Assembly: GCA_964511305.1 (NCBI GenBank)
Contig: CAZEEU010000001.1
Location: 127,214 to 191,213 of the forward strand
Direction of reading: 5' to 3'
Length of the DNA stretch: 64,000 nt
Source: an uncultured Gammaproteobacteria bacterium
Lineage (GTDB): Bacteria; Patescibacteriota; Microgenomatia; Levybacterales; GWA1-39-11
Shown: positions 1 to 64,000 of the stretch, one piece after another
Numbering within the stretch: the first letter of the stretch is position 1
Layout: every line of letters begins with the position of its first letter
Position numbers and translations under genes: made by a program
Notes under the pieces: model-generated
What the model was told of the DNA's origin: nothing
What the model saw: only the letters and a program-made list of their open reading frames with translations
The model's database searches: none

Positions 1-83
1 CCACACAAAAAAAGTCGGATTTCTTTTATGCAGCAAAAAAGCTAGAAATATTATAAAAATGATGTCCTGAATTTTTGGCATAT

Positions 84-1259
84 TTATCTAAGAAAGATTT
101 TAAGAATATTTTTTTTGTCTTTTTCAGTAAGTTCTGGATTGTTGCCAATATACAATCCCCTCTCATGTGCAATCTGAGCGTTCTCCATTTTGAAATTCTT
201 TTCCGCCGTATACTTTTTAAAAAATGGCTGCGCAGTAATATCGCCACCAACAATCGGACGTATCTCAATTTTACCATCACATATGCTTACTAGCTCGTCT
301 CTTAATTTTTGGCTTTTACAAATTATCGGAATTGCAAAATTTGAAAGTAAATCCATATGGTCATAATAAATTGGCAGGTAATAATCTTTTTGTTGATATA
401 TCTTAAGAGCAACTTCAAGAAAGTTCTTGTTTCTTTTTTTTATAATTTCTTCAAGAAATGACAGCTGCACATTTCCAAGAAATCCATTTATTTCAGTGGG
501 TCGTAAGTTGTAACCGAGATCATAAAATGTGTATCTTGAATAAAATGTAGAATTAACCTTATATTTATTCCTCATTTTAGTCTGTTTGGCTACTGAAAGA
601 TTCCTATCCCATCCATGAGCCCTAACAATTCGCAACTGGTGAGCTAAATCTCCATTATCAGTACAAATTGCACCTCCTTCGATTGTTGACATATGATGTC
701 CTACATAAAAAGAGTTTGTGCTCGCAAAACCATAATTTCCTAATTTCATACCTTTATAAACACTCCCCAGCGACTCACAGTTGTCCTCAAGAAGAATTAT
801 TTTTTCTTTTCTGCAAAAGTCATAAATCTTGTCGATGTCATCGCAAAAGCCTAAAGTATTGGTTAAAAAGAGGGCCTTAAGTTTATGTTTTTTTGTAGCT
901 TCAATGAATTTTGCAGAGGAGACATTTAATGTATTAAGTTCTATGTCAATTGGTATAGGCGTTAGTCCAAGCTCAATTATTGGCATTACATTGGTTGACC
1001 AAGTAAGTGCTGAAAAGGCGACGTTATCTCCTTTTCTTAACTTACCAAGATTAAGTAATGCTTGTATAAGTGCTAAGTTTGCAGAACTTCCACTATTAAC
1101 AAATACACAATATTTCCTCTCTTGGAAGTGAGCAAACTTTTTTTCAAATTTTTCACATTCTGCGCCAAAGCTTAATTGCTTGGCGCTTCCTACAAAACTC
1201 TGCAATGCTTTGATAGTTGCCGGTTCTTTATAAAAAGTAGACTTGACGAGCTTTATCAT
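84..1259 (-). CDS. DegT/DnrJ/EryC1/StrS-family PLP/PMP-dependent sugar-modifying enzyme; probable sugar 3-dehydratase (ColD/E1-like) rather than aminotransferase
   Basis: 391-aa ORF with the DegT-fold signature (…FVNSGSSANLAL…, …ILLEDNCESLGS…). At the position of the Schiff-base Lys the sequence reads 'SFYVGHHMSTIEGG'. The paralog at 15984..17144 has 'SFHAIKNMSTGDGG' there, so Lys is replaced by His, as in the PMP-dependent 3-dehydratases ColD and E1. Confidence 0.8.
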   Translation of the reverse strand: MIKLVKSTFYKEPATIKALQSFVGSAKQLSFGAECEKFEKKFAHFQERKYCVFVNSGSSANLALIQALLNLGKLRKGDNVAFSALTWSTNVMPIIELGLTPIPIDIELNTLNVSSAKFIEATKKHKLKALFLTNTLGFCDDIDKIYDFCRKEKIILLEDNCESLGSVYKGMKLGNYGFASTNSFYVGHHMSTIEGGAICTDNGDLAHQLRIVRAHGWDRNLSVAKQTKMRNKYKVNSTFYSRYTFYDLGYNLRPTEINGFLGNVQLSFLEEIIKKRNKNFLEVALKIYQQKDYYLPIYYDHMDLLSNFAIPIICKSQKLRDELVSICDGKIEIRPIVGGDITAQPFFKKYTAEKNFKMENAQIAHERGLYIGNNPELTEKDKKNILKIFLR

Positions 1260-3139
1260 GATTTCCGAATACGAACGTATGGGACAGTAACATAAGCCAA
1301 AAAGATTATGATCGAAATAATACTTATAGGCAACAGCATTTTTATATATTTTTGCGGCTCGTAATACAGTTTTGCTTTAGAGGAATCTGTTGGCAAATCA
1401 AAACTGTTAATTCCTTGGTAGTTGCTTGATTTTATAGCTTTACCATTAATATCTAGGGTCCAATATGGAGAATACGATTCTGAGAATAATAAAGTGCCGT
1501 TTTTACTATCAGCAAAATTTAACTCGTATTCTGTAGCAGTTATATTTTCTGACTTGACTTGTGAAATGCTGTTCAGGATGCTGAATCTATTTCGATATCC
1601 TGTATTTTCAAAAACGGCGATCTTACCAAAATTTTTAACCTTTTTAAGATATTTAATTTTATCTATCTTTTCAATGACATTTAAATAATTCTTCTGTGAA
1701 TATTTATGGTCATCTATAAATATTTCACCCTCACTATCAAAAGGTACAATTACATATTTTATAGAGTATAAATCGAGCTTACCATTCAGATTGGGCAATT
1801 CTTTCAGAATAGTTACTGGATCATTTTTAGAGAATAATTCCCCTCGACCAATTGCAGGACTCACTGTTGAGAAGTACCCATATCGTTGCCACTGGGGAAT
1901 CCATAATGTCCTAAATGACTCTTTCTGATCAATAATGAAATCTGAAAGCTGTTTGTATTCTTTTGGCACCTCTCTCATGCGTGGTATATTTACCTGTCCA
2001 TAAAAAATAAATCGATTCAAAAATATCCAATACATTACAAACAAAACCATAAGAATTTTAAGGCTAATAAATTTCAATTGCTTTTTTGAATGAAAATAAG
2101 AACTTATACAATTGATGCCAGAAGGGATTAATAATGAATAGGCAAAGGCAATAAGCATATAAAACTTTGTAGAATCGCGAAACGCACCAAAACCAGGAAT
2201 ACTATCGTATAAAAATTCATATACTTTTCCGAATGGCTCATTTGTTCCCTTAGCCAAAAATATGCCCACCAACGAAATCAACGTCAATACTATTATCTGA
2301 TTTCTTTCTTTTAGCTTTGCTTTCAATCCAAGCAGTGGAACGAAAGCAAGTATTGGAAGTAATAAAAATTCTGACTTTACAAAAGATACTTTCCCAAAAA
2401 TATTATCAGGCCAATTAGGATGAAGTAGAGATATAGAATTTTCAAGGTGTGCAAAGCTAAAAAAGCTAGCAGATCCAGTAACACCACTGCCTACACTCTT
2501 TTGCGCAAATAAAATAAGTGGCACTATCCAAAATAGGTGACTTAAAAATATAACTCCTATTGCAGTCAGCATCAACATGATTGTATCTTTAACTACAATT
2601 TTTCTTAAAAATATAAAAACAAAGAATAGCAGAAAAAGGCCAACTGCAAAGATACGTGGGTCAAATAGAGTGAGAAGAGACGAAACAAGTCCAAAAGTAA
2701 TCGATCTTCTCAGCGAATATTTTTCAATCGCATTTATAAATGTCAAAACCATAAAAGGAAGCAATGAATATGCAAAAGCTACGCCAAGTTGTCCTCCAAA
2801 AAATATTAAGAGAAAATACGTATTCGTTGAGAAAATGAGTCCAGCAATAATTGCTAGGTAGTTGTTGATAGAAAATATTTTTTTAAATAAATAGAAACCC
2901 CCGAGAAAAGAACTAATAGAGATAGGCAAAATCCATAATAAAATACTAGCCCAAAGCCATCCCATTCCAAGTTGTGAAATTGTTGCAGTAAGATTTAGAT
3001 AGCTTGTAATCCATAGAGTATTTATAGACTGAATTCCCAATCCGCTATTTAAAGATGAATCCCATGAAGATGGAATGCCAACAAATGAGGCTAGGCTGTC
3101 TTGCCAAAAGAATCTCCAGTCTCCTCTTATAATATCCAT
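1256..3139 (-). CDS. Polytopic membrane protein (GT-C-like) with a YfhO-type C-terminal extracytoplasmic domain and C-terminal TM anchor
   Basis: 627-aa ORF with many hydrophobic helices in the N-terminal half. The C-terminus reads '…SYSPYWTLDINGKAIKSSNYQGINSF…' followed by a hydrophobic anchor (LLPISIISIIIFLAYV), the same module seen in the YfhO-like proteins of this window. Its start codon abuts an in-frame TAA that separates it from the 104-aa ORF upstream. Confidence 0.75.
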   Translation of the reverse strand: MDIIRGDWRFFWQDSLASFVGIPSSWDSSLNSGLGIQSINTLWITSYLNLTATISQLGMGWLWASILLWILPISISSFLGGFYLFKKIFSINNYLAIIAGLIFSTNTYFLLIFFGGQLGVAFAYSLLPFMVLTFINAIEKYSLRRSITFGLVSSLLTLFDPRIFAVGLFLLFFVFIFLRKIVVKDTIMLMLTAIGVIFLSHLFWIVPLILFAQKSVGSGVTGSASFFSFAHLENSISLLHPNWPDNIFGKVSFVKSEFLLLPILAFVPLLGLKAKLKERNQIIVLTLISLVGIFLAKGTNEPFGKVYEFLYDSIPGFGAFRDSTKFYMLIAFAYSLLIPSGINCISSYFHSKKQLKFISLKILMVLFVMYWIFLNRFIFYGQVNIPRMREVPKEYKQLSDFIIDQKESFRTLWIPQWQRYGYFSTVSPAIGRGELFSKNDPVTILKELPNLNGKLDLYSIKYVIVPFDSEGEIFIDDHKYSQKNYLNVIEKIDKIKYLKKVKNFGKIAVFENTGYRNRFSILNSISQVKSENITATEYELNFADSKNGTLLFSESYSPYWTLDINGKAIKSSNYQGINSFDLPTDSSKAKLYYEPQKYIKMLLPISIISIIIFLAYVTVPYVRIRKS

Positions 3140-3454
3140 TTATTTGCTTTTAACCTCACGAAGGCATAACACAATGTATAGCACTGTAAGAAAGTATCCT
3201 AATATACTAACTTGCTCTGCATAATAAGTTTTTGAGAATGCAACAAAAAAATAATTAAGACCAAATGATATCAACCCGAAGAGCAGTATTTTCTCAGAAG
3301 AAGGTCTAAATAGAACAAGTGCGCTAATAACAAAGGAGAATAGAACTACCCCATCAAAAAAAGTACTAACAATATTTATATACGGCAATCGAATAAGGAA
3401 AGAAACAATGACTGCAATTAGAATAGATACTATGAATTTAACAACTGTTTTCAT
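3140..3454 (-). CDS. Small 4-TM membrane protein, possibly a GtrA-like polyprenyl-phosphate-sugar flippase component
   Basis: 104 aa with four hydrophobic segments and an 'SFGLNYFF' segment that loosely resembles the GtrA 'SFxxNxxxTF' region. It overlaps the upstream 1111-aa gene by 4 bp (ATGA), and the small-protein-within-GT-C-operon arrangement fits. Family assignment is weak. Confidence 0.5.
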   Translation of the reverse strand: MKTVVKFIVSILIAVIVSFLIRLPYINIVSTFFDGVVLFSFVISALVLFRPSSEKILLFGLISFGLNYFFVAFSKTYYAEQVSILGYFLTVLYIVLCLREVKSK

Positions 3455-6400
3455 TTTGCTTTTTTCTGCCTAGATATAACAAGTATTACAAGTGATGCCA
3501 AAAAAGTAGTTACAGAAATAATGCACCCGTATAAAAATAGTTCTTGAATACGGTATTCAATAGTAAGTTTTGTCGTACCAGAGGGGATGACCCAACCATT
3601 TGCATAACCATTTACTTGTATGTGCTTTGTCCCAGGCTTTGTAGCCCAATTGTCATTATATGACTGACCCATTACAAATATACTTTTCTTATCTTGGTGC
3701 ATTGGACTCATTATGTACTGCGTGTTGCTTCTTTTTACTGGCATAACACTCATACTAGACACGTTATTTTTATTGCTGACGAAAATGATGTCAGGAATTG
3801 CAACTTTACTCATAACTAAATCACTAACTTCTACGTCTGACTTGCCGTAGCCCTCTAAGCTTTCCCTATTACAAATTACTAAATGAAATCCATTATTACC
3901 AGGTGAGGCATATGTTGTTTCATATGAATTAGACTTTAGTTGAGAGGTTAATACGTCAATACTCTGAGCACTCATTACCGACTTTCCCTTAGGAACAAAC
4001 GCAACAAAGAATTTATCATCTACCTCTTTTCGCAAATGATTAAAAGTAACTTTATATATATCGTTTCTTTCGGAAAGCACCGCCTGAGAATAATAACAAC
4101 CATCTTTCATGGCTTTTAGATCTAGGGCTTTATTACCTTCAATCAAATTCTTTTTTTGCTGCTTCAGAACAACTCTATTTTTTCCCTTTTCAAGATTGTG
4201 AGATCCCAAATCGTACCAGCCATTGTATTTGTTAACGACTAGCGTACTTTTACCATCTGCATTTATACCAAGATCTACAGATTCTCCAATTTCAATATTG
4301 TCATTGGGTCGATAATAAACTTGATAAGTATTTTTTTCTGGAGAATTTACCAAAAGTCTTTTCTCTTCCTCGGTGCTTGTTCTCCAGGTTCTTGTGTCAA
4401 TCAAGTTCCAATTTATTTGAAGTGCATTGGCAAGACCCAGAAGCTTTGGCTGATAATTAGGGTACTTCTCAATAATTTGCCTGATAATAACTTGTTGCGT
4501 CCTTATGTAGCTTAGAAGATCAATTAAATTGTCGTTAGTAAAACTGTGTTTTGAATTTATCAATGTAGACGTTAATTCTTCTGAGGTTCCTGTAGCCTCA
4601 TTTATAATTCTTAAAATTATTCTATCCTCCTCAGCACTATCAAGACTTTTTTGAATACCCATAATATCTCTGAGTGTTTTTTGTGAATAAAATATGGATA
4701 ATTCTACAGGCTTTTTCTTAAGTTGAGCTTCCTGCTTTAGCTGCTGATTCTGAATATAAAAATATAAAACAGATCCTTGTGTAATTGTTGGAATATATTG
4801 CAAAGTGTTAATAAATTTCCACTGCAAGTTACAAGTGATGCACATGCTGTCTAAGTAATAATTAGTCGGGGCTAGTCCAATATTTTTGTAAGGCAAATCG
4901 TCCTTAAAGAGAACCTCAGGCTGTGATGCATTGAAATTCGGTAGGGTTACTATTTTTCCAAATGTGTTTGTATCGCCCCCGATATAAGAATACGAATCGC
5001 TGTTTGTAAAATTCCCCTCACTTTGATAAAAATCATATACTTCCCATTTACCAAAAGTTTTAACTTCCCCCAAGTTCTTTGAGCTGAGAGCTGCTTTGAA
5101 CCGATCAGGACTAACCGATGGAGAATTTGGATTATCCCAGACAAAGTCATTTCTAAGAATAAAAGATTGAATGCCCAGTATTTTTGCTAAATTTTGCCAA
5201 CCTTCTTCATTTTTTTCCATCATGCCGTACAACTTCGACAATAAAGCGTCTTCGTCCTTGGACATATAGAGACTGTTATTTAAGATGGGTGAATCAGTTA
5301 ATAAAGTAGTTATAGGCGCAAGACTCCAATAACCCCAAGCGTATTGCTCTACCTTGCCATCCGCATTAGGTGGAGGAAGCATTAACGTTTTTTTATCGCC
5401 TCTTGTTGCACTACCACTCCATTTCCCAAAATCATATATGTACTGTGGCACTTCAACCCTATTTGACTGCTTTCCTTTTATATAGTCGAAAAATGAACCA
5501 TTTAAAAATGGGTAACTATAAAGAACTATTCCACAACAAAAAATTAAGTAAAAAAGATAAGCAGCTTTTGGTTTTTTATGTGCAATTTTTACTGCAACAA
5601 AATTAACAAAAAATCCTAATAAGACTGCGTAGGCAAGCCAGAGTGAAGGGGAGAATTTATAGAAAGGGTTACGAAAGGCAATGAATCCCGGGACGTACTT
5701 CATAAGCATTATGTATAAAGCCCCAAATGGTGGATGAGCACCAGCTACAAAAACAAGACTTACGACAGCAAGAAAAGCAAAAAATAATAGGATTTTACGC
5801 TCCGTTTTTTTCTTGTACAAAAGTAATGTTATGAATGCTGCTACTGGTATTAAAGAACTTATTAAAATCAGAAACGGATTATGCAAGAATACGTTTGCAT
5901 ACGGATGACTTGGATTTTGATACCACTCTGGCACTCCCTGAAGTCTAATTAAATTGCTATATGAACTATTTTCACTTACATATTTAACCCAATCTAAAAT
6001 TCCATCCTGGCCTCCAAAAAAGTCCACTGACTGACTGTAGGAAGTTTTTAAGGAACTTCCAAATGGAATTAACCAATACGAATGCAGCAACACGCTAAAT
6101 AAAAGAACAGTTCCAAAAAGCTTTGACAACATTAAAAGTCTTTTTCCTGATGCCTCTTGAATAAAGTAATATATGACAAACACAAGCAAGGAGATAATAA
6201 CTCCTCCAAAAAGAGGAAGACTGGCAAGTCCGTTCAGAAGAAAAAATATTAACGCTATAAGAATGCCAGTTGTCAGTGTTTTTCTTTTTCCTTCATTCCA
6301 ATCCAAAAGTAGTGCAATCATGAGGGGAAGCGCTGCGTACACTGAAAATTTAGTTCTCTCAGCAACAAACCATCCCTGCAATAAAAAGTGATTTATCATG

Positions 6401-6786
6401 TAGAAAATTGCAACAGGAAGGCTGAAGAATTTTAGCTTTAGCTTGTCCTCTATCTTTGTTGCCAGGTAGTACATCGACAGACCAGGCAGCACGAACCAGA
6501 AAATAAAAGTGATTTTCTGCATAGATTGCAAGCCAAATCCAGCATATGTGACCACTGCTTCAAGTCCGTGAATGAATATTCCGGGAAGTGCGTACGTCTG
6601 ATCATTACCAAACCCGAATCTGACTGTCCATGTATAGAGTCTGTCCAGAAAATGCGGGATAGGAGCCAATGGAAGGCCAGCATCATGCCCTAAAATAACC
6701 TGTGATTGCCCAAACCAAAGCAATGGGATCAAACCCAAAAGAAGAATTATGAGTATCTCTATTCTACGTTGACTGATAAATTTCAT
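3451..6786 (-). CDS. Very large membrane protein: N-terminal ~550-aa multi-TM (GT-C-like) domain, ~500-aa extracytoplasmic domain, C-terminal TM anchor
   Basis: 1111-aa uninterrupted ORF. The N-terminus begins with 'GHDAGLPLAPIPHFLDRL…' and is followed by more than 10 hydrophobic helices. The central and C-terminal region is hydrophilic and β-rich, and the protein ends with a hydrophobic anchor '…GCIISVTTFLASLVILVISRQKKAK'. Confidence 0.8.
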   Translation of the reverse strand: MKFISQRRIEILIILLLGLIPLLWFGQSQVILGHDAGLPLAPIPHFLDRLYTWTVRFGFGNDQTYALPGIFIHGLEAVVTYAGFGLQSMQKITFIFWFVLPGLSMYYLATKIEDKLKLKFFSLPVAIFYMINHFLLQGWFVAERTKFSVYAALPLMIALLLDWNEGKRKTLTTGILIALIFFLLNGLASLPLFGGVIISLLVFVIYYFIQEASGKRLLMLSKLFGTVLLFSVLLHSYWLIPFGSSLKTSYSQSVDFFGGQDGILDWVKYVSENSSYSNLIRLQGVPEWYQNPSHPYANVFLHNPFLILISSLIPVAAFITLLLYKKKTERKILLFFAFLAVVSLVFVAGAHPPFGALYIMLMKYVPGFIAFRNPFYKFSPSLWLAYAVLLGFFVNFVAVKIAHKKPKAAYLFYLIFCCGIVLYSYPFLNGSFFDYIKGKQSNRVEVPQYIYDFGKWSGSATRGDKKTLMLPPPNADGKVEQYAWGYWSLAPITTLLTDSPILNNSLYMSKDEDALLSKLYGMMEKNEEGWQNLAKILGIQSFILRNDFVWDNPNSPSVSPDRFKAALSSKNLGEVKTFGKWEVYDFYQSEGNFTNSDSYSYIGGDTNTFGKIVTLPNFNASQPEVLFKDDLPYKNIGLAPTNYYLDSMCITCNLQWKFINTLQYIPTITQGSVLYFYIQNQQLKQEAQLKKKPVELSIFYSQKTLRDIMGIQKSLDSAEEDRIILRIINEATGTSEELTSTLINSKHSFTNDNLIDLLSYIRTQQVIIRQIIEKYPNYQPKLLGLANALQINWNLIDTRTWRTSTEEEKRLLVNSPEKNTYQVYYRPNDNIEIGESVDLGINADGKSTLVVNKYNGWYDLGSHNLEKGKNRVVLKQQKKNLIEGNKALDLKAMKDGCYYSQAVLSERNDIYKVTFNHLRKEVDDKFFVAFVPKGKSVMSAQSIDVLTSQLKSNSYETTYASPGNNGFHLVICNRESLEGYGKSDVEVSDLVMSKVAIPDIIFVSNKNNVSSMSVMPVKRSNTQYIMSPMHQDKKSIFVMGQSYNDNWATKPGTKHIQVNGYANGWVIPSGTTKLTIEYRIQELFLYGCIISVTTFLASLVILVISRQKKAK

Positions 6787-7457
6787 TTGGTACCAATAAA
6801 ATAAATTGGACTGTTAAGGTATGGGAGAGGAATTGCAAAAGGTATTATGACCTGAAACCTCTTGTTGTATCTGTAAAAAAATGGAATGAGTGTGAATCTG
6901 TGATATTGCACATTCTTAAACCCGACCTTCTTCATGATAGCTACCCATGCTTGAGGATATTTAACATTGATATGTGTAGGGTCACGAAAGTTCCATTTAT
7001 AAGGATAGGGTGTTGAGATAACTGCCTTACCTTTAGCTTCCAATGCTTCATAAATATTTTGAATTCCTTTTTCTGGATTTTCTAAATGCTCCACTACCTC
7101 AAAAGCAATAATGTAATCAAATTTAACAGGTAACGTTATCTTTTTCTGGATATCGATGACACTAAATTTTACATTTGGAGTAAGCTTTTTGGCTTTCTTA
7201 ACCGCGTATTCAGATATATCACTTGCGTAGACATCAAATCCCTTTTCGACCAACAAACTTGAGACCGCACCGATAGAGCACCCTATCTCTAAAATCTTTT
7301 TGCCATTTCCCTTTTTTAGAGGAATATATTCTCCAAGCTTTTCAATCCAAGCAAAGAACCAACGTCGAGATAATTCCAAATCTTCCTTACTAAAATTTCC
7401 AACTGCACTCTTGTACCAACCTTTAAAGTACGTCTCCTCAAATTTATTTTTCGGCAT
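6783..7457 (-). CDS. Class I SAM-dependent methyltransferase
   Basis: 224 aa with motif I 'KILEIGCSIGAVSS', an acidic motif II '…DVYASDIS…' and motif III '…DYIIAFEVVEHL…'. It overlaps the upstream gene by 4 bp. Confidence 0.85.
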   Translation of the reverse strand: MPKNKFEETYFKGWYKSAVGNFSKEDLELSRRWFFAWIEKLGEYIPLKKGNGKKILEIGCSIGAVSSLLVEKGFDVYASDISEYAVKKAKKLTPNVKFSVIDIQKKITLPVKFDYIIAFEVVEHLENPEKGIQNIYEALEAKGKAVISTPYPYKWNFRDPTHINVKYPQAWVAIMKKVGFKNVQYHRFTLIPFFYRYNKRFQVIIPFAIPLPYLNSPIYFIGTK

Positions 7458-7518
7458 ATCTTGATAAGATTATACATAATATTAACCTATTTACTATCTG
7501 TTAATTGTCGAAAATAAG

Positions 7519-9585
7519 TTAATTATTGTAGCGAAGGGTTTTAATAATAAGTTCGATAAATTCATTCTTGCCAAGACTCGCATCGTCTTTGGTACTATTT
7601 TCAAATTCATCTCCAACCGTTTCAATTCGAATATAAGAAGACCCATCGTATTGAGGAACGAAATAAACCGGGTACTTACCAGTAAGTACATATAGACAAG
7701 TGACCGTACCGTAATTCTCGTTAGTAATATTTACGAGTCTCCAATTCTGACCAATCGTTTGTCCGTCGCTATCGGTGAGCGTTTGAACAAAATCGTGAAA
7801 GTATGATTTATTATCCTTTGAGAACATTGCAACACGAATTATCGAACCTTTGGTTAGTTCTATATAGTTAAGCAATCTCGACTGTTCAGAATAGTTAGGG
7901 TCTATTTTAAATGAAAATTTCTCAAGCTCCTCTTTCTTCCAGTTTCTTGTAATGATTCTGTCACCAACCTCGTTCTTATACTCAGGCAAGAAGGTTTCCG
8001 TTATATTTATTAACCTGTTTTCTTTTCCATCCCAAGAATAAGCCTTTATATCCCCTTCACTTATGTTATTTTTTAATCCATCTTTAAATAGATCCTCACG
8101 ATTTAAATAATAACCAAATGATAGATTTTTATCTTTAAAATACCAGCTTTTATTTAATGGGATTTTCTGTAGAGATCTTGTACTAACAAATTGAGGACCA
8201 AGCTCTCCTTTATTAAAGTACTGGATTGCTAGGACCTGCCCAAGGTTAGTTTGGAATGGGGGAATCTGTGCGAATCCATAATAACCTTGATTACTTTCTA
8301 TCAAAAAAACAGTATTGGCGCTTAAGTTTTTTGAATCAGACTGAATTGAATTTATTATTTGTTTGCGCACTATGCCGGTCTGCTCGTAAGGAGTGAGTAT
8401 CTGCTGCAACGTAAAATAACTGGAAATAAGAAAAAGCATTATTACCAAACAATAAATTGCAATGACCTTCCACTTGATGTCTTTTCTTAATTTCGAATGA
8501 ATAAATTTACCAACACCTATAAATATGAAAGACCATGCTACCGAAACCAGGTATAAATATCTTGAATCTATAATTAAAAATTCGATTTTATAAGAGGAAT
8601 AAAGGGATGTTAGAAGTACGATGAAGGCATTAACAAATATCATTGCCATTCCAATAAGAATGATTTTTGACTCACTCCTTCTTCGTTCTTTAAAGCAGAA
8701 AACTGAAATCAATATGGCCATAGCGAAAATGACTATATGTACCGATTCATGAGTTGCCAAGCTAATCTGCTTATTTAGAGTCGAGTAAGACACTAAATCC
8801 TGCAACGCCATGTTTGAGAAGATTTGAATGTAGTTTTGAAAAGTATCCATCCCAATATGTAACTTATTTTGGAATATTTCCCCAGCAACAAAAAACTTTG
8901 GCAATATAAATCTAAAAAGAAAATAAACAATTGCCAAAACAGAGATTGCCTTAATAACTTTTCTGAAAGATCTAGAATCCAAAAGGTAGGTTATGAGTGG
9001 AATTAGAACAAAAAGCACTACTGCATTTTCTTTTATAAGAAGCGCGCCAACAAAGGAACCCAAAGATATAACAATTTGATTTTTTTTCTTTTGAAAACTT
9101 CCAAGAAGAGCCAGCAAAGAAATTAAAATTAGAGAGGTAGACAAAAGGTCATATATAGTAACCATAGGCCACGTTACTGCTTGAAAATGACTTACGTTAA
9201 TCGCCAGAAACAGTGAGGCAAAAAAGGCTAACCCACTACTTACTTTAAGTGCACGACAGAGCTTAAATAATAAAAGGCAGTTTAACGCATGAAGTAACAG
9301 TCCTAGAAGAATATACCAAGTAAAATTAAGCCTAAAGATTAAGATACTTACAAACCAAAGCAGGCTCTGCAAGGGGACGACGTGACCTCCGCCTGAGATC
9401 CAATAAGCATCTACTATGGATTTACTTAATGAATGAAACAGTCCAATTAAAGGATTGGTAACAAGTGGAAAGTATTCAGAAAAGTAGAACCATTCATCCC
9501 CTTGAAAATAAAATGAAAATGCTTTGTGATAGTAAATTAGAATTAGAATCAGAAAAGCAAAGAAAGAAAGTACTATTCTCTTCAT
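7519..9585 (-). CDS. Polytopic membrane protein, GT-C-like, with a C-terminal soluble domain
   Basis: 688 aa. The N-terminal 'FQGDEWFYF' acidic loop motif is followed by ~12 hydrophobic helices. The C-terminal ~280 aa are hydrophilic, with no terminal anchor. Confidence 0.75.
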   Translation of the reverse strand: MKRIVLSFFAFLILILIYYHKAFSFYFQGDEWFYFSEYFPLVTNPLIGLFHSLSKSIVDAYWISGGGHVVPLQSLLWFVSILIFRLNFTWYILLGLLLHALNCLLLFKLCRALKVSSGLAFFASLFLAINVSHFQAVTWPMVTIYDLLSTSLILISLLALLGSFQKKKNQIVISLGSFVGALLIKENAVVLFVLIPLITYLLDSRSFRKVIKAISVLAIVYFLFRFILPKFFVAGEIFQNKLHIGMDTFQNYIQIFSNMALQDLVSYSTLNKQISLATHESVHIVIFAMAILISVFCFKERRRSESKIILIGMAMIFVNAFIVLLTSLYSSYKIEFLIIDSRYLYLVSVAWSFIFIGVGKFIHSKLRKDIKWKVIAIYCLVIMLFLISSYFTLQQILTPYEQTGIVRKQIINSIQSDSKNLSANTVFLIESNQGYYGFAQIPPFQTNLGQVLAIQYFNKGELGPQFVSTRSLQKIPLNKSWYFKDKNLSFGYYLNREDLFKDGLKNNISEGDIKAYSWDGKENRLINITETFLPEYKNEVGDRIITRNWKKEELEKFSFKIDPNYSEQSRLLNYIELTKGSIIRVAMFSKDNKSYFHDFVQTLTDSDGQTIGQNWRLVNITNENYGTVTCLYVLTGKYPVYFVPQYDGSSYIRIETVGDEFENSTKDDASLGKNEFIELIIKTLRYNN

Positions 9586-10595
9586 TCTTTATATCCAACC
9601 AAGCTTTTTGCAAAAAGGTAATAGTAGTAGGTTAATCCGGGACTTCGTTTTATTTCACCTAGAAAAGCGCTATCCTTTATAACTCTTATTTTCTCTTGAA
9701 TTCTCTTTCTCTTGGCAAGAGTTGATTTCAGATTTACAACATTCCAATATATTGCCCTGTTGATGCTTAGGAAAAGGTCAAATCTACCTTTTGGAATAAA
9801 AGATAACGCTGCTGCTTCACACAATATTAAGTGCACTGGTAAGATTTTAATAAGTTCAACAGTCCCAAGGTTCTTTATATAAGAACATATTCTGTTTTTA
9901 AATGAATGAAATTGTATAAAGCCATTATTCATGGCGTTTGAAGTACCTCCAACTTTATGATGTATCACTGACTTCGGAGCATAAACAATTGAATATCCTA
10001 AAAGCCATACTCGATGACAAAAGTCGGTCTCTTCAAAATATGCAAAAAAGTCCTCATCAAATAACCCCACCCTATCGATAACTTCTTTTTTAATCATCAT
10101 GCATGCACCTTTTGCGGTATACAGATAATGAGTAGCGTCATATTTTTTCTTATCTTTTTGAAAATACCCGTAATGATAGAGAAACCCTGTACTTGTGTAA
10201 TATGCTCCAACTGAATCCAGTCTATCCGGATAATCCATGGAAAGAATTTTGCTCTGCACTACCCCTATCTTATCTTCTGCTTCAATTGCTTTAACAAGCT
10301 CAGTTACAAAATCTTTTGTGACTACCGTGTCATTGTTAAGCAACAATACATAATCCCCAGTAACCGCAGGCAGGCCCTTGTTATTACCACCAGAAAATCC
10401 TAAATTTTTCTTGCACTTTACTATTTTTATCTTTGGGAAATTCTCTTCAATATAACGTATTGAATCGTCATGGGAAGCATTATCAACAACTATCGTTTCG
10501 AGATTGGGATAGGTTACTTTCGACAATGATGGAAGACATTTTTTAAGATGAGAAAGTCCGTTCCAATTTACAATAATAATTGAGACTTTTTTCAT
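9582..10595 (-). CDS. Glycosyltransferase family 2 (rhamnosyltransferase/WbbL-like subfamily)
   Basis: 'VSIIIVNWNGLSHLKKCLPSL…IVVDNASHDDS', '…LLLNNDTVV…' and 'FDEDFFAYFEETDFCHRVWLLGY' are typical GT2 motifs (DxD region and C-terminal ED/DFC box). Confidence 0.9.
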   Translation of the reverse strand: MKKVSIIIVNWNGLSHLKKCLPSLSKVTYPNLETIVVDNASHDDSIRYIEENFPKIKIVKCKKNLGFSGGNNKGLPAVTGDYVLLLNNDTVVTKDFVTELVKAIEAEDKIGVVQSKILSMDYPDRLDSVGAYYTSTGFLYHYGYFQKDKKKYDATHYLYTAKGACMMIKKEVIDRVGLFDEDFFAYFEETDFCHRVWLLGYSIVYAPKSVIHHKVGGTSNAMNNGFIQFHSFKNRICSYIKNLGTVELIKILPVHLILCEAAALSFIPKGRFDLFLSINRAIYWNVVNLKSTLAKRKRIQEKIRVIKDSAFLGEIKRSPGLTYYYYLFAKSLVGYKE

Positions 10596-11311
10596 ATAGA
10601 TGCAGTCTTAACTGCCCGTATGTCAATTTCGGCAAACCCTTTATTTCTATAATCTCTTCTAACTAATGCGTCAATCAATCTATTCCTTGGTTCTTTTTTA
10701 CCTAATGCGTGTTTAAAAAAGTACAAAATTAAAATTGATAGTGTGGTATAAAAACCTGCATTATATTTTATGTCTTTTACAGTAAAACCAGACAGCTGTA
10801 GCAATGAGAGTAATTCTTTTTTTGAGTAATGTCTATGCCCAAAAAAGAATGCAGGGTCCAAAACATTAGAAAGCAAATTATTATTCATTGTATTTATAAA
10901 GAGTGTTCCATTTTTCTTCATAGAGCGATTGATATTTATTAAAGAGACTAATTCACTTCCTCTTGGTATATGCTCAATGACCATGAAATACAATACAACG
11001 TCAAATTCTTCTTTTTTAGGAAGAGCATCTACTATTGAATGTTTGTAGAATTTAAATTTAGGAAATTTTTTTGTTGCCGTTTTTAGTGGCGCACTTTCTA
11101 TATCTATTCCAGTGACATTGCACTTTTCTTTTATCATTAGTTCTTCCAATGGCCCACTCCAACAGCCGATATCTAACACTGCTTTATTAAGAATATAGGG
11201 ACGAATCCAGTTGAATAAAAAATAATGTCCTGGCACTAACACATTCTCTCCATCTCGAGAGGCAACATACTTCATTCTAGACTGCATATTATAATTAAAA
11301 CATTCTATCAA
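10592..11311 (-). CDS. Class I SAM-dependent methyltransferase
   Basis: 239 aa with motif I 'VLDIGCWSGPL' and '…DVVLYFMVIEHIP…'. It overlaps the upstream GT2 by 4 bp. Confidence 0.8.
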   Translation of the reverse strand: MIECFNYNMQSRMKYVASRDGENVLVPGHYFLFNWIRPYILNKAVLDIGCWSGPLEELMIKEKCNVTGIDIESAPLKTATKKFPKFKFYKHSIVDALPKKEEFDVVLYFMVIEHIPRGSELVSLININRSMKKNGTLFINTMNNNLLSNVLDPAFFFGHRHYSKKELLSLLQLSGFTVKDIKYNAGFYTTLSILILYFFKHALGKKEPRNRLIDALVRRDYRNKGFAEIDIRAVKTASI

Positions 11312-11358
11312 ACTACTCTATTGATAAAAAGGAGTTGTTTGTCTAAAATCAAGATCAT
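11312..11358. promoter_or_regulatory. Divergent intergenic region between the minus-strand methyltransferase and the plus-strand epimerase; presumed divergent promoters
   Basis: A 47-bp AT-rich spacer lies between two divergently oriented start codons and contains a 'TAAAAT' -10-like hexamer. This is positional inference only. Confidence 0.3.
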
Positions 11359-12318
11359 ATGAAAGTACTAATTACCGGAGGAAATGGATTTATTGGAAGT
11401 TCGGTCGCACACAAACTTTTAAAACGAGGCTATGAAATAGGGGTACTTGATAATGATTCAAGTTTTATAAATAAGCCTAAATACCACAAAGCAGCTCTTG
11501 AGCACAGAAAAAAACTTTTTAAAAATAAAATTTCGTATAGTCTTAAAGGTGACATCCGCAACAAATCGCATGTAAAAAGAGCCTTCGATGAATTTCAGCC
11601 AAATATAGTAGTGCATTTGGCAGCAATACCAATGGCACGACCACTGCCAGAATTTGAAGAAGAGATGATTCCAATAACCCTTTATGGCACGCTAAATGTA
11701 CTTGAAGAATTTGAAAAATGTGAGTCCGCAACTAAGATTGTCTACACATCATCAAGTATGACCTATGGACATTTCACAAAGAGTCCACAGCCTGAGGATG
11801 TAATGCTTAATCCAATAAATAGTTACGGAGCCTGCAAAGCTGCTGGTGAATATTTTGTAAAACTCTCAAAGAAAGAATGGGTAATCGTCAGACCAACCTC
11901 TGTATACGGATATGCTGATGCCGCCAACAGAGTAACACAACTACTTCTGGACGCTGCACTCAATAATAAATCCGCTTGGGTTGTAAGAGGAGAAACACTC
12001 GACTTTTCCTACATCGAAGACGTTGCAGAAGGATTTGCACTTGCTGTTGAGCGCCCAAGTGCTGTATACCAAACATTTAATATTTCAAAGGGAGAACCAA
12101 GATCTGCATCAGACTTTGCTGAGATACTTAAAAAACACTTTCCTAAATTCACATATGACGTGAAAGAACCAACTGTTCAGCAAGTTTTTCGTGGAGCACA
12201 AGATATAACAAAAGCAAAGGACTTCTTGAATTTTTCTCCGAAGTTCAACATTGAGGATGGAATTGAAGATATTCTACGCCTTGTTGAAGAGTACAACTGG
12301 AAGAAAGACGCATACTAA
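11359..12318 (+). CDS. NAD-dependent sugar epimerase/dehydratase (extended SDR)
   Basis: N-terminal Rossmann 'MKVLITGGNGFIGSSVAHKLL' and the catalytic 'YGACKAAGE' (YxxxK) motif. 319 aa. Confidence 0.9.
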   Translation: MKVLITGGNGFIGSSVAHKLLKRGYEIGVLDNDSSFINKPKYHKAALEHRKKLFKNKISYSLKGDIRNKSHVKRAFDEFQPNIVVHLAAIPMARPLPEFEEEMIPITLYGTLNVLEEFEKCESATKIVYTSSSMTYGHFTKSPQPEDVMLNPINSYGACKAAGEYFVKLSKKEWVIVRPTSVYGYADAANRVTQLLLDAALNNKSAWVVRGETLDFSYIEDVAEGFALAVERPSAVYQTFNISKGEPRSASDFAEILKKHFPKFTYDVKEPTVQQVFRGAQDITKAKDFLNFSPKFNIEDGIEDILRLVEEYNWKKDAY

Positions 12319-13808
12319 TGGTTTATTATTTAGGGGTACTCATACCTCTTCTTGGTTTTATACTTCAGGCCTACCCACGACTCATAAATAAATCCTTTGG
12401 AGTGGATGTGTGGACACGCCTCCTTGAGATTGACGCAATACGAAATGCCAACCATAGAGTTCCAGATAAAGTTGAAAAGGGATTTATTATAGAGGGACAT
12501 TTCGATTATCCTCCGGTTTTTCCTTTTATTTTTTCTTTTATCTCAAGAAAGGCTATTATTAGATTTCAAGGATACATTTCCCCTCTTATTGATTCATTTC
12601 AGACCTTTTTCGTTTTTGTTTTTTGTTATCAAATTACAAATTCACTAGCAATGTCATTGCTTGCTCAATTAATTTATATACTCACACCAATGATTGCCGT
12701 TGAGAATAGCTATCTCACTCCTCGCTCTCTCGGATACCTAACATTTACCCTAGCTTTTTATCCTCTTATCTTAAATCAACTTAATCCTTCAAACCTCACA
12801 TTATTAAGCGGCGTAATTTTCGCAGTTTTATTATTTCTCACACACAGATTCGCCTTGCAGTCTTACGTAATATTATGCCTACTCATGGGCGCACTAACGG
12901 GTTCATTGCATTTTTTTGCTATTCCCGTTGTGTCATTTATTCTCGCTGTTATTATTACCAAGGGGTACTATCTGAGGGTACTTAAAGGTCATCTATCTAA
13001 CATTTACTTCTGGGTAATAAATTATAAGTATCGCTTTGCTCATCAAATCTATGGACTCCGCGAAAGTAAAAAAAATGATTGGGTAGCGGTCGTATACAAG
13101 CTTCTTTCTGAATTCTCACCAATATTCCTTCTTTTTACAAATGTATGGGCCGCCTCTGCATTCGTTTTTATATATCTATATATTGGAACTAGCATATTCC
13201 AAGACTCTCCGATTTTAGTTTACTTTGCATTCTGGGTAGCCTTTTGCTATATCCTTGGAGCTATTATCTTAAGATTTAAAGTACTAATACCAATAGGTGA
13301 AGGTCAACGGTATCTTGAAATGGCAACGCTACCTAGTGCAATTCTCACATCATATCTTGCCTTTTACTTTTACGGCATTTACGGCACTATAGTAATTTTC
13401 CTTGGCGGATTTATACTTGCCTCCAACTTGGCCTTAATACTTTACATCCAAATAAAGGGGGTAATTAACGACAAAAATAGATCTCTTACTCCAGAACTTG
13501 AAAAAATGTATAGCTTTATTAACAGGTTGCCAGAAAAAAGACCTAGAATAATGTGCATACCTCATCAAATAACAACGATGACAGTTTTTCATACAAAGGC
13601 GGACGTATTAGTAAATGCAGACAATCCAGGTCTTATGAAACTTTCAGACTTTTACCCAATACTTAACGTAGACCTACAAACTCTTCAGAAAAAATATCAG
13701 CTAGACTATATACTTTTAAGAGAGAACTTTGCAAAGGAAAAGGATTTACCAATAAGCAAAACACAAACAATCTTTACCTCTGGGGACATTCAACTCCTTA
13801 AATTCTAA
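12318..13808 (+). CDS. Polytopic membrane protein of an uncharacterised family (paralog of 13805..15274)
   Basis: 496 aa with many TM helices. It shares with its convergent neighbour the motifs 'YPRL(I/V)N..FGVD(V/I)WT', 'YDYPP', 'TPRSLGY', 'GEGQRYLE' and 'CIPHQITT'. Confidence 0.75.
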   Translation: MVYYLGVLIPLLGFILQAYPRLINKSFGVDVWTRLLEIDAIRNANHRVPDKVEKGFIIEGHFDYPPVFPFIFSFISRKAIIRFQGYISPLIDSFQTFFVFVFCYQITNSLAMSLLAQLIYILTPMIAVENSYLTPRSLGYLTFTLAFYPLILNQLNPSNLTLLSGVIFAVLLFLTHRFALQSYVILCLLMGALTGSLHFFAIPVVSFILAVIITKGYYLRVLKGHLSNIYFWVINYKYRFAHQIYGLRESKKNDWVAVVYKLLSEFSPIFLLFTNVWAASAFVFIYLYIGTSIFQDSPILVYFAFWVAFCYILGAIILRFKVLIPIGEGQRYLEMATLPSAILTSYLAFYFYGIYGTIVIFLGGFILASNLALILYIQIKGVINDKNRSLTPELEKMYSFINRLPEKRPRIMCIPHQITTMTVFHTKADVLVNADNPGLMKLSDFYPILNVDLQTLQKKYQLDYILLRENFAKEKDLPISKTQTIFTSGDIQLLKF

Positions 13809-15274
13809 AGCGTAATCATTAGATAGTTACCAAATTTCTTTTCAACTGTATATTTTTTAAGCTTCAAATCCTGGATAGAAGCATATTCTTCATTAAGAAT
13901 GATTGCATCAAGATCATGTTTTTCCATAACTTTTGCTACATCAAGCTTCATATAAGGATACACATCAGAGATTTTTGAGATATTTGTATAATCTGCATTC
14001 ACAAAAACAGAGCAACCCGTGTGGTATATCACATTAGTTGTGATTTGATGCGGTATGCAAAGGAGTCGAGGCTTCTTTTTCTGACCACGCAAATATTTAA
14101 ATAACTCCTCAAGCTCTGGGGTAATTGTCCTTAATCTGTCTTTTATAATTGCTTTTCGTTGGATTACAACAATTGTTACTATGCAAAGGGCGATAATAAA
14201 TGAATACAGCCCAACCACAAAAGGGTTTTTTGCATTAAAAAATTCCAGGAAAAGTTGAGCTGCTACAAAGGCAGCTGGAAAAGCGGATAACTCAAGATAT
14301 CTCTGCCCCTCTCCAAGAAATCTTAGCTTATGAACCCACAATGTTAGAATTGCAAGCACATAGGATGTTAGCACCCAAACAATAAGATAATTTACAATTC
14401 CACTACGAGATCCTATGAAAAGATAAAAAATACTTGCTATAACCCAGGGGTTAGTAATAGCAAGAATAAAGGGAGGGAATTTAAGGAACTGGTTATATAA
14501 ATTGAATACAAAATCATTACTCGAATTTTTAGCAGGTGCACCTTTTATTTGGTGATAAAATCTAAAGTCAATTACGTTATACCAAAACTTTAGATTACCC
14601 AGATGACCACGCAGGACCTTTAAATAAAACTTTCGGGAAATAATTATGGCAAGAGTAAATGACAGCACAAAAGCAAAAATATAGCTTACAGTGCCAAAAA
14701 ATATTGAAAAGATAATTGAGTAAAAAAGAAATCCTTGAGACGTAAATCTGTGCGAAAGAAATATCAAAGATCCTACCAAAATTGCGCCAACTAATAAATA
14801 GTAATTCTGGCTAACTCCAAAGAAATATAAGAGCATAAAGGTAATTGTGAATAGAGTGTACCCAAGTGATCTTGGAGTCGCACTAGAGTTCTCAAGAACT
14901 ACAATCGGAGTAACTACATAAAGCAGTTGAGTAAGTAGTGCTAGATAAATGTTTTGAGTAAGTCCCAAAACTAAACCAAATATTAAAAAAAGGTGCAGTG
15001 AGTCAAAAATGGGTGAAAAAAGGAATTCATATTTTTCAACAATTGGTATTGGAATTCTTGATAGCAATGTAATAAATGCTGGAGGATAATCATATTCACC
15101 TGGTACTAAAAATCCGCCTTCGATTTTTTTTGGAATTCCCTTTTGTCGCTTGTACTCTTTTAAATATAACAGATGAGTCCATATATCCACGCCGAATTTA
15201 CGATTAACCAGTCTTGGATATGACTCAAACAGTATTGCAATTAATGGAACAATAAGGCCTAGCAAAATAATCAT
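13805..15274 (-). CDS. Polytopic membrane protein of an uncharacterised family (paralog of 12318..13808)
   Basis: 489 aa with the same conserved motifs as 12318..13808. The two genes converge and overlap by 4 bp. Confidence 0.75.
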   Translation of the reverse strand: MIILLGLIVPLIAILFESYPRLVNRKFGVDIWTHLLYLKEYKRQKGIPKKIEGGFLVPGEYDYPPAFITLLSRIPIPIVEKYEFLFSPIFDSLHLFLIFGLVLGLTQNIYLALLTQLLYVVTPIVVLENSSATPRSLGYTLFTITFMLLYFFGVSQNYYLLVGAILVGSLIFLSHRFTSQGFLFYSIIFSIFFGTVSYIFAFVLSFTLAIIISRKFYLKVLRGHLGNLKFWYNVIDFRFYHQIKGAPAKNSSNDFVFNLYNQFLKFPPFILAITNPWVIASIFYLFIGSRSGIVNYLIVWVLTSYVLAILTLWVHKLRFLGEGQRYLELSAFPAAFVAAQLFLEFFNAKNPFVVGLYSFIIALCIVTIVVIQRKAIIKDRLRTITPELEELFKYLRGQKKKPRLLCIPHQITTNVIYHTGCSVFVNADYTNISKISDVYPYMKLDVAKVMEKHDLDAIILNEEYASIQDLKLKKYTVEKKFGNYLMITL

Positions 15275-15282
15275 TTAAAGTT

Positions 15283-15984
15283 TTACCGAGAGCTTTTACT
15301 CCAGGCGAAAGTGAGATATGTTTCAATTGCTTTAAAACCACATGATGCGTATGCTCGAATTGCAGAAATATTCTGAATTTGAGTTTCAATCTTGGCATTA
15401 TCTCCTCCACTGTCCTTAATGTACGATAAGGCGGATTTGACGAGCATTTTACCAATCCCATTACCTTGAAATTCTTTACCAACAGCAATAAGCGGTATAT
15501 GCTCTCCCTTAATTGTCACATATCCAGCAATCATGCCGTTCTGTTCAAAAACTAAAACTCGGTCGGCAACATCTGAGGATACAGAATTTTCAACCCAGCG
15601 TTTATATATCTCTTGGGCTTTATTATTGCTAATAATTGGATCATTAAAAAATCTTGTTGAATCAAATGCATGTCCACTTATTTGTTTTAGCCGTTCTATA
15701 TCTTCTATTATTGCTTCTCTAACATTTTTTGACTCATATGTTTCAAGACTACTATTTTCAAAATTAATCGCACCATCTACAAGCAAAAAGCCATTTTTTT
15801 CTAAGGCATGCGCGATGTCTAACCTTTTTGAAGAAAATCTATAGGTGGCATATTCAATGCTACCTTCTATTAATGCAGCAACTAATCCCACAACGTCATT
15901 AGGAGAATTAATCTCAGTTATTTTAGCCGTAGAAAATCCAAGGATTTCAGTATCAAATGGGTCGTTATGCCAAGAAAATTGCAT
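15283..15984 (-). CDS. GNAT-family N-acetyltransferase, WecD-like (amino-sugar N-acyltransferase)
   Basis: 233 aa with the GNAT acetyl-CoA motif '…IAVGKEFQGNGIGKMLV…'. Its position immediately downstream of a sugar aminotransferase, with a 1-bp overlap, supports the role. Confidence 0.75.
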   Translation of the reverse strand: MQFSWHNDPFDTEILGFSTAKITEINSPNDVVGLVAALIEGSIEYATYRFSSKRLDIAHALEKNGFLLVDGAINFENSSLETYESKNVREAIIEDIERLKQISGHAFDSTRFFNDPIISNNKAQEIYKRWVENSVSSDVADRVLVFEQNGMIAGYVTIKGEHIPLIAVGKEFQGNGIGKMLVKSALSYIKDSGGDNAKIETQIQNISAIRAYASCGFKAIETYLTFAWSKSSR

Positions 15985-17144
15985 TATTTGCTCTTGAAGT
16001 TTGTAACAATTTCAATAAGTGTATCCGCAACGTAATTTACTTCTTCGATTGTCATTTTGGGATACAAAGGAAGTGTTAGCATTTTTTTAAATACTTTTTG
16101 GGCTACTGGGAAGTCTGACGGTTTGACTTTTAAGTCTTTTTTATAGAAACTTAGTTCATAAAGTGGCATATAGTATACATTTGCCCCTATATTGCGCTTT
16201 TTCATTTCCTCAACAATTTGGTCCCTAGTAATTGTAAGTTTTGAAATGTCAATTTGAACCGTATAGAGATTTCTGGCATGTCTATTCGATGTATCGTTAT
16301 GAGGTACTCGAATTTCTGCTATTTTTGAAAATTTCTCATCATAGATAGATGCGTATTTTTGTCTAACAGCGATAAATTTATCAAGTTTTTTGAGCTGTTG
16401 AATTCCTAACGCTGCTTGGATGTCTGTCATGTTAAATTTATATCCTGGCAAAGAAACGTCATATCGCCAACTCCCAACTGCTGAATGTCTTTTCCATGCA
16501 TCTTTACTCATTCCATGAAGTCTTAAAAGACAGAGTTTGTCGTATAAATTCTTGTTGTTCGTCGTAACCATACCACCATCCCCAGTTGACATATTTTTTA
16601 TCGCATGAAATGAGAAGACCGTCGCGTCACCAATGTTACCTATTCTTGTCCCTTTATATTCTGTGCCTACCGCAGTTGCTGCATCTTCGATAATAAGCAG
16701 CTTGTATTTTTTGGCTAAACTTTTTACTTTAGCCATATCAACTGCTTGTCCTCCATAATGCATTATCATCAAAGCCTTTGTCTTTTTTGTGATTTTTTCT
16801 TCAATCTTTGAAACATCAATATTTAACGAATCCTCCATAACGTCGACAAAAATAGGTACTCCTCCAAGCTGGACAATTGGATTTGCTGTGGCAGCAAAAG
16901 TAAGAATAGTTGTTATAACTTCATCACCTTTTGAGATACCTGATGCAAGAAGTGATAGGAATAGACCTGCGGTACACGAGGACATTGCCACTGCATACTT
17001 ACTACCAACATACTTTGCAAAATCTTCTTCAAATTGATGTGTTCTCGGGCCTAATGTTACCCAGCCCGAATCCAAAGCATCGAGAACTTCATCTTTTTCC
17101 TCTTTTCCAAAAAGTGGTTGTGCAAACGGTATAAATTTATCCAT
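15984..17144 (-). CDS. DegT/DnrJ/EryC1/StrS-family sugar aminotransferase (ArnB/WecE/PglE-like)
   Basis: 386 aa with '…DALDSGWVTLGPRTHQFEEDFAKYVGSKYAVAMSSCTAGL…' and the canonical Lys motif 'VFSFHAIKNMSTGDGG'. Confidence 0.9.
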   Translation of the reverse strand: MDKFIPFAQPLFGKEEKDEVLDALDSGWVTLGPRTHQFEEDFAKYVGSKYAVAMSSCTAGLFLSLLASGISKGDEVITTILTFAATANPIVQLGGVPIFVDVMEDSLNIDVSKIEEKITKKTKALMIMHYGGQAVDMAKVKSLAKKYKLLIIEDAATAVGTEYKGTRIGNIGDATVFSFHAIKNMSTGDGGMVTTNNKNLYDKLCLLRLHGMSKDAWKRHSAVGSWRYDVSLPGYKFNMTDIQAALGIQQLKKLDKFIAVRQKYASIYDEKFSKIAEIRVPHNDTSNRHARNLYTVQIDISKLTITRDQIVEEMKKRNIGANVYYMPLYELSFYKKDLKVKPSDFPVAQKVFKKMLTLPLYPKMTIEEVNYVADTLIEIVTNFKSK

Positions 17145-17173
17145 TTATTATTACTAATTATACATTAAATATT

Positions 17174-18298
17174 TTACTTGCCAGGTCTAATTTGACCATT
17201 TATTAGCTTGAAGCTCTCCCTACCAGCTTCTTCCCAACTAAATTTCTTTGACCACAATATTGCTTCTTTACACATTTTTTTGTACGTCAAATCATCTTCC
17301 AGTAGAGATAATGTTCCGGAGTACAAGCTTTCGATATTTTGTTCAACCAACCTTCCCGTCTTGCCATCAACAATAGAATCTACAAGTCCTGCAACTCTAT
17401 ATCCAATTGCCGGAGTTCCAACCGAGTTTGCCTCAATAACATTAAGTCCCCACCCTTCTTTAATGGATGGGTGAATGAGTAATTTGGACTTAGATAATAT
17501 ACTGAATTTTTGATCTTCAGTTACAAATCCCACAATCGTACAGTACTGACCAAGCTTCCTTTTCTTGATCATATTCACAATATGATCTTGATACTGTTCT
17601 GACTCACTTTTACCAATTATGGTCAGATGAACATTCTTATGTTTTTTGGAGATTCTATCTACAACTTCGATTGCATCTTCGATACCTTTGTCCTTTGATA
17701 TTCTTGCCAAAAAAACGAGGTTATGCGGAATTTTCTTTGCAACTAATGATCTTTTCCATGGTGTAAATCCATGATGAATGACATGTATCTTTTTTGAAGA
17801 AAGCCCTACTTTTAAAAGATCGTCTCGTGCTGACTCAGAGCCAGTTATAAAAGATTGTTTTTTGTATTTTCTAATAATAAAAGGTTCCAAAATAAATCCA
17901 ATTGCTGCAAGAGGGAAAAAAAGATTCTCAAACCAAATTTTACCGGCAACCTCATTAATAAGACCAATTACTTTAGGTTTGCCTCTATAAAAAATCGAGA
18001 AATATGGGAAGAAGTGAAAACAATCAATAATAACATCGTAATGTTTTTTGCTTCGCAAGAAGAAAATGAAAAATTGTATAAAACTTGTAAAGTGACTACC
18101 TCGACGTATATATAGAATTCCGTCCTTATTCTCCTCTCCCTTGCTCCCTTTGTAGCTTGAGGCACACCATGTAATTTGTGCCCCCTTGCTCTTCCAATAT
18201 GAAGCGTGGTGAAATAGTGATATCTCGGCGCCACCAGCTAACGGATGTTGTGGATCTCGCCAGTTGAGGATTAGTATGTTCATTTTCCTTGTAGCCAA
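17174..18298 (-). CDS. Glycosyltransferase family 4 (GT-B, retaining)
   Basis: 374 aa with the EX7E-region motif 'PSIKEGWGLNVIEANSVGTPAIG…GKTG'. Confidence 0.85.
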   Translation of the reverse strand: MATRKMNILILNWRDPQHPLAGGAEISLFHHASYWKSKGAQITWCASSYKGSKGEENKDGILYIRRGSHFTSFIQFFIFFLRSKKHYDVIIDCFHFFPYFSIFYRGKPKVIGLINEVAGKIWFENLFFPLAAIGFILEPFIIRKYKKQSFITGSESARDDLLKVGLSSKKIHVIHHGFTPWKRSLVAKKIPHNLVFLARISKDKGIEDAIEVVDRISKKHKNVHLTIIGKSESEQYQDHIVNMIKKRKLGQYCTIVGFVTEDQKFSILSKSKLLIHPSIKEGWGLNVIEANSVGTPAIGYRVAGLVDSIVDGKTGRLVEQNIESLYSGTLSLLEDDLTYKKMCKEAILWSKKFSWEEAGRESFKLINGQIRPGK

Positions 18299-19056
18299 TT
18301 TTTTTGATTACTTTTTCTATAGTATTTAATAATTCTAACTCTATAAAATACAGCGAGAGTATCCCACAGCATATGAAGAACGACCGTCCATAGAGTTGTT
18401 GAGGTTATTGTATTTGCCCCTTTAAATCGAAGCTTAATGGGAGCCTCATAGATTCTTTTGTAGCCAAGAGCATAGGCAAGTGCAAAAATTTCGACATCAA
18501 ATGCAAAAGTCTTGACTAAAAGTCTTGGAAAAACATCCCGCACTACCTTTGCTTTGTAAAACTTTATGCCTGTTTGGGTATCTCTTAATTTAAATCCGAA
18601 TAAAATACGGGTAAAAGTCCGGTATCCCCAGGAAAGAATTTTTCTGTAAAATGGGTAATCAACCTTAGAAACAGGGTGCATCTTGCTTCCAACAATAATA
18701 TCAGCATCGTACCAAATCATATGATTTAAGAGCATGGAGACACCAGTTGGATCAATATCTAACCCCGCATCCATAAAGCCTATTATGTCTCCGCTTGCCT
18801 TCAGAGCTCCATAACGCACAGCATATCCTTTCCCTTGGTTGAATTTATATTGATAAACTTTAACCCGGGACGAGGCATGTCTTTTGATTCGTTCATATGT
18901 ATCATCAAGCATGCCATCTACTACAACTATTATTTCAAATGAATAGTCTAGTTCTTCCATTACAGATACCAGCTTTTTGACATTTTGAACAATTGTCTTT
19001 TCTTGTTTGTAAGCAGGAATAATGAGGGAAATTGTTTGAAGTTTTCTTTTAGGCAT
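18280..19056 (-). CDS. GT2 polyprenyl-phosphate sugar synthase-like (DPM1/GtrB/CsbB-type)
   Basis: 'ISLIIPAYKQEKTI…IIVVVDGMLDDT…YKFNQGKGYAVRYGALKASGDIIGFMDAGLDIDP'. It is a short (258-aa) soluble-type GT2. Confidence 0.8.
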   Translation of the reverse strand: MPKRKLQTISLIIPAYKQEKTIVQNVKKLVSVMEELDYSFEIIVVVDGMLDDTYERIKRHASSRVKVYQYKFNQGKGYAVRYGALKASGDIIGFMDAGLDIDPTGVSMLLNHMIWYDADIIVGSKMHPVSKVDYPFYRKILSWGYRTFTRILFGFKLRDTQTGIKFYKAKVVRDVFPRLLVKTFAFDVEIFALAYALGYKRIYEAPIKLRFKGANTITSTTLWTVVLHMLWDTLAVFYRVRIIKYYRKSNQKNWLQGK

Positions 19057-19117
19057 TGGCTTTTTTGATATTTTAAGTTAGTGCTTGTGATTAAGCAATG
19101 GCTCAGTTAAATATAAG

Positions 19118-20404
19118 CTACTTTTGCGTTTTGAGTAAGTAGAGTGAAATACAAAGAAGTCCACCTGTAACTATAATTGAGGAGTAAATGATTTGTCCAA
19201 AATCTGCATGGAATAAATAAATTAAGACTGATTGCAACACTGTTCCTACTAAGAGTATCCAGGCAAAATTTGTCTTTTTTATAGAGAGGAAATAATATCC
19301 AAATAACGAAAGAATCGAGTATAGAGTTATAAAAACACCAAATAGTGGAAGGTACTGACTTATTGCAAGGTACTCCTTATTTTTTAGGAAGAATAATATT
19401 GCAAAATTAGGAAATAAAGCATAAAAGCCAGTAATTGCCAAACATGCTGCACCAACAATCAAAATCGAAAGATATAGTACACCTTTGTAATTCTTTTTAG
19501 ATGCATATCTATTTATCAAAATAGGGAACATAACAGTACTTATGGGAGCGCTTATATAGAAAATTACACGACCAACCAGGGAGAGCCCCGCATATTGACC
19601 TGTTTGGTAGGCGCTGAACAAATGTTTTACCAACAAAATATCATTTGAAATAAAGGCATTTAAGCAAAATATTACAACAGCTGATGGTATACCAAATGAT
19701 ATAAGCTCTTTATAAGAAATGCTTGGTATATTGGCCGATTTGTAAAATATTACATTTCTTAAATAGTAAATCCCAAATATCAACAAAACTAGGCTGGATA
19801 CTACGTATCCCGATATAGCCCCGTACAACCCCCACCCCATAATTACCAGAATGAAAGCAGATCCAACTTTTACAAAAGCCGCAACAGTATTTGAAAAGGA
19901 TAAATACCTAAATGCAAGATTTGCTTGGGCAAAAGAGTTATTGAGGGTTGTTGCGTAAGAAATAAGAACACAAATAATTGCAATGAAAAATAACAGCGGG
20001 TTTTGAATGTTAAAGAATTCCTCTGCTTGTCTTGAAAAAATAAAGAACAATACTAAGAGCAAAATTCCTGAGATGGCAAGTGGCTTGAAAAGTTTTATGT
20101 AGAAAGCATGTAGATGACTCGTATTATTATTTGCAAAATAGTCACCTGCGGCACTAACTACAGTTGGAGTTACAGCCCCTGCAGGTATGGCAAGAAGTGT
20201 TATTAGGGAGACTATGCTTGTAAGAAGTCCATACTCCTCTACCATCAGGTTCCTACTCATTAGTAGGTTGAAAAGAAAATTAAAGAAATTTGCCAACAGA
20301 CCACCAGAAAAAAGGAAAAAGGATCCTGTAAAAAGAGGGTTTTTTAGGGCGTTTTTAATGTGCTTTTGCATATAACTTTTCGTAGGCACTAACCGTACCT
20401 TCAA
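19118..20404 (-). CDS. Wzx/MOP-superfamily oligosaccharide flippase-like polysaccharide biosynthesis protein
   Basis: 428 aa, about 12 hydrophobic helices and no soluble domain, within a GT cluster. The 5' end overlaps the upstream GT4 by ~50 bp, so the true start may be the internal Met at ~20371. Confidence 0.7.
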   Translation of the reverse strand: MKVRLVPTKSYMQKHIKNALKNPLFTGSFFLFSGGLLANFFNFLFNLLMSRNLMVEEYGLLTSIVSLITLLAIPAGAVTPTVVSAAGDYFANNNTSHLHAFYIKLFKPLAISGILLLVLFFIFSRQAEEFFNIQNPLLFFIAIICVLISYATTLNNSFAQANLAFRYLSFSNTVAAFVKVGSAFILVIMGWGLYGAISGYVVSSLVLLIFGIYYLRNVIFYKSANIPSISYKELISFGIPSAVVIFCLNAFISNDILLVKHLFSAYQTGQYAGLSLVGRVIFYISAPISTVMFPILINRYASKKNYKGVLYLSILIVGAACLAITGFYALFPNFAILFFLKNKEYLAISQYLPLFGVFITLYSILSLFGYYFLSIKKTNFAWILLVGTVLQSVLIYLFHADFGQIIYSSIIVTGGLLCISLYLLKTQK

Positions 20405-21419
20405 TCATTTTCTTAATAGAAAATGATTTTGATTGCTCGAGTGCAGCTTCTGAATATTTTTCTCTCAAGGAGACATCTGAAGAAATGGTTTTCATTTTTA
20501 GTGCAATGTCATGATAGTCGTTTTGGTCTACGTAAATGCCAGCGCTCCCAGCAACCTCAGGTAAGCTACCACCATGTGAAACAATAACAGGTGCCCCGCA
20601 ACTCATTCCTTCAAGAACAGGCAGTCCAAAACCTTCATCTATTGAAGGCATGCATACTGCAAGTGCCATGTTATAAAGCAAGACCAAATCATCTTCCGGT
20701 ACAAAACCAGGCTTTATAAATAAATCAGAATTAGTTTCACTCACAACCCACGACCTATCGTTATTCCAAGGGTTTGAAGCATCAAAATCGGACACCAATG
20801 CTTTTCCTACCATAACAATAGGAATCTGAACCTCTTTTATTGCATCAACAAGTCTAGGCAAATTTTTGTTCCAGGTTACATCCCCTACATACAAAAAGAA
20901 TTTTTCAGGCAAATTATATTTCTTGGCGATAGTAAGTCGTTCTGATGCTGATATTTTTTCCTTTCGGAAGCTATCTCCAACTCCTAAAAGAACGCTCTCA
21001 ACCTGATGTCCCTTAACCCCAACAAATTTTATAATATTTTTCTTTGAAGCTTCAGAATCAGCGAGAATAAGATCTGATTGTTTTAAAATCCTTCTATTAA
21101 CTTGCCATGAGATATTGCCTTTAATACCAGCAGGAAAATGTTCAGGGTATGATATTGGAATAAGATCGTGCACAGTAATTACTGTTTTTTTCTTTTTGAA
21201 AATAGGAAATGTTACAAAAAAGGGATCAAGGTACGGATAGTGCACTATATCTGCCTCTTTGCTGTCCTCCTGTATATTAGAACTGAAGATATAGTCATTC
21301 TTTCTGTCATATTTCTCAAGATTATCTTTTAGAAGGCCTATATACATTCCTACACCACGAACTTTATGCTGACTTTTTGTCTGAGAACTAATCGGGGAAA
21401 CATCTACAGCAATTTTCAT
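20355..21419 (-). CDS. Glycosyltransferase family 4
   Basis: 354 aa with 'PSIDEGFGLPVLEGMSCGAPVIVSHGGSLPEV', the EX7E motif. Confidence 0.85.
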   Translation of the reverse strand: MKIAVDVSPISSQTKSQHKVRGVGMYIGLLKDNLEKYDRKNDYIFSSNIQEDSKEADIVHYPYLDPFFVTFPIFKKKKTVITVHDLIPISYPEHFPAGIKGNISWQVNRRILKQSDLILADSEASKKNIIKFVGVKGHQVESVLLGVGDSFRKEKISASERLTIAKKYNLPEKFFLYVGDVTWNKNLPRLVDAIKEVQIPIVMVGKALVSDFDASNPWNNDRSWVVSETNSDLFIKPGFVPEDDLVLLYNMALAVCMPSIDEGFGLPVLEGMSCGAPVIVSHGGSLPEVAGSAGIYVDQNDYHDIALKMKTISSDVSLREKYSEAALEQSKSFSIKKMIEGTVSAYEKLYAKAH

Positions 21420-21452
21420 ATAAATCTAAAAATAAAAACTTAAAACAAAAAA

Positions 21453-21818
21453 CTATATTACTTTATTTTTCCAATACTTAAGTAAACCGATCAATTGTCT
21501 ACTTACCTCTATAGTTTTATCATGAACTGATGTGTAAGTATTTTCGTCAATATAATTGAGGTCCTTTGAAAGTAAAAGATGATACTTTGTTTCTTCAAGA
21601 GATCCATTTGCGATATAAAGAAATTCGATAAATTCTTTTCTGTGACCTCTCGAATTTCCCTCAATTATATTTGTTGTAACCGATGAGGCTGATCTTCTTA
21701 TTTGACTTACCAAACCAAACCTCTCATCGATAGGAAACATGGAGGAAACTTTGTATACATCCAGGACGAGTTCATGTGCAACTTTAAATATTGGGAGTGT
21801 TGTAAATTTATCAACCAT
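21453..21818 (-). CDS. Four-helix-bundle protein (23S rRNA intervening-sequence protein family)
   Basis: 121 aa: '…FKVAHELVLDVYKVSSMFPIDERFGLVSQIRRSASSVTTNIIEG…EFIEFLYIANGSLEETKYHLLLSKDL…'. I recognise this as the typical sequence of the family, in a free-standing copy. Confidence 0.7.
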   Translation of the reverse strand: MVDKFTTLPIFKVAHELVLDVYKVSSMFPIDERFGLVSQIRRSASSVTTNIIEGNSRGHRKEFIEFLYIANGSLEETKYHLLLSKDLNYIDENTYTSVHDKTIEVSRQLIGLLKYWKNKVI

Positions 21819-21836
21819 GCGTGGACTTTTTAGTTT

Positions 21837-22820
21837 TTAGTTATCTGTTTTATTGCTCTTGCTGTGCCAAGCGTATGCACTCCTCACAATCGTTGAAAGA
21901 TCTGAATATCGAGGCTCAAAATGTAATTCATTTGTAATGCGACTTACATCAGCAACCAGAGTGTCAGCGTCTCCCGGTCTTCTCTCCTCATATCTAACTT
22001 TCAACTCAAGGCCGGTTACATCCTGAATTGTTTGTGCGATTTCTTTATTGCTTTTGCCCCTTCCCGTTCCAACATTGTACGTATACCCTCCCGGGTTCTC
22101 TATGATTTTTTGAAGCGCTAAGACATGGGCTTCAACAAGATCTAATACGTGGATATAATCTCTTACACAGGTACCGTCTGGTGTGCTGTAATCATTTCCA
22201 TATATAACAAACTCTTTTCCTTCGCGCGCAGACTTAAGCGCAATAGGAATTATATGCGTTTCGGGCATATGTTCTTCTCCAAGACTCCCATCCATCATAG
22301 CTCCACAAGCATTAAAGTACCGAAGAACAGCATAGTTAAGCCCGTATATCGTTTTATGCCAAAAAAGCATCCGCTCAACCATCAATTTGCTCTCACCATA
22401 TGGGTTTGTAGGAACCTTTCGATCATCCTCTTGTATAGGTACCCGCTCTGGGTTACCGTAAACTCCTGCTGTTGATGAGAAAATGATATTCTTTACGCCA
22501 ATTTCATGTAGGCTATCGAGGAACATTTGTGTTTGGTGAGTATTTTGTTCAAAATAAAGTCCAGGATTTTCCATGGATTCCTTCATTGATATGTAGGCTG
22601 CAAAATGAATTACAGCTTCAAATTTATTTTCGGATGAAATTTTAGAAAGTAATTCTCGATCTCCTACCTTACCTCGGTAAAACGGTACATTCTCAGGAAC
22701 TACATGTTCATTTCCGCGCTCCAAGCTATCAAGAACAATTGGTTCGTATCCTTTTTCTAAAAGAGCACGAACCATAAAACTGCCTATATATCCTGCTCCA
22801 CCTGTAACTAATATTTTCAT
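21837..22820 (-). CDS. galE: UDP-glucose 4-epimerase
   Basis: 327 aa with 'MKILVTGGAGYIGS', '…YGESKLMVERML…' (YxxxK) and a GalE-like length. Confidence 0.9.
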   Translation of the reverse strand: MKILVTGGAGYIGSFMVRALLEKGYEPIVLDSLERGNEHVVPENVPFYRGKVGDRELLSKISSENKFEAVIHFAAYISMKESMENPGLYFEQNTHQTQMFLDSLHEIGVKNIIFSSTAGVYGNPERVPIQEDDRKVPTNPYGESKLMVERMLFWHKTIYGLNYAVLRYFNACGAMMDGSLGEEHMPETHIIPIALKSAREGKEFVIYGNDYSTPDGTCVRDYIHVLDLVEAHVLALQKIIENPGGYTYNVGTGRGKSNKEIAQTIQDVTGLELKVRYEERRPGDADTLVADVSRITNELHFEPRYSDLSTIVRSAYAWHSKSNKTDN

Positions 22821-22837
22821 ATATCTATTCTACCAAT

Positions 22838-24376
22838 TTATGGCTGCTCATTGAACCACCATCTTGTCGTTGTATCAGAAATTAGCCTCAAGGAATGTTT
22901 TTGCCAGTGCATCGCGCTTATAGAAGCACTACTGTGACTTGAGAGGTCTATCATATCAGTCCCGTTTATTCGAGTGAAATTCGCCTGCTTTATTTCAAAA
23001 TCAGGAACATGGCGCACGCCAGTTGGGTAGCAATTCTCATTTTCAAAACCTACCGGTCGTCCTTTATCTGAGAGCAATTTATGGCTATCCAGTAGAAAAA
23101 GGATCGAATGAGACTCTGAAGAGTAATACGTATTGCCTGGTCCAGGGCAAAGGAATAACTTAAATTTTTCGTTAGGGTACTGAGCAATTAGATGCTGTTC
23201 TGTCTCATACATTTGTACAGTAAATTTATCCTTTGTTAGGAGGGGAATTATTCTAGGAATATTAAAAATTAAAAGCGTAACAACAACTAGCAACAGATAT
23301 AGTTTTTTTATAGTACCTTTCTTGACTAACTGATAAAAATAGAAAATGACGTATCCTTCAAATATTAATATAAAAGGCCTAATATAGTTAAGGTAACCAA
23401 AGAATCGCTCACCCCAGTAGTATCTTAGAAGAATAAAGTTAAATACAAAAGCTATTACCAATACCAACAACTCTTTTGATACTTTTCGCTTATATATGCT
23501 GTATCCAAAAATCCCTCCAAAAATAATCATTACAATTGCGCCAACCAACCCAGGAATGCCTGTTACTTCTTCTATGTATGAAGGCCAAAAATCTCGTACG
23601 TAAAATAGCCACCTGTTGGGGACATAAATTAACTTTTTCCCTTCCGTGTAGTAATACAAAATATTTCTAAAATTAAACCAATGATTATTTAAATCGAAAA
23701 AGATCATGGGCAAGAAAGTTACAAACAGGCCAGCTCCTATACATAGAATGTTAATGTACCTTTTCGGCTTAAAGACTAATAACAATAAAGGAAGGATCAT
23801 AAGACCCATCATTTGATAGTGAATATTTATTGCTATACCTAACGAGGCCCCAAGAGCAAACCCCCACCAATATGAATGATTTTTACGAATAAGCTTAATA
23901 AATATATAGATGGAAAGAAAAGCAAAAAGATTTGATAGATTAGGATTTGTTAAATGAGTTCCTGAAAGAATAAGGGATGCTGATATTGCTCCCAAAAAGG
24001 CAAGTATTATTCCAAACTTTTTGTCAAAAAACTCTCCTATTTTGTAGAGCAGAAAAATGCATAAAACCGATGCGATGCTTAAATAAATCCACGGAGCATA
24101 AGGCACTTGAAAAACTATTCTTGCCAAAGCAAGTTGGTAGTAATACCAAGGGCCAAAAGTAAAGGGACCTGCGGAAGAGAATGGCCCAACAAGGGGAAGC
24201 TGCAGGTCTCGCGCACCAATGGTCGCAACAGCGGCATCCCTAATCGGTTCATCACTTAAGTTATACCTGAACGGATAGTTATAAAATCTTAAAATAAGTG
24301 CTACTACTATAAATAATGATAGACAATACTTCTCCCAGTTTTTCAAAATATGAATTCGCACTTTTTGAATATTCAT
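22838..24376 (-). CDS. GT-C glycosyltransferase, ArnT/PMT_2-like (subfamily B)
   Basis: The first-loop acidic motif 'YNLSDEPIRDAAVATIGARDLQLPLVGPFSSAGPFTFGPWYYYQLA' matches paralogs at 26815 and 28070, followed by more than 10 TM helices. The track ORF extends to 24454, but the ATG at 24376 overlaps the upstream stop as ATGA and is the more likely start. Confidence 0.75.
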   Translation of the reverse strand: MNIQKVRIHILKNWEKYCLSLFIVVALILRFYNYPFRYNLSDEPIRDAAVATIGARDLQLPLVGPFSSAGPFTFGPWYYYQLALARIVFQVPYAPWIYLSIASVLCIFLLYKIGEFFDKKFGIILAFLGAISASLILSGTHLTNPNLSNLFAFLSIYIFIKLIRKNHSYWWGFALGASLGIAINIHYQMMGLMILPLLLLVFKPKRYINILCIGAGLFVTFLPMIFFDLNNHWFNFRNILYYYTEGKKLIYVPNRWLFYVRDFWPSYIEEVTGIPGLVGAIVMIIFGGIFGYSIYKRKVSKELLVLVIAFVFNFILLRYYWGERFFGYLNYIRPFILIFEGYVIFYFYQLVKKGTIKKLYLLLVVVTLLIFNIPRIIPLLTKDKFTVQMYETEQHLIAQYPNEKFKLFLCPGPGNTYYSSESHSILFLLDSHKLLSDKGRPVGFENENCYPTGVRHVPDFEIKQANFTRINGTDMIDLSSHSSASISAMHWQKHSLRLISDTTTRWWFNEQP

Positions 24377-25146
24377 ATTTTTTTCCCTAAATATAGGTAA
24401 TAAGAAACAGGAAATCTGAGAGCAGACATTAAAGCAAAAACAAATCCTTGCCATCCATCCATAAAACCCTTGTGACGCCCGTATGCTGTAAGCATCCAGT
24501 GTGCCGGTTTTGCTAAGACATATCCAACACCTAGAACAAATTGCTGTAAGACATTTTTTCCCTTCATATCATCTTTAATCTGTTGAGCCAAAAGATGGTT
24601 ATATCTCATCCATTTTTTACGATAAAATGCAAAGTCTTTATAGGGGTAATGCAGCAAAGCCTCCTTTAAGTATCCGACTTTTCCTTCTATCACTGCCTGC
24701 TCGTGCACATCTTTTTGAGGCAAATGTCCTCTGCCATTTCGATATAGCCTAACAGTATAGTCAGGATATTGCCCCCCCTTCAACAAAAATCTTCCAAGGA
24801 AATAATTTTTCCGGGGCATCCAAAAGCCATTCTCCTCTGGGTCTTTTGAAATAATCTTTTTTATTTCCGAAGAAAGCTCTTCGGAAACTACTTCGTCAGC
24901 ATCCATTTGTAATATCCAGTCTCCAGTTGCTCGATCAATGGCCTTCTGCTTGTTGATGTGAAAATTTGTAGGATTGGTTGTAACAAGCACCTTTGCACCA
25001 AATGCCTTAGCAATTTCAACCGTTTTATCTTTAGATGTTCCATCCACTATCACTATTTCAGAAGCTAAAGATTTGACTGATTCTAAGCATCTTGGAAGAT
25101 TCTCTTCTTCGTTATATGTCGCCAAAACAACAGAAATTTTTTTCAT
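24373..25146 (-). CDS. Glycosyltransferase family 2 (WaaE/KdtX-like subfamily)
   Basis: 'ISVVLATYNEEENLPRCLESV…IVIVDGTSKDKT…WILQMDADEVVS'. Paralogous to 41405..42157 and 47062..47961. Confidence 0.85.
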   Translation of the reverse strand: MKKISVVLATYNEEENLPRCLESVKSLASEIVIVDGTSKDKTVEIAKAFGAKVLVTTNPTNFHINKQKAIDRATGDWILQMDADEVVSEELSSEIKKIISKDPEENGFWMPRKNYFLGRFLLKGGQYPDYTVRLYRNGRGHLPQKDVHEQAVIEGKVGYLKEALLHYPYKDFAFYRKKWMRYNHLLAQQIKDDMKGKNVLQQFVLGVGYVLAKPAHWMLTAYGRHKGFMDGWQGFVFALMSALRFPVSYYLYLGKKI

Positions 25147-25170
25147 GTATTAAATTTATCTTATCACGTA

Positions 25171-26814
25171 TTACCTCTCAACTACCTCAATAACCCTATC
25201 ACCATTGAGATTTTTAATTTCTTTAAGTATATTCCCTTTTTTGTATTCAGTAGGGTCAATCACCATAAGGATCCCATCTACTTTTACTTCTTGTGGATTA
25301 GTAAAAGATATATTGTTGATTAGATGATCATAATTAAGCCAACCCGATACAGAGCCTCCATTTTTTTGATATGTGACAGGATCGTATTTTTTATAAAAGA
25401 GATAGAACATGTAGCTTGCTGTGAGGTATCCTCGATTTGAGATTATTATTTTTTTCTGTTTGTTTTTTAAAGAATCCAAATACTCAAAAGACTGAATAAC
25501 TCCATATTGAAATTGGCTAGAATACTTCTGCGGAAAAACATTGAAATACGAAAGATAAAATTGGGAAATACTGATTGTAAAAATCAGGCATACAAAAGAT
25601 GCTAAGCCCACAATGAATGCTTTGTTTTTCTTTTTATATTGCTTTATAAGTCCAAGACTAGTACCTGATAGAAGAGATAGTACTCCAATTGTTGCAAATG
25701 AACGCATAGGCTGAGGTGCACCTGTCGTTAGGGCGCTAGGAAGAATACCTATCACATACCATGCAAAAAGGAACGTAAGCCATTTCCACTTTCTCTTTAA
25801 AACAAAAAAAGTGATCCCTCCAATCAGCAAAGGCAGCTCCATCAAATACATAAGTCCAAATCCAGGTATTCGAAACTGCCCATTCTCAGCACTTTTATAT
25901 AAAAATTCAAAAGTAAAATGGGAAAGAAAAGATTGAATGAAAATTACAATTGGCACTACGTTCCTGTTATATAAAATGATATTTACATAATCACTATTCT
26001 TTTTGTACTCAATTAATTTTTGAGCATTTTGATACCCTACTTCGAACGGAATATTAAAAACATTAGTTGCCTTAAATCGAAGCATTGCTTCCGGCTGAAG
26101 CGAGACCAATAAAATTGGCGAAATGACAGCAAGACCAACAAGTGATGCTACTAAAAATTTCTTCCAGTTATTCTTTACTAGTTTAAAATAACAGACGAAT
26201 AAAAGTATGAGAAATAATGGTATAAAAATTTTGCCACTTTGATACGCGTCAAATGAAAGAGCTAGAAATAATGATGACAGAACTAATTGCACCATGCTAA
26301 CTTGCTTTTTTTTAATCGAATTAAGAAAAAGGCCTAGACCAATGATAAAAAAAGATTGAAAGGCGTTAACTTCGTGACCAAGACGAGAAATATAGATATG
26401 CCATGGAGATATAGCCAATAGGAAAACAGGCATCAATGAAAGTGCTTCTGGCTTTGATACGCCAACTTCTTTAAAAATTCTTCGGGACGCAATATAGAAA
26501 AACAAAAGCGAAACAGTGGAAAGAATAACTGAAGGCATCCTCACAGCAGCTACAGTTAAATCTAACATCCACACAAATGGTATTACTAAATACACGTATA
26601 GTGCTGGCCTATAATCGTCGTATGCTCTTAATAATATTGGCCAACGATTGCCGAATTCATCTTTTCCCGTATGTAAAATCGAATAAGCATTATATCCAAT
26701 GGTTGCTTCGTCAAGAGATGGATGGGGAGGAATAGAATCAATTCTGTATACTCTCAGGAAAAGTCCAAAGAGAATAATAAAACATAGGAAAAAAATAACT
26801 GTTCTTTTATACAT
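25171..26814 (-). CDS. GT-C glycosyltransferase, GT39/ArnT-PMT-like (subfamily A)
   Basis: '…SLDEATIGYNAYSILHTGKDEFGNRWPILLRAYDDYRPALYVYLVIPFV…', i.e. the DE loop motif plus a 'KPPLYxYL'-type motif, then more than 10 TMs. 547 aa. Confidence 0.85.
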   Translation of the reverse strand: MYKRTVIFFLCFIILFGLFLRVYRIDSIPPHPSLDEATIGYNAYSILHTGKDEFGNRWPILLRAYDDYRPALYVYLVIPFVWMLDLTVAAVRMPSVILSTVSLLFFYIASRRIFKEVGVSKPEALSLMPVFLLAISPWHIYISRLGHEVNAFQSFFIIGLGLFLNSIKKKQVSMVQLVLSSLFLALSFDAYQSGKIFIPLFLILLFVCYFKLVKNNWKKFLVASLVGLAVISPILLVSLQPEAMLRFKATNVFNIPFEVGYQNAQKLIEYKKNSDYVNIILYNRNVVPIVIFIQSFLSHFTFEFLYKSAENGQFRIPGFGLMYLMELPLLIGGITFFVLKRKWKWLTFLFAWYVIGILPSALTTGAPQPMRSFATIGVLSLLSGTSLGLIKQYKKKNKAFIVGLASFVCLIFTISISQFYLSYFNVFPQKYSSQFQYGVIQSFEYLDSLKNKQKKIIISNRGYLTASYMFYLFYKKYDPVTYQKNGGSVSGWLNYDHLINNISFTNPQEVKVDGILMVIDPTEYKKGNILKEIKNLNGDRVIEVVER

Positions 26815-28089
26815 TTAATGCTTTAACGTTGTATATAAATAATACAAATACGATTGGGGATCACCCTGAACAAATTCAATTTTTTCACCTTTTGCCATTT
26901 TATCTTTAACTATTTTTTTATGCATTGACAAACTTTGTGGCCCTTGATCGATAAAAATGATAGTGTTTATGTAAATATAGTAAATTCCAACAATTCCTAA
27001 AAGACAATACACATAGATTTTCTTTGTATTTATCAATCGAAGAATGATGTAAGAAAATATTAAAATCGCAATTGGCCTAGTAATGGCAAAGTAATAATTA
27101 GTCAACTCTCCTGAATATGTTGAGAATGCAAACCATGGAACAACAATCCATATGAGTGATAAATAAAGGAACAATACATTTTTTCTCTCAATTTTCCCTT
27201 TCAAAAATAAATAGACTGCAATTGGAATAGATGCAAAAGAAACAAAATGAGCATAAGGTATAGTCAAAATCGAATTGAATTCTATAACCGCGTCTTTTAT
27301 TAACTGAGCAACACGCCTAAGATGAAATCCATGAAACGTACTTCCTAAATATGTAGTTGCAGTAGCTGCCTGCTTCGTCAAAATGTAGTTGAGAATGATT
27401 GGAAATACGAAGAAGATAAAAATTGGAACTGATATAAGAAATGGTTTTAACAATTTTTTTGTCCTTGGAAAAAAAGGCAATGCAAGTAAGATTAAAAGTC
27501 CATAAAAGACAGAGGTAAAGTGAATATGTAGCGAAAAACCGACAGACGCCGCTAAAAGAATTAAGTATTTTGGCTTATTGTTGAGAATTTGATATAGACT
27601 AAAAAGCACAAGAAAAGAAATCGGAACTATAAAATCAACTGGCCACTGGACCCGATCAAGAATCAATATATATGATGAAAAGGTATTAATAAAAATTGCT
27701 ATAAGTGCAGCCTTTTCTCCAAACATACTTTTGGTCACAAAATATACAACAAAGAATGTGAAGATAGAGACAACCAAGGCTGCTATTGGAGAAGCGATTG
27801 GGTCCATTGCTGTTACGAAATAAAATGGGGCAAGAAAGTAATAATAATATGGTCCAATATAAAATCCTGTGTTACCCTTTGCCTGCATTCCTACAAGAGG
27901 CAGCTTCCCATCTATTAAAATGTCTTTTGCTGCCCATGCATTATCTACTTGGTCATACCCAAATCCGCTTTTAGTTTCGGGCATGATAAATCTTGTAACA
28001 ATAAGCACTAAAAAAAGAACACAAAATAATAAAAGGTATAACTTACTTGAAAAATATTTTTTGATTAATTTATTGGCTTTCTTTTTCAT
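26815..28089 (-). CDS. GT-C glycosyltransferase, ArnT/PMT_2-like (subfamily B)
   Basis: 424 aa: '…FGYDQVDNAWAAKDILIDGKLPLVGMQAKGNTGFYIGPYYYYFLAPFYFV…', multi-TM. Confidence 0.75.
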   Translation of the reverse strand: MKKKANKLIKKYFSSKLYLLLFCVLFLVLIVTRFIMPETKSGFGYDQVDNAWAAKDILIDGKLPLVGMQAKGNTGFYIGPYYYYFLAPFYFVTAMDPIASPIAALVVSIFTFFVVYFVTKSMFGEKAALIAIFINTFSSYILILDRVQWPVDFIVPISFLVLFSLYQILNNKPKYLILLAASVGFSLHIHFTSVFYGLLILLALPFFPRTKKLLKPFLISVPIFIFFVFPIILNYILTKQAATATTYLGSTFHGFHLRRVAQLIKDAVIEFNSILTIPYAHFVSFASIPIAVYLFLKGKIERKNVLFLYLSLIWIVVPWFAFSTYSGELTNYYFAITRPIAILIFSYIILRLINTKKIYVYCLLGIVGIYYIYINTIIFIDQGPQSLSMHKKIVKDKMAKGEKIEFVQGDPQSYLYYLYTTLKH

Positions 28090-29584
28090 AGGATCTTTTT
28101 TGGATAATTACACCACTGGGCCTTTTAATAGTACTCACTACTTTACCATCTTTTATCACAGTCTGAAGCCAACCCTCATATGACCATGGCTTGTAAGGGT
28201 CAACTTCTATTATAAGATATGTTACTTTCTTCTTTTCATATGGCGGTATGTACCCATACTTTTGTTTTCCTCTCCAATAAAATAGGTAGTCGTATGGATA
28301 TGTATATACAGGCGGGTTAAATATGAGCACTCCAAAGTCTTTTGACTTAGCATCCTTATATACATAGTCAACCGCATCAAGCTTACCCTTTATTTTTGCG
28401 TCTCCTCCGTAGTCAGCTATGTCATAGGTAATCATTTTGAAAAACTTTGGAACAGATAGCAGCACGCTCACTGTTAGCAGTAAAACAAATGGTAGTAATG
28501 CGTACTGACGAATTATAGTTTTTAGTTTGATTTTTTGAAGTATAAAAACGAAAAGAATATTGTAAGCAACAACCAGGTGAAATAAATAATATTGATAAAC
28601 TGTATTTCTGAGCATGAATAACGATAGGAATGTTACTAAAGGCAACAATAGTAAATAAATAATGAATGAATCAACTTTTTTGTTTTTATATAACGAGTAC
28701 ATAAGTGCAATCAAAAATGTAGTCAAAAATAAAAGAGCTGGGATGTTGTCATGAAAAGGGAGCGAATCAACAACATTAAAAAGAAAACTTCCTAAATGGT
28801 CAATTTGATAGGTTAGGATATTGGCACTTTCATTTCTTCCAGGTGTTTTTATATATGAAATTACCCCATGAATAGCCATAAAATTATGCTTAATCTCAAA
28901 AATGATCATAGGAAGTGCTGCTGTAATAAATCCCGAAAATATTAAAGCGTAGTACTTTACAGATTTCTCTTTAAGAACAAGAATCGAATAAACCAGAAGA
29001 GTAATTACTAGAGGCACTGCAATTGCAAATTCGAAATGATAAACAAGAGCTGAGAAAAATGCAGATAAAAATACCCAAATCTTTTTTTCACGAATTCTTA
29101 CAATACAATAAAATGCAATCAAAGAAAAAAGGGTTGAAGGATACGGACTCCAAATAAACCTTGATTGTGCAATGAGTGGCGGTGAAATTGCCAACAATGA
29201 AGTAAGAACTATGGCCCAGTTAGTCGTAAATAATCTTTTCCCAAGAAGAAATGACACTCCCAGAGCACATAGCCCAAAGAAAAACATCAGAACAACACCC
29301 CCATATGGATCTCCACGAAAAAGAACATATGGTATGGCCAGCAAATAATAATAAAGAGGTCCATGGAATATACCTTGAAAACCGGCCGAGCCGGCACCCA
29401 GTGGCGTGCCTATGAGGCGTAGATCGTGATAATCAACTATATCCCTTGTCATCAAGTACTCTCGTCCGTGATCAAATCCAAATATATAATTACCGTTTAA
29501 AATTTCTATTCCACGACTTAATATGCCAATTGTTAGGCATACTGCAAAAAAAGCAACTAAAGCTATTTTTTTAAAGTTCTTCAT
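28070..29584 (-). CDS. GT-C glycosyltransferase, ArnT/PMT_2-like (subfamily B)
   Basis: 504 aa: '…FGFDHGREYLMTRDIVDYHDLRLIGTPLGAGSAGFQGIFHGPLYYYLLAIPYV…', multi-TM. Confidence 0.75.
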   Translation of the reverse strand: MKNFKKIALVAFFAVCLTIGILSRGIEILNGNYIFGFDHGREYLMTRDIVDYHDLRLIGTPLGAGSAGFQGIFHGPLYYYLLAIPYVLFRGDPYGGVVLMFFFGLCALGVSFLLGKRLFTTNWAIVLTSLLAISPPLIAQSRFIWSPYPSTLFSLIAFYCIVRIREKKIWVFLSAFFSALVYHFEFAIAVPLVITLLVYSILVLKEKSVKYYALIFSGFITAALPMIIFEIKHNFMAIHGVISYIKTPGRNESANILTYQIDHLGSFLFNVVDSLPFHDNIPALLFLTTFLIALMYSLYKNKKVDSFIIYLLLLPLVTFLSLFMLRNTVYQYYLFHLVVAYNILFVFILQKIKLKTIIRQYALLPFVLLLTVSVLLSVPKFFKMITYDIADYGGDAKIKGKLDAVDYVYKDAKSKDFGVLIFNPPVYTYPYDYLFYWRGKQKYGYIPPYEKKKVTYLIIEVDPYKPWSYEGWLQTVIKDGKVVSTIKRPSGVIIQKRSYEKESQ

Positions 29585-31261
29585 TTATTTTTCAAATACG
29601 GATATTGCTTCCTGCCCGTTTGGATAACGTACTTTATATTTAACCTGGTGTAAGGAAGCTTCCTGTGGTCTGCCGACATATAGCACTCTTCCCGTATAAT
29701 TTGCGCCTGAAGTAGGCTCAAATGTGTAGTTATCAAAACCCTTATGCCTTTCTTTCCATCCGCCACTTAAAGTGCCACCAAGCTTTTGATACTTGGCAGG
29801 ATCAATATTTAGATAAAATAAGAAGAACATATATGACTGGTCGAAAGGGATTTCATTTTCAACAACTATTTTGTCGTATTTATTTGCGTTCACAGATACA
29901 TACTTTATTGCCTGCTTGTATCCATACAACCAGTCTTGAGCAGTAAAGTAATTCATCTGAGAAAAGTACTGATTAAAATAATAAGAAATATTAAGAAGGG
30001 CCAATGCGCAGTATAAGCCTGAAATAGCGAGAAATAGATACTTTAACAATCCTTTCTTTCGGGTCTTAACAAAAATAATAATTGCAAAAATTCCTAGTGC
30101 AATCATTAATTCATAGGTCCACGCAAAATTTAGAGTTCTTACGGCGTGAGGAACCCCACTTGTAATGGATGCAGGCACAGGCACTAACAAGAAGTATGCA
30201 AAAAAAGACATCTTATGTCTCTTGTCAATTTTTAGAAACACTAATGTATATATGCCAACTAACAGTAGCGGGAACTCAAATATATACAAGAGTCCCATGA
30301 ATGGCGCGTGATGACGAGTTATGTCTCCAGTTATAAATAGCCAGTTGAGGTCAAAGTGAGAAATATAGCCATATCCTACAGCCTTAACATACTCTACCCG
30401 TCTGTTATCCAGTATTTTTCCAATAATATTTCCTTCCGCTTCATCTCTTAATAATTTTTCGGATGACCTTTTGACAATTGATTGCTCTGCAAAAATACTT
30501 ACACCCTTTGCTCTCATAAGAGCATTGTTGTTAGATAAAATGTACACACCAAGAGGAAGAGCAACAAGTACTGCTGTGACAATTGAAAGTGCAAGAATTT
30601 TCTTGTTGTCGATCACTTTCTTTATGAAAATTATCGACAAAACTATTACAAGAAGCGGAGAAAAAACTCTCTCGCTCTGGTACATGTGGAGATTTAATGC
30701 TGCAAGCCCAAATGCAAAAGGAAGATATGCGGGCTTTTTAAGACCTTTGAGAAAAAACAAAAAAACAGCAATATTAATAGTAAGTCCAACGTTAGATTCA
30801 AAAGCAATTCGAGAGAACTGGATATGCCATGGAGAAATACTTAACAACAGTGAAACTAAAAGCGCGACGTACTCTGATTTTATTTCAACTTCCCCTATAG
30901 AAATCTTTTTAGTACCAAGCAGCAAACGTGCTAAAAAGTAAACGAGCGCAACAGCGATGACTCCTGCAATTGATGAAGGAAGCCTTACGGCTTGCTCAGT
31001 CAAACCTAAAATTGCGACAAATGGAATATCAAGATATGCATAAAGAGCTGGCTTGTAATCATCGTAAGATCTTAAAACTACCGGTAGAAATGCGCCGTAT
31101 TCGTCCCTACCTGTTGTGAGAATCGATTTTGCGTTGTATCCAAGAGCAACTTCATCCCAATTGAGACTAAGTGGCGTTATTCCTAAATCATATGTCCTTA
31201 GAAATCCAGCAAAAACTAAAATCGCAAAAAGTATAATTAATGGTTTTTGGAAAATTCTCAT
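29585..31261 (-). CDS. GT-C glycosyltransferase, GT39/ArnT-PMT-like (subfamily A)
   Basis: 558 aa: '…SLNWDEVALGYNAKSILTTGRDEYGAFLPVVLRSYDDYKPALYAYLDIPFV…'. Confidence 0.85.
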   Translation of the reverse strand: MRIFQKPLIILFAILVFAGFLRTYDLGITPLSLNWDEVALGYNAKSILTTGRDEYGAFLPVVLRSYDDYKPALYAYLDIPFVAILGLTEQAVRLPSSIAGVIAVALVYFLARLLLGTKKISIGEVEIKSEYVALLVSLLLSISPWHIQFSRIAFESNVGLTINIAVFLFFLKGLKKPAYLPFAFGLAALNLHMYQSERVFSPLLVIVLSIIFIKKVIDNKKILALSIVTAVLVALPLGVYILSNNNALMRAKGVSIFAEQSIVKRSSEKLLRDEAEGNIIGKILDNRRVEYVKAVGYGYISHFDLNWLFITGDITRHHAPFMGLLYIFEFPLLLVGIYTLVFLKIDKRHKMSFFAYFLLVPVPASITSGVPHAVRTLNFAWTYELMIALGIFAIIIFVKTRKKGLLKYLFLAISGLYCALALLNISYYFNQYFSQMNYFTAQDWLYGYKQAIKYVSVNANKYDKIVVENEIPFDQSYMFFLFYLNIDPAKYQKLGGTLSGGWKERHKGFDNYTFEPTSGANYTGRVLYVGRPQEASLHQVKYKVRYPNGQEAISVFEK

Positions 31262-32883
31262 ATTGTATACGCAACTAATATAGTTCTGCCATTGAGCAAT
31301 TTAAATTCCTTAAGTCTCCTACTCCCATTAGGCAGCTCGTCAGGATGCACGATATATAAAGCATTTTTCTTTTTAGCCTGTTGAGGTTTTTCTGAAAAAT
31401 ATATTTTGTCAAAACTTCGTACATGCACAAATCCTAAAGGTTCTCTGTATATATCTGCGCTTAGTCTAAATTTTTCAGGATTGTATTTTAAATAGAAAAG
31501 ATAATAAATATACGGCCTTCCTAAAGCTTCTGTCATATAAATCTCGTCGTATGTATTAAAGTTATTCTGAACATACGAAATTGCCTCTTTGTACCCATAC
31601 TGCCATTCCCCAGAATATTCTTTAGGATATTGGAAGAAAAGATTATGTCCAAAATAAATCACAGAAAACAAAATTACTATTGAAAGGGCAATTTTGGAGA
31701 ATATTTGGACTTTACCTCTAAGCATTCCTATCGCAACACAGGCTCCGATTGCGCTAACTATTTGGAAGAAAGGTACCGCACTCTCTGTACGTAATGCATG
31801 AGGCGTTTCACGAGCAAATCCTGCAGGAATGAGAGCTACACCAATCATAAAAGGAACTACCCACCAATGCTTAGTTCTTTTCCGAAACAGAACTAAAAAA
31901 CCAATAATAAGAAATGGCAGCTCCCATAAATACATCTGGCCAACATCCTGTACCGAAAATTTAGGATTCCCATCACCAGTAACAAAGAGGTATTTTGGTG
32001 TTAAGTTGTCGAAATAATGTTTGAGGTACTCTACTCCATATGCAAATCTTCTGTTATGAATTATTTTCGAATAAGCGGAATTATTATCATTAGCCACTTC
32101 TTGATTTGTCCTGTTAATAACTGAAATATCAGAAAATATATTAACTTCGGCAAATCGTAATTTAGCTTGAGGTGATTGAAGGAATATAAATAAGGGAAGA
32201 AACAAAGTAACGCCAATTACAGCAGCAGTTATTGTTACAGTTAAATTTTTAAGCAAGAATTTGAAATGAACTATTAAAAGTACGGCAATAATTATGGGGA
32301 CCGTTACTCTTGCCGAATTAAACGTATACATTGAAGCAACAAACGAAAGGACTGATAGAGGTAAATACCATTTTTTTTCATTAATGCTTTTGAAAAAGAA
32401 CAGAAGACCCAGAACAATAAGCATTGTCGAAACATTTGCCTCAAAAGCGGCTCTTGAAAGCATAATGTGCCACGGAGAAATTGCAACAATAAAAGAAGCA
32501 ACTAATGCTTCTTTCTGTCTATCTTTTCCGAATAACTGAATGACAAGCAAGTATGTTAGAAAAACAGTTATAACCCCAGCTACAGCTGACGGCAACCTCA
32601 CAGCCAATTCAGTCATACCAAGAATTTTTACTGGCAATATATCCAGATAAGCATATAGTGGAGGCTTAAAGTCACCGAATGATTCCAGATATAAAATAGG
32701 CAAAAAAACTCCAAATTCATCCTTACCATCAAGACCAAGTGAATACGCATTATATCCCCATGCAACCTCGTCCCACGTCAAAGAAGGTGGATTTACTGAA
32801 AGATGAAACAGCCTAAAGAAGGTAGCTACCAATAATATTCCTAGAAGAATTAATACGACCTTATTTTTCATATATTTTGTCAT
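31258..32883 (-). CDS. GT-C glycosyltransferase, GT39/ArnT-PMT-like (subfamily A)
   Basis: 541 aa: '…SLTWDEVAWGYNAYSLGLDGKDEFGVFLPILYLESFGDFKPPLYAYLDILPV…'. Tandem paralog of 29585..31261 with a 4-bp overlap. Confidence 0.85.
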   Translation of the reverse strand: MTKYMKNKVVLILLGILLVATFFRLFHLSVNPPSLTWDEVAWGYNAYSLGLDGKDEFGVFLPILYLESFGDFKPPLYAYLDILPVKILGMTELAVRLPSAVAGVITVFLTYLLVIQLFGKDRQKEALVASFIVAISPWHIMLSRAAFEANVSTMLIVLGLLFFFKSINEKKWYLPLSVLSFVASMYTFNSARVTVPIIIAVLLIVHFKFLLKNLTVTITAAVIGVTLFLPLFIFLQSPQAKLRFAEVNIFSDISVINRTNQEVANDNNSAYSKIIHNRRFAYGVEYLKHYFDNLTPKYLFVTGDGNPKFSVQDVGQMYLWELPFLIIGFLVLFRKRTKHWWVVPFMIGVALIPAGFARETPHALRTESAVPFFQIVSAIGACVAIGMLRGKVQIFSKIALSIVILFSVIYFGHNLFFQYPKEYSGEWQYGYKEAISYVQNNFNTYDEIYMTEALGRPYIYYLFYLKYNPEKFRLSADIYREPLGFVHVRSFDKIYFSEKPQQAKKKNALYIVHPDELPNGSRRLKEFKLLNGRTILVAYTI

Positions 32884-34849
32884 TGGACTCGTCTTTTAAT
32901 ATAGTATCAATTTTTTGATGATTGGCCTTAAGCACATTCACTTCTTTATTCTTATATATGGTATCTAAAAATATTGCAGAATTTGTAGCAAAAAGACTAG
33001 TTTTAGGACCAAGAACGATATAGGAAATATTATTTGTTTTGATTGCACGGGCAACATCCGAAAGTCCGCCGTCCATAATTATTGTTTGTACCGAAATAGG
33101 CTTAGTCACTTTCACATTATGACTTTCAAGAATTTGAATTCCCGATAAAAACATTGGCTGATTTGAAAAATATGCGATATATGGACTCGATTTATCCAAA
33201 GCAAAATATGTATGGTCAACAACAACCAATCCCTTAGGCTGCGCTGAAAGAAATGAAAATGCGTTCAGCTGGTTATTGCTTAATGTCAGCATTTGATGAG
33301 TTGTTAATCTTCTTACATTTTGTTTAGTTTCAAAAAACACTCTAGGAATTGTCAGTCCAATAATAACAACAGCTATAAGAAAACCTACTTTCTTAAATGA
33401 CGTGAGCCAGAAAACCGTTGCGGCAGTATAAATACTTCCAAAAACAAAAACATTCACAAGAAAGTTAAAAGTATTTGAACCCCCAGAAGTCTGCTGAAAA
33501 AAGAAGCCAACAATAAGACTTGGGATAATGCCAGCAATAAGAAAGATGTGCAATTCAACAGGAAATAAATTCAAACTTTTTCTTGATTGTATAAGCCCAA
33601 GTAATTTAGTACCAAATAACGCAAACACGGTAATTCCGACATAGAGTACTTCAAATGCAAATGCCTTTAGTGGTTTGGAGTCTTCAGCAAATATCCGTCT
33701 TGCCAACTCTAACCTTTCAAGTTGTAAATATGGTTGCACTATAAAATTTTCAAAAAACCAAAATGATGTGAAATACAAACCACCCGCACCACGATTTACC
33801 GGAAGGTAAATGATGGCAACGACTGCTGCGCAAATACAAACAAGTAACAGATTAAAATATTGCCTCTTAATAATCCACCAGATGCTTAGCGCGCCAAGGC
33901 CTGCTATTGCAAATATCCCAACGTACACTTTAAAACCTATTAGGGTTCCAAAAACCACTCCCAAAATTAAGGTTGTTGCTATATTCCGCTTATTTGAAAG
34001 CCAATGACTCAACAATATTAGACCACCAAATAATTGCACGGTTGCGAATGCACGGGGAGGATTACTAAGAAATTTTGCTCCATCCTCTAAAGAACTCATG
34101 CTGAAGAAGTTAGTTCCCTTCTGAAGAAATATCATAAGCATCCATATAAAATCTCCACCAAAATAAACAAATATTAGCAACCAGAATGCATATCGTATTT
34201 TTTTTGTATAACTTAAGCTAAATACTAATACAACAAGTCCTAAAAGAGCCGGAAGATAGACTGCAGATACTTGGTACTGCAAAATATTGACCGGAATCAT
34301 AAAAACCCGACTTAGGTCGGCAATAAATACATTCGATAAATAATGATAATTTTTAACTATGACTCCTGAAAGACCTGGTTCATAGGGAGGAATATTTTTG
34401 ATAATTTCATGGCTTAAGGAGAGAAAATACAAATTGTCGCTTGCATCTATGCAACAGAATGAAATACCCTGAGTCTCTTTTACACCCATGAATATTCCAA
34501 ATGACATTTGCATCAATATTCCAAGAATAATAATGCCAACGATAGGAAATAACGATTTTGGGATACCCAAATGAATCTTTATATTTCGGAATTTGACAAT
34601 CCAAATTGCCAGTGCTCCTATTATATAAAGGTGTGATACAAACCTTATGTTAAGAAATCCTATTATAAAGCCGAGTAATACCCACGAAGCGGTACCTATG
34701 ACAAAAGAAGACACTATAGAACTAAGTGGAGACAGGGAGAGCTTGGAGGAGCGCAACATAACTGCTCCCGGAATAAAAATTGCCAAAAAGATAGCTAAAA
34801 AAGAATAGGAAAAGTAAAAAATAAATTCAACGGAGAGTAAATTGTACAT
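32861..34849 (-). CDS. Polytopic membrane protein (GT-C-like, family unassigned) with a C-terminal ~190-aa soluble domain
   Basis: 662 aa with about 14 hydrophobic helices. It carries the loop motif '…CCIDASDNLYFLSLSHEIIKNIPPYEPGLSG…' and a hydrophilic C-terminal domain. Confidence 0.7.
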   Translation of the reverse strand: MYNLLSVEFIFYFSYSFLAIFLAIFIPGAVMLRSSKLSLSPLSSIVSSFVIGTASWVLLGFIIGFLNIRFVSHLYIIGALAIWIVKFRNIKIHLGIPKSLFPIVGIIILGILMQMSFGIFMGVKETQGISFCCIDASDNLYFLSLSHEIIKNIPPYEPGLSGVIVKNYHYLSNVFIADLSRVFMIPVNILQYQVSAVYLPALLGLVVLVFSLSYTKKIRYAFWLLIFVYFGGDFIWMLMIFLQKGTNFFSMSSLEDGAKFLSNPPRAFATVQLFGGLILLSHWLSNKRNIATTLILGVVFGTLIGFKVYVGIFAIAGLGALSIWWIIKRQYFNLLLVCICAAVVAIIYLPVNRGAGGLYFTSFWFFENFIVQPYLQLERLELARRIFAEDSKPLKAFAFEVLYVGITVFALFGTKLLGLIQSRKSLNLFPVELHIFLIAGIIPSLIVGFFFQQTSGGSNTFNFLVNVFVFGSIYTAATVFWLTSFKKVGFLIAVVIIGLTIPRVFFETKQNVRRLTTHQMLTLSNNQLNAFSFLSAQPKGLVVVDHTYFALDKSSPYIAYFSNQPMFLSGIQILESHNVKVTKPISVQTIIMDGGLSDVARAIKTNNISYIVLGPKTSLFATNSAIFLDTIYKNKEVNVLKANHQKIDTILKDESNDKIYEK

Positions 34850-34851
34850 TG

Positions 34852-36090
34852 CTATTTACCTTCACTTTCATCTGGCCAAAAGTAAGCTGTTAAAAATACC
34901 ATAGTAAGATACCCTACGTGACTATTATTAAAATATCGAGACATATACCAATATACAAATACCAAAAGGCCATAGGAAAGAATTAAGATTTTTACTTTAG
35001 GATACTTACGTAAAAAGCCCAGCAAAATCACCAACACAGGAACCACAAAAAGCACTTGCCACAGAACGAATGGATAAGAGGAATTCAAGTCTTTAATAAA
35101 ACCTAATTGATGAAGTAGCATTCCCAAACCATAACCGGATATTGGATAGCTATGTGCAGTATTTCCTGATAGGTAAAAAACAGTACTATCAAGAAAAGCA
35201 CCCGGATTCCATAGAAAAAAGGGAATAACTAGGATGGCAAATGTTACAAAAAAAGAACTTAAACGAATCGTTGTACGACGAAGATTATCAGATACAAAAT
35301 ATATATAAGCAACATACAGCGGTATGAAAGGCCATATAGACTGCTTAACTGCAAAAGCAAGTGCTAGAAGAATTCCCGAAATGAGGTACTTCTTACGTGA
35401 TAATAGGATCATTGACAGAAAAAAGAATGCAAACATAAAAACGTCACTTCTGCCCTCTAAGGTATAAGCAAACATCGCAGGATTAAGCGCTAAAATACCT
35501 GTAAAAATAAGTTTTTGCTCTTTATCTTTTATGAAGTAAAAGGCACTAATACAAAGAGAAAGGTACAAAAAGAATAATGGAATACGACCATCAAAATACC
35601 CAATTGTATGATTTGAAATGTAATAAAACGGAAGTGAAAAGAGCAAATAAAATGGCATCATCACAAAATGGTACAGGGCTGGGTTAACTGCGGTATCACT
35701 ATAGTGCCACTGCGCCATAAACGTGTTGTGATATGTAGCTGCCCAAGGATTGATACCATCTAGGAAAAACCTTATTGCAGCCTCGAGTTGTAAGATAATA
35801 TCGTGGATCTGAAAAAGAGGTGCAACTTTGTGACGCACCATAATTGCTGAGATAAATGTACCCCCTACAACGAGTGCAAGAAGAGTCCAAAAAACAATGT
35901 ATTTAAAAAAGTAATACCTTTTTTCAGGCATCGGGACTATATCAAGTAAAAAATTGATAAATATTCCTGCAAATATCAAACCGAACTGGATGTAATTTGT
36001 GTCACCAGGAAAAATCTGATATGTCATTATCACGGGGATAAGAAGTGCCGCCAATATTACGCTGGACAAAGAAAGGCGCTGGTTTTTCAT
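34852..36090 (-). CDS. Polytopic membrane protein, possibly DUF2029/GT87-like GT-C
   Basis: 412 aa, about 10-11 TMs and no large soluble domain. It sits between the GT-C gene 32861..34849 downstream and a DPM1-like GT2 upstream. The family call is tentative. Confidence 0.65.
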   Translation of the reverse strand: MKNQRLSLSSVILAALLIPVIMTYQIFPGDTNYIQFGLIFAGIFINFLLDIVPMPEKRYYFFKYIVFWTLLALVVGGTFISAIMVRHKVAPLFQIHDIILQLEAAIRFFLDGINPWAATYHNTFMAQWHYSDTAVNPALYHFVMMPFYLLFSLPFYYISNHTIGYFDGRIPLFFLYLSLCISAFYFIKDKEQKLIFTGILALNPAMFAYTLEGRSDVFMFAFFFLSMILLSRKKYLISGILLALAFAVKQSIWPFIPLYVAYIYFVSDNLRRTTIRLSSFFVTFAILVIPFFLWNPGAFLDSTVFYLSGNTAHSYPISGYGLGMLLHQLGFIKDLNSSYPFVLWQVLFVVPVLVILLGFLRKYPKVKILILSYGLLVFVYWYMSRYFNNSHVGYLTMVFLTAYFWPDESEGK

Positions 36091-36815
36091 GAAGTAAATC
36101 GGTATTTAATAAGTGTCCACAGTGCTATTGTTCCATCATGTACAGGGCGAATCTTTTTACCCTCGTCGTATCCTCTTGGATTTGTTGTAATATCAAGTTC
36201 TAAAATGTGTATTCCTTTTTTTAGGATCTTCGCTGTAATTTCTGGCTCAAAGTCAAACGACCTTGATTTTAACTTAATCCCATCCAAAGCTGATTTTAAG
36301 AATAGTTTATATCCTGTTTCCATATCAGTAATGCTTTCACCATATAGAACTGAAGTGGCCATACTTAAGAATTTGTTCCCTATGTAATGAAATGGTAGAG
36401 GTGTCCTTCCTTTTCCGAATAAAACAACGTCTTGTCTAAGCCTTGTACCATAGACAACCTTTTCTTTACCATCAAGTATTGGCTTAAGAAGCATTGGAAT
36501 TTCAGTCGGATCATATTCAAGATCAGCGTCTTGAATAAGAAGAACAGATCCTTTAGCATTTTCAAAACCTGTAATAACAGCAGCGCCTTTCCCTTGATTT
36601 ACTTTGTGCTGGATGAATTTGATATTGGTTATTTTCTTCTTTTTCTCAGTAATCACCTGTGCAGATTTGTCTTTAGAACCATCATCTACCACGACAATTT
36701 CTATTTCTAGTTGCGGAATATTAAGCTTGTTCAGCTTATCAAGAACAATGCCAATTGTCTTCTCTTCGTTATATACAGGAATGACAATGGAAAGGAGTTT
36801 TATTGATGAATTCAT
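36087..36815 (-). CDS. GT2 polyprenyl-phosphate sugar synthase-like (DPM1/GtrB/CsbB-type)
   Basis: 'LSIVIPVYNEEKTIGIVLDKL…IVVVDDGSKDKS…HKVNQGKGAAVITGFENAKGSVLLIQDADLEYDPTEIP'. 242 aa, soluble. Confidence 0.9.
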   Translation of the reverse strand: MNSSIKLLSIVIPVYNEEKTIGIVLDKLNKLNIPQLEIEIVVVDDGSKDKSAQVITEKKKKITNIKFIQHKVNQGKGAAVITGFENAKGSVLLIQDADLEYDPTEIPMLLKPILDGKEKVVYGTRLRQDVVLFGKGRTPLPFHYIGNKFLSMATSVLYGESITDMETGYKLFLKSALDGIKLKSRSFDFEPEITAKILKKGIHILELDITTNPRGYDEGKKIRPVHDGTIALWTLIKYRFTS

Positions 36816-37741
36816 GCGATGTGATGTAAGAGCTCAACATCAGAACGTTGATATAATTTCTGCTGTATCTTACGTCTTTTCATTATAGCAGGTAACTTAA
36901 TCAGGGCAAGGAATAATCCTTTCAAAAAAGCTCTATCTCCACCCTTTATAGCCCGTAATATATGCAGTGGGAGTCTAATAATATGGCTTACTATTAGACT
37001 TGAGGAAGTGATATTTTTCCATGTAAATATGAATTGATTTCTATATGCTGCCGTTGTTATTCTCTCCTTTTTAAAGCCTGTAAGTATTGCACCCTCACCG
37101 TGATAGTGCTCAACAACTGACTCCTTATCAAAACAAATTCTATAACCAGATTTAACAGCTCTATATGAAAGGTCTATATCTTCCCAATAAAATGGGTTAA
37201 ATAGTATATCCATACCTCCAATTTTTACAAAAAGTTCTCTCCTTAAGATACAACTACCGCCGGATATCCAAAAGGTATCGGGACTCTCCTCATCGCCCTT
37301 ACTATGAACAATCATCCCACCTCTCCAGGAACCTATCCCACGGCCACGCTTTACCACCCTCTCCCCTTCATGACTCTCATCCATACACCCTATACCAAAA
37401 TATAAAGGGTCTGATTTCATCTTGTTCAAAAGACTCTCAAGAAAGTCCCGCTTAGGAACCACATCACTATTGAGAAGGACCACAAATTCTGCATGTGAAT
37501 GTGATACTCCCGTGTTAATTGCAGATGAAAAACCTTTGTTGTGCGCATGCTCAACAAGCATTATTTTTTTGCTTTTGAGGGAGCTTACAATTTCTCTGAG
37601 CTTTTTCTTATCTTCAAGGGTAGAACCATCATCTATTACTATAATTTTGCCTGTATAGTTCTCGTGCGCCAATAATACTTTTGGTAAGTTCTTTGCAAAG
37701 AGATGGGCTCCGTTATAGTTAGGTATTACAATATCAACCAT
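36812..37741 (-). CDS. Glycosyltransferase family 2 (rhamnosyltransferase-like subfamily)
   Basis: 'MVDIVIPNYNGAHLF…IIVIDDGSTLED…VVLLNSDVV…FYWEDIDLSYRAVKSGY'. The track ORF extends to 37810 and overlaps the YfhO-like gene by 68 bp. The internal Met at 37741 sits just before the 'IVIPNYN' motif and is the more plausible start. Confidence 0.8.
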   Translation of the reverse strand: MVDIVIPNYNGAHLFAKNLPKVLLAHENYTGKIIVIDDGSTLEDKKKLREIVSSLKSKKIMLVEHAHNKGFSSAINTGVSHSHAEFVVLLNSDVVPKRDFLESLLNKMKSDPLYFGIGCMDESHEGERVVKRGRGIGSWRGGMIVHSKGDEESPDTFWISGGSCILRRELFVKIGGMDILFNPFYWEDIDLSYRAVKSGYRICFDKESVVEHYHGEGAILTGFKKERITTAAYRNQFIFTWKNITSSSLIVSHIIRLPLHILRAIKGGDRAFLKGLFLALIKLPAIMKRRKIQQKLYQRSDVELLHHIA

Positions 37742-37742
37742 T

Positions 37743-40007
37743 TTAAAAAAGACTGTCCTTAAATAGTACAGTATGATTCCCGGCTTGAATATATACGCCC
37801 CGAAAAGCATGATTTGTCTTATAAATTTTTGTCAAATTACCGTCAATATACATTTTCCATGTAGGATAAAACGCGTCAGATAGAACTAAAAATCCAGCTC
37901 CTTTATTATAGGTATTAATCTCCACACTATTTTCAGAGTACTTTGTTATTATGGCGTCTCCAACGCTAAGATCTGCTTTATCTTCAAGACCTTCAACAAC
38001 AGCAGAGGATTTAAGATCACTTGAAAATATCTGCTTGATAGATTCATTAGCCCTAACAGTATTTTTAACAAAATAAGCTCGTGGATATGCATTAAGGTTT
38101 TTATATATCTTAGTCTCGCCTTCTTCAAAAACCTTTACAAGCTTAGGTGAATCAATTGGATCAATGGATAGAACAAAAGTCACGTTCATAAAGTCAAACA
38201 TTTGAGAATTGTAATTATGTGGGGTAATTATTCTATTAAATCCAAATGGCGGTGAGCTATTAGGTTTGTCTCTTTCCATTGAGGCAATATACTCAGCATA
38301 AGAATTAAGATATAAAGGATCATACCCCTCGATAGATTGGATTTTGTAATGCGTCAAAAAATTTGGAGCAAGTATTCTGTGATCCATCACAGCAACCCTA
38401 AATATTCCTTGCTGCGATTGTAAAAAATTTAACGATTTTGTTGTTGGATATAAATATTGAGCTTGAGAAAATGGAGTAAATTTTTGAGCAAACCTTAACA
38501 TATCAAATGATGTTAAAAGAAAGAGCACGCAAATTATAGAAAATCTTACTTTTTTGCTTTTTGTCAAAAAATTTATACTAATAATAATTGCACTGACCAA
38601 AAACAGACCAAATGGCAACATAAGATTTCTTAATGCAACCTTCGCCTGTTCTACGTGTCCAAGGAAAAATGAATTAGGAAAAATTACAAAATAAAATAAC
38701 ACGATAAAGCAAAGACCTACAAGCAGTATGGGAATAGAAGCCCTTTTTATTTGTAATCGCTCCGTTGTGATGTTGTTAAGCCCATACGCAGACAGCACCG
38801 CTAATCCAAAACATGCTAGAAATATCAGTCGTGTGGGTTGTGCACTAGAAAGGAATGGGATTGACGCAATAAAAGGCAATGCGGAAACCCCGGTCGGAAG
38901 ACTGAATACCAAACTAAGCAGAATTACTAACCCCATGAAAATGGTAGTTTTATTCTTTTTTGTGAATGCAAAAAATGCTAAAAGAAGAGGAATAATTCCA
39001 ATATACCCAACGAATTCTGCATAGTTAAAAACACCTACATAATTAAGGGTTGCAGGATTACCGAAATAGTCGGGAGCTATAAATTGAGCCAAATTTCTCC
39101 ATGGAATGAACCATCCTTCAATTTCATAAAATTGACGATCCGTCGCTCGAGCTGAATTTACAACAAACAATAACGCCGGATACCACTGAATAAAAGTTAC
39201 AATCCCAAAACCAAGGCAAATAAGAAGATACACCAACAAGGTCTTTACGTCCCTTCTCCATTTCAGAATAAAATAAGCGCATGCTACAAGAAATACATAT
39301 AAAAAAGATTGAGTATGTCCAGCAAGAAATGAGCTTGAGAAAGCCACAGTTATTACAAAGGCCCACATGTTCCTATTTTTGCGTGATGTAAGATGGTCTA
39401 TGCCTAAGAGAATAAGAGGCAGCCACAAAGCCGTATGCACTACGTTCCCCCATGTCAGCCAACTAACACAAAAGCCACAAAAGGAAAAAGCTAAAGAACC
39501 AAGCGCACAGGATGGCGAATTTAACTTTAAGTTCTTAAGGTATAAATACATAAAAAGACAAGCAAGTACTGTCTGAAGAACAATAAATACACCCCACGAA
39601 ATAGATATTGGGAAAATAAAGAACAATATATTAAGTGGGTAAAATGCTGAAGACTGTATATTGCCAACCAATGGCTTTCCTGTCATTTCATATGGGTTCC
39701 ATGATGGAAGCTCTCCTTTTTTAAGAATATTTACAGATAGTTCCTTCCATACATAAGTTTGTCTAACAGGGTCTGTTATAAGAAAGTTTTTAAAAGGAAT
39801 ACCTCGGGGATAATCACTGCTATAAAAATCTCTGAAGGGGTGATATAAACCAACTAATGAATCGGTAGGAATAGGTGCCCTGTTAAAAATTAAAAACGGA
39901 GAATAAAAAACAATAATAATAGCAGCTAGCAAAATGGGGAAGATTATTTTCTTTACTCTTACAAGAGTATCCTTAGTTACCATATAAGATGACTTAGCTC
40001 TTCGCAA
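37743..40007 (-). CDS. YfhO-family polytopic membrane glycosyltransferase-like protein
   Basis: 754 aa. N-terminal '…LPSWNPYEMTGKPLVGNIQSSAFYPLNILFFIFP…', then multi-TM, then the C-terminal '…DAFYPTWKMYIDGNLTKIYKTNHAFRGVYIQAGNHTV…' motif. Confidence 0.8.
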   Translation of the reverse strand: MRRAKSSYMVTKDTLVRVKKIIFPILLAAIIIVFYSPFLIFNRAPIPTDSLVGLYHPFRDFYSSDYPRGIPFKNFLITDPVRQTYVWKELSVNILKKGELPSWNPYEMTGKPLVGNIQSSAFYPLNILFFIFPISISWGVFIVLQTVLACLFMYLYLKNLKLNSPSCALGSLAFSFCGFCVSWLTWGNVVHTALWLPLILLGIDHLTSRKNRNMWAFVITVAFSSSFLAGHTQSFLYVFLVACAYFILKWRRDVKTLLVYLLICLGFGIVTFIQWYPALLFVVNSARATDRQFYEIEGWFIPWRNLAQFIAPDYFGNPATLNYVGVFNYAEFVGYIGIIPLLLAFFAFTKKNKTTIFMGLVILLSLVFSLPTGVSALPFIASIPFLSSAQPTRLIFLACFGLAVLSAYGLNNITTERLQIKRASIPILLVGLCFIVLFYFVIFPNSFFLGHVEQAKVALRNLMLPFGLFLVSAIIISINFLTKSKKVRFSIICVLFLLTSFDMLRFAQKFTPFSQAQYLYPTTKSLNFLQSQQGIFRVAVMDHRILAPNFLTHYKIQSIEGYDPLYLNSYAEYIASMERDKPNSSPPFGFNRIITPHNYNSQMFDFMNVTFVLSIDPIDSPKLVKVFEEGETKIYKNLNAYPRAYFVKNTVRANESIKQIFSSDLKSSAVVEGLEDKADLSVGDAIITKYSENSVEINTYNKGAGFLVLSDAFYPTWKMYIDGNLTKIYKTNHAFRGVYIQAGNHTVLFKDSLF

Positions 40008-41062
40008 AAACGTTCTTTGGTAAATCTTTTTGAAGAATCTATAGCATTTTGTTGAATTTTTACAAACAAATCGTGGTCAACGGCCACCTTATGGGTAGCT
40101 TTTATTAACTCTTCTTGAGTAGACCACAAAAATCCATTCTCATTATCCTTTACGATCTCCGGTTGCCCACCTGCATTTATTACGACGGGGACTTGCCCAT
40201 ATGACATTGCCTCAACAGTAGATATGCCAAAGTGTTCCGCCCTCTCTGGATATTTTGATAAATCTTCGCCAAAACCTGATGCATGCCAATAAATAGTGGC
40301 TTTTTTATATAGATCAACAATCTGCTTGTGATCTGCATTTCTGAAAAGTGTAATGTAGGAGCTTTTAATATCGGACTCAAATTTCTTATATGAATCGAGG
40401 TCCTCATCCTGAACGCTTGTAACAATTGCCATTTTCCAACCTTTTAAGCGCTTTTTTTGAAAAAGCTTAAATGACTCCACAAGCATTGCTAGCTTTTTAA
40501 AGTCAGTACCATTCGGAAGGATGCTAAATCTTCCTACTGTCAGAATAAGCTTTTCTTTATCGCCTAACTTTTCTCTATTTGTTGAAGCAGGTGGATATAG
40601 AACAAAACTACTTGCATTGAACTTCTTGTCAATAAAGCGCTTGGTAAAGTGAGAATTGCATATTATTTTTGAAATTCGCGATTTCCTAAATAAGAAAACA
40701 AAACTATTGGTATTTAACCATTCGACCGGGAATTGAAAATGGATAAGTAACTTGCAGGCGACAATAGGAATACTACCGTCAGAAAGGTATAGTATGCGAT
40801 CATATTTGAAGGTAGAAATAAAACGTTTTAAAAATGAGTTTTGCTTTGCAAAGATATTTGGAACAACTGTGACTTTTGAAAGATCCAAATCAAACTTTTT
40901 AGAAGCCATCTCCAAAATGCCAGGGTCATCCCAAAATATTGAGACTTTATGCTCAGATGAAAGACATGAAGCAGCAGTAAAAATATACTTCTCACCACCA
41001 GTTAATGTTTTTAAATATGGTGAATAAATTCCTATATTCATATTGCGAGAATTAAGTATCAA
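39977..41062 (-). CDS. Glycosyltransferase family 4
   Basis: 361 aa with '…AEHFGISTVEAMSYGQVPVVINAGGQPEIV…ENGFL', the EX7E motif. Confidence 0.8.
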   Translation of the reverse strand: MILNSRNMNIGIYSPYLKTLTGGEKYIFTAASCLSSEHKVSIFWDDPGILEMASKKFDLDLSKVTVVPNIFAKQNSFLKRFISTFKYDRILYLSDGSIPIVACKLLIHFQFPVEWLNTNSFVFLFRKSRISKIICNSHFTKRFIDKKFNASSFVLYPPASTNREKLGDKEKLILTVGRFSILPNGTDFKKLAMLVESFKLFQKKRLKGWKMAIVTSVQDEDLDSYKKFESDIKSSYITLFRNADHKQIVDLYKKATIYWHASGFGEDLSKYPERAEHFGISTVEAMSYGQVPVVINAGGQPEIVKDNENGFLWSTQEELIKATHKVAVDHDLFVKIQQNAIDSSKRFTKERFCEELSHLIW

Positions 41063-41162
41063 GAAGTAAGTATAAAGAGCTTAATACTTTATTCTTATTG
41101 CTTAATTCTTCATATATTCTATCAACATTGCGCAAGAAAAGCTCATGTGCTAGAGTTGATAT
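41063..41162. promoter_or_regulatory. Longest intergenic spacer in the window (100 bp, AT-rich); probable promoter region for the GT4 gene and/or the plus-strand small ORF
   Basis: It is the only spacer of about 100 bp in an otherwise tightly packed locus. I did not identify a specific motif with confidence. Confidence 0.25.
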
Positions 41163-41408
41163 ATGAAAAATCCTGATCCACTTAGTTTTGCTCTTATCAT
41201 TCTTATTTCGGTTATACAGTTAACGATTAAAGGTTTTGCATTATGGAGAGCTTCGCAAGGCAAGCAAAGGAACTGGTTCCTTGTTCTTTTCGTACTTCTT
41301 CCAATCAACGAGTTTGGGATTGTAGAGATACTGTTCCTCTTTAAATTTGCCAAGAAAAAACTCACGCTTGCTGAAATCCAATCCTGGTTGAAGTTTGGAA
41401 AAAACTAA
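41163..41408 (+). CDS. Small 2-TM membrane protein (hypothetical)
   Basis: 81 aa with two clear hydrophobic helices (LSFALIILISVIQLTIKGFALW and WFLVLFVLLPINEFGIVEILFLF) and a Lys-rich amphipathic tail. It converges on the GT2 at 41405 with a 4-bp overlap. The competing antisense ORF 41241..41567 has no membrane or domain features. Confidence 0.45.
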   Translation: MKNPDPLSFALIILISVIQLTIKGFALWRASQGKQRNWFLVLFVLLPINEFGIVEILFLFKFAKKKLTLAEIQSWLKFGKN

Positions 41409-42157
41409 ACCTTCCTCTGTTGAAGCTCCCAAAGCTTTGCGTAAGTAATAAATATCGAAAATGCTTGGTACATACCCTCTATTAATCCGTATACGCCATT
41501 TTTGTATCCTTTGTTTTTTACATAAGAATTGATAAATTCTGTTCCCATGACTCTTAAAAAGCGCCATGGAGCAAGTTGTGGGTGCTTTGATTCAAGACGT
41601 AGCTTTGCTTCAAAAAGAGACCATTCGTTTGTTTTTCTTACCATTTGAGATAAATTTCTGTGCGTAAAGTGTTGTATAGGAGACTCAATTTGATCCATGG
41701 TCCCTTTAACTTTAGGTGTTTCATGAACAACACCTGACCACTCTATAAATTTTTTCCTATAAAATAACCGCTGAACGCGATCTCTAAAATTCCAATCTTT
41801 TCCATAGTAAAAAGTTTTTCGGTGAATAAAGTAGCCAGCTATTTCACTCGTTGGATCATATTGCTTAATTTTTAGAAGTGCTTCTTTTTTAAAAGCATCA
41901 GTTAGCCTTTCGTCTGAATCTAAAAAAAGTACCCATTCCGATGTGGCATGATACATCCCAAAATTCCTTTGATCTGAAAAGTCCTTAAATGCATGCCTAA
42001 CACTCTTAACTTTGTATGAGGTGCATATTTTTTCTGTATCGTGACTATTGCTGCCATCAATCACAATTACCTCCCCAAATCCACGACAAGAGGCTATGGC
42101 ATCTGGCAGAACATCTTCATCATTTCTTGAAATTACTACAACTGTTATATTATTCAT
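41405..42157 (-). CDS. Glycosyltransferase family 2 (WaaE/KdtX-like subfamily)
   Basis: 'ITVVVISRNDEDVLPDAIASC…VIVIDGSNSHDT…WVLFLDSDERLTD'. Confidence 0.85.
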   Translation of the reverse strand: MNNITVVVISRNDEDVLPDAIASCRGFGEVIVIDGSNSHDTEKICTSYKVKSVRHAFKDFSDQRNFGMYHATSEWVLFLDSDERLTDAFKKEALLKIKQYDPTSEIAGYFIHRKTFYYGKDWNFRDRVQRLFYRKKFIEWSGVVHETPKVKGTMDQIESPIQHFTHRNLSQMVRKTNEWSLFEAKLRLESKHPQLAPWRFLRVMGTEFINSYVKNKGYKNGVYGLIEGMYQAFSIFITYAKLWELQQRKV

Positions 42158-44472
42158 TTTTTAAAAGCTCTTATTACCTCAATAATTATTATACCCAATA
42201 TTCCAACCATAAAAAGATAGGTGCCAATAATAAAACTCTCTGGCATATAAGAGAAAACGATTGTACTGTCCCCTTTGGGTACTACAACTCCTCTGAAAGA
42301 ATAGTCTGTTCTAAATATCTTTGAAACCCTACCATTTATTGTCGCTTTCCAGCCTGGATAGTAATTGTCAGTTAGAACTAAAAAGCTTTTTCCAGATGAA
42401 TTAACATTAATTTCAATCCTGTTTGGTTCGTACTTCTTAATTTTTGTAGTTGTCTTTGCATTGAGATCAAGTTGCTCGATCTCCTCCTCAACGAAAGCAT
42501 TATTTTTTGTATCAACAGAAAATAAAGCATCTAACATTTTCTTTTTATCTTGCATGACCATTACATTATTTACAGTAAAAGCTTTGTTCTGGGCATTATT
42601 ATTTTTGTAGGCTCTATAAGAGCTATCTTCATATACTTTTGTGAACTGAGGTAGTGGATACTTGTCGAAGGGAAATGCCCAAGGAAAAGTGCCATCCGAT
42701 ATTTTATGAACGATTGTTTTAACACCAAGAAGAGATATCGCACGTGGTGTGAGATCCGAAGATAATGGGAAATTTACAACAGATCTTTCCGGAAACTGTA
42801 ACTTTCCACTTGAAACATACCCTACGAATTCCCCGTATCTTCCGATGTATAAGGGGTCGTACCCTCGCGGTATTGGTACCCGGTAGTATACAGAATCTTC
42901 TCCCCCCGATAAACCAATTGCTCTATCGTAGTGATTAAGAGAGTTATAGAACTTTGTAATTGGTACCGATACATACACAAGCTTTGGGTCATTAAATGAC
43001 TGCCACTTTGAAGAAAACCTAAGCATTTCAAATATTGATATAAGAAGAACACCAATTATTAAAGCCGTGTATATTCTTTTTTTGTTCATCACATAACCCA
43101 ACACTAATAGTGTTATTGCAACTAATGAAAAACCTACTGGCAGGATCATGTTCTTTTTAGCAATAAGTGCTTTGTCTTGTGACATTAATCCAATAAATGG
43201 AACAACAGAAACAATTAATATGCAGCCAATCAAAATGCACAAAGGTAAAAATACTTTTTTGTTTTTCTTAACAATCAGCTTATTAATTGCATCAAAACCA
43301 AAGCCGCTCAACATAGCAACGGAAAAACTGAAAAGAACTATAATCCTGCTTGCTGCACTTGTCGAGAGAACTGGTACCTTCAGATTTACCAACAAAGTCA
43401 AAAGAGGCGTATCATACGCAAGAAGTAGCGAAAGAAATAAAAGTATAACAAAAAATATCACATGCTTATTCCTAATAACAAATGCTGAACTAATTGCAAA
43501 AAGTAATGTTATTGCTCCTGCATACCCATTCCATTCAGCATAATGCCCGAACCAATCATTGCGAGTTACTGGATTTCCATAGTAATCAGGCGCTATAAGG
43601 GTTGGTAAATATGCCCATGGAATTGCCTCAAACTTCTGAAAAAGCCCACTTCGCACACTTTGCGTGTAAAATTCTATTGAGGGCAAGACCTGTGGAGCGC
43701 AGAGTAATATCCCGAAAAAAACATATTGAAATAAATAAAGGTATCTCCTCTTTTCTTTTTGAAACAACGATCCAAACAGTAAATACATGGATAATCCCAA
43801 TAAGAAGTATAAGCTTGTCTGAAAATGACCACTGAAAAAAGACAGGGGGATGCACAAAGACATAATCGCAGCATATCTGTGCTTTTGAGAGGCCACATAT
43901 TTTTCAATGGCAAAAAGACTTAGAGGTAACGGGAGTATGGCGTAAGCAAGAGTCGCATAACCCATCCATGTAACAATAAATCCACAGAACATGAATGCAA
44001 CAGCTGCCTGAAGACTACCCTTTTCAGATATTTTTAGGGTTCTTGAGAAAATATATGCAAATAGTCCAGCAAGAAGTGGCTGTAACACAACAAGAATTCC
44101 CCACGCAGTAATAAATTTAACAGGAAGAAAGAAGAAAATATTATAAAAAGAAAGAACAGCAGACTGGTAATTAGCTAAATGAGGTGTTCCGGAAAAACTA
44201 AATGGATTCCAAAATGGTATCGATCCGTGCTTTAACTCTTCTATTGCAAAATATCTCCATGGATAAATTTGCCCAATAATATCAGGTTGTGCGTTGTTCT
44301 TTACTGGACCTGCCATGCCTTCGTATTGAGTCCATGGCTGAAAAAAATTGACTTGATAGTCAGATGGATATGGTGTCTTACCGAAAAGAAGGAAAGGGGA
44401 TGCAAAGATTCCCCAAATAAGCAAAATGAAAAGAAAATACTTTAGCCGTATTATGTTTTTTAAATAATCCAT
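42154..44472 (-). CDS. YfhO-family polytopic membrane glycosyltransferase-like protein
   Basis: 772 aa: '…IPFWNPFSFSGTPHLANYQSAVLSFYNIFFFLP…' and the C-terminal '…DNYYPGWKATINGRVSKIFRTDYSFRGVVVPKGDSTIVFSYMPESF' with a terminal TM. Confidence 0.8.
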   Translation of the reverse strand: MDYLKNIIRLKYFLFILLIWGIFASPFLLFGKTPYPSDYQVNFFQPWTQYEGMAGPVKNNAQPDIIGQIYPWRYFAIEELKHGSIPFWNPFSFSGTPHLANYQSAVLSFYNIFFFLPVKFITAWGILVVLQPLLAGLFAYIFSRTLKISEKGSLQAAVAFMFCGFIVTWMGYATLAYAILPLPLSLFAIEKYVASQKHRYAAIMSLCIPLSFFSGHFQTSLYFLLGLSMYLLFGSLFQKEKRRYLYLFQYVFFGILLCAPQVLPSIEFYTQSVRSGLFQKFEAIPWAYLPTLIAPDYYGNPVTRNDWFGHYAEWNGYAGAITLLFAISSAFVIRNKHVIFFVILLFLSLLLAYDTPLLTLLVNLKVPVLSTSAASRIIVLFSFSVAMLSGFGFDAINKLIVKKNKKVFLPLCILIGCILIVSVVPFIGLMSQDKALIAKKNMILPVGFSLVAITLLVLGYVMNKKRIYTALIIGVLLISIFEMLRFSSKWQSFNDPKLVYVSVPITKFYNSLNHYDRAIGLSGGEDSVYYRVPIPRGYDPLYIGRYGEFVGYVSSGKLQFPERSVVNFPLSSDLTPRAISLLGVKTIVHKISDGTFPWAFPFDKYPLPQFTKVYEDSSYRAYKNNNAQNKAFTVNNVMVMQDKKKMLDALFSVDTKNNAFVEEEIEQLDLNAKTTTKIKKYEPNRIEINVNSSGKSFLVLTDNYYPGWKATINGRVSKIFRTDYSFRGVVVPKGDSTIVFSYMPESFIIGTYLFMVGILGIIIIEVIRAFKK

Positions 44473-44487
44473 TTTTTTAGAAAAAGT

Positions 44488-46176
44488 CTATTTTTTAATT
44501 CTTGAACTATATTTTTTATAGATAAGAGAACTGACAATTCCTGTTAGAAATATAAAAGCTACTAGTGAAAGAGCGTTTGAAAGCATCCTCAATTTTGTAT
44601 CAGTAAAAACTATTGAAATCTTATGAACCCCCGGATTCAATTGATAGGTTATAAGCCCTCTATTTGCAGGGTCTTGAAATTCAATATCAAGCTTCTTTCC
44701 ATTGTCAAATACTGACCACCCAGGAAAGTACAATGTGTTTTCCCGAATTCTACCCCCTGAGGTAGTGGTAATTAAATATTCATGATTTATCGATGTTCTT
44801 TTTATTTCTTGTATACTGCCAGTCCCCTCGATAACTTCGGCATTGGCCTTGGCCTCCCTCTCCATAAATCTAACGGACCAAATTGGGGAACTTTCTCCAG
44901 TGTCGGTCGTACCGTGGTAAATATTTTCGTAGAATGAATCCGGAATTACTTTGTATTCTTTTGCCTTCCAATAAGAGAACGTTGGCAAGATAGCAAATAG
45001 CATGAGGCATACAATAACCAACGTTCGCATTTTTCCCTTTTTAACAAAAAGCAAAGTGGAAGGGGTTATAACAGCACAAAGAAAAACCGATAAGCTTAAA
45101 AATCGCCAGGGGAACTGAAATTTCTTAAAAGTGGTAATTACGTCATATAAAAAGTTTGAATACGATAAAGTTAAAAATAATGATGCTGCCAACATAATAA
45201 GCAGACCCATAAAAAATGCCCGATATTCTTTTGACTTACTTCTTATAAATAACAATGGTACCAAAAGGATCCCAAGAACATTTACTAAGCCTATTTGTGT
45301 TGTAAATTGCCCTGTAATTCCATAGCTCCATGGTCCATACAGCAAAGACAACGGGCTAGTGATGAATCGAGTTTTATATTCATCCCCAGTTACGATATCT
45401 CTAAGGGTGAATTTGCCCTCTAAAAATGCAGGAATTACAAAAAAAGAAGAAAGTAAAAATCCTATTAAAAATGCTGAGAAGATAGGTATAAGCCTCTTGT
45501 ACTTTTGCTTACTTACGGCTAGAAAAAGTACGTACAATAAAAATACAGGACAGAACATTAAGCTAATCGCATTATGAGCTAGCAACAATAAACCAAATGC
45601 GCCACTTACACCCACAAGAGACCCACTTAGATATCTTTTATCAGAAAAGTATCTATGAATAAAAAACATTATCAAGGGAGGAAAGATAAATGCCATATGT
45701 TCTCCAATAGCACCTCTCACATAAAGGTCTATGAATCTATATGGCGCATACATGTATATTACGGAACTTATCAATGCATATTCCTCTCCAAACTGCTCCT
45801 TTACCCATAGATACATCGTTAAACCGCTTGCTACAAAGCCTAATGCAAAAATTATTTTCAACGAATCTACAAAAGAAAAACCAATTAGATGAAAAACGGA
45901 AGCAAAATAAGAAGAAAAAGGGTACAAAAACATGAGTACCGGGTGTCCATAACCCCAATTTAAATTTGCTCCCCAACGGGGGAACCATACTCCATCTGTA
46001 AGTCCCAGATAGAAATTAGCAATACGAGCCACATGATCAGTACCATCATGCGTAATAGGTAAACCCGGGGTTAATAGGTTAAATAAAGGTAGTAGACCCA
46101 ATAAAATAATAAGAAGCAAGGATTTATTTTTCATTCTTGATATATTATTTCCCAGGCATATAACTTCCCTTTCCAA
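44488..46176 (-). CDS. Polytopic membrane protein of the uncharacterised GT-C-like 'family X' (paralogs at 50178, 51879, 55215)
   Basis: 562 aa. N-terminal 'HDGTDHVARIANFYLGLTDGVWFPRWGANLNWGYGHPVLMFLYPFSSY…MYLWVKEQFG…YMYAPYRFIDLYVRGAIGEHMAF'. C-terminal 'TLYFPGWSVFDNGKKLDIEFQDPANRGLITYQLNPGVHKISIVF' with a terminal TM. Confidence 0.8.
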   Translation of the reverse strand: MEREVICLGNNISRMKNKSLLLIILLGLLPLFNLLTPGLPITHDGTDHVARIANFYLGLTDGVWFPRWGANLNWGYGHPVLMFLYPFSSYFASVFHLIGFSFVDSLKIIFALGFVASGLTMYLWVKEQFGEEYALISSVIYMYAPYRFIDLYVRGAIGEHMAFIFPPLIMFFIHRYFSDKRYLSGSLVGVSGAFGLLLLAHNAISLMFCPVFLLYVLFLAVSKQKYKRLIPIFSAFLIGFLLSSFFVIPAFLEGKFTLRDIVTGDEYKTRFITSPLSLLYGPWSYGITGQFTTQIGLVNVLGILLVPLLFIRSKSKEYRAFFMGLLIMLAASLFLTLSYSNFLYDVITTFKKFQFPWRFLSLSVFLCAVITPSTLLFVKKGKMRTLVIVCLMLFAILPTFSYWKAKEYKVIPDSFYENIYHGTTDTGESSPIWSVRFMEREAKANAEVIEGTGSIQEIKRTSINHEYLITTTSGGRIRENTLYFPGWSVFDNGKKLDIEFQDPANRGLITYQLNPGVHKISIVFTDTKLRMLSNALSLVAFIFLTGIVSSLIYKKYSSRIKK

Positions 46177-47062
46177 GTCTTCGAATAAGAAAATCCTTAA
46201 CTGCTATTTTTTGCCATGGGCGTCCGGTCAGCAAAATCCTGCCAGCCTCTTTTAGCAGCAACGCTTTTACTTTTGGACTGGCATATTTCATTCCAAAAAT
46301 TAATTTGTTTCGAGTTAGATAGTAATCGTGAAGCGTAGAACCTGAGCCTGAAGATCCTGCGTTATTGTGCCATACAATACCCTTTGGGGCGTATATAAGA
46401 TCGTAACCTTTTCTTATTAATTTCGTACTTAAATCTGCATCTTCATAGTATAAGAAGTAACGTTTATCAAATAACCCTACCTCATTAATGATATTTCTCT
46501 TCAAGAGTAAGCATGCTCCGGTCGCAAATGTAATTTTGCTTTTTTTGTCAAATTGACCCGCATCAACATCGTCTAATCCTATATGCGTTGAAACAACATT
46601 TCCCCAATCAATTTTTCCTCCTGCATACCATATAACCTTTCCGAGTTCTGTTTGCTTATAACGGTCTTTGTGATATTCTCTTCCTTTCGTAAAATAAATT
46701 TTTGGAACGACCCCGGCGATATTGTCAGGTATAATTTCATCAACCAAAACTTGGATGCAACTCATCTCTAACAAACTATCGTTATTCAGTAACAGAAAAA
46801 GGTCGCTGCCATCATTTCGAGTCCTCTCGTAAATCAAGTTATGTCCGCCTGTAAAACCTAGGTTTGTCTCGATTCGTTCGACAACAAGACCAATTTTTTT
46901 ATATTTAGAAACATTTATATCAAGCCTCTCCTTTGAACCGTTATCAAGGACATAAACACTCATTTCAAAACCATCAATTTTTGATTTAAGAAGCGTTTCA
47001 AGGCAATCAACCGTGTCTTGAGAGCTATTATAGTGAAGAATCGAAACGGTAACTTTATGCAT
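46145..47062 (-). CDS. Glycosyltransferase family 2 (rhamnosyltransferase-like subfamily)
   Basis: 'VTVSILHYNSSQDTVDCLETL…YVLDNGS…LLLNNDSLL…FDKRYFLYYEDADLSTKLIRKGY'. Confidence 0.85.
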   Translation of the reverse strand: MHKVTVSILHYNSSQDTVDCLETLLKSKIDGFEMSVYVLDNGSKERLDINVSKYKKIGLVVERIETNLGFTGGHNLIYERTRNDGSDLFLLLNNDSLLEMSCIQVLVDEIIPDNIAGVVPKIYFTKGREYHKDRYKQTELGKVIWYAGGKIDWGNVVSTHIGLDDVDAGQFDKKSKITFATGACLLLKRNIINEVGLFDKRYFLYYEDADLSTKLIRKGYDLIYAPKGIVWHNNAGSSGSGSTLHDYYLTRNKLIFGMKYASPKVKALLLKEAGRILLTGRPWQKIAVKDFLIRRLGKGSYMPGK

Positions 47063-47961
47063 TACGGTAGTACCTTTCGTTGGATTTTGTATATGTTTTT
47101 CTTCAATGAATTTTTTTCTTCTGTTATTTTTTTATCATACTTCCAATACCTAAATTCCCTTCCGATCATCTTTTGGCCCTCTATTAAAATTTTATGAGTA
47201 TTCTTATCCTCAGGATAATTGTTAGCCTCCCAAAGCCTTAGAAAAACTACAAAATGATAAAATGCCTGAAGTAAAGACAAGATAAGACCATGCATCCCAT
47301 CTCGGTAACCCTGTTTTGCAAAATATCGAGTTATAAATTCAGAAAGCGGCATCTTAACAGCATCAATTGATTTATATGCATATCCATTTGAAAGCAAGTT
47401 CTCTGCTTCAGAAACGGTATAAGTCTTGACCATTTTGTTCAAAAATTGTGAGATATTCTCGTAATTTAGATGAAGCATTGGATTTTCAAGCTGTGCCGTA
47501 GCCCCTTCTACTCGTAAAAATTCATGAACATGCTTTTCTTCAAATTTTCCTTTATCTTTCTTAAAAAGTCGAAGCTGTGGATCTGGATACCACCCAGTGT
47601 GCTCAATCCATTTTCCAAATATAATATTTTTTCTTGGTATGAAATATCCATTGACTGTTGACTCATTATCTAAGTGCTCAATTTCTTGTGAAAGCTCATG
47701 AGTAACCCTCTCGTCAGCATCCAAACAAAGTATCCAGCTGTTTGTGGCTTTTGTAAAACCATAATTTTTATTTACATTAAGCATTGGATTATTTGCTCGA
47801 GTAAATACAATCGCACCATTCTTTTTTGCAATTGATGCTGTATCATCGGCAGACGTGTTATCAACAACAATTATCTCTGCGGCAATTTTTTTGACAGAGC
47901 TGATACATTCCTCTATTTTTTTCTCTTCATTAAAGGCTGAAATAACAACAGAAACTTTCAT
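47062..47961 (-). CDS. Glycosyltransferase family 2 (WaaE/KdtX-like subfamily)
   Basis: 'VSVVISAFNEEKKIEECISSV…IIVVDNTSADDT…WILCLDADERVT'. Confidence 0.85.
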   Translation of the reverse strand: MKVSVVISAFNEEKKIEECISSVKKIAAEIIVVDNTSADDTASIAKKNGAIVFTRANNPMLNVNKNYGFTKATNSWILCLDADERVTHELSQEIEHLDNESTVNGYFIPRKNIIFGKWIEHTGWYPDPQLRLFKKDKGKFEEKHVHEFLRVEGATAQLENPMLHLNYENISQFLNKMVKTYTVSEAENLLSNGYAYKSIDAVKMPLSEFITRYFAKQGYRDGMHGLILSLLQAFYHFVVFLRLWEANNYPEDKNTHKILIEGQKMIGREFRYWKYDKKITEEKNSLKKNIYKIQRKVLP

Positions 47962-48009
47962 AATATTAGTGTATCAAAAATAGCTTTCTCTATAATAACA
48001 ATCCCATGC

Positions 48010-49467
48010 TCATTTTTTGGCTCTTATTGCTTTTACCACAAATACAAGAGTCTTAGTCAATTCTTCTCTTGCCATAAAGAACATTGCCCCGGCATACACT
48101 CCCAAAGACAGAATTCCAAAAATAACCATCATAAGAAAAGACGTAACAAAGACACTTGTGACATATGAAAATCCAAACATAAGAATGGCGGCTAAAAATT
48201 GCTTATAGGTTGTTGATATAGCTGAAAATTCAACATAACGTCTTGCAACAAAAAATACCCCAACTGAAGTAAGAGCAACTGCAAATGAAGCAGCAGCAAC
48301 ACCGTTATACCCCATGAGTGGGATGAGAATAAGCGTTGTGCCCCATATCATAATTGTCCAGAAGATCATGAAATACAACGTGACCTTGACCTTGCCAATA
48401 GCATTCAAAAAGTTAGTAAGAGGTGTAGAGACAGATGAAATTACGCTACCAAGAGAGAAGAACATTATTGACATAATTGCAGGTTCCCATTTGTGATAAC
48501 GCGGAATGAAATCTATCAGATAAGGCGAATAGGCAATGATTCCGGCAGCAACCGGAAAGATTGCAAAAGCTATCAGAAAGATTGACTTTTCGATAGCTAT
48601 TTTCAGAGCTGCTCTATCATCTTGTAGTCTAGCAAAAGATGGAAATGTGATTTTTATAATATTATCCATAACTAACCTAAGAGGAAGATAGGCTACCCGT
48701 TGAGCAAACCCGATATATCCAAGTTGTGCTTTTGGAAGTAGACCTCCCAAAAATATTGTTAAAAAATCATCCTTAAAAAGAGCTAGTATGCTGTTTGTCT
48801 GAAAAGGTATTCCAAATGAAATAAGACTTTTAAAAGATTTTTTGTCGAAGCCAAGACCTATCGGCCACGATTGCACCCCATAAGTCGCTACCAATCCGAC
48901 AATGCTTCTAAAAAGAACTGCCAGGATAAAGCTTGTTACACCAAGTCCTGAAATAGCGCATATTACGAGAGTTGCATTATATGTAATATTCTCAAGCACT
49001 TGAGGAACTACTAGTCTATTGTAGTCTAGTTTTCTTTCTAAAATAATGGTTGGAATTGTTCTGAGTGAGGTTAGGAAAAATGAAATGAGAAGTACAACAA
49101 GTAGGATATGCCCAGATTCACCCAACTTGTAAAAGGATGCAAGATTTCCAGACAAAAGGATTGCCGGTACTACAAGGCACAAAACGAGTGCCTGTTGAAT
49201 AGTAAAAACTGTTCGAAGATCTGTCTTGGTAGGCTCTTCTTTCTTCTGTATTAATGAAGCAGCAAGGCCTATATCCTGAAAGTAATTAAAGAAAACAATA
49301 ATTGAAGATACTACAAAAAATGTTCCGAAAGTCTCTGGCTCAAGATAAAGAGTGAGAACTACACTTGAGGCTACACCTAAAAGCTGTATAAGAAATGATC
49401 TGGAAACTAAAGCAAAAACCCCTTTTACAGATTTCGTCGCGATGGCATGCAATTCATTTTCGTCCAT
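48010..49467 (-). CDS. Wzx/MOP-superfamily flippase-like polysaccharide biosynthesis protein
   Basis: About 485 aa with about 14 hydrophobic helices. The track ORF extends to 49539 but would overlap the upstream GT2 by 56 bp. The internal start 'MDENELHAIATK…' at 49467 removes the overlap. Confidence 0.75.
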   Translation of the reverse strand: MDENELHAIATKSVKGVFALVSRSFLIQLLGVASSVVLTLYLEPETFGTFFVVSSIIVFFNYFQDIGLAASLIQKKEEPTKTDLRTVFTIQQALVLCLVVPAILLSGNLASFYKLGESGHILLVVLLISFFLTSLRTIPTIILERKLDYNRLVVPQVLENITYNATLVICAISGLGVTSFILAVLFRSIVGLVATYGVQSWPIGLGFDKKSFKSLISFGIPFQTNSILALFKDDFLTIFLGGLLPKAQLGYIGFAQRVAYLPLRLVMDNIIKITFPSFARLQDDRAALKIAIEKSIFLIAFAIFPVAAGIIAYSPYLIDFIPRYHKWEPAIMSIMFFSLGSVISSVSTPLTNFLNAIGKVKVTLYFMIFWTIMIWGTTLILIPLMGYNGVAAASFAVALTSVGVFFVARRYVEFSAISTTYKQFLAAILMFGFSYVTSVFVTSFLMMVIFGILSLGVYAGAMFFMAREELTKTLVFVVKAIRAKK

Positions 49468-49483
49468 ATGTACTCTTCTTCTA

Positions 49484-50197
49484 TCATATCCTTTTATTGA
49501 GGATGTCAAACCACAAAATAAAACTTTCAAGTACTGCACGGACGACTACAGCTATATTTGCTCCGCTTTGAGCGCCATATTCACGAGGAAAGTGATTAAC
49601 TTCAACTTCTTTTATCTTCAACTTTTTCCTTGTTGCTTTTGCGAGTATTTCAGTTGTAATCATAGCCCCTTCAGAACGCAACGGCATAATTTGCAAAAGG
49701 GCTTCACGCTTGAACATTTTAAATCCACAGTCGATATCTTTAAAATAAAATCTGAAAAAAATGTAATCCCAAATCTTCAACATGTGCATAAGCATATGTC
49801 TGGACATACTGTCGCGTCTCTTTTTTCTAAAACCTATAACAATATCAGAGCCGGGAAGAGCCGCAATAAGTTTTTTAACCTCCGCGAAATCAAATTGTCT
49901 ATCACCATCCGTGAATACAACATACTTATATTTTGCATTTTCAAAGCCTTCCTTAAGAGCTGCCCCATACCCTCTATTTGGGGTGTGGCTGATAACACGC
50001 ACGTTCTTATATTTTTTTGAAAGCTCGAGGCCAATTTGATACGTCTTGTCTGATGAACCATCATCAATAATAAGAATTTCCCAATTTGTAGCAACTTCTT
50101 TAATAATCGGCATGGCATTCTCTACCACATGCTTTACGTTTTTTTCCTCGTTCCAAAAGGGGAAGAATACTGAGAGCTCAGGAAGTTTTTTTTCCAT
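49484..50197 (-). CDS. GT2 polyprenyl-phosphate sugar synthase-like (DPM1/GtrB/CsbB-type)
   Basis: 'LSVFFPFWNEEKNV…ILIIDDGSSDKT…HTPNRGYGAALKEGFENAKYKYVVFTDGDRQFD'. 237 aa. Confidence 0.85.
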   Translation of the reverse strand: MEKKLPELSVFFPFWNEEKNVKHVVENAMPIIKEVATNWEILIIDDGSSDKTYQIGLELSKKYKNVRVISHTPNRGYGAALKEGFENAKYKYVVFTDGDRQFDFAEVKKLIAALPGSDIVIGFRKKRRDSMSRHMLMHMLKIWDYIFFRFYFKDIDCGFKMFKREALLQIMPLRSEGAMITTEILAKATRKKLKIKEVEVNHFPREYGAQSGANIAVVVRAVLESFILWFDILNKRI

Positions 50198-51872
50198 ACG
50201 ATTTAGGTAACATTATACCAAGTAATATAGCAAAAAAAGCAAGTATTGATAGCACATTTCCGACCTTTTCTATGGTGGTTTGTCTGAAAGAAATATCTAT
50301 AATACCCTCCCCTTTTTGGACATTTATATCCATGCCGCGAGGAGCTTGGGTAATTATCCCAGTCTTACCATTTATAGTAGCGTACCATGCAGGAAAGAAA
50401 GCCTGATTGATATGTAAAATTCCATTGGTTAAAAATTTATATTTAATCTGGGTCCCCATTGTCTTCTTTGGAACCTCGGCAATGTATCCCGTGCCAACTA
50501 GTATCTCAAGTTTGGAAGAAGGAAGATCTTCGATGTTTTTTGGTTTGTTAAAGTCCTTTGGCATATATTCATCAGATATTTTTGAGGCAGTATATCGAAT
50601 ATAACTTTGATTTGTATAATATGAAGAATCAAAACTCGTATACTCTTGGGGATTAAATAGCTTCAAATTTAAGAGGATAGTCAAACAACAAATAGCAACA
50701 ACTACTAGAAGTCTTATATTCTGTGAACTTTTAACTACTATATAGGTTGTTCCATACCCTGAAATAATTGCTATTGCCAACGCTATAAAATTTATAAATC
50801 TCCACGGATACTGAATATACGCCATCAGCGGAAAATTTTCCCATACAGGTCCTGAAATAGATAAGCAAAAAAATGATGCAAGAGTCAAAATAACCAGAGC
50901 AACAATTGTTACCTTTTCATGTTTTTCAAATCTATGTTTTGTAAATCTATAACCTAACAGCAAAACTCCCAGCAGCAACAAAACAAGGTTTATTTTCCCT
51001 AATTTAAAACTAAGACCATCCAGACAGCCTGGCACTGATCCACCAAATCCCCACTGACTTTCCCAAAATTGAGAAATACAGACATAGTGATCCGCAAAAT
51101 AAGCGCCTCCACCAAGTTGGGACGAAACATTCGTATAACCCATCTCAAGAAAAGCTGGAATTACGTAAAATGAACTTAAAGCTATTCCCAAAACAATACC
51201 CCCAACAACAAGCAGTAGAAATCTTTTTTTATCTTGAGCAAAAAAAGTCATTGCTATAATTACAAATGGCAGAATTATAAAAAGCATGAGCAATGTGAGA
51301 TTGTGAGAAATTGCTACAAGAAAAATACCAAACGCAAGAACAAAAATTGCTGGAAACGAACGGAAAAAAGATTTACTTTTCTCAGAAAAGAGCATAAAAA
51401 GACCTAAAAGAATCATAGGCAGGAATGCATACGCAAATATCTCTCCAACTGCCCCTCTAACATATAGATTAAGCGCATGATAAGGAAAATAAGCATAAAC
51501 AATTGCACTTACAACACCTGCTGAATTCCCGAATAGTTTTCTACTCAATAAAAACATCGTAATTGGGGCCGCAAGCATTCCCGCAATAAGCATCACTTTC
51601 GTTGCAAAAAGAGAATCAAATCCAATTAGATTAATTAAGCCCCCAAAATAATAAGGAAAAGGTCCGTAAAAATTGAAGATTGGGTATCCATATCCATAAC
51701 CAAGATTTTCAACCCATCTTACCGGAAACATTCCGTGCAAAAGCGAGTTAGACATTTCATAGACTCGCACAACAGTAGTGTTATCGTGAAATGTAAAAAA
51801 ACCTGACTGAAATAACGGAAGGATAGTACCCAACGATAGCAAAATTACTCCGATTATTATTAGTTTTTTCAT
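50178..51872 (-). CDS. Polytopic membrane protein, uncharacterised GT-C-like 'family X'
   Basis: 564 aa: 'FHDNTTVVRVYEMSNSLLHGMFPVRWVENLGYGYGYPIFNFYGPFPYYFGG…YAYFPYHALNLYVRGAVGEIFAY' and the C-terminal '…FFPAWYATINGKTGII…' with a terminal TM. Confidence 0.8.
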   Translation of the reverse strand: MKKLIIIGVILLSLGTILPLFQSGFFTFHDNTTVVRVYEMSNSLLHGMFPVRWVENLGYGYGYPIFNFYGPFPYYFGGLINLIGFDSLFATKVMLIAGMLAAPITMFLLSRKLFGNSAGVVSAIVYAYFPYHALNLYVRGAVGEIFAYAFLPMILLGLFMLFSEKSKSFFRSFPAIFVLAFGIFLVAISHNLTLLMLFIILPFVIIAMTFFAQDKKRFLLLVVGGIVLGIALSSFYVIPAFLEMGYTNVSSQLGGGAYFADHYVCISQFWESQWGFGGSVPGCLDGLSFKLGKINLVLLLLGVLLLGYRFTKHRFEKHEKVTIVALVILTLASFFCLSISGPVWENFPLMAYIQYPWRFINFIALAIAIISGYGTTYIVVKSSQNIRLLVVVAICCLTILLNLKLFNPQEYTSFDSSYYTNQSYIRYTASKISDEYMPKDFNKPKNIEDLPSSKLEILVGTGYIAEVPKKTMGTQIKYKFLTNGILHINQAFFPAWYATINGKTGIITQAPRGMDINVQKGEGIIDISFRQTTIEKVGNVLSILAFFAILLGIMLPKSYGKKTS

Positions 51873-51878
51873 GATAAT

Positions 51879-53534
51879 TTACCTGAATTTCAAAAGAGGC
51901 CTTAAAAGCACAAACAATAAAACTAAAAACGTTAAAATGCTAACTCCGTTAGCTATTGCTCGTGGAAATGTTTCAATGAAAAATAGTTCAACAGAATCCG
52001 CATACTTGCCTGCGCTTATAGTCATAACCCCTTGAGGATTTTGGTAATCTATTTTTGTTTCTACCCCATTTATATATGCTCTCCATCCTGGATAAAATAT
52101 TGTGTTGATTTTAAATACCGTATCGCTCGTAGCAGTAAATTTGAATTTCACTGAATTTGAATTATAAACAGTATTGGAAATTGTAGCATTCCCACTCAGC
52201 ACTTCGACTTTGTCAGTAAAATGTTTGGTTGGCCTGTCTGTTACCCAAAGCGGCATCAATTCTTGCGAGCTTGTAGTCGTTGCTTCATTTGTTAAATAAT
52301 ATTGGTCCGAATAATAACTATATTTCACTGGCCGCGCATAAGGATACACCTGCGCAACAGCAACTATTGCCATGATAAATACTATTATCTTAATTTCTCT
52401 ACCTTCTATTACTAAAAACCCAGCGAGCAGAGAAGACAAAAATCCGAGTTGTGACAATAATGTCCACGGGTAATTAATTTCGGACAGAAGTGGCGTATTG
52501 GTCCAAATAAGCGATGATATTGAGAAAGTCCCAAGAAGGCAAATTACATAACTAAAAAGAATTATTATCGCAAACTTCTTAATAGGAGTCTGTATAAATT
52601 TAGACTTTATAAATGAGAATAAAAGAATAAAAAATGAGACGATAATAACCCCAATCTGTCCCAGTCCAAGCTGATAAGTAAATGCACCTTTTTCTGTCGG
52701 TGTACCATAGTCCCAAGACGGAATGATTAATTTATCAAATGGTACAAAATAGAGATTTCTGTCAGCAATAGGAATTTTTGAAAGTAAAATATTACTTTTT
52801 TCGTACAAAGCCGGGAACCAAAAAAAGAAAGAGAGCCCTGCTCCAAAAAATAAACACAATAAAAAAGTCTGCAGTACGTCAAATCTTTTTTCTATAAATA
52901 TTCGAATACCAATAAATAAAACAAGAACAGGCAGGAAGAGGATGGTCATAATATTATGAGTCATGACCAAAGCACCAATACTAACTGACAACATAAGGAC
53001 TGTAATTCGGGAGAAAGGGGACTCAAATAATCGTAAGGCAAAAAGTAATATGAACGGAAATAAAATCATAGCAATACTCTCCCCCACCGACCCTCTAACA
53101 TACAAATCTACCATTCTATAGGGTAGATATATGTAAAGAATAGAAGATACAATTCCCGACCATTTATTACTCCATAACTTACTGGATGCTAAATACATAA
53201 AGACAGAAGATAGCAGAACACTAAGTATAAAAAGTAATTTAATACTTAATATAAAACTATGAAGAAAAAGATTAAAAATAACGCCAATATAATAAGGCAT
53301 CGGATATGCGAAATTAAAAAGAGGATATCCATATCCAAAATTTAAAGCGCCGCTGTAACGAGGTGGGAACTGCATGTCTCGTAGGGTTCTGAACATATCG
53401 CCAAGCCTAACAACGGCCCACTCCCCATCGTGTGTTGGAAAATATCCTGAATTAAAATATGGAAGAATAACCGGCACGCAGAGAAGAAGAATTATTAAAA
53501 AAGGTAATGTCTGGAATAATAACTTTTTCAACAT
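51879..53534 (-). CDS. Polytopic membrane protein, uncharacterised GT-C-like 'family X'
   Basis: 551 aa: 'THDGEWAVVRLGDMFRTLRDMQFPPRYSGALNFGYGYPLFNFAYPMPYYIG…YIYLPYRMVDLYVRGSVGESIAM' and the C-terminal 'IFYPGWRAYINGVETKIDYQNPQGVMTI' with a terminal TM. Confidence 0.8.
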   Translation of the reverse strand: MLKKLLFQTLPFLIILLLCVPVILPYFNSGYFPTHDGEWAVVRLGDMFRTLRDMQFPPRYSGALNFGYGYPLFNFAYPMPYYIGVIFNLFLHSFILSIKLLFILSVLLSSVFMYLASSKLWSNKWSGIVSSILYIYLPYRMVDLYVRGSVGESIAMILFPFILLFALRLFESPFSRITVLMLSVSIGALVMTHNIMTILFLPVLVLFIGIRIFIEKRFDVLQTFLLCLFFGAGLSFFFWFPALYEKSNILLSKIPIADRNLYFVPFDKLIIPSWDYGTPTEKGAFTYQLGLGQIGVIIVSFFILLFSFIKSKFIQTPIKKFAIIILFSYVICLLGTFSISSLIWTNTPLLSEINYPWTLLSQLGFLSSLLAGFLVIEGREIKIIVFIMAIVAVAQVYPYARPVKYSYYSDQYYLTNEATTTSSQELMPLWVTDRPTKHFTDKVEVLSGNATISNTVYNSNSVKFKFTATSDTVFKINTIFYPGWRAYINGVETKIDYQNPQGVMTISAGKYADSVELFFIETFPRAIANGVSILTFLVLLFVLLRPLLKFR

Positions 53535-53535
53535 A

Positions 53536-55170
53536 TTAATTTCCTACAATTCTATATGCAATTCTTCCATCCGGAAAGCGAATCTCTCTTAGCGGGGCCG
53601 CTACCGGAATTTCTTGCTCAGTGCCAATAAGCAACGTTTTTGGCAGCTTTTCATCACTTATAAAGTTAATATTTCTAAATTCATACTTACCTATTTTTCT
53701 AGAGAAGCGATCGACCTGACCATTTCCGTTTGTATCCCAATTTTTTTGATACCACGAGGGATCTATCTTGTTATAGAAAAGATAGTAAATATAAGGCTGA
53801 TCATATATATATGTCATAATTACTCTGTCATAGTTATCTTCAAGCCCATGAGCAGCAATAATAACTTCCTTATTTCCGTATTGCCAAAAGTAGCCTACTT
53901 CTCGAGGTGTAACTGAATAATATTGATTCAAATAATAGGTAAAATTAATTGCAAAAATTAGAAATCCAAAACTAATCGCAATAGCCCTGTAATTGGCCTT
54001 CTTAATCTTATTGATTATTCCGTAAAGAGATGCAGCTCCATTTGCCACTAAAAATATAAGACCAGGTACCATTCCGATTGCTCTTACTCCATGAGGTGTA
54101 CCAGTAGTTACTGCTGCTGGCAGTGGTGCAATTATCAAAAGGGCTAGCATTGCAATTATCTTTTTTGAGGGGTTCTTAAATACTGAAATAAGACCCCAAA
54201 TCAAAAGAGGCAATTCAAAAAGATACATCATGCCCATGTCTTTTGCATGGTGATGCAGGCTTCCAGCACCTATGGTAAATAGATAATTGAAATCAAAATG
54301 TGTTAGATAATTCTTTTCAGCCGTGTATAGGTAATAAAATCTTCTATTATGAAATACTTGCCCAATAACATTCCCAGTGCTCTTGTCATTCTGCAATTGT
54401 GCAAGTTGATTTTGCAATCCTTCTGATTCTCCAAAAATTGAAACCATAGAAAGTCGTGCTTTGGAACCCTCAGGATTTAAGAAGCCTATATATATAGGTA
54501 GAGAGAATATAAAAATTATTAGTGCAGAGATAATAAGCTGTTTTTTGTAGACAAGTAGTTTTTTTATAAACAAACTTATTAATACCAGAAGAAAAATAGG
54601 AACTACCAATCTAAAACTGTGGTAAGAATACAAGCAGATTACAAATGATATCGAAGAAAGTACAAGGTACCACCTACTTTCTAGTCCTTTAATAAATAGA
54701 TAAAAGGCAAGTAAAAGAAAGAACAATCCCACATTCCCCTCATATGCTGCTCTAGAAAATTGAAGATGCCAGGGTGATATAGAAAGAAAAAAAGCTGAAA
54801 ATAGAGCTACTATCAGTCCTAACTTATGATCTTCTTTATCAAAAAGTTTTTTTACCAAATAGAACATCACAATTACAGATAAAAATCCGAAAAGGGCTGA
54901 GGGAAAACGGACCGCAAATTCAGTAAGTCCGAAAATAGCAACTGGCAAGACATCTAAGTAAATATATACTGGGGGCTTGTAGTCATCAAATGAGCGAAAC
55001 TCTATCGGAAAAGAAGTTCCGTATTCGTCTTTTCCGGTTTTTAATATTGAATATGCATTGTACCCGATGCTTGTTTCGTCCCAATTAAGACTTGGAGGGT
55101 TTTGTCCTAACATGAAAAATCTGAGAATAAATGCAAGGACAACAATCCCTATAAGGTATTTGCTTTTCAC
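53536..55170 (-). CDS. GT-C glycosyltransferase, GT39/ArnT-PMT-like (subfamily A)
   Basis: 544 aa: '…SLNWDETSIGYNAYSILKTGKDEYGTSFPIEFRSFDDYKPPVYIYLDVLPV…'. Confidence 0.85.
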   Translation of the reverse strand: MKSKYLIGIVVLAFILRFFMLGQNPPSLNWDETSIGYNAYSILKTGKDEYGTSFPIEFRSFDDYKPPVYIYLDVLPVAIFGLTEFAVRFPSALFGFLSVIVMFYLVKKLFDKEDHKLGLIVALFSAFFLSISPWHLQFSRAAYEGNVGLFFLLLAFYLFIKGLESRWYLVLSSISFVICLYSYHSFRLVVPIFLLVLISLFIKKLLVYKKQLIISALIIFIFSLPIYIGFLNPEGSKARLSMVSIFGESEGLQNQLAQLQNDKSTGNVIGQVFHNRRFYYLYTAEKNYLTHFDFNYLFTIGAGSLHHHAKDMGMMYLFELPLLIWGLISVFKNPSKKIIAMLALLIIAPLPAAVTTGTPHGVRAIGMVPGLIFLVANGAASLYGIINKIKKANYRAIAISFGFLIFAINFTYYLNQYYSVTPREVGYFWQYGNKEVIIAAHGLEDNYDRVIMTYIYDQPYIYYLFYNKIDPSWYQKNWDTNGNGQVDRFSRKIGKYEFRNINFISDEKLPKTLLIGTEQEIPVAAPLREIRFPDGRIAYRIVGN

Positions 55171-55214
55171 TAGTTTATTGTAGCTTTTTTATTCGTTTTG
55201 GTATAGTAGTTATA
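55171..55214. promoter_or_regulatory. Divergent intergenic region (strand switch); presumed divergent promoters
   Basis: 44-bp AT-rich spacer between a minus-strand GT39-like gene and a plus-strand family-X gene. A 'TATAGT' -10-like hexamer lies about 7 nt upstream of the plus-strand ATG. Positional inference only. Confidence 0.3.
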
Positions 55215-56864
55215 ATGAAAAAAATTAAACCCTACCTGGCAATTATCCTCCTATCCCTTCCTCCATTAATTTACATTTTTCTGAATCCAAATTTACCACA
55301 TACCAGTGATGGACTCATGCATGTGGCAAGGTCTGCTGCGTATCTCAACGAGATCCAGGCTGGTCAGTTCCCCATAAGATGGGCGCATCAATTTGATTAT
55401 GGCTATGGCACTCCAATCTTTAACTTTTTCAATCCTTTGCCATATGCTTTTGGGGCTCTTCTGCTCTCTATCGGAATAAATCTTGCAACAACTCTTAAAA
55501 TAGGTTTTGTTGTAACACAGCTTCTTTCCGGAATTTTTATCCTTCTTTTTGCAAGAACATTTTTTAAAAATTCCAAGACGGCGTTTTTAGTTGCTGTCAT
55601 GTATCAATATGTACCTTTTAGACTCGTTGAGATGCATACACGTGGCGACATAGGATGCTTATACTCGTACATGACTTTTCCATTACTAATGTATGCAATA
55701 ACGGTTTTTTTGAAAAAAAATACAATACCCGGATTTTTACTCTTAGGTCTAGCGTCGGCTTTACTACCTTTAGGGCACAATATTAATGGGTTTGTTTTCT
55801 TCTGTCTCGGCTCTTTATACGTACTATTTGCTACAAAAGACGTCAAAAAAATTCTTGTAACTTTTTTGGCAATGGGATTTGGATTACTTTCTATTTCGTA
55901 TTTCTTGCTCCCAGCCCTTACAGAGCTTAAGTACCTCAATGGCTACATATTCAGTAAGCACCTGTTCTATATGCATTTTCCGGCAATTTACAAATTGCTA
56001 CTTCCGAATATCACAAATAACCCCTCTTTAAGAGTTGCTGAAGTATCTGTTCAGGTTGGATTATTTAATGTAGCTTCCCTCATTGGCTTTATATACCTTT
56101 TTGCTAAAAAAAGAATCGCAAAGGAAAATTGGAAAATGAGCTCCTATCTTCTTGTTGTAGGACTTCTCACTTTTCTTATAATGCTCCCAATAACAAAACC
56201 TCTCTGGGAACATATTGAGTACCTCAGGCAATTTCAATTTCCTTGGCGCTTTCTAGGAATACTGATTTTTGTAACTCCAATGGCCGGCGGAATAGTATTT
56301 GAAAAATTAGATTTTATAAAAAAGTCCAATATAAAATATTACGTACTTTTGGCTCTTATTATACTAAGCACTGTTTTTTATTGGGGCCCATATCAAGGCT
56401 TTCAGAAGATTGACGAGAACTACTATAGGAATTTTCCGGGATCGACAAACTACTTTGCTGAGGTAAATACGATATGGATGGAAAAGGAACCACAAGAGTA
56501 TCCCAAAAAACGTGTTGAAATTGCAGCAGGGAATGCACAAATTTCAAATATAACTATATTACCAGAACGACATACATATACTGTTTTGTCAAAAGAGGAA
56601 AGTACAGTTATCGACAAGACGTACTTTTATCCAGGGTGGAAAGCGTACGTGAATGGGATCGATACTCCAATAGAGTTTCAGGATGCAAACTATAGAGGGC
56701 AGATCACTTTCAAAGTTCCAACAGGCAACAACAATGTAGTTGTTGCTTTTGAACAAAACAAAATAATGAAGACCGGAAATATAATAACACTAACTTCTAT
56801 TGCCTCTGTTATATTAATGCTAGGATATTACTTCATCAAAAAATATGGCAAAAGGAAAAAATGA
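55215..56864 (+). CDS. Polytopic membrane protein, uncharacterised GT-C-like 'family X'
   Basis: 549 aa: 'HTSDGLMHVARSAAYLNEIQAGQFPIRWAHQFDYGYGTPIFNFFNPLPYAFG…YQYVPFRLVEMHTRGDIGCLYSY' and the C-terminal 'TYFYPGWKAYVNGIDTPIEFQDANYRGQITFKVPTGNNNVVVAF' with a terminal TM. Confidence 0.8.
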   Translation: MKKIKPYLAIILLSLPPLIYIFLNPNLPHTSDGLMHVARSAAYLNEIQAGQFPIRWAHQFDYGYGTPIFNFFNPLPYAFGALLLSIGINLATTLKIGFVVTQLLSGIFILLFARTFFKNSKTAFLVAVMYQYVPFRLVEMHTRGDIGCLYSYMTFPLLMYAITVFLKKNTIPGFLLLGLASALLPLGHNINGFVFFCLGSLYVLFATKDVKKILVTFLAMGFGLLSISYFLLPALTELKYLNGYIFSKHLFYMHFPAIYKLLLPNITNNPSLRVAEVSVQVGLFNVASLIGFIYLFAKKRIAKENWKMSSYLLVVGLLTFLIMLPITKPLWEHIEYLRQFQFPWRFLGILIFVTPMAGGIVFEKLDFIKKSNIKYYVLLALIILSTVFYWGPYQGFQKIDENYYRNFPGSTNYFAEVNTIWMEKEPQEYPKKRVEIAAGNAQISNITILPERHTYTVLSKEESTVIDKTYFYPGWKAYVNGIDTPIEFQDANYRGQITFKVPTGNNNVVVAFEQNKIMKTGNIITLTSIASVILMLGYYFIKKYGKRKK

Positions 56865-59181
56865 TCTCTTGATTCGTTTTGCAAAAACAAAAAACAATCT
56901 CTTTCTTGTCATTGCAGTTATTCTAACGGTATTATTTTTTTATCCCGTATTTTTGAAAGGATATACTCCATTTCCTGGCGACCTACTTCTTGCAGAATAT
57001 CAACCATGGAGGTCATATTCGTATGGTGGGATGAATCCAGGGGCGGTACCAAATAAAGCTCAGTACTTTGACTCAATACGCCAAATTTATCCATGGAAGA
57101 CGGAGGTTATTAGTCAAATAAAAAATGGTTCTTTTCCATTATGGAATCCTTATAATTTTAGTGGCGCCCCATTATTTGCAAATTTCCAATCTGCCGTCTT
57201 ATATCCATTAAATGTAGTTTATTTCTTTCTTCCGCAACACGCAGGCTGGAGCTTGCTAGTAATGATACAACCTCTCTTTTCCTTCCTAATGCTTTTTCTC
57301 TTCGCAAGAAAAATGGACATATCAAAAATAGGAAGTGTATTTGCTTCCATTGGATATGCATTCTCACTCTACATGACAACTTTTCTTGAGTACAATACCA
57401 TTGGTCACTTCCTCTACTTATTACCATTAAGCCTATTGCTCTTTGAATATTGCCTAGATGGAAAAAAATTGGCACTGCCTGCTCTTTCATTTATAATCGC
57501 CTCTACTCTTTTCGCAGGACACCTTCAACTTTTTGGAGGAAATCTTATGTTCTTAATTTTGTATATGGCTATAAGATTCGCACATACCCGAAAGAGCAAA
57601 ACCTTAAATTTGAAGATTCTATTTTTTGTAATTCTTGGGATTGGAATAGGGTGCATTCAACTCATACCAGGCATCGAGTTAATTTCTAACTCCGCAAGAA
57701 ACGCTCACAGTACTGAATTCTTTTACGATAATCTACTAATTCGGCCTGATCAGATTATTCTCTATTTAACTCCGGATATTTTTGGCAATCCAGCCGTTAA
57801 GAATTATCTTTTGCCCTTCTCCTACCCTTCAAAAGCCCTTTACGTCGGGATTACTACGATCGTACTATTTGCATTTGGTTTACTCTCAAAAAAAGGTCCG
57901 CTTCTCACAGCTGTCTCTATTTGCTCTCTTATTTTTGCCCTTTTAGTGTTCTTAAATCCGGTTTCTTTTCTTCTTTACAAACTTAATCTTCCAATCATTT
58001 CATCAAGCAGTCCGTCAAATTATATTTACCTTGTATCGATTGGTATTTGCTTAATTGCTGGCAGTGGATACGATTCTTTCGTTAAAGCAAATCTAAAAAA
58101 AGTAATTATTATTCTTTGTATTTTCCTTACATTTGTTGTTGGAATATATACTGCAACTACTTTTTTTCATATACCCATAATTAAAAATGGACTTATTCTA
58201 TCAATTGGAATATTTTTAGCCTCATCTTTCGCCTTTTTACTGATAAGAATTATCAAACTTCAAAAAATTGGAATCACGTTATCATTGCTAATACTTACTT
58301 TAGATTTATTCTATTTCTTTCATAAATTTAATTCATTCGTACCCTCTTCGTATATATATCCTTCAACTGCTATTAATACATGGATCAAAAAAAATGCACA
58401 ACTTGATAGATACTGGGGATTTAAGAGCGGACATATAGAGCCAAATTTTCAAACGCAAACTCAAACCTATTCGCTTGAAGGATATGATCCTCTTTTCCCA
58501 AAAACATATCATGACTTTGTAGCCCTTGCATCGAAAGAATCATCACGATCCGATGCTCTTTTAGATCACGATCTAACTGACACTAATTTAAAAATTCTAT
58601 CAACTACAAGCACTCGATATGTTATTGATAAATTCGAAAACGCATCGACTCAGGATACATTTCCTAGTAAGTATTTTCAGAAAGTATTAAGTCTAAACGA
58701 TTTTTCTGTTCAAGAAAACCTTAAATCAGCACCACGACTATTTCTTACAAAATCTTATTCGATTTATTCTAATCTTAAGGAATTTAAAAAAGAATTTGAA
58801 AAAAAATCGTTTGAGCCTGCTCATAGTATATTGTTAGAAAAAAATCCGTCACTTTCCAAAATTCAACTATCTGATTCAAAATTAGACATACGAACTTATT
58901 CTCCTTCTTATATAAAAGCAAATTCGATAACCAATACAGATTCTTTACTGTATTTGTCAGATACCTACTACCCTGGGTGGAACGCATATATTGATAATGT
59001 AAAAACCGAAATATATAAAGCCAATTACACTTTTCGTGCAGTAAAAGTCCCGGAAGGCACACACACAATAGACTTCAAATATGAGCCTAAATCATTTCAA
59101 TATGGATTGTGGATTTCTATTATTAGTATAATAACAGCAACAAGTTACGCCTTAAAATCACTATATGTTAAAAAAAAGTAA
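56845..59181 (+). CDS. YfhO-family polytopic membrane glycosyltransferase-like protein
   Basis: 778 aa: '…GSFPLWNPYNFSGAPLFANFQSAVLYPLNVVYFFLP…' and the C-terminal 'DTYYPGWNAYIDNVKTEIYKANYTFRAVKVPEGTHTIDFKYEPKSF' with a terminal TM. Confidence 0.8.
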   Translation: MAKGKNDLLIRFAKTKNNLFLVIAVILTVLFFYPVFLKGYTPFPGDLLLAEYQPWRSYSYGGMNPGAVPNKAQYFDSIRQIYPWKTEVISQIKNGSFPLWNPYNFSGAPLFANFQSAVLYPLNVVYFFLPQHAGWSLLVMIQPLFSFLMLFLFARKMDISKIGSVFASIGYAFSLYMTTFLEYNTIGHFLYLLPLSLLLFEYCLDGKKLALPALSFIIASTLFAGHLQLFGGNLMFLILYMAIRFAHTRKSKTLNLKILFFVILGIGIGCIQLIPGIELISNSARNAHSTEFFYDNLLIRPDQIILYLTPDIFGNPAVKNYLLPFSYPSKALYVGITTIVLFAFGLLSKKGPLLTAVSICSLIFALLVFLNPVSFLLYKLNLPIISSSSPSNYIYLVSIGICLIAGSGYDSFVKANLKKVIIILCIFLTFVVGIYTATTFFHIPIIKNGLILSIGIFLASSFAFLLIRIIKLQKIGITLSLLILTLDLFYFFHKFNSFVPSSYIYPSTAINTWIKKNAQLDRYWGFKSGHIEPNFQTQTQTYSLEGYDPLFPKTYHDFVALASKESSRSDALLDHDLTDTNLKILSTTSTRYVIDKFENASTQDTFPSKYFQKVLSLNDFSVQENLKSAPRLFLTKSYSIYSNLKEFKKEFEKKSFEPAHSILLEKNPSLSKIQLSDSKLDIRTYSPSYIKANSITNTDSLLYLSDTYYPGWNAYIDNVKTEIYKANYTFRAVKVPEGTHTIDFKYEPKSFQYGLWISIISIITATSYALKSLYVKKK

Positions 59182-60874
59182 AATTATAATACTTGCTGTC
59201 ATTTTTCTCCTTGCCTTTGCATTACGATTTCACAAATTAGATTCAATCCCAAATGGATACAGAGAAGATGAAACATCCATTGGATACAATGCCTATTCCG
59301 TACTTAAAACCGGCATGGATGAGCATGGAAATAAATATCCACAAAATTTCAAGGCATTCGGGGAATATAAACTCCCTGGATACGTGTATGCAACAGTTCC
59401 TTCTGTTGCAATATTTGGCCTAAATCCTTTTGGCGTAAGATTTATCTCTGCAATTTCTGGATTTCTTATTGTCATTGTTTCTTTCTTTCTTTCAAAAGAA
59501 ATACTTAAAAATCAAAAACATTTATCAGAATGGGGGCCTATCGCCATTTCACTTCTTTTGGCAGTTAACCCTTGGCTTATTTTCTTTTCAAGATCAGCAT
59601 TTGAAGTAACGCTTGCAAATCTTTTTATTATTTCAGGGATATTACTTTTTTTGAAAGGAAAAGAAAGTCAGAAGATGGTCTACTTCATGGTTTCTGCAAT
59701 TCTACTAGCCTTTTCTATATACACATACAATATAGCTCGCCTTTTTACACCAATCCTTTTATTATCTTTAATCCTGATTTATTGGAAAAAAGGCAACTCT
59801 ATTAATGCAAGGACCGCAATTTACTCCTTGGGTACTTTTGCAATAATATTAATTCCTTTTATTTATGGTGCTATTGCAAAAGGTGGAGCTGACTCAACTC
59901 TTGGTACCCTTATTTTTAGTAGTGCGAAAATTCAGGCACCATTACAGGAATTTAGAAGTTATTTTACTGAGATAAGTCCGCTTATGTCAAAGTTATTATT
60001 TAACTACTACTTTATGACATTTTGGCTGTATATCAATAATGTAGTCTCGCATTTTTCTGTTAGTTATTATTTTGTGAATGGAGATGTTTTAGGCAGTTCT
60101 ACTTCCGGGAATGTTGGCCAGTGGTATATTTTTGAACTTCCACTTATAGTCTTGGGAGGAATATTATTCTTCAAATCCAAAACAAAAGAGTCATTGCTAA
60201 TACTTTTATGGGTTGTTGAGCTTATTTTAGTAAGTAGCATTACAAGGGATCCACCTCAGGGCACCCGGACATTCTTTTTGTTATTTCCGATATCTCTACT
60301 TTCATCTATAGGACTAGTTGCAGCAATCGGTTACTTTTCAAAGCTTAAGCAACAAAAAACTAAATACGCAATAAGCCTTTTTGCCAGCGCTATCTGTCTT
60401 TACTATGTAATCTATTTTTTGGCATCGTACTTTGTAAGATTTCCTATTTTTTATGCAAAATATTGGAATACGGCAGATCGTGAGGTTGGGAAATTTATTA
60501 AAGAAAATGGCAGCAAATATAAGACGGTTGTTATTGATCGGGATTCAAGTATAAACTACTCTATAATACTTGCAGAGCTTTTGTATCCTCCTGAAAAATT
60601 TATTAAAGAAGCTGTATGGTCACCTGATGACTCAGAAGGTTTTTCATATCCAACTAAATTTTCAAATATTGAAATTCGTCCAATCGACTGGGAAAAGGAT
60701 ATCAATATGAAAAATCAGCTACTTATCACCTCCCCTGACGGAAAAAAAGCTGACACGGGAATACTTAAAACGATAACTTATCCAAAGCGTCCGGTGGTCT
60801 TTAATAAAGGTCAAGAAATTATGCGCTACCCAATCGAAGAACCTGCTTACTTAATAATTGAAACTAATCGTTAG
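59165..60874 (+). CDS. GT-C glycosyltransferase, GT39/ArnT-PMT-like (subfamily A)
   Basis: 569 aa: '…YREDETSIGYNAYSVLKTGMDEHGNKYPQNFKAFGEYKLPGYVYATVPSV…'. It overlaps the upstream YfhO-like gene by 17 bp. Confidence 0.85.
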   Translation: MLKKSKIIILAVIFLLAFALRFHKLDSIPNGYREDETSIGYNAYSVLKTGMDEHGNKYPQNFKAFGEYKLPGYVYATVPSVAIFGLNPFGVRFISAISGFLIVIVSFFLSKEILKNQKHLSEWGPIAISLLLAVNPWLIFFSRSAFEVTLANLFIISGILLFLKGKESQKMVYFMVSAILLAFSIYTYNIARLFTPILLLSLILIYWKKGNSINARTAIYSLGTFAIILIPFIYGAIAKGGADSTLGTLIFSSAKIQAPLQEFRSYFTEISPLMSKLLFNYYFMTFWLYINNVVSHFSVSYYFVNGDVLGSSTSGNVGQWYIFELPLIVLGGILFFKSKTKESLLILLWVVELILVSSITRDPPQGTRTFFLLFPISLLSSIGLVAAIGYFSKLKQQKTKYAISLFASAICLYYVIYFLASYFVRFPIFYAKYWNTADREVGKFIKENGSKYKTVVIDRDSSINYSIILAELLYPPEKFIKEAVWSPDDSEGFSYPTKFSNIEIRPIDWEKDINMKNQLLITSPDGKKADTGILKTITYPKRPVVFNKGQEIMRYPIEEPAYLIIETNR

Positions 60875-62507
60875 GTCTGAATGCTACAAAAAGCACATCT
60901 CCCTTAAGATCTTTTAATTCTTTAACAATTTTAGCTTTTCTTGGAACCTCTTTTACTGATGCTATAAAAAGAGTGTCCTTTGTCAAAAGCGCATCATCTG
61001 GAATTTTATTGAGAAAGTAAACATTATCCACTCTTCGTACTCTAATCCAATTATCATTTTCTTTTATAATTTGTTGCGTTCCCGGTCTTTGATATTTATA
61101 AGGATCATATTTTGAATAGAACAGATAGTACGCATACTGCTTGGTATCATTGATTCTGCTTGAAATAATAATTTTGTCATAATTATTTTTCTGAGTATCA
61201 ATATACTTCATTGTTGCTTCATATCCAGACATCTCAAATCGTGAGTAGAAAACTTTAAAATAAGAAAAATAGGTTATACCAAAAAACATAACTTCATATA
61301 TTATCAAGATTAATGGGAATGCTAGAATAAATTTCTTTCTTCTGATCTTATCTACTAAATACACTAAGCCGTATGCGCCTGCGATTTGTGCTGAAGGAAG
61401 AAGTAATAAATATCTTGAATAATGTCCTCCCCCAGTTATGCTATCTGGAATTGGAGACAGAAAAATCCACAACAAAATGAGGACTCCGCCTTTATTTTTC
61501 TTAATAATAAGAATTGCTACTCCAATAATAAAGATTAAATATTCAAATATGTAAAAAAGTCCTCTTTGTGGGAGCGTTGAATACTGTGTTGAAGTTCCAT
61601 TTATGGCAAGTAATTCTGGAGAAAAATGACTAACATAATTTGTCGAAAACTTAGTTGCAAAAACGGAATATTTATTTATGGATATTTTACAAATTATTGA
61701 AGGCAAAACTTTTTGACATTCCCCTCTTTGTTCATTTATTACAGTAATTGTACCGCTGTCCTTTGTTAAATTTACTTGAGAAGATCTTGTTCCTGCTGTC
61801 TTAAGTCCACCAAATATAATTGCAGGCAGCAGTGCAATCACAAAAACGATCAGCGTAATAATTATTTTTCTTTTGGAAACTGTATCTCTGTAGGCAAAAA
61901 TGCAGGCTATTATAAGTAGGGGAGCAAATAATGTGTATGCTGCATATGTATAAATCGATAACGCAAAAAATACCATTGATATATACAAAAATCTTGAAGA
62001 TTTAGTTCCAGTAACAAAAAGGGTGACTGCCAAAAGGGATATGAATACACCAACAATTGACTCAATACCAATCCTACTCATCCCAATATGCCAGGGGTTA
62101 ACCGCAAGCAAAAACATTGAAGCTATGCTTATCCATGATTTTTTCCACAAAATGTAAGATAGAATTCCAGCAAGAAGTATGGTTAAGGATCCGATAGCTG
62201 CTGCAGGATACCGCACTGCATAAGCGGTGAAATCGAAAGCAGCAATGCTTGGTATAACAAGATATGTATACAGAGATGGTCTGTAGTCGCCAAAACCTCT
62301 AAGATATGGGGAAGGCTGCATTTGCCCCCATTGATCTCGTCCGGTAATTAAAATTGAATATGCATCATACCCAGTATCTACTTCGTCATTAGAAAGACCT
62401 GATGGAGTTATTCCTAGATCGTAAAACCTAAAGAATATTCCGATAAAGAAAATTATTACAATCAGTAGAATCTGATACTTTGTAAAAATCCTACTTACTC
62501 TTTGCAT
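60864..62507 (-). CDS. GT-C glycosyltransferase, GT39/ArnT-PMT-like (subfamily A)
   Basis: 547 aa: '…GLSNDEVDTGYDAYSILITGRDQWGQMQPSPYLRGFGDYRPSLYTYLVIPSI…'. Convergent with 59165..60874, with an 11-bp overlap. Confidence 0.85.
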   Translation of the reverse strand: MQRVSRIFTKYQILLIVIIFFIGIFFRFYDLGITPSGLSNDEVDTGYDAYSILITGRDQWGQMQPSPYLRGFGDYRPSLYTYLVIPSIAAFDFTAYAVRYPAAAIGSLTILLAGILSYILWKKSWISIASMFLLAVNPWHIGMSRIGIESIVGVFISLLAVTLFVTGTKSSRFLYISMVFFALSIYTYAAYTLFAPLLIIACIFAYRDTVSKRKIIITLIVFVIALLPAIIFGGLKTAGTRSSQVNLTKDSGTITVINEQRGECQKVLPSIICKISINKYSVFATKFSTNYVSHFSPELLAINGTSTQYSTLPQRGLFYIFEYLIFIIGVAILIIKKNKGGVLILLWIFLSPIPDSITGGGHYSRYLLLLPSAQIAGAYGLVYLVDKIRRKKFILAFPLILIIYEVMFFGITYFSYFKVFYSRFEMSGYEATMKYIDTQKNNYDKIIISSRINDTKQYAYYLFYSKYDPYKYQRPGTQQIIKENDNWIRVRRVDNVYFLNKIPDDALLTKDTLFIASVKEVPRKAKIVKELKDLKGDVLFVAFRPND

Positions 62508-64000
62508 CTGGGGTTTTTACTTTATATATAGTAAGCGTAGTATTTCCTATTCCCTTTTTATAACTGGCAATTTTTTCGATAGGCCATGTGGTTGGTGCAA
62601 CGCCTGGTAAAGCGCAATGCAAACAGTCTTGGTAAAAGACTACATAGACAGGCTTTATCTCAGCTTCTTTGGCAATTTCTTCAGGGATAGTTTCGTTGAT
62701 TGGCCAATAGCCTTTAAGGGTTATATTGCTGTTGTTAAGAAAATATGTCTCATATGCATGTGGCAATAAGCCGAATGTACCTTGGGTTGCTACATAAATC
62801 GGACCTTTTTTAGACTCATTATTGAAAAATTCGACGCTCTCACCTATTCCACCCCCAGCAGGCCAACCATTTATAAATTGCTCAAGATCAAGTCTTGGAA
62901 TTGGAGCATTAGCAAAATCAAAAATAACATAGTACATCATACGCAGTGGCAATATAGCGATGATTACAATAAAAGCAGCTCTTAACGCTATGTTTTTATA
63001 ACGAACAAATAATTCATATATGCTATACGCTACCAATGGAATTAATGGCAGGGTCATAAATAATATGTATCGTGGATATAGGGTTTTGCCGAGCACACAC
63101 AGTCCTAAGAATGGAATTACAAACCAAGCAACAAGTAGTATTTTTTCTTTCAAAAAGCGTTTTGAAATGAAAAATGAGACAACGGCTAAAAGAACGTATG
63201 GAGGCGTAAAGTAGATCATGAACCAATCCCAGAGACCCATAAAGTTACGCTGAAAATTTGATACCTTATCCATTGGCTGCAGTTTCAACCACTCCCCAAT
63301 CGGATGAACAAAGATTGTATTTTTTTCTGCAATGATATGAAAGAATGGTGAAAGTCGTTGTACTGAATACATTCCATAAGCAATCACTGCACTAACAATT
63401 ACAAGAACCATAAATTTTATCAATTTTTGTTTTCTTACTTTGTCAGAAAAATTAAAAAGTAACAGAAGAACTGGTGTTAGATATAGTGATAAAAATCCAG
63501 ACGATTTAGTAAGAACTGACCCACCAAGTATAAAACCCAAAATCATCGCAAGGTCCAATCTCAACCTTCTTACAAGCAATATTTGAAAATAAAGAGACCA
63601 CACAAAAAATGCAGCAGTCATGCTTTCATAAATTGCTAATCTGTCATATACCAATAGAAAGGGAAATAGAACGGTAAGGGCAACTGCAATTAAAGAGATT
63701 ACTCGCATACTATTCTTCTCCTTTGATGCAAATATTTCTCTCGTTAAGAAATAGATGCCAACACAAACTAAAAATCCAGCAAATACAGAAACTAGTCTCC
63801 CCGCAAGCAATGGGTCATCAATAAGCTTCATCATAATGCTATCCGCCCAGATAAAAGATGGATTTTTTCCGTCGGTAAGTGAAATAAATCTCCAGTTGGA
63901 GTCAGATTTGGCAATTTGTGCCCATCTCGTGTATATGGCCTCATCCGTAAAAATCGGAAGGGAGGTTATGTTAAGAAGTCTGGTTGCAACAAAAACCACT
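62491..64000 (-). CDS. GT-C glycosyltransferase, ArnT/PMT-like; 5' end probably truncated by the window edge
   Basis: '…LPIFTDEAIYTRWAQIAKSDSNWRFISLTDGKNPSFIWADS…' followed by multi-TM. The DE motif lies only about 18 residues from the first Met at 63999, whereas paralogs have a TM helix before it, so the N-terminus likely extends past 64000. Confidence 0.7.
   Translation of the reverse strand, partial: VVFVATRLLNITSLPIFTDEAIYTRWAQIAKSDSNWRFISLTDGKNPSFIWADSIMMKLIDDPLLAGRLVSVFAGFLVCVGIYFLTREIFASKEKNSMRVISLIAVALTVLFPFLLVYDRLAIYESMTAAFFVWSLYFQILLVRRLRLDLAMILGFILGGSVLTKSSGFLSLYLTPVLLLLFNFSDKVRKQKLIKFMVLVIVSAVIAYGMYSVQRLSPFFHIIAEKNTIFVHPIGEWLKLQPMDKVSNFQRNFMGLWDWFMIYFTPPYVLLAVVSFFISKRFLKEKILLVAWFVIPFLGLCVLGKTLYPRYILFMTLPLIPLVAYSIYELFVRYKNIALRAAFIVIIAILPLRMMYYVIFDFANAPIPRLDLEQFINGWPAGGGIGESVEFFNNESKKGPIYVATQGTFGLLPHAYETYFLNNSNITLKGYWPINETIPEEIAKEAEIKPVYVVFYQDCLHCALPGVAPTTWPIEKIASYKKGIGNTTLTIYKVKTPDAKSK

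Follow-up and report, generated by a model that had tools for sequence, protein, structure and literature searches.

Comparable described systems are the assembly of lipomannan, LAM and arabinogalactan in mycobacteria (the MptA/B, PimE, Aft and Emb enzymes), the Gram-positive CsbB–GtcA–YfhO three-component system and the enterobacterial GtrABC three-component system. The published three-component systems follow the same logic as that proposed below, and MOP-type flippases have been proposed for some of them (PMC11127046; PMC8035078). The logic of the mycobacterial pathway is also alike, and its periplasmic glycan relay uses the families found here (MptA_B, GT87/PimE-like, AftD-like and PMT_2). 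We consider it likely that the window (the whole 64-kb stretch of DNA analysed) covers the greater part of an island that spans 77 kb or more and encodes a multi-component extracytoplasmic glycosylation machinery. To our knowledge the density of GT-C proteins in the island is unprecedented in comparison with the mycobacterial and Gram-positive systems. The island would be an unusually large, lineage-conserved toolkit for making or decorating a surface glycan outside the cytoplasmic membrane.

The window contains 45 genes whose products are 150 aa or longer (ORF listing and hydropathy scan) at a coding density of 98%, and 26 of these encode polytopic proteins with 8–12 predicted TM helices. Based upon Pfam searches and all-versus-all phmmer comparison, 24 polytopic proteins are of GT-C type, occupying 42,867 of the 64,000 bp (67%). 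The other large genes encode nine GT2 and three GT4 enzymes, two MOP/Wzx flippases and seven sugar-tailoring enzymes (two DegT aminotransferases, two SDR epimerases of which one is a GalE equivalog, one GNAT and two methyltransferases). A sequence-only reading had anticipated about 24 GT-C-like proteins, 12 cytoplasmic GT2/GT4 enzymes and a nucleotide-sugar tailoring set, and all are present in matching numbers, the first being exactly 24. Its broader proposal of an elaborate extracytoplasmic glycosylation machinery is supported by the gene content, the GT-C families and lineage-wide synteny. It had also taken the window to be a single 64-kb island; one theme does run throughout, but the island continues past both window ends. 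On the right flank (L013–L015) full-length g45 is followed by an MptA_B-family GT-C and then a DPM1-like GT2. The whole island has at least 27 GT-C proteins, whose sequences fall into at least eight families.

We infer as follows which donors are used, in which direction the pathway runs, that every paralogue is active and what the acceptor is. The tailoring enzymes would supply nucleotide sugars of unusual kinds, probably hexoses in amino, N-acetylated, deoxy or methylated form. These enzymes are GalE (g17, 21837..22820, −; NCBIfam TIGR01179 386.7 bits, cutoff 262.3), a second SDR of the NAD-dependent sugar epimerase/dehydratase type (g08, 11359..12318, +; Pfam Epimerase 1.4e-38), two DegT proteins, a WecD-like GNAT N-acetyltransferase (g11, 15283..15984, −; Pfam Acetyltransf_10) and two SAM-dependent methyltransferases (g04, 6783..7457, −, and g07, 10592..11311, −; Pfam Methyltransf_23 3.7e-21 and 4.4e-15). 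The first DegT protein is an RfbH-like PLP-dependent sugar aminotransferase or dehydratase (g01, 84..1259, −; Pfam DegT_DnrJ_EryC1 2.4e-58; NCBIfam RfbH-like 226 bits, under cutoff), and the second a PseC/ArnB-like sugar aminotransferase (g12, 15984..17144, −; Pfam 5e-126; NCBIfam PseC 385 bits against a cutoff of 423, ArnB 347 bits). The NCBIfam match of g11 to dTDP-4-amino-4,6-dideoxygalactose acyltransferase (101 bits) is under cutoff.

Single sugars would then be placed on polyprenyl phosphate at the inner membrane face by the short GT2 enzymes g27 (36087..36815, −) and g37 (49484..50197, −), the right-flank GT2 and perhaps g14 (18280..19056, −; Pfam GT2 4.4e-22). Both g27 and g37 are candidate polyprenyl-phosphate sugar synthases with full-length NCBIfam similarity, all under cutoffs, to AglJ (116.7 bits for g27), ArnC, PgfS and PpgS, and for g27 also to Dol-P-hexose transferase. 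The likeness is weak for g14, with PgfS, AglJ, ArnC and PpgS all under cutoff. The remaining cytoplasmic transferases may make a lipid-linked primer or glycolipid anchor. They comprise the GT2 enzymes g06 (9582..10595, −; Pfam Glycos_transf_2 8e-26), g19 (24373..25146, −; Pfam GT2 8.6e-24), g28 (36812..37810, −; 1.3e-21), g31 (41405..42157, −; 1.6e-15), g34 (46145..47062, −; 5.1e-12) and g35 (47062..47961, −; 1.2e-22), and the GT4 enzymes g13 (17174..18298, −; Pfam Glycos_transf_1 7.6e-32), g16 (20355..21419, −; 2.7e-24) and g30 (39977..41062, −; 1.1e-18).

Lipid-linked sugars would be carried to the outer face by the two MOP/Wzx-type flippases, g15 (19118..20404, −; Pfam Polysacc_synt 1.1e-9, Polysacc_synt_3 2.7e-9) and g36 (48010..49539, −; Pfam Polysacc_synt_3 8.1e-49; NCBIfam MOP flippase 132 bits, under cutoff). 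The earlier description of both as Wzx-like stands as to family, but their cargo may be polyprenyl-phosphate monosaccharides rather than repeat units. No GtrA-family flippase was detected. A 104-aa protein with four predicted TM helices, encoded between g03 and g02 (3140..3454, −) and called as a gene in all the independent assemblies, has no Pfam or other family match; from its size and topology it could, speculatively, be a small lipid-sugar flippase that shares this role.

Immediately outside the left window end a protein is encoded that weakly matches Wzy_C, so a Wzx/Wzy route may operate alongside the GT-C machinery. Pfam searches of the window proteins gave no match to domains of initiating phosphoglycosyltransferases, of Wzz/PCP proteins or of LCP ligases, which favours single-sugar lipid-phosphate donors over a classical repeat-unit pathway. 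With such donors, each GT-C would attach one sugar at the outer face, through a specific linkage, to a surface glycoconjugate that is either still growing or already complete. As acceptor we favour a lipoglycan or a heteropolysaccharide associated with the wall; surface proteins may be acceptors as well.

All 24 polytopic proteins have a GT-C family or fold, established by Pfam, phmmer, hhalign and homologue profiles; structure models cover two of them. Fourteen match GT-C Pfam families directly (seven PMT_2, two of these just under cutoff; three YfhO; three PTPS_related; one GT-C_AftD), six more are tied in by paralogy or profile–profile comparison, and g05 and g26 are connected through homologue profiles to PMT_2 and GT87/PIG-M respectively. 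The families are linked by hhalign (A–E 99%, E–PTPS 98.6%, YfhO–PTPS 99.4%, PTPS–g02 97.3%, g02–g03 95%). An acidic residue (Asp or Asp-Glu) directly past TM1 is kept in every GT-C family: DE in all 43 family-A members, D44 in all 44 PTPS members, D79 in all 19 YfhO members, and invariant D30 in 42 members of the g09 family, D138 in the g25 family and D97 in the g26 family. That the proteins might instead be transporters is contradicted by the HMM searches, in which none of the 24 was transporter-like.

Ten of the proteins are of PMT_2 type. Pfam PMT_2 is over cutoff for g18 (22838..24454, −; 5.2e-8, 33.7 bits), the 424-aa g21 (26815..28089, −; 3.4e-7, 31 bits), g24 (31258..32883, −; 2.3e-13, 51 bits), g40 (53536..55170, −; 7.7e-13) and g45 (62491..64000, −; 7.7e-9), the last truncated by the window end and 520 aa in full-length contigs. 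It is slightly under cutoff for g23 (29585..31261, −; 25.8 bits, cutoff 26.1; phmmer 3.5e-102 to g40) and g43 (59165..60874, +; 22.8 bits; phmmer 5e-62 to g40). Close paralogues of Pfam-positive genes are g20 (25171..26814, −; phmmer 5.9e-76 to g23; invariant DE motif) and g44 (60864..62507, −; phmmer 2.2e-67 to g24). Family A includes g20, g23, g24, g40, g43 and g44. The divergent g22 (28070..29584, −; phmmer 4.4e-11 to g18) belongs to family E, and has a weak match to the NCBIfam Agl23 family (26 bits, under cutoff). The true start of g18 is probably internal to the called ORF, because other assemblies call a 512-aa product. These ten had been described as ArnT/PMT-like. The count holds, but the label is valid only at the level of the PMT_2 superfamily: for the ArnT equivalog model, whose cutoff is 567 bits, the score was 13 bits, and no MIR domain, PMT domain or OST WWDXG motif was found.

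Three proteins are YfhO-like, as had been noted: g29 (754 aa, 37743..40007, −; Pfam YfhO 2.5e-25, 89.5 bits), g32 (772 aa, 42154..44472, −; 1.3e-21) and g42 (778 aa, 56845..59181, +; 9.2e-18). Four proteins previously grouped as a nameless family X are identified as PTPS_related, with direct Pfam matches for g33 (44488..46176, −; 1.2e-12, and YfhO 3.1e-7), g38 (50178..51872, −; 1.5e-11) and g41 (55215..56864, +; 3.9e-10), while g39 (51879..53534, −) is related by phmmer (3e-63 to g33, 3.3e-60 to g38).

The predicted convergent paralogues are g09 (496 aa, 12318..13808, +) and g10 (489 aa, 13805..15274, −), which overlap by 4 bp (phmmer 3.1e-107; 36% identity in alignment A2). Neither Pfam nor NCBIfam has a model for the g09 family; g09 has a C-terminal alpha/beta domain like the C-terminal globular domain of AglB. 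The several singletons reported earlier number five and include the 1111-aa giant, g03 (3451..6786, −). This has an AftD-like architecture, with an N-terminal GT-C module (residues ~1–430), an extracytoplasmic domain of ~650 aa and, at the C-terminus, a TM anchor. It aligns with g02 and, at hhalign 90%, with PTPS_related; its top PDB matches are to AftD, and weak. Its orthologue in GCA_964403585.1 (1132 aa, conserved synteny) has a weak GT-C_AftD match. The AftD/PTPS_related-like g02 (627 aa, 1256..3139, −; Pfam GT-C_AftD 27.2 bits, cutoff 26) also has a C-terminal TM anchor. The PMT_2-like g05 (688 aa, 7519..9585, −; profile A4 against family A, hhalign 94.3%, E 1e-7) has a GDEW motif past TM1, D30/E31 being almost invariant; it is fast-evolving with few homologues, four of 16 of which match PMT_2. 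An OST-like C-terminal alpha/beta domain is present in g25 (662 aa, 32861..34849, −), whose family has no usable Pfam model. Lastly, g26 (412 aa, 34852..36090, −) is GT87/PIG-M-like: 22 of 41 sampled homologues (835 in all) match Pfam GT87, and its profile matches the PDB structure of GPI mannosyltransferase I (E 4e-6).

The host belongs to the CPR and is of Levybacteria type (Patescibacteria, Microgenomates), and a syntenic core is common to 19 related Levybacteria/Patescibacteria genomes at 50–78% identity. Conserved members are g34, g35, g36, g37, g40, g42 and g45. Orthologues of g40 occur in all 19 genomes over that same identity range, those of g34 and g35 each in most of the 19 loci, and g37 is syntenic in related loci, adjoining the flippase g36. 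Together with retention of the g01–g09 module in a relative whose contig measures 1.57 Mb, this points to the GT-C paralogues being old genes, each maintained individually. The small host genome suggested earlier is supported in part: it accords with the CPR affiliation, but scaled to that 1.57-Mb contig the island, with its 77 kb or more, makes up ~5% of the genome and is therefore not a dominant share. The contig is not chimeric: ten or more independent assemblies (ENA, JGI and Logan) have loci that match positions 1–16786, 11837–32820, 29977–51062 and 50864–64000 at 98.8–100% identity, together tiling the full window.

GC content is even along the window (0.32–0.38), and tRNA and Rfam searches of the window gave no matches. 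A 121-aa four-helix-bundle protein (21453..21818, −) resembling 23S rRNA IVP and bAvd proteins (Pfam 23S_rRNA_IVP 1.1e-35; bAvd 28.5 bits, under cutoff) is probably a passenger inside the island.

The window is covered almost without gaps by 45 open reading frames (ORFs) of at least 150 aa (g01–g45, numbered from left to right), with a coding density of 98% and a uniform GC content (0.32–0.38); no tRNA, tmRNA or Rfam feature was found within the 64 kb. The inventory is based upon Pfam scans of all 45 proteins together with an all-against-all phmmer comparison, and it coincides exactly with the gene inventory proposed in the sequence-only reading. A hydropathy scan identifies 26 polytopic proteins with 8–12 transmembrane (TM) segments each, and all 24 candidate GT-C glycosyltransferases have 8–12 TM segments in a Kyte–Doolittle scan. 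The genes of these 24 fill 42.9 kb, which is 67% of the window. Ten are of PMT_2 type, comprising the tight family A of ~545 aa (g20, g23, g24, g40, g43 and g44) and a looser group (g18, g21, g22 and g45). Three are YfhO proteins (g29, g32 and g42), four belong to the Pfam family PTPS_related ('family X'; g33, g38, g39 and g41), g09 and g10 are convergent paralogues (phmmer E = 3e-107), and five are singletons (g02, g03 with 1111 aa, g05, g25 and g26). Alongside these are two Polysacc_synt/MOP flippases (g15 and g36), nine GT2 and three GT4 cytoplasmic glycosyltransferases, and tailoring enzymes comprising two DegT aminotransferases, two SDR epimerases/dehydratases, one GNAT protein and two methyltransferases. 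Among the accessory proteins g17 is identified as GalE by an equivalog model (386.7 bits; cutoff 262.3), and g12 (PseC/ArnB-like), g11 (WecD-like) and g01 (RfbH-like) score under the NCBIfam cutoffs.

Strand switches are few and tight. The convergent genes g09/g10 and g43/g44 overlap by 4 bp (13805–13808) and 11 bp (60864–60874) respectively, and the divergent pairs g07/g08 (11311–11359) and g40/g41 (55170–55215) are separated by gaps of only 44–47 bp. Most neighbours on the same strand overlap by 1–80 bp, an arrangement that points to long operons with translational coupling.

Twelve of the candidates score above the Pfam cutoff of a GT-C family (PMT_2 five, YfhO three, PTPS_related three and GT-C_AftD one), with g23 and g43 slightly under it. 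Six further proteins are joined to GT-C by paralogy or by hhalign at ≥90%, and g05 and g26 are joined through the profiles of their homologues; g09, g10 and g25 have no recognised GT-C family membership at the level of sequence. Comparison of in-house family profiles by hhalign links family A with the looser PMT_2-like family E (which includes g22; 99%), family E with PTPS_related (98.6%), YfhO with PTPS_related (99.4%) and family A with the MptA_B-like protein (91.5%). PTPS_related is linked in turn to g02 (97.3%) and g03 (90%), and these two to each other (95%). It is g02 that matches GT-C_AftD (PF11847; 27.2 bits against a cutoff of 26), and it is without the large soluble domain. The giant g03 has an AftD-like architecture with no direct match to GT-C_AftD; its orthologue matches weakly, and its top matches among PDB sequences are to AftD (E = 0.29). 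For g05 there are only 16 detectable homologues, four of which match PMT_2, and its profile aligns with that of family A at 94.3%. By contrast in number, g26 has 835 homologues in a 50% representative library; 22 of the 41 sampled match GT87, others match PMT_2, PIG-U, Alg6_Alg8 or ALG3, and the g26 profile matches the solved structure of GPI mannosyltransferase I (E = 4e-6). Nothing usable came from Pfam at a relaxed threshold (E ≤ 10) or from NCBIfam when g03, g05, g09, g10, g25 and g26 were searched as single sequences. The GT-Cs of the island span at least eight sequence families.

An acidic residue directly following the first TM helix is kept in every family. It is DE in family A (43/43 sequences), D or E in 18–19 of 20 sequences of family E, D79 in YfhO (19/19) and D44 in PTPS_related (44/44); g05 has a GDEW motif whose two acidic residues are nearly invariant, and D30 of the g09 family, D138 of the g25 family (in the first large loop) and D97 of the g26 family are invariant. 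In GT-C enzymes a catalytic or donor-binding carboxylate sits at this position after TM1, and its conservation argues that the paralogues are active enzymes. From the positive-inside character of the N-termini we infer that the acidic loop faces outward.

The g09/g10 and g25 families were examined through their homologues and by structure prediction. At E ≤ 0.001 there are 394 homologues of g09/g10, with a Pfam domain on none of the 120 listed, and 150 homologues of g25, with DUF6541 on 2 of the 120 listed. Neither profile matches any PDB sequence, and nothing significant was found there for g05. AlphaFold models built from alignments of 42 (g09) and 41 (g25) sequences are confident, with pLDDT values of 88.2 and 90.4 and pTM values of 0.88 and 0.89 respectively. 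Each of these AF2 models comprises a helical bundle and a C-terminal alpha/beta domain, and the only solved structures that either matches are GT-C glycosyltransferases. At least two widespread GT-C families, g09/g10 and g25, are without a Pfam or NCBIfam model.

In published multi-component systems a GT2 enzyme makes a C55-P-sugar that is moved by a flippase and then transferred on the outside by a GT-C (PMC8035078; PMC11127046); a single donor and its flippase can supply several GT-Cs, and in some systems MOP/MATE-type flippases have been proposed (PMC8035078; a MATE flippase in PMC11127046). Following this three-step logic we read the island as a greatly enlarged version of such a system, in which a small number of donor synthases (~3–4 candidates) and flippases would feed 24–27 GT-Cs, and these would build or decorate a surface glycoconjugate. 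We infer the type of donor, the acceptor and the order of the steps; a polyprenyl-phosphate-linked sugar as the GT-C donor has indirect support from the nearby GT2 genes that resemble polyprenyl-phosphate glycosyltransferases. The candidate synthases g27, g37 and a GT2 in the right flank align over their full length with the AglJ, ArnC, PgfS, PpgS and Dol-P-hexose transferase models, every score lying under the curated cutoff, and g37 adjoins the flippase g36 in the conserved core of the island. No GtrA or SMR family match was found in the window proteins or the small ORFs scanned. Between g03 and g02, and translationally coupled with them, lies a gene for a 104-aa protein predicted to have four TM helices (3140–3454, minus strand); it has no Pfam match, and its size and topology resemble those of GtrA/SMR-type lipid-sugar flippases, for it a speculative role. 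A small ORF, of 135 aa, also follows the orthologue of the giant in a distant relative (locus L035, 459–866), where position alone was compared.

The same plan of GT2 synthase, flippase and GT-C (PMT_2 or YfhO) is found in the CsbB-GtcA-YfhO, GtlA/B, CsdAB/CD/EF, GacIJKL, GtrABC and GT136 three-component systems (PMC8035078, PMC11127046). The Gram-positive systems tabulated have one to three GT-A/GT-C pairs per organism (PMC8035078), whereas the island has 24–27 GT-Cs and only ~3–4 candidate donor synthases; unlike these Gram-positive and enteric systems it has no detected flippase of the GtrA family, and a search of the window revealed no backbone genes for teichoic acid or rhamnan. Membership of ArnT (GT83) is rejected, as the cutoff of its equivalog model NF009784 is not reached: g40 scores 13.1 bits against 567, and the other proteins tested do not match. 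The ArnB model is matched by g12 below cutoff (347 against 631 bits), and no ArnA- or ArnD-type gene was recognised.

An alternative reading is that the island serves mainly in protein glycosylation, with PMT_2-type and oligosaccharyltransferase (OST)-like GT-Cs O- or N-glycosylating S-layer, pili or secreted proteins, and that no polysaccharide or lipoglycan is built. The PMT_2 superfamily includes bacterial protein O-mannosyltransferases, and there are 11 PMT_2-type proteins in the window if g05 is counted; the folds of g09 and g25 are OST-like, and one of the MOP flippases weakly resembles a model for flippases of O-glycosylation. However, the signatures of the dedicated enzymes are lacking from the window proteins. 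Neither MIR domains nor a match to the PMT domain (PF02366) of the protein O-mannosyltransferases (GT39) is present. A regex scan of all 45 proteins found no WWDXG-type motif of STT3/AglB/PglB (GT66), there is no STT3 match in Pfam and no match to OST sequences of the PDB, and the C-terminal domain of g09 and g25 is much smaller than that of OST; membership of GT66 is rejected on the absence of the motif and of an STT3 sequence match. The window is moreover without a candidate acceptor protein gene, and MptA_B, GT87, AftD-like and YfhO are families of glycolipid and polymer pathways. We consider a role mainly in protein glycosylation unlikely.

Using the single protein g40 as the query, 19 related loci were found in GTDB species genomes at 50–78% identity. 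The informative titles among them are Candidatus Levybacteria, Levyibacteriota and Patescibacteria group; Levybacteria belong to the Microgenomates group of Patescibacteria (NCBI taxonomy), and one g09 homologue carries a Roizmanbacteria label. Several TPA records among these loci (L016–L034) are titled 'uncultured Gammaproteobacteria bacterium', yet are syntenic with and 51–78% identical to the Levybacteria/Patescibacteria loci, with ~35% GC; such titles are apparently placeholders or misassigned taxonomy. Re-annotation of the 19 loci against the window proteins gives a syntenic core in the order GT2, MptA_B-like, g45, g42 (YfhO), one to three family-A genes, g39, g38, g37, g36, g35, g34, variable genes and g32, and the core orthologues are kept one-to-one and in this order across the 19 genomes, down to ~50% identity. 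At the other end the g01–g09 module is syntenic in a relative with a 1.57-Mb contig, where the orthologue of the giant has 1132 aa. The paralogues are only 28–37% identical to each other, which taken with the syntenic modules indicates ancient, individually conserved genes. Recent tandem amplification is rejected on the low identity of the paralogues.

Some parts of the locus are variable, and this raises the possibility of a diversifying, Gtr-like 'seroconversion arsenal' in which the paralogues vary surface epitopes in phage evasion or host-cell specificity, with no single fixed pathway. Copy number and some members differ among the related genomes, with one to three family-A genes at the same position and g33, g31 and g25-like genes that come and go. 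The sparsely represented g05 is 46% identical in a sister species, against 67–78% for the neighbouring genes, and a JGI contig departs from the window within g09. Against this stand the one-to-one, ordered conservation of the core (MptA_B-like, g45, g42, g40 and g39 to g34 in descending order) in 19 genomes, the hundreds of conserved homologues of the g09 and g25 families, and the age of the duplications. An arsenal of this kind seems distinctly improbable.

The island exceeds the window at both ends. On the right, the full g45 is a 520-aa PMT_2 protein, and is followed by a GT-C of the MptA_B family and then a DPM1-like GT2; unrelated genes (Maf, PCC and peptidase M28) start ~3.3 kb beyond position 64000. 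On the left the island reaches >6 kb beyond position 1, and the retrieved flank stops ~6.5 kb out, still within it. The genes of this flank encode a weak GT2, a GT4 fragment, a 513-aa protein with 10 TM segments and no family match, a GT4, a hexapeptide acyltransferase, a GT2 and a polytopic protein of 1061 aa. The last of these starts ~5.7 kb left of position 1 (L001, 22505–23336), is truncated by the end of the locus and has a weak Wzy_C match (E = 0.016), which hints that a polymerase or ligase step may belong to the same island. The whole island holds at least 27 GT-C genes.

This flank protein, the two MOP/Wzx flippases, the 12 GT2/GT4 enzymes and the nucleotide-sugar tailoring genes, which are typical of O-antigen loci, would fit a conventional Wzx/Wzy locus of capsule or O-antigen type. 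The GT2/GT4 enzymes would then build an Und-PP-linked repeat unit that Wzx flips, with some of the polytopic proteins acting as polymerases or ligases and a few GT-Cs adding side branches. However, neither the window nor the gene calls of the ~7-kb left and 8.5-kb right flanks revealed an initiating phosphoglycosyltransferase, a Wzz/PCP protein or any component for export; within the window no protein matches Bac_transf, MraY/WecA-type, Wzz or Wzy_C models, and Pfam reveals no LCP ligase. None of the 24 polytopic proteins matches Wzy_C or an O-antigen polymerase, the models of g09 and g25 resemble nothing but GT-Cs, and 24 GT-Cs against 12 cytoplasmic glycosyltransferases reverses the proportion usual in a Wzy locus. 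As an account of the island this is very doubtful. Given the left-flank protein a classical Wzx/Wzy pathway may run alongside, and the 24 GT-Cs are not explained by it.

The sequence-only reading had named two ways in which it might be wrong, that the membrane proteins are transporters or of unrelated families, and that the contig is chimeric. Although 10 of the 24 proteins have no Pfam match at E ≤ 0.01, and single-sequence and profile searches of PDB sequences return nothing significant for g09, g25 and g05, these possibilities can be virtually dismissed, since all 10 were later tied to GT-C by paralogy, profile–profile comparison, homologue scans or structure, no transporter family was matched in HMM searches, and the whole window is reproduced by independent assemblies. 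A transporter identity is further without support from fold; of the structural comparisons that the earlier reading proposed, those made with the two modelled proteins, g09 and g25, agree with a GT-C fold. Identical window proteins occur on many independent contigs (ENA, JGI and Logan), among which are a 314-kb contig, ENA ERZ27275549 k141_165247, and one of 163 kb. The loci tile the window as 1–16786, 11837–32820, 29977–51062 and 50864–64000 at 98.8–100% identity with unchanged gene order, and chimeric assembly is thereby refuted. The spacing from g30 to g03 on the ENA contig NODE_29 is 33.2 kb, exactly that of the window, and in the sister species the same families lie on a single 211-kb contig. 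The JGI contig that departs from the window (L009; 3300045384 Ga0490027_000014) is 100% identical to positions 13163–24971, with a breakpoint at 13163 within g09; past this point (L009, 11810–12658) it has a 162-aa remnant of g09 and then a gene for an FtsH-like AAA protease. Either this contig is misassembled or it comes from a strain in which the left third of the island is missing.

The natural comparison for the island is the GT-C relay of the mycobacterial cell wall, itself a drug target. In mycobacteria and corynebacteria the relay comprises PimE (GT87), MptA/MptB/MptC, AftA–D, EmbA–C and Pmt with decaprenyl-P-Man/Araf donors, and each mycobacterial GT-C adds one sugar from a polyprenyl-P donor at the outer face, leading to lipomannan, LAM and arabinogalactan. 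Both have many different GT-Cs and, by analogy, the island would share the type of donor. Families common to both are those of the MptA_B gene, the GT87-like g26, the AftD-like g02 and g03, and PMT_2; the island also has candidate GT2 polyprenyl-P-sugar synthases, and the giant g03 combines an extensive extracytoplasmic domain with a TM anchor at its C-terminus. There are also differences. The host is a CPR bacterium rather than an actinobacterium, no Emb-type (Arabinose_trans) domain, DprE or PRPP-pathway gene was seen, YfhO and PTPS_related dominate the island, and its g09/g10 and g25 families are without any model. The mycobacterial genes are scattered over a 4-Mb genome, whereas the island packs its GT-Cs at 67% density.

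All of the components are of known kinds, and the island is thus not categorically new. What is new is the density, with GT-Cs taking up two-thirds of the 64 kb and a single locus carrying no fewer than 27 of their genes where the genomes of relatives are roughly 1–1.6 Mb, the conservation across a candidate phylum as seen in the sequences, and the presence of at least two widespread GT-C families without a family model. The interpretation as a surface glycosylation island is supported; the expectation that it would take up a large fraction of the coding capacity has to be scaled down to about 5% of the genome. In the literature searched there is no description of such a locus, and on the GT-Cs of Levybacteria, Patescibacteria or CPR there are only general remarks, on multiple Dol-P-Man-type transferases in Peribacteria and Saccharibacteria.

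We tentatively put forward as a possibility that Levybacteria, and probably other Microgenomates, assemble a major, complex envelope glycoconjugate almost wholly on the outer face by a relay of ~27 GT-Cs. Such a relay would be the counterpart of the LAM/arabinogalactan pathway of mycobacteria, independent of it and more densely packed. Among its enzymes would be the g09/g10 and g25 families with their OST-like C-terminal domain, which may be founders of new CAZy GT families and possibly novel oligosaccharyl- or glycan-transferases. If so, the glycan could be the main interface to hosts and phages in a reduced, probably symbiotic organism. Much of bacterial diversity belongs to the CPR/Patescibacteria, which are mostly uncultured and whose envelopes are little known. 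The conserved island, with two-thirds of the window coding for GT-Cs, shows that glycan chemistry outside the cytoplasm is a heavy investment of these reduced genomes. The gene set could help to predict the surface glycans, host attachment and phage receptors of Levybacteria, and g09/g10, g25 and the giant g03 are targets for defining new CAZy GT families.

Two small ORFs lie among the large genes. The first encodes 81 aa with two predicted TM helices (41163–41408, plus strand), runs opposite to the genes around it and is not called in public assemblies. Its gap (41063–41404) is, at 342 bp, the second-largest between the large ORFs of the window, and a promoter/terminator scan of it gave background level. 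The second, between the genes for GalE and a GT4 (21453–21818, minus strand), encodes a 121-aa four-helix-bundle protein of the 23S-rRNA-IVP/bAvd type. Pfam detects no reverse transcriptase among the window ORFs of at least 150 aa, so the bAvd-like gene is probably no sign of a diversity-generating retroelement. The protein matches 23S_rRNA_IVP at 1.1e-35 and bAvd at 28.5 bits, under the cutoff, and its gene occupies the same position in all independent assemblies.

Follow-up and report, generated by a model that had tools for sequence, protein, structure and literature searches.

Why should proteins assigned to three different membrane-protein families, all encoded within one stretch of 64,000 nucleotides (the window), end in the same short motif and tail? 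A sequence-only reading had placed this motif at the C-terminal end of eight predicted proteins, namely three YfhO-like proteins, four members of a second family (family X) and a singleton (family S), and had proposed that a mobile extracytoplasmic domain, perhaps one that binds carbohydrates or acceptors, was grafted onto different multi-TM catalytic cores. The analysis described here indicates another origin. The tail is probably a family trait, a C-terminal region that one GT-C clade (YfhO/PTPS-related/AftD-like) has kept from its common ancestor, since the cores are colinear, the modules group by core family, core and module types are paired, and AftD has the same layout.

All eight open reading frames were found at their coordinates and each carries the motif at its C-terminal end; in seven of the eight the pattern '[YF]x[PN]xW…NG' lies 69-80 residues before the C-terminus. 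Profiles were defined by family, with X denoting PTPS_related-like, Y YfhO-like, and S the AftD-like singleton. A six-frame scan found exactly nine module carriers in the window, one of which, a protein of 1111 aa, had been overlooked earlier. The modules are as follows.

1259..1654, minus strand: module and TM anchor of the singleton (family S) 1256..3139 (627 aa); S profile E 6e-31, X profile E 3.4e-6; motif 'YSPYWTLDINGK'
3454..3780, minus strand: module and TM anchor of the ninth carrier, 3451..6786 (1111 aa); S-module profile E = 2.4e-7; motif 'SYNDNW'
37746..38045, minus strand: module without TM anchor of the YfhO-like protein 37743..40007 (754 aa); Y profile E 6e-30; motif 'FYPTWKMYIDGN'
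42157..42543, minus strand: module and TM anchor of the YfhO-like protein 42154..44472 (772 aa); Y profile E 2e-41, X profile E 1.9e-11; motif 'YYPGWKATINGR'
44491..44910, minus strand: module and TM anchor of the family X protein 44488..46176 (562 aa); X profile E 2.5e-36; motif 'YFPGWSVFDNGK'
50181..50573, minus strand: module and TM anchor of the family X protein 50178..51872 (564 aa); X profile E 1.6e-17, Y profile E 1.6e-5; motif 'FFPAWYATINGK', with the variant form 'FFPAW'
51882..52277, minus strand: module and TM anchor of the family X protein 51879..53534 (551 aa); X profile E 1.7e-28, Y profile E 1e-9; motif 'FYPGWRAYINGV'
56445..56861, plus strand: module of the family X protein 55215..56864 (549 aa, PTPS_related GT-C), with the beta-sandwich at aa 434-512 and the TM helix at aa 516-548; X profile E 4e-41; motif 'FYPGWKAYVNGI'
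58786..59178, plus strand: module and TM anchor of the YfhO-like protein 56845..59181 (778 aa); Pfam YfhO match of aa 674-758 to model positions 750-835; motif 'YYPGWNAYIDNV'

Comparison of the modules with hhalign was confined to the soluble part of ~100 aa, the TM helix being left out, and established their homology, with E = 5.7e-18 between X and Y, 7.1e-11 between Y and S, and 1.9e-8 between X and S. The motif occupies the same column in these matches, and its positions are equivalent in full-length alignments as well. Chance or compositional similarity was rejected as the source of the resemblance because the profile E-values exclude the TM helix. A search of 45 window ORFs with the X-module profile matched the three YfhO-like proteins at E 2e-11 to 9e-9 and the singleton at E 3.4e-6, and the next best match stood at E = 0.73. 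In the 1111-aa protein, an S-like core is followed by an insert of ~425 aa, the module and a terminal TM helix; both of its homologous parts align with the singleton by hhalign (core, aa 57-593 against 32-519, E 2e-22; module, aa 1018-1110 against 532-625, E 7e-8, 94.6%). A scan of genome contigs with this protein found no relative.

AlphaFold prediction of the module of 55215..56864 alone (pLDDT 85) yielded eight strands and a helix, with four strands before the motif, four after it, and then the helix of ~33 residues, in agreement with the earlier suggestion of a discrete domain made up of an extracytoplasmic beta-sandwich and a terminal TM anchor. The full-length model of the same protein reached a pLDDT of 96.8 and a pTM of 0.94, values which indicate that the predicted geometry of module and core is confidently fixed. 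A Foldseek search of the module against the PDB returned nothing at E <= 1e-3; the nearest folds, none of them significant, were C-terminal accessory beta-sandwiches of glycoside hydrolases, with no named CBM families among them, and another close fold match lay within AftD. Searches of PDB sequences gave no match for a mixed-family module profile (A1) and nothing relevant for full-length YfhO-like and family X queries.

The claim that a beta-rich segment is followed each time by a terminal helix stands for the sandwich and for its general order, and fails in one protein: 37743..40007 stops at 'HTVLFKDSLF*', lacks the terminal helix and is directly followed by a GT2 gene. A frameshift hiding the anchor was considered and rejected because translation of the other downstream frames gives no hydrophobic helix and the following gene directly adjoins. 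In all nine proteins the chain ends no more than ~35 residues past a single terminal helix, or before that helix, and among database homologs the helix is present in 354 of 356.

The supposedly different membrane-protein families that carry the module are not independent of one another. Their cores, which are multi-TM and have the GT-C fold, are homologous and colinear, as hhalign of the cores alone aligned X with Y (98.2%, E 2.8e-14) and X with S (98.5%, E 3.4e-15), and the full-length alignments of S with X and with Y extend from one terminus to the other. Candidates for the conserved acidic residue in the first extracytoplasmic loop of GT-C enzymes are, in family X, D32 of 'THDG', nearly invariant and right after TM1, and, in the YfhO-like proteins, a conserved 'PD(I/V)I'. 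The modules form three monophyletic groups by neighbor joining, the same as the core families, and none of the ten or so PMT_2-type GT-C paralogs encoded in the window carries the module. The idea of a mobile domain grafted onto different cores is thus not supported, given the homology of the cores, the agreement of module groups with core families, and the paralogs that lack the module; a mobile or shuffled domain is recognized by unrelated partners and incongruent phylogenies, and the partner cores here are homologous. Per column, the X-Y comparison shows stronger conservation of the module (91 bits over 68 columns) than of the core (111 bits over 287), which could alternatively be read as more recent sharing.

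The same pairing extends well beyond the window. An HMM search with the module over 1.84 billion representatives found 73,482 cluster representatives that carry it. Among the matches listed, the module forms the extreme C-terminus of single-unit proteins and closes each unit of multi-unit fusions. Typing of cores and modules with local HMMs in 80 full-length database proteins, each of at least 500 aa, revealed strict alternation of core and module, with matching types in nearly all; the one exception in the 80 is a fusion, P0361, that combines X-like cores with Y-like modules. Free-standing module proteins were sought among short database matches and rejected because these matches retain upstream family sequence; they look like truncated gene calls.

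PTPS_related (PF10131) denotes '6-pyruvoyl-tetrahydropterin synthase-related' membrane proteins, and three of the four family X proteins match it above its cut-off of 26.4 bits (44488, 47.6 bits; 50178, 44.0; 55215, 39.3), over the N-terminal half only (model positions 1-318 of 621). Database homologs of family X bear the same annotation. The name is misleading, as the fold is that of a GT-C glycosyltransferase. The PF10131 model does not recognise the C-terminal module of family X, while the YfhO model does so weakly. The fourth member, 51879..53534, has no Pfam match and still aligns with family X. The YfhO family (PF09586; gathering cut-off 28.5 bits) recognizes 37743 (89.5 bits), 42154 (77.1) and 56845 (64.4), and also family X protein 44488 (29.6), the core of which matches both PF10131 and YfhO positions 71-392.

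The module was already inside the curated YfhO family, where it corresponds to model positions ~743-835 of 835. The best YfhO stretch of 42154 is aa 667-752, against model positions 743-833; the sandwich (model ~750-835) and the terminal helix are both present in 42154 and 56845, and 37743 has the sandwich only. YfhO of Bacillus subtilis and Staphylococcus aureus is an LTA GlcNAc transferase, and that of Listeria monocytogenes acts on WTA (PMC8035078); the streptococcal proteins PgtC2 and PgfM1 act on Ser/Thr-rich proteins (PMC12041528). The window resembles YfhO systems in its gene context of GT2 genes and flippases. It differs in having three paralogs, one of them without a terminal anchor, and in belonging to a genome of low GC content, for which the nearest named homologs come from Candidatus Levybacteria (Patescibacteria).

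A structural parallel is provided by AftD, a mycobacterial arabinofuranosyltransferase (PDB 6W98, 6WBX; PF11847 / DUF3367) that occurs in Actinobacteria, has arabinan as its acceptor, and shows the same arrangement, in which periplasmic domains come after the GT-C core and a beta-sandwich then leads into one re-entrant TM helix. The AftD authors described three CBMs and, separately, one 'structural' beta-sandwich; TM12, which follows these soluble domains, is in their description a lone re-entrant helix. We infer that this 'structural' sandwich is the counterpart of the module. The top PDB sequence match of the 1111-aa module was AftD residues 1207-1278 (E 0.028), with 'SYNDNW' in register with 'SINPGW'; this AftD segment reads 'ESINPGWAA…VNGWQQGWVLPAG…' and continues into a hydrophobic stretch that we take to be TM12. 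A profile of S and the 1111-aa protein (A3) recovered AftD in the same register at only E = 1, and the sequence link between module and AftD is, on its own, marginal. The core of the singleton weakly matches GT-C_AftD (PF11847) at 27.2 bits (cut-off 26) over only 159 of 661 positions, and 3451..6786 has no Pfam match. At ~12% identity the window proteins are not orthologs of AftD, and they lack the 1400-aa length, the three CBMs and the additional acyl-carrier-protein-binding bundle of TM13-16, being 549-1111 aa long and ending directly after the single helix. In EmbC and GT136 ORF12 (Citrobacter youngae), likewise, a periplasmic beta-sandwich follows the last TM helix of the core. Their CBMs bind the acceptor polysaccharide and form the C-terminal end of the protein, with no TM helix crossing back (PMC11127046), and no sequence match or specific fold match between these domains and the module was found.

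The module is probably the ancestral sandwich-and-helix tail of one GT-C clade, with a structural role as cap and anchor. The nine proteins would be extracytoplasmic, lipid-carrier-dependent GT-C glycosyltransferases of this clade, with the singleton and the 1111-aa protein as its AftD-like family. The sandwich would lie on the extracytoplasmic face of the membrane, and the TM helix would return the chain to the cytoplasm. The insert between core and module varies from 0 to ~425 residues: family X, with proteins of ~550 aa, has next to none, YfhO and family S carry an alpha/beta periplasmic domain there, the 1111-aa protein adds another ~425 aa, and in AftD three CBMs take up the corresponding place. 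A module tied to the membrane on both sides would hold the periplasmic part fixed over the catalytic face of the core. Because the terminal helix would leave the C-terminus in the cytoplasm, tandem core-module-core-module fusions become possible. Polyprenyl-phosphate-sugar donors would come from the adjoining GT2 genes and Wzx-like flippases, on the pattern of three-component CsbB/GtcA/YfhO systems. That the role is structural rather than ligand-binding we infer, and a cap-and-anchor function appears at least as likely as carbohydrate binding. The acceptors of the clade differ (LTA, WTA, Ser/Thr-rich proteins, arabinan) and yet the motif is conserved, which argues against acceptor-specific binding.

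A bolder and less likely proposal, which we offer tentatively, is that the sandwich and re-entrant helix constitute a distinct domain family, as yet without a name and numbering more than 70,000 cluster representatives, that marks the AftD/YfhO/PTPS-related clade and places its Trp and polar patches in the donor or acceptor site. If so, the ~550-aa family X of Patescibacteria would represent a minimal natural AftD-type enzyme and a structural and mechanistic model.

It is rather unlikely that the module, although ancestral, serves mainly in ligand contact, as a wall of the acceptor or polyprenyl-phosphate-sugar donor site in which the invariant Trp and family-specific polar patches touch substrate. 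The Trp, which sits in the 'PGW' turn, is indeed invariant, and charged or aromatic residues of the strands after the motif are strongly conserved inside each family, including the patches 'IEFQDxNxRG' in X and 'YRADYxFRG' in YfhO; the high pTM lends confidence to the position of the module with respect to the core, and the CBMs of EmbC, AftD and GT136 contribute to acceptor binding. Residues conserved across families, however, are few and look structural (turn Gly/Pro, Trp), the acceptors vary widely across the clade, and the likely counterpart in AftD was termed 'structural' by its authors.

The weakest reading, a carbohydrate- or acceptor-binding CBM that moved about by shuffling and came to be joined to different multi-TM cores, would accommodate the discrete extracytoplasmic beta-sandwich, the variable length of the inserts, the higher per-column conservation of the X-Y module, the existence of GT-C enzymes with C-terminal acceptor-binding CBMs (EmbC, GT136 ORF12), and the proposal in a review that YfhO may carry carbohydrate-binding domains, but it is unlikely in view of the homologous, colinear cores with matching module groups, the single mixed protein among the 80 typed, the nearby PMT_2-type paralogs without a module, and the layout of AftD, in which the likely counterpart is listed apart from the CBMs.

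A motif that recurs at the ends of seemingly different membrane proteins thus reflects deep common ancestry and not domain mobility. This opens no new kind of biology; its consequence is that '6-pyruvoyl-tetrahydropterin synthase-related' proteins and several Pfam orphans can be read as YfhO/AftD-like GT-C glycosyltransferases, and that the AftD cryo-EM structure may serve as a template in reasoning about YfhO-type enzymes, by which Gram-positive pathogens modify their teichoic acids and surface proteins. The Pfam YfhO model often sees no part of divergent members other than the C-terminal sandwich and helix, which can therefore be used as a handle for discovery of the clade. The C-terminal end of that model matches the module of 44488 at E 6.5e-4 and that of the singleton at E 2.4e-3. 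The module of 56845 also matches the C-terminal ends of the NCBIfam PgfM1 and PgfM2 models, PgfM2 being likewise a streptococcal protein of protein O-glycosylation.

A C-terminal 'PGW'-type motif, followed by a short β-rich segment and a terminal transmembrane (TM) helix, had been noted in eight ORFs: four family X proteins (44488..46176, 50178..51872, 51879..53534, 55215..56864), three YfhO-like family Y proteins (37743..40007, 42154..44472, 56845..59181), and a singleton, 1256..3139, which with its kin forms family S. All eight are present and contain the motif, which starts 69–80 residues upstream of the C-terminus in seven of them, and ~100 residues are in register across the last 170 in a MAFFT alignment. 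Homologs were gathered for each family (120 per family; queries 55215..56864, 42154..44472, and 1256..3139), and profiles were compared over the soluble segment, motif −60 to motif +40; because the hydrophobic helix was excluded, it contributes nothing to the scores. All three pairs match (X–Y, 99.0%, E 5.7e-18; Y–S, 97.1%, E 7.1e-11; X–S, 95.4%, E 1.9e-8) with coinciding motif columns. Searching the 45 long window ORFs with the X profile recovered the singleton and all three YfhO-like proteins, clearly separated from the next match (E = 0.73). The module corresponds to positions ~743–835 of 835 in the Pfam YfhO model, the C-terminal end of which weakly matches equivalent positions in the tails of one family X protein (E 6.5e-4) and of the singleton (E 2.4e-3). 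A ninth carrier, the 1111-aa protein 3451..6786, is matched by the S profile (E 2.4e-7) and has a C-terminal 'SYNDNW…' ahead of its final TM helix. A six-frame scan of the window found exactly these nine carriers and no module fragments.

The terminal helix, found in 354 of 356 database homologs, had been described for every named protein, which does not hold for YfhO-like 37743..40007 (minus strand). Its β-sandwich is present, the frame closes at 'KDSLF*' (near 37743–37810), and a GT2 gene ('MVDIVIPNYNG') begins directly after the stop; no frame there encodes a terminal helix. Truncation or decay of this copy may be the cause, or the protein may represent a rare variant without an anchor.

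An AlphaFold model of the last 154 residues of 55215..56864, based on the 40-sequence mixed-family alignment spanning all families, reached a pLDDT of 85, with eight predicted β-strands (pLDDT > 90), a predicted helix of ~33 residues, and 'PGW' at the turn entering strand 5. The full-length model (118 sequences; pLDDT 96.8, pTM 0.94) comprises a helical core to ~384, a linker, the sandwich at 434–512, and a helix at 516–548; its high pTM points to a fixed module–core geometry, predicted with confidence. A Foldseek search of the module against the PDB gave no significant match.

The sequence-only reading regarded the module as a mobile domain grafted onto different multi-TM cores, a difference that the core comparisons contradict. 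Profiles restricted to the TM cores match between X and Y (98.2%, E 2.8e-14, ~290 columns) and X and S (98.5%, E 3.4e-15), and weakly between Y and S (31% probability, E 5e-4), while full-length X–S and Y–S alignments are colinear from the core through the terminal helix. Family X belongs to Pfam PTPS_related, one member also exceeding the YfhO cut-off on its core, and the singleton weakly matches GT-C_AftD. The 1111-aa protein has an S-type core (E 2e-22), a ~425-residue insert, and an S-type module (E 7e-8). The cores of 1256..3139 (aa 263–352, E 7e-10) and 3451..6786 (aa 310–426, E 1e-4) also partly match NCBIfam NF053599, 'MmpA family trehalose lipid delivery protein', far below the model cut-off.

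Neighbour-joining of 80 modules recovered one monophyletic group for each family (X, Y, and S). The nearest neighbour is a same-family module from another genome for seven of eight window modules tested and a Y-family module for that of 50178; none lies nearest to an other-family module of this window. The mixed-family profile retrieved 73,482 cluster representatives at E ≤ 1e-3 (29,811 at E ≤ 1e-10). The module match lies at the extreme C-terminus of listed single-unit proteins and closes each unit of listed multi-unit fusions. Local HMMs showed strict core–module alternation in 80 listed proteins of ≥500 aa, modules matching their cores in type (33 Y–Y, 18 X–X, 10 S–S, and 8 Y–Y tandem fusions); one protein, P0361, has X-like cores with Y-like modules in its first two units. 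A Pfam scan of twelve listed proteins found YfhO, PTPS_related, or PMT_2 only, plus one DUF3105 match. P0361 (3329 aa), P0362 (3051 aa), and P0363, P0365, P0369, and P0375 (~1500–1650 aa) are single polypeptides with two to four complete core–sandwich–helix units in tandem, which may be genuine fusions or the result of merging separate gene calls.

The PMT_2-type GT-C paralogs of the window end in a soluble domain of another kind, lack a terminal helix, and do not match the module (0.1–0.2% probability). The second GT-C set (PMT_2 type or Pfam-orphan) consists of:

25171..26814, minus strand, second-set GT-C paralog
29585..31261, minus strand, second-set GT-C paralog
31258..32883, minus strand, second-set GT-C paralog
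53536..55170, minus strand, second-set GT-C paralog
60864..62507, minus strand, second-set GT-C paralog
59165..60874, plus strand, further second-set member

Its common C-terminal motif is 'YD.I… PYIYYLFY.KYDP..YQ …LNG', again without a terminal helix, and this domain is unrelated to the YfhO-type module.

Homologous cores, family-wise module groups, and type-matched pairing argue for common descent rather than grafting. One observation leans towards mobility: per column, the module is more strongly conserved than the core between X and Y, which fits strong constraint but would also be compatible with an old exchange. The simplest reading is an ancestral core–sandwich–helix architecture into which sequence was inserted between core and sandwich. 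Pfam's YfhO model already includes the module; what is added is a tail that PTPS_related proteins have in common with a largely Pfam-orphan family, nine such paralogs in the window, and the recognition that the seeming grafting is in fact common descent. Overall interest is modest.

The sole PDB sequence match for the module of the 1111-aa protein is the mycobacterial arabinofuranosyltransferase AftD (E 0.028), where 'QSYNDNWAT…VNGYANGWVIPSG' pairs with 'ESINPGWAA…VNGWQQGWVLPAG' (residues 1207–1278); the family profile gives the identical register at E = 1. The hydrophobic stretch directly following we take to be TM12. AftD has a single TM12 after its soluble domains and then an AftD-specific TM13–16 bundle. 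Its β-sandwich and TM12 are already solved, and the YfhO–AftD structural relationship had been noted via HHpred (PMC8035078).

The nine carriers are GT-C folds, and they adjoin GT2 genes and flippases. Three-component systems have this layout: a sugar is put on polyprenyl phosphate by a GT-A enzyme, carried over the membrane on its lipid by a flippase, and transferred extracellularly by a GT-C enzyme (PMC8035078). The sandwich and helix would act as a cap and anchor that keeps the periplasmic part in place above the core and leads the chain back to the cytoplasm, which would also explain how tandem fusions are possible. An acceptor-specific role for the motif is unlikely because it is kept across clade members whose acceptors include lipoteichoic and wall teichoic acids, Ser/Thr-rich protein regions (PgtC2, PgfM1; PMC12041528), and arabinan (AftD). 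The module could possibly contact substrate; conserved polar patches within families are compatible with this, and C-terminal CBMs in EmbC and GT136 ORF12 offer precedent (PMC11127046).

Glycan assembly genes fill almost the whole window (GC 35%), which encodes at least 19 GT-C-like multi-TM genes, nine GT2, one GT4, two Wzx-type flippases, two methyltransferases, and a DegT aminotransferase. This density of glycosylation genes (1..64000), nearly all on the minus strand, is unusual. Among named sequences, the best homologs of the studied proteins belong to three groups of Patescibacteria, Candidatus Levybacteria, Roizmanbacteria, and Gottesmanbacteria, and the nearest named relatives of the genome are small-genome Patescibacteria (Levybacteria). 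Two plus-strand ORFs, 30471..30941 (156 aa) and 49352..50020 (222 aa), lie antisense inside longer minus-strand genes and are probably not genes. The convergent membrane-protein paralogs 12318..13808 (plus strand) and 13805..15274 (minus strand), neither matched by Pfam, overlap by 4 nt at their ends, are 37% identical over ~480 aa (E 3e-115), and share 'LCIPHQITT' close to the C-terminus.

Follow-up and report, generated by a model that had tools for sequence, protein, structure and literature searches.

In PMP-dependent NDP-hexose 3-dehydratases of the ColD/E1/SpnQ class, the lysine that would form the Schiff base is replaced by histidine (PMC8987622). In ColD (WbdK), the GDP-4-keto-6-deoxy-D-mannose 3-dehydratase of E. 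coli O55, represented by the structures 2gms, 3b8x, 2r0t and 3gr9, this catalytic histidine is residue 188 and there are no Fe-S cysteines; the gene lies next to that for ColC, an SDR of the GDP-fucose-synthase family, and Gmd and GT11 are encoded in the same cluster. E1 (AscC/DdhC/RfbH; 3bcx, 3bb8), the CDP-6-deoxy-L-threo-D-glycero-4-hexulose 3-dehydrase of Yersinia and Salmonella, is likewise a DegT protein of the His type; it has four [2Fe-2S] cysteines and needs the E3 reductase. SpnQ, the TDP-4-keto-2,6-dideoxy-D-glucose 3-dehydrase of the forosamine pathway of spinosyn, is a further His-type enzyme, which differs from the protein described here in its [2Fe-2S] motif, its use of general ferredoxin/flavodoxin reductases, its place in secondary metabolism and its dTDP substrate; a 4-aminotransferase acts next on the 4-keto sugar that SpnQ releases. 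In Campylobacter jejuni HS:5 and HS:11, GDP-6-deoxy-4-keto-D-lyxo-heptose 3-dehydratases carry out a ColD-type, PLP/glutamate-dependent C3 deoxygenation of a GDP-4-keto-6-deoxy sugar, which is followed by the action of a separate epimerase and a 4-reductase. These enzymes are 62–67% identical to ColD (PMC10440746) and are therefore true ColD orthologues.

The gene studied here, referred to below as the target, lies in a window of 64 kb (the whole stretch of DNA that was analysed) from a Patescibacteria-like host. The features of the window that bear on its function are collected in Table 1. The gene for a membrane glycosyltransferase is located upstream in the same operon, and its stop codon overlaps the start of the target by 4 nt (ATGA). 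On the other side, the small hydrophobic ORF that follows the target is 74 aa long in the conspecific contig L002 (11179..11403), and directly after it, beyond the window, comes a gene designated c9, whose 304-aa product is a divergent GT-A glycosyltransferase (PF00535, 24.2 bits, E 3.5e-5). No terminator-like site was found between these genes. Read on the plus strand, the coordinates of the target and of the second DegT gene of the window give only frames full of stops. The target gene is translationally coupled inside a glycan-assembly operon. The 64-kb window contains no tRNA genes, and a DNA search of a plasmid collection with positions 1–8000 of the window gave no match.

Table 1. Features of the 64-kb window discussed in the text, with window coordinates
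Feature	Coordinates	Strand	Details
Target ORF; predicted His-type PMP-dependent nucleotide-sugar 3-dehydratase of the ColD mechanistic type	84..1259	minus	391 aa; ATG start; stop codon at 86..84; PF01041, ColD matches, AlphaFold/Foldseek
Active-site segment of target	672..713	minus	SFYVGHHMSTIEGG, residues 183–196; His188 codon 698..696, His189 codon 695..693
Segment RAHGWDRNL...FYSRY of target	489..623	minus	~residues 213–257; counterpart of the E1 [2Fe-2S]-Cys region
Small hydrophobic ORF (beginning only)	1..81	minus	ATG 2 nt past target stop
GT-C-type membrane glycosyltransferase, weakly AftD-like	1256..3139	minus	627 aa; PF11847 27.2 bits (cutoff 26)
SDR, the only one in the window without an assigned family	11359..12318	plus	319 aa; YxxxK; 'SSSMTYG' replaces the T-D-E dyad
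GNAT N-acetyltransferase, WecD-like, paired with aminotransferase	15283..15984	minus	PRK10975 101.5 bits (below cutoff 219)
Comparator DegT protein; PseC/ArnB-like sugar 4-aminotransferase	15984..17144	minus	contains SFHAIKNMSTGDGG, which carries the canonical Lys183; PF01041 421.2 bits (cutoff 19.8); PseC model 385 bits (cutoff 423.5)
GalE (UDP-glucose 4-epimerase)	21837..22820	minus	TIGR01179 386.7 bits (cutoff 262.3)

Over residues 17–387 the target matched PF01041 (DegT/DnrJ/EryC1/StrS) and scored 198.5 bits (cutoff 19.8). An earlier note on this DNA had described the protein as a DegT-family enzyme with histidine in place of the PLP-binding lysine, and had chosen the second DegT protein of the window as a comparator with the canonical residue. 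Both observations hold. In a four-way alignment, His188 of the target occupied the same column as His188 of ColD, His220 of E1 and Lys183 of the window aminotransferase, the His-His pair being placed exactly at the Lys-equivalent position. HMMER alignments likewise set the first histidine of the pair opposite the mutated residue of the ColD structures 3b8x (H188N), 2r0t (H188K) and 3gr9 (S187N/H188K). All 46 homologues that were aligned have the G187-H188-H189 triplet, and the motif [GA]HH recurs in each of the 25 related genomic loci examined; ColD differs in having Ser187 before the histidine. Beyond this motif, the target retains residues that ColD conserves around its cofactor site: S56-G57-S58, W87, D159, E162, S183, N251 and R253 do not vary within the clade, and each is matched by an identical residue in aligned ColD. 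A histidine at the Schiff-base position of a DegT protein points to a PMP-dependent sugar 3-dehydratase of the ColD/E1 class, and this assignment, the central claim of the earlier note, is supported by sequence, profile and fold comparison and is consistent with how the class is defined in the literature (PMC8987622).

We then asked which subtype the target resembles. Its best match among PDB sequences was ColD (2gms, E 8.8e-57), with E1 as the second-best family, and the family profile scored 244 bits with ColD and 181 bits with E1. The AlphaFold model of the target (pLDDT 84, pTM 0.85), a monomer in which the active-site loop 187–193 and residues 216–252 are of low confidence, retrieved ColD chains for all of the top 12 positions in Foldseek (TM 0.79–0.81), the aminotransferases listed giving TM values of 0.73–0.80. 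Target and ColD share the same fold at almost the same length (391 and 388 aa), together with the segments EDNCES, RAHGW-RNL, GYN-RP and E-x-RPIV, whereas E1 is ~45 residues longer than the target. Where E1 has the cysteines C251, C253, C257 and C261, the target has R, L, K and M, and all members of the clade show R/L/x/x, as does ColD. The cysteines that the target does possess are confined to positions 35, 51, 139, 149, 161, 199, 314 and 327, and its counterpart of the E1 cluster region is free of cysteine and ColD-like. Since the four [2Fe-2S] cysteines of E1 are absent, ColD-type chemistry is predicted, with PMP regenerated by glutamate and no E3 reductase.

An E1 (RfbH/DdhC/AscC)-type CDP-4-keto-6-deoxyglucose 3-dehydrase, which relies on a [2Fe-2S] cluster together with the E3 reductase, is accordingly a most improbable identity for the target. 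Its appeal comes from the JGI/NCBI annotation of close homologues as CDP-sugar 3-dehydrases, from the rank of E1 among the PDB families and from RfbH (NF011936), which is the best NCBIfam match of the target. The RfbH score of 226.6 bits is, however, far under the cutoff of 423, and none of the scanned window ORFs had a Pfam or NCBIfam match to an E3-like ferredoxin/flavin reductase, RfbF or RfbG. On sequence grounds, the missing cysteine motif largely refutes the E1-type reading. The label 'ColD/E1-type' of the earlier note can therefore be narrowed, its ColD half being retained and its E1 half given up. What E1 does share with the target is the proposed first half-reaction, namely formation of the PMP ketimine and expulsion of the C3 hydroxyl.

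The target belongs to a very large clade with ~70% mutual identity across many MAG lineages, mostly Patescibacteria MAGs. Its identity is 35.8% to ColD of E. coli O55 (374 residues compared) and ~32% to E1, the corresponding ranges for the clade being 32–37% and 29–33%. An identity of ~36%, set against the 62–67% found among characterised ColD-type enzymes, indicates that the target is not a ColD orthologue, in contrast to the Campylobacter proteins, and by the same sequence comparison it is a member of a third clade; nor is there any sign of a heptose substrate for the target. Among the 46 homologues 113 positions are invariant, all of which the target retains; the residue is the same in ColD at 58 of them, in E1 at 47 and in the window aminotransferase at 35. 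No clade member was found to be characterised among PDB structures, and a targeted literature search for this enzyme class or for colitose in Patescibacteria returned nothing relevant. It is possible that the clade represents a third lineage of His-type sugar 3-dehydratases, and its deoxy sugar may be widespread in the surface glycans of Patescibacteria.

The degree of conservation also bears on whether the target is a dehydratase at all. It might instead be a transaminase only, perform some other PLP/PMP chemistry, or be an inactive copy decaying in this strain, but we regard this as rather improbable. Position 182, six residues before His188, is Phe in 42 of the 46 relatives and in ColD, and the polar residues found there in the target (Asn) and its sister strain (Ser) are lineage-specific; together with the absence of partner genes nearby and the location of the gene in a strain-variable segment, this could be read as a sign of altered or lost function. 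The reading frame is nevertheless intact and coupled within its operon, the clade-invariant residues are all kept, and synonymous changes between the target and the sister strain gene outnumber non-synonymous ones (12 versus 7). The size and coherence of the clade across so many MAG lineages likewise speak against a decayed aminotransferase group, which the earlier note had raised as an objection to its own claim. With regard to transamination, SpnQ shows this as a documented side activity when the reductase is omitted, whereas no such activity was obtained from ColD or E1 under comparable conditions (PMC8987622).

Gene neighbourhoods in related loci provide information on the likely substrate. 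An Fcl/ColC-like SDR adjoins the target homologue or lies within ~3 kb of it in 14 of 25 loci and directly follows it in two of three further close relatives, giving 16 of 28 overall. These SDRs score 220–410 bits on the GDP-L-fucose synthase model and are 26–41% identical to ColC of E. coli O55 and 31–52% identical to Fcl. True Gmd homologues occur in the clusters of three loci (L022, L027 and L028), in the order Gmd - c9 - target homologue - Fcl-like in L022. GT11 is found in two, one copy coming after the ColD-like gene in L028 and the other, its cluster-mate, being in L024, and L027 contains a GDP-perosamine-synthase-like gene. The adjacent SDR and the presence of Gmd and GT11 in the cluster are features shared with the E. 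coli O55 locus. Taken together, the Fcl/ColC-like SDR, Gmd, GT11 and perosamine-synthase-like neighbours of the relatives suggest GDP-4-keto-6-deoxymannose as the substrate. We consider it reasonably likely that the target is a ColD-like PMP-dependent 3-dehydratase with GDP-4-keto-6-deoxy-D-mannose as its foremost candidate substrate and a colitose-like product; its catalytic activity, the GDP substrate and the final sugar are inferred.

The same C3 deoxygenation might instead take place on a UDP-, dTDP- or CDP-4-keto-6-deoxyhexose, for example on the 4-keto intermediate that the PseC-like aminotransferase of the window also requires, and its product would then be either a 3,6-dideoxy sugar not linked to GDP or a 3,4,6-trideoxy-4-amino sugar. 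We judge this unlikely, although several observations lend it some weight. The clade is as far removed from ColD as from E1, genes resembling those for glucose-1-phosphate cytidylyltransferase and CDP-glucose 4,6-dehydratase lie ~5 kb from the target homologue in one related locus (L008), and in two others (L009 and L010) an SDR of a different type follows the gene. In addition, Gmd, ManC and Fcl-like genes are absent from the examined region of this genome, and the Lys-type 4-aminotransferase and the GNAT are encoded in the same supercluster, likewise without a local 4,6-dehydratase. On the other hand, the target is 49–71% identical to the relatives with Fcl-like SDR clusters (62–71% for Patescibacteria/MAG loci, 49% for L028), three of the clusters have Gmd, two GT11 and one the perosamine-synthase-like gene, and no clade-invariant residue has been lost. 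Moreover the PseC/ArnB-like aminotransferase is encoded 15 kb away in a separate gene block.

If the target is indeed a ColD-like enzyme acting on a GDP sugar, its reaction should follow the class mechanism (PMC8987622). PMP would react with the NDP-4-keto-6-deoxyhexose at its C4 keto group to give a ketimine, and His188, placed where the Schiff-base lysine is usually found, would take the C4' proton of PMP as the C3 hydroxyl leaves. The resulting sugar enamine would be hydrolysed to the NDP-4-keto-3,6-dideoxyhexose and ammonia, with L-glutamate converting PLP back to PMP, so that neither an iron-sulfur cluster nor an E3-type reductase should be required. An SDR of the GDP-fucose-synthase/ColC-like type would next reduce this product, perhaps with epimerisation as well, and so yield a GDP-3,6-dideoxyhexose resembling colitose, which the surrounding glycosyltransferases would incorporate into a surface glycan.

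Patescibacteria (CPR) are ultra-small, largely uncultured episymbionts. If the above assignment is true, a pathway to a colitose-like 3,6-dideoxyhexose is widespread among them. CPR surface glycans, on which our literature search found no papers, plausibly act as mediators of host attachment. The earlier note had expected an immunodominant sugar, a label that derives from enterobacterial O-antigens. Homologues of the target bear JGI/NCBI names such as 'CDP-6-deoxy-D-xylo-4-hexulose-3-dehydrase' and 'CDP-4-keto-6-deoxy-D-glucose-3-dehydrase'. With regard to public labels of this kind, 'CDP-...3-dehydrase (E1)' or generic aminotransferase, our data suggest that the proteins are ColD-type and probably GDP-dependent. 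The gain for enzymology is incremental, this type of chemistry and its His-for-Lys signature being textbook knowledge. As compact, Fe-S-free 3-dehydratases, the members of the clade could be used for the enzymatic synthesis of dideoxy sugars.

In order to find the genes that would supply the substrate, we examined ~78 kb of the glycan supercluster of this genome. The search covered the 64-kb window, 10 kb to its left recovered from L002 (99.7% identical) and ~6 kb to its right. The earlier note had suggested looking for a neighbouring 4,6-dehydratase, reductase and nucleotidyltransferase; neither a 4,6-dehydratase nor a sugar-1-phosphate nucleotidyltransferase nor an Fcl/ColC-like SDR was found in any of the three parts, and the lack of ColC and Gmd nearby is a difference from ColD. 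To the right, three further glycosyltransferase genes are followed by housekeeping genes, none of them a precursor gene. To the left of L002, an exact DNA pattern taken from the contig end had no match in metagenome contigs, and a protein-based scan for the continuation yielded relatives whose identity did not exceed 70%, and nothing closer. Because these genes are missing locally, the pathway and the sugar are deduced from the relatives, and Gmd, ManC and the reductase are presumably encoded elsewhere in this genome. The c9 gene was considered as the missing reductase and rejected, its product being a glycosyltransferase, and the 228 nt past the target hold no remnant of a deleted reductase, since this stretch encodes the small hydrophobic ORF.

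In the absence of an Fcl/ColC-like 4-reductase from the examined region, the 4-keto-3,6-dideoxy product may stay unreduced. By a logic like that of forosamine formation downstream of SpnQ, it might then be aminated and N-acetylated by the aminotransferase and GNAT (15283..17144) to a 4-acetamido-3,4,6-trideoxyhexose, an outcome that we consider improbable. The aminotransferase and GNAT pair itself needs an NDP-4-keto-6-deoxy sugar, which no gene of the window supplies. Two window genes were examined as the missing 4,6-dehydratase and set aside. The SDR at 11359..12318 lacks the T-D-E dyad and matched no specific family; it could be an epimerase or a 4-ketoreductase, not one of the ColC/Fcl-like type. 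The protein encoded at 21837..22820 was identified by its TIGR01179 match, and its best PDB matches were all GalE enzymes.

The earlier note had placed a histidine at the Schiff-base lysine position of the ColD-like protein and had assigned it to the ColD/E1 class of sugar 3-dehydratases. In a four-way alignment, for which the genome of E. coli O55:H7 supplied full-length ColD, H188 of the target, H188 of ColD, H220 of E1 and K183 of the window aminotransferase occupy one column. His188 and His189 lie within SFYVGHHMSTIEGG (residues 183–196 of the target), and the canonical lysine reported for the second DegT protein is Lys183 within SFHAIKNMSTGDGG. Alignments with the ColD mutant structures H188N, H188K and S187N/H188K agree, the mutated residue standing opposite the first histidine of the target. 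This Lys-to-His substitution is the key feature setting E1, ColD and SpnQ apart from aminotransferases, and the substituting histidine acts as the catalytic acid/base in these enzymes (PMC8987622). The closest solved structure is E. coli ColD (2gms, E 8.8e-57), followed by E1 (3bcx and 3bb8, ~1e-43) and 9wvy, a putative NDP-4-keto-6-deoxyglucose 3-dehydratase; ordinary sugar aminotransferases score lower than these. An AlphaFold model of the target (pLDDT 84, pTM 0.85), a cofactor-free monomer with low confidence in the active-site loop and in residues 216–252, gave 12 ColD chains as the best Foldseek matches (TM ~0.80). With ColD and then E1 as the closest solved relatives, and ColD closest by fold, both the observation and the class assignment proved correct, with refinements as to chemistry, clade, substrate and partner genes.

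The open reading frame itself is real and lies on the minus strand; a plus-strand reading was ruled out, as those frames are full of stops. Both DegT proteins of the window score far above the threshold of the Pfam DegT_DnrJ_EryC1 model. The target start codon overlaps by 4 nt the stop of an upstream gene for a 627-residue GT-C-type protein, a small hydrophobic ORF begins 2 nt past the target stop codon, and no terminator-like site was found downstream of the gene, which is thus embedded in an operon. The small ORF encodes 74 very hydrophobic residues with two to three likely membrane helices and runs right up to the next gene; public contigs have no gene call there.

E1 and SpnQ depend on a reductase and contain a four-cysteine [2Fe-2S] motif; ColD is cluster-free, and glutamate recycles the enzyme (PMC8987622). 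Opposite the E1 segment RDCYCAPGCDNTCKKRF, the target and its relatives have a stretch without cysteines (RAHGWDRNL...), and so does ColD; all eight cysteines of the target lie outside it. The NCBIfam RfbH model gave 226.6 bits, below its cutoff of 423, and no E3-like, RfbF-like or RfbG-like proteins were found among the window ORFs. A profile of 46 homologues scored ColD at 244 bits versus 181 bits for E1, and the 113 clade-invariant positions are identical in ColD at 58, in E1 at 47 and in the window aminotransferase at 35. From these sequence features together we conclude that the mechanism is predicted to be ColD-type, with neither an Fe-S cluster nor E3. Within the class named in the earlier note, the target is accordingly placed as ColD-type and not E1-type.

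All 113 clade-invariant residues are kept in the target. Between the window and L002, a conspecific ENA contig, there are 31 nucleotide differences in 11,259 positions, all in the last 3 kb, the preceding 8 kb being identical. The ColD-like gene has 19 of them (1.6%) and the preceding GT-C gene 11, a pattern suggestive of a boundary, by recombination or strain variation, within the latter. The changes in the ColD-like gene (12 synonymous, 7 non-synonymous) are consistent with purifying selection. Position 182, six residues ahead of His188, is conserved as hydrophobic: 42 of 46 relatives have Phe there, and so do ColD (F182) and the window aminotransferase (F177). The window has Asn instead and L002 Ser, by alignment a polar replacement specific to this lineage. 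Overall, we consider it likely that the target is an active PMP-dependent 3-dehydratase.

The target is 35.8% identical to ColD and 32.3% to E1, which are themselves 32% identical in a multiple alignment. In contrast, the characterised C. jejuni C3-dehydratases are 62–67% identical to ColD (PMC10440746). The clade is very large: at least 7824 of 8000 candidates scored are homologues with E < 1e-10. The best 120 are all 66–98% identical to the target. Source names, where given for the clade, indicate Patescibacteria, Levybacteria and similar MAGs. A GTDB genome scan yielded 23 loci with homologues, every one with the motif FSF[YF]V[GA]HH; their titles include Levybacteria, Roizmanbacteria, Saccharimonadales, 'Patescibacteria group' and several TPA MAGs named 'uncultured Gammaproteobacteria', and the Chitinophaga and Halpernia homologues show 50–54% identity. 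PDB comparisons gave no solved structure of any clade member, and targeted literature searches on the enzyme class or colitose in Patescibacteria found nothing relevant. Judged by these identities, the target is not a ColD orthologue but belongs to an uncharacterised clade found mainly in Patescibacteria. The kind of enzyme is already known, and homologues are already labelled 3-dehydrase in databases; annotations include both CDP-...-3-dehydrase and generic DegT aminotransferase.

To survey the neighbourhoods of relatives, ORFs were called in 25 loci and clustered. In 14 of these an Fcl-like SDR (GDP-L-fucose-synthase family) adjoins the ColD-like gene or lies within ~3 kb, and the same pair recurs in two of three additional close relatives (72% identity). 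Against the GDP-L-fucose synthase model these SDRs reach 220–410 bits, short of the cutoff of 500, and they are 31–52% identical to E. coli Fcl and 26–41% to E. coli O55 ColC, ColC and Fcl being 39% identical. In the O55 genome, ColC adjoins ColD in a cluster with gmd, manC, manB and a GT11 transferase. True Gmd homologues (52–66% identical to E. coli Gmd) occur in L022, L027 and L028, the order in L022, a Patescibacteria MAG, being Gmd, c9, ColD-like, Fcl-like. In L028 the gene right after the ColD-like one is a GT11 gene, whose cluster-mate lies in L024, and the neighbouring Lys-type DegT of L027 is most similar to GDP-perosamine synthase. These neighbours and the O55 comparison make GDP-4-keto-6-deoxy-D-mannose the most likely predicted substrate of the clade, from which a colitose-like GDP-3,6-dideoxyhexose would be made. 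There are exceptions: in L009 and L010 the SDR after the ColD-like gene is a different one of 340 residues, L008 has CDP-glucose-pathway-like genes nearby, and several 'orphan' loci have no partner gene. Judged from the relatives, the substrate of the target is probably GDP-linked, and the full statement, that it is an active PMP-dependent ColD-type 3-dehydratase with a GDP-linked substrate, is one we favour with rather less assurance than the activity alone.

Three further features of these loci were observed. L027 (Chitinophaga sp. SYP-B3965) combines the ColD-like gene, a 220-residue ORF, the Lys-type DegT (247 bits to 3bn1) and Gmd in one cluster, in which no Fcl-like SDR was found; in nature this cluster could lead to a GDP-3-deoxyperosamine-type (4-amino-3,4,6-trideoxy) sugar. 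L024 has a second His-type DegT, 55% identical to E1, with PAHQ instead of PAHH and three of the four Fe-S cysteines, and thus holds homologues of both kinds of 3-dehydratase. The c9 family (~200–330 residues) is tightly linked to the ColD-like gene in L002, L009, L019, L022 and L026, between it and Gmd in L022 and between it and the Fcl-like SDR in L026. Its only Pfam match is a marginal one to Glycos_transf_2 (24 bits); its sequence suggests a divergent GT-A enzyme, a candidate for a dedicated dideoxy sugar transferase.

The window lies within a very large supercluster for glycan assembly (~78 kb or more), transcribed mostly from the minus strand. It contains many GT2 and GT4 glycosyltransferases, two Wzx-like flippases, methyltransferases, GalE, a PseC-like aminotransferase paired with a WecD-like GNAT, and unusually numerous, paralogous GT-C-type membrane proteins, namely those with PMT_2, YfhO, PTPS_related or AftD-like matches. 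L002 (99.7% identical) adds 10 kb leftward; the right end lies ~4 kb past the window, at housekeeping genes.

Coordinates of the features discussed (window coordinates unless a locus is named)
Feature	Position	Strand	Remarks
Small ORF	1–81, continuing outside; L002 11179–11403	−	
Stretch with all window/L002 differences	1–3139 (L002 8121–11259)		
ColD-like gene	84–1259	−	391 aa
Codon of residue 182	714–716		
Supercluster extent seen	1256–64000		and beyond both ends (L002, L034–L036)
AftD-like match	1256–3139		
SDR gene	11359–12318	+	319 aa, 'SSSMTYG', YxxxK
SDR unit	11359–13808	+	SDR, then 496-aa protein without Pfam match
Other plus-strand unit	55215–60874	+	
Stretch compared with L006, L049 and L051	15283–22820		
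Second DegT gene	15984–17144	−	
GalE–GT4–Wzx–GT2–GT4 block	17174–22820		
23S rRNA intervening-sequence protein gene	21453–21818	−	PF05635, 122 bits
GT2 ORF	41241–42157	−	250 aa
PMT_2 matches	22838–24454, 26815–28089, 29585–31261, 31258–32883, 53536–55170, 59165–60874, 62491–63999		
YfhO matches	37743–40007, 42154–44472, 56845–59181		
PTPS_related matches	44488–46176, 50178–51872, 55215–56864		
Wzx-like flippases	19118–20404, 48010–49539		
Large proteins without Pfam match (examples)	3451–6786, 7519–9585, 25171–26814, 28070–29584, 32861–34849, 51879–53534		many; 400–1111 aa
c9 member	L002 11404–12318		just left of window
L002 leftward 10 kb			small ORF, c9 (putative GT-A glycosyltransferase), GT4 fragment, 513-aa protein, GT4, WcaF-like acetyltransferase, GT2, 1061-aa protein, PMT
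E1-like DegT	L024 15823–17076	−	
Chitinophaga cluster	L027 9986–12977, 19158–20327		

The earlier note had proposed looking outside the window for 4,6-dehydratase, reductase and nucleotidyltransferase genes; none appeared within 10 kb to the left or in ~6 kb past the right end, and the ~78-kb region as a whole gave no sugar nucleotidyltransferase, recognisable 4,6-dehydratase or Fcl/ColC-like SDR. Since the aminotransferase/GNAT pair likewise has no local 4,6-dehydratase, the nucleotide-sugar precursor genes of this organism are evidently elsewhere in the genome, and the absence of local partners is weak evidence against the assignment. With those partners neither in nor near the window, we infer the sugar made here rather than read it from the locus. 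The plus-strand SDR, the sole one without an assignment, was rejected as a 4,6-dehydratase, as it has no T-D-E dyad; its identity with the SDR after the ColD-like gene in L009 and L010 is just 28%, and its unit is one of the rare plus-strand units of the supercluster.

The block from GalE to the second GT4 is syntenic with that preceding the ColD-like/Fcl-like pair in L006, L049 and L051, relatives at 71–72% identity. After it the window has the PseC-like aminotransferase and GNAT instead of that pair, and its ColD-like gene lies 16 kb beyond, with no Fcl-like partner, which points to a cassette rearrangement. A gene for a 23S rRNA intervening-sequence protein, a bAvd-like four-helix bundle, sits between GalE and GT4, an odd place inside a glycan cluster. 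Finally, one GT2 ORF covers only the first ~135 of 168 profile positions and overlaps a 108-residue ORF in another frame; from this arrangement it may be a frameshifted or split glycosyltransferase.
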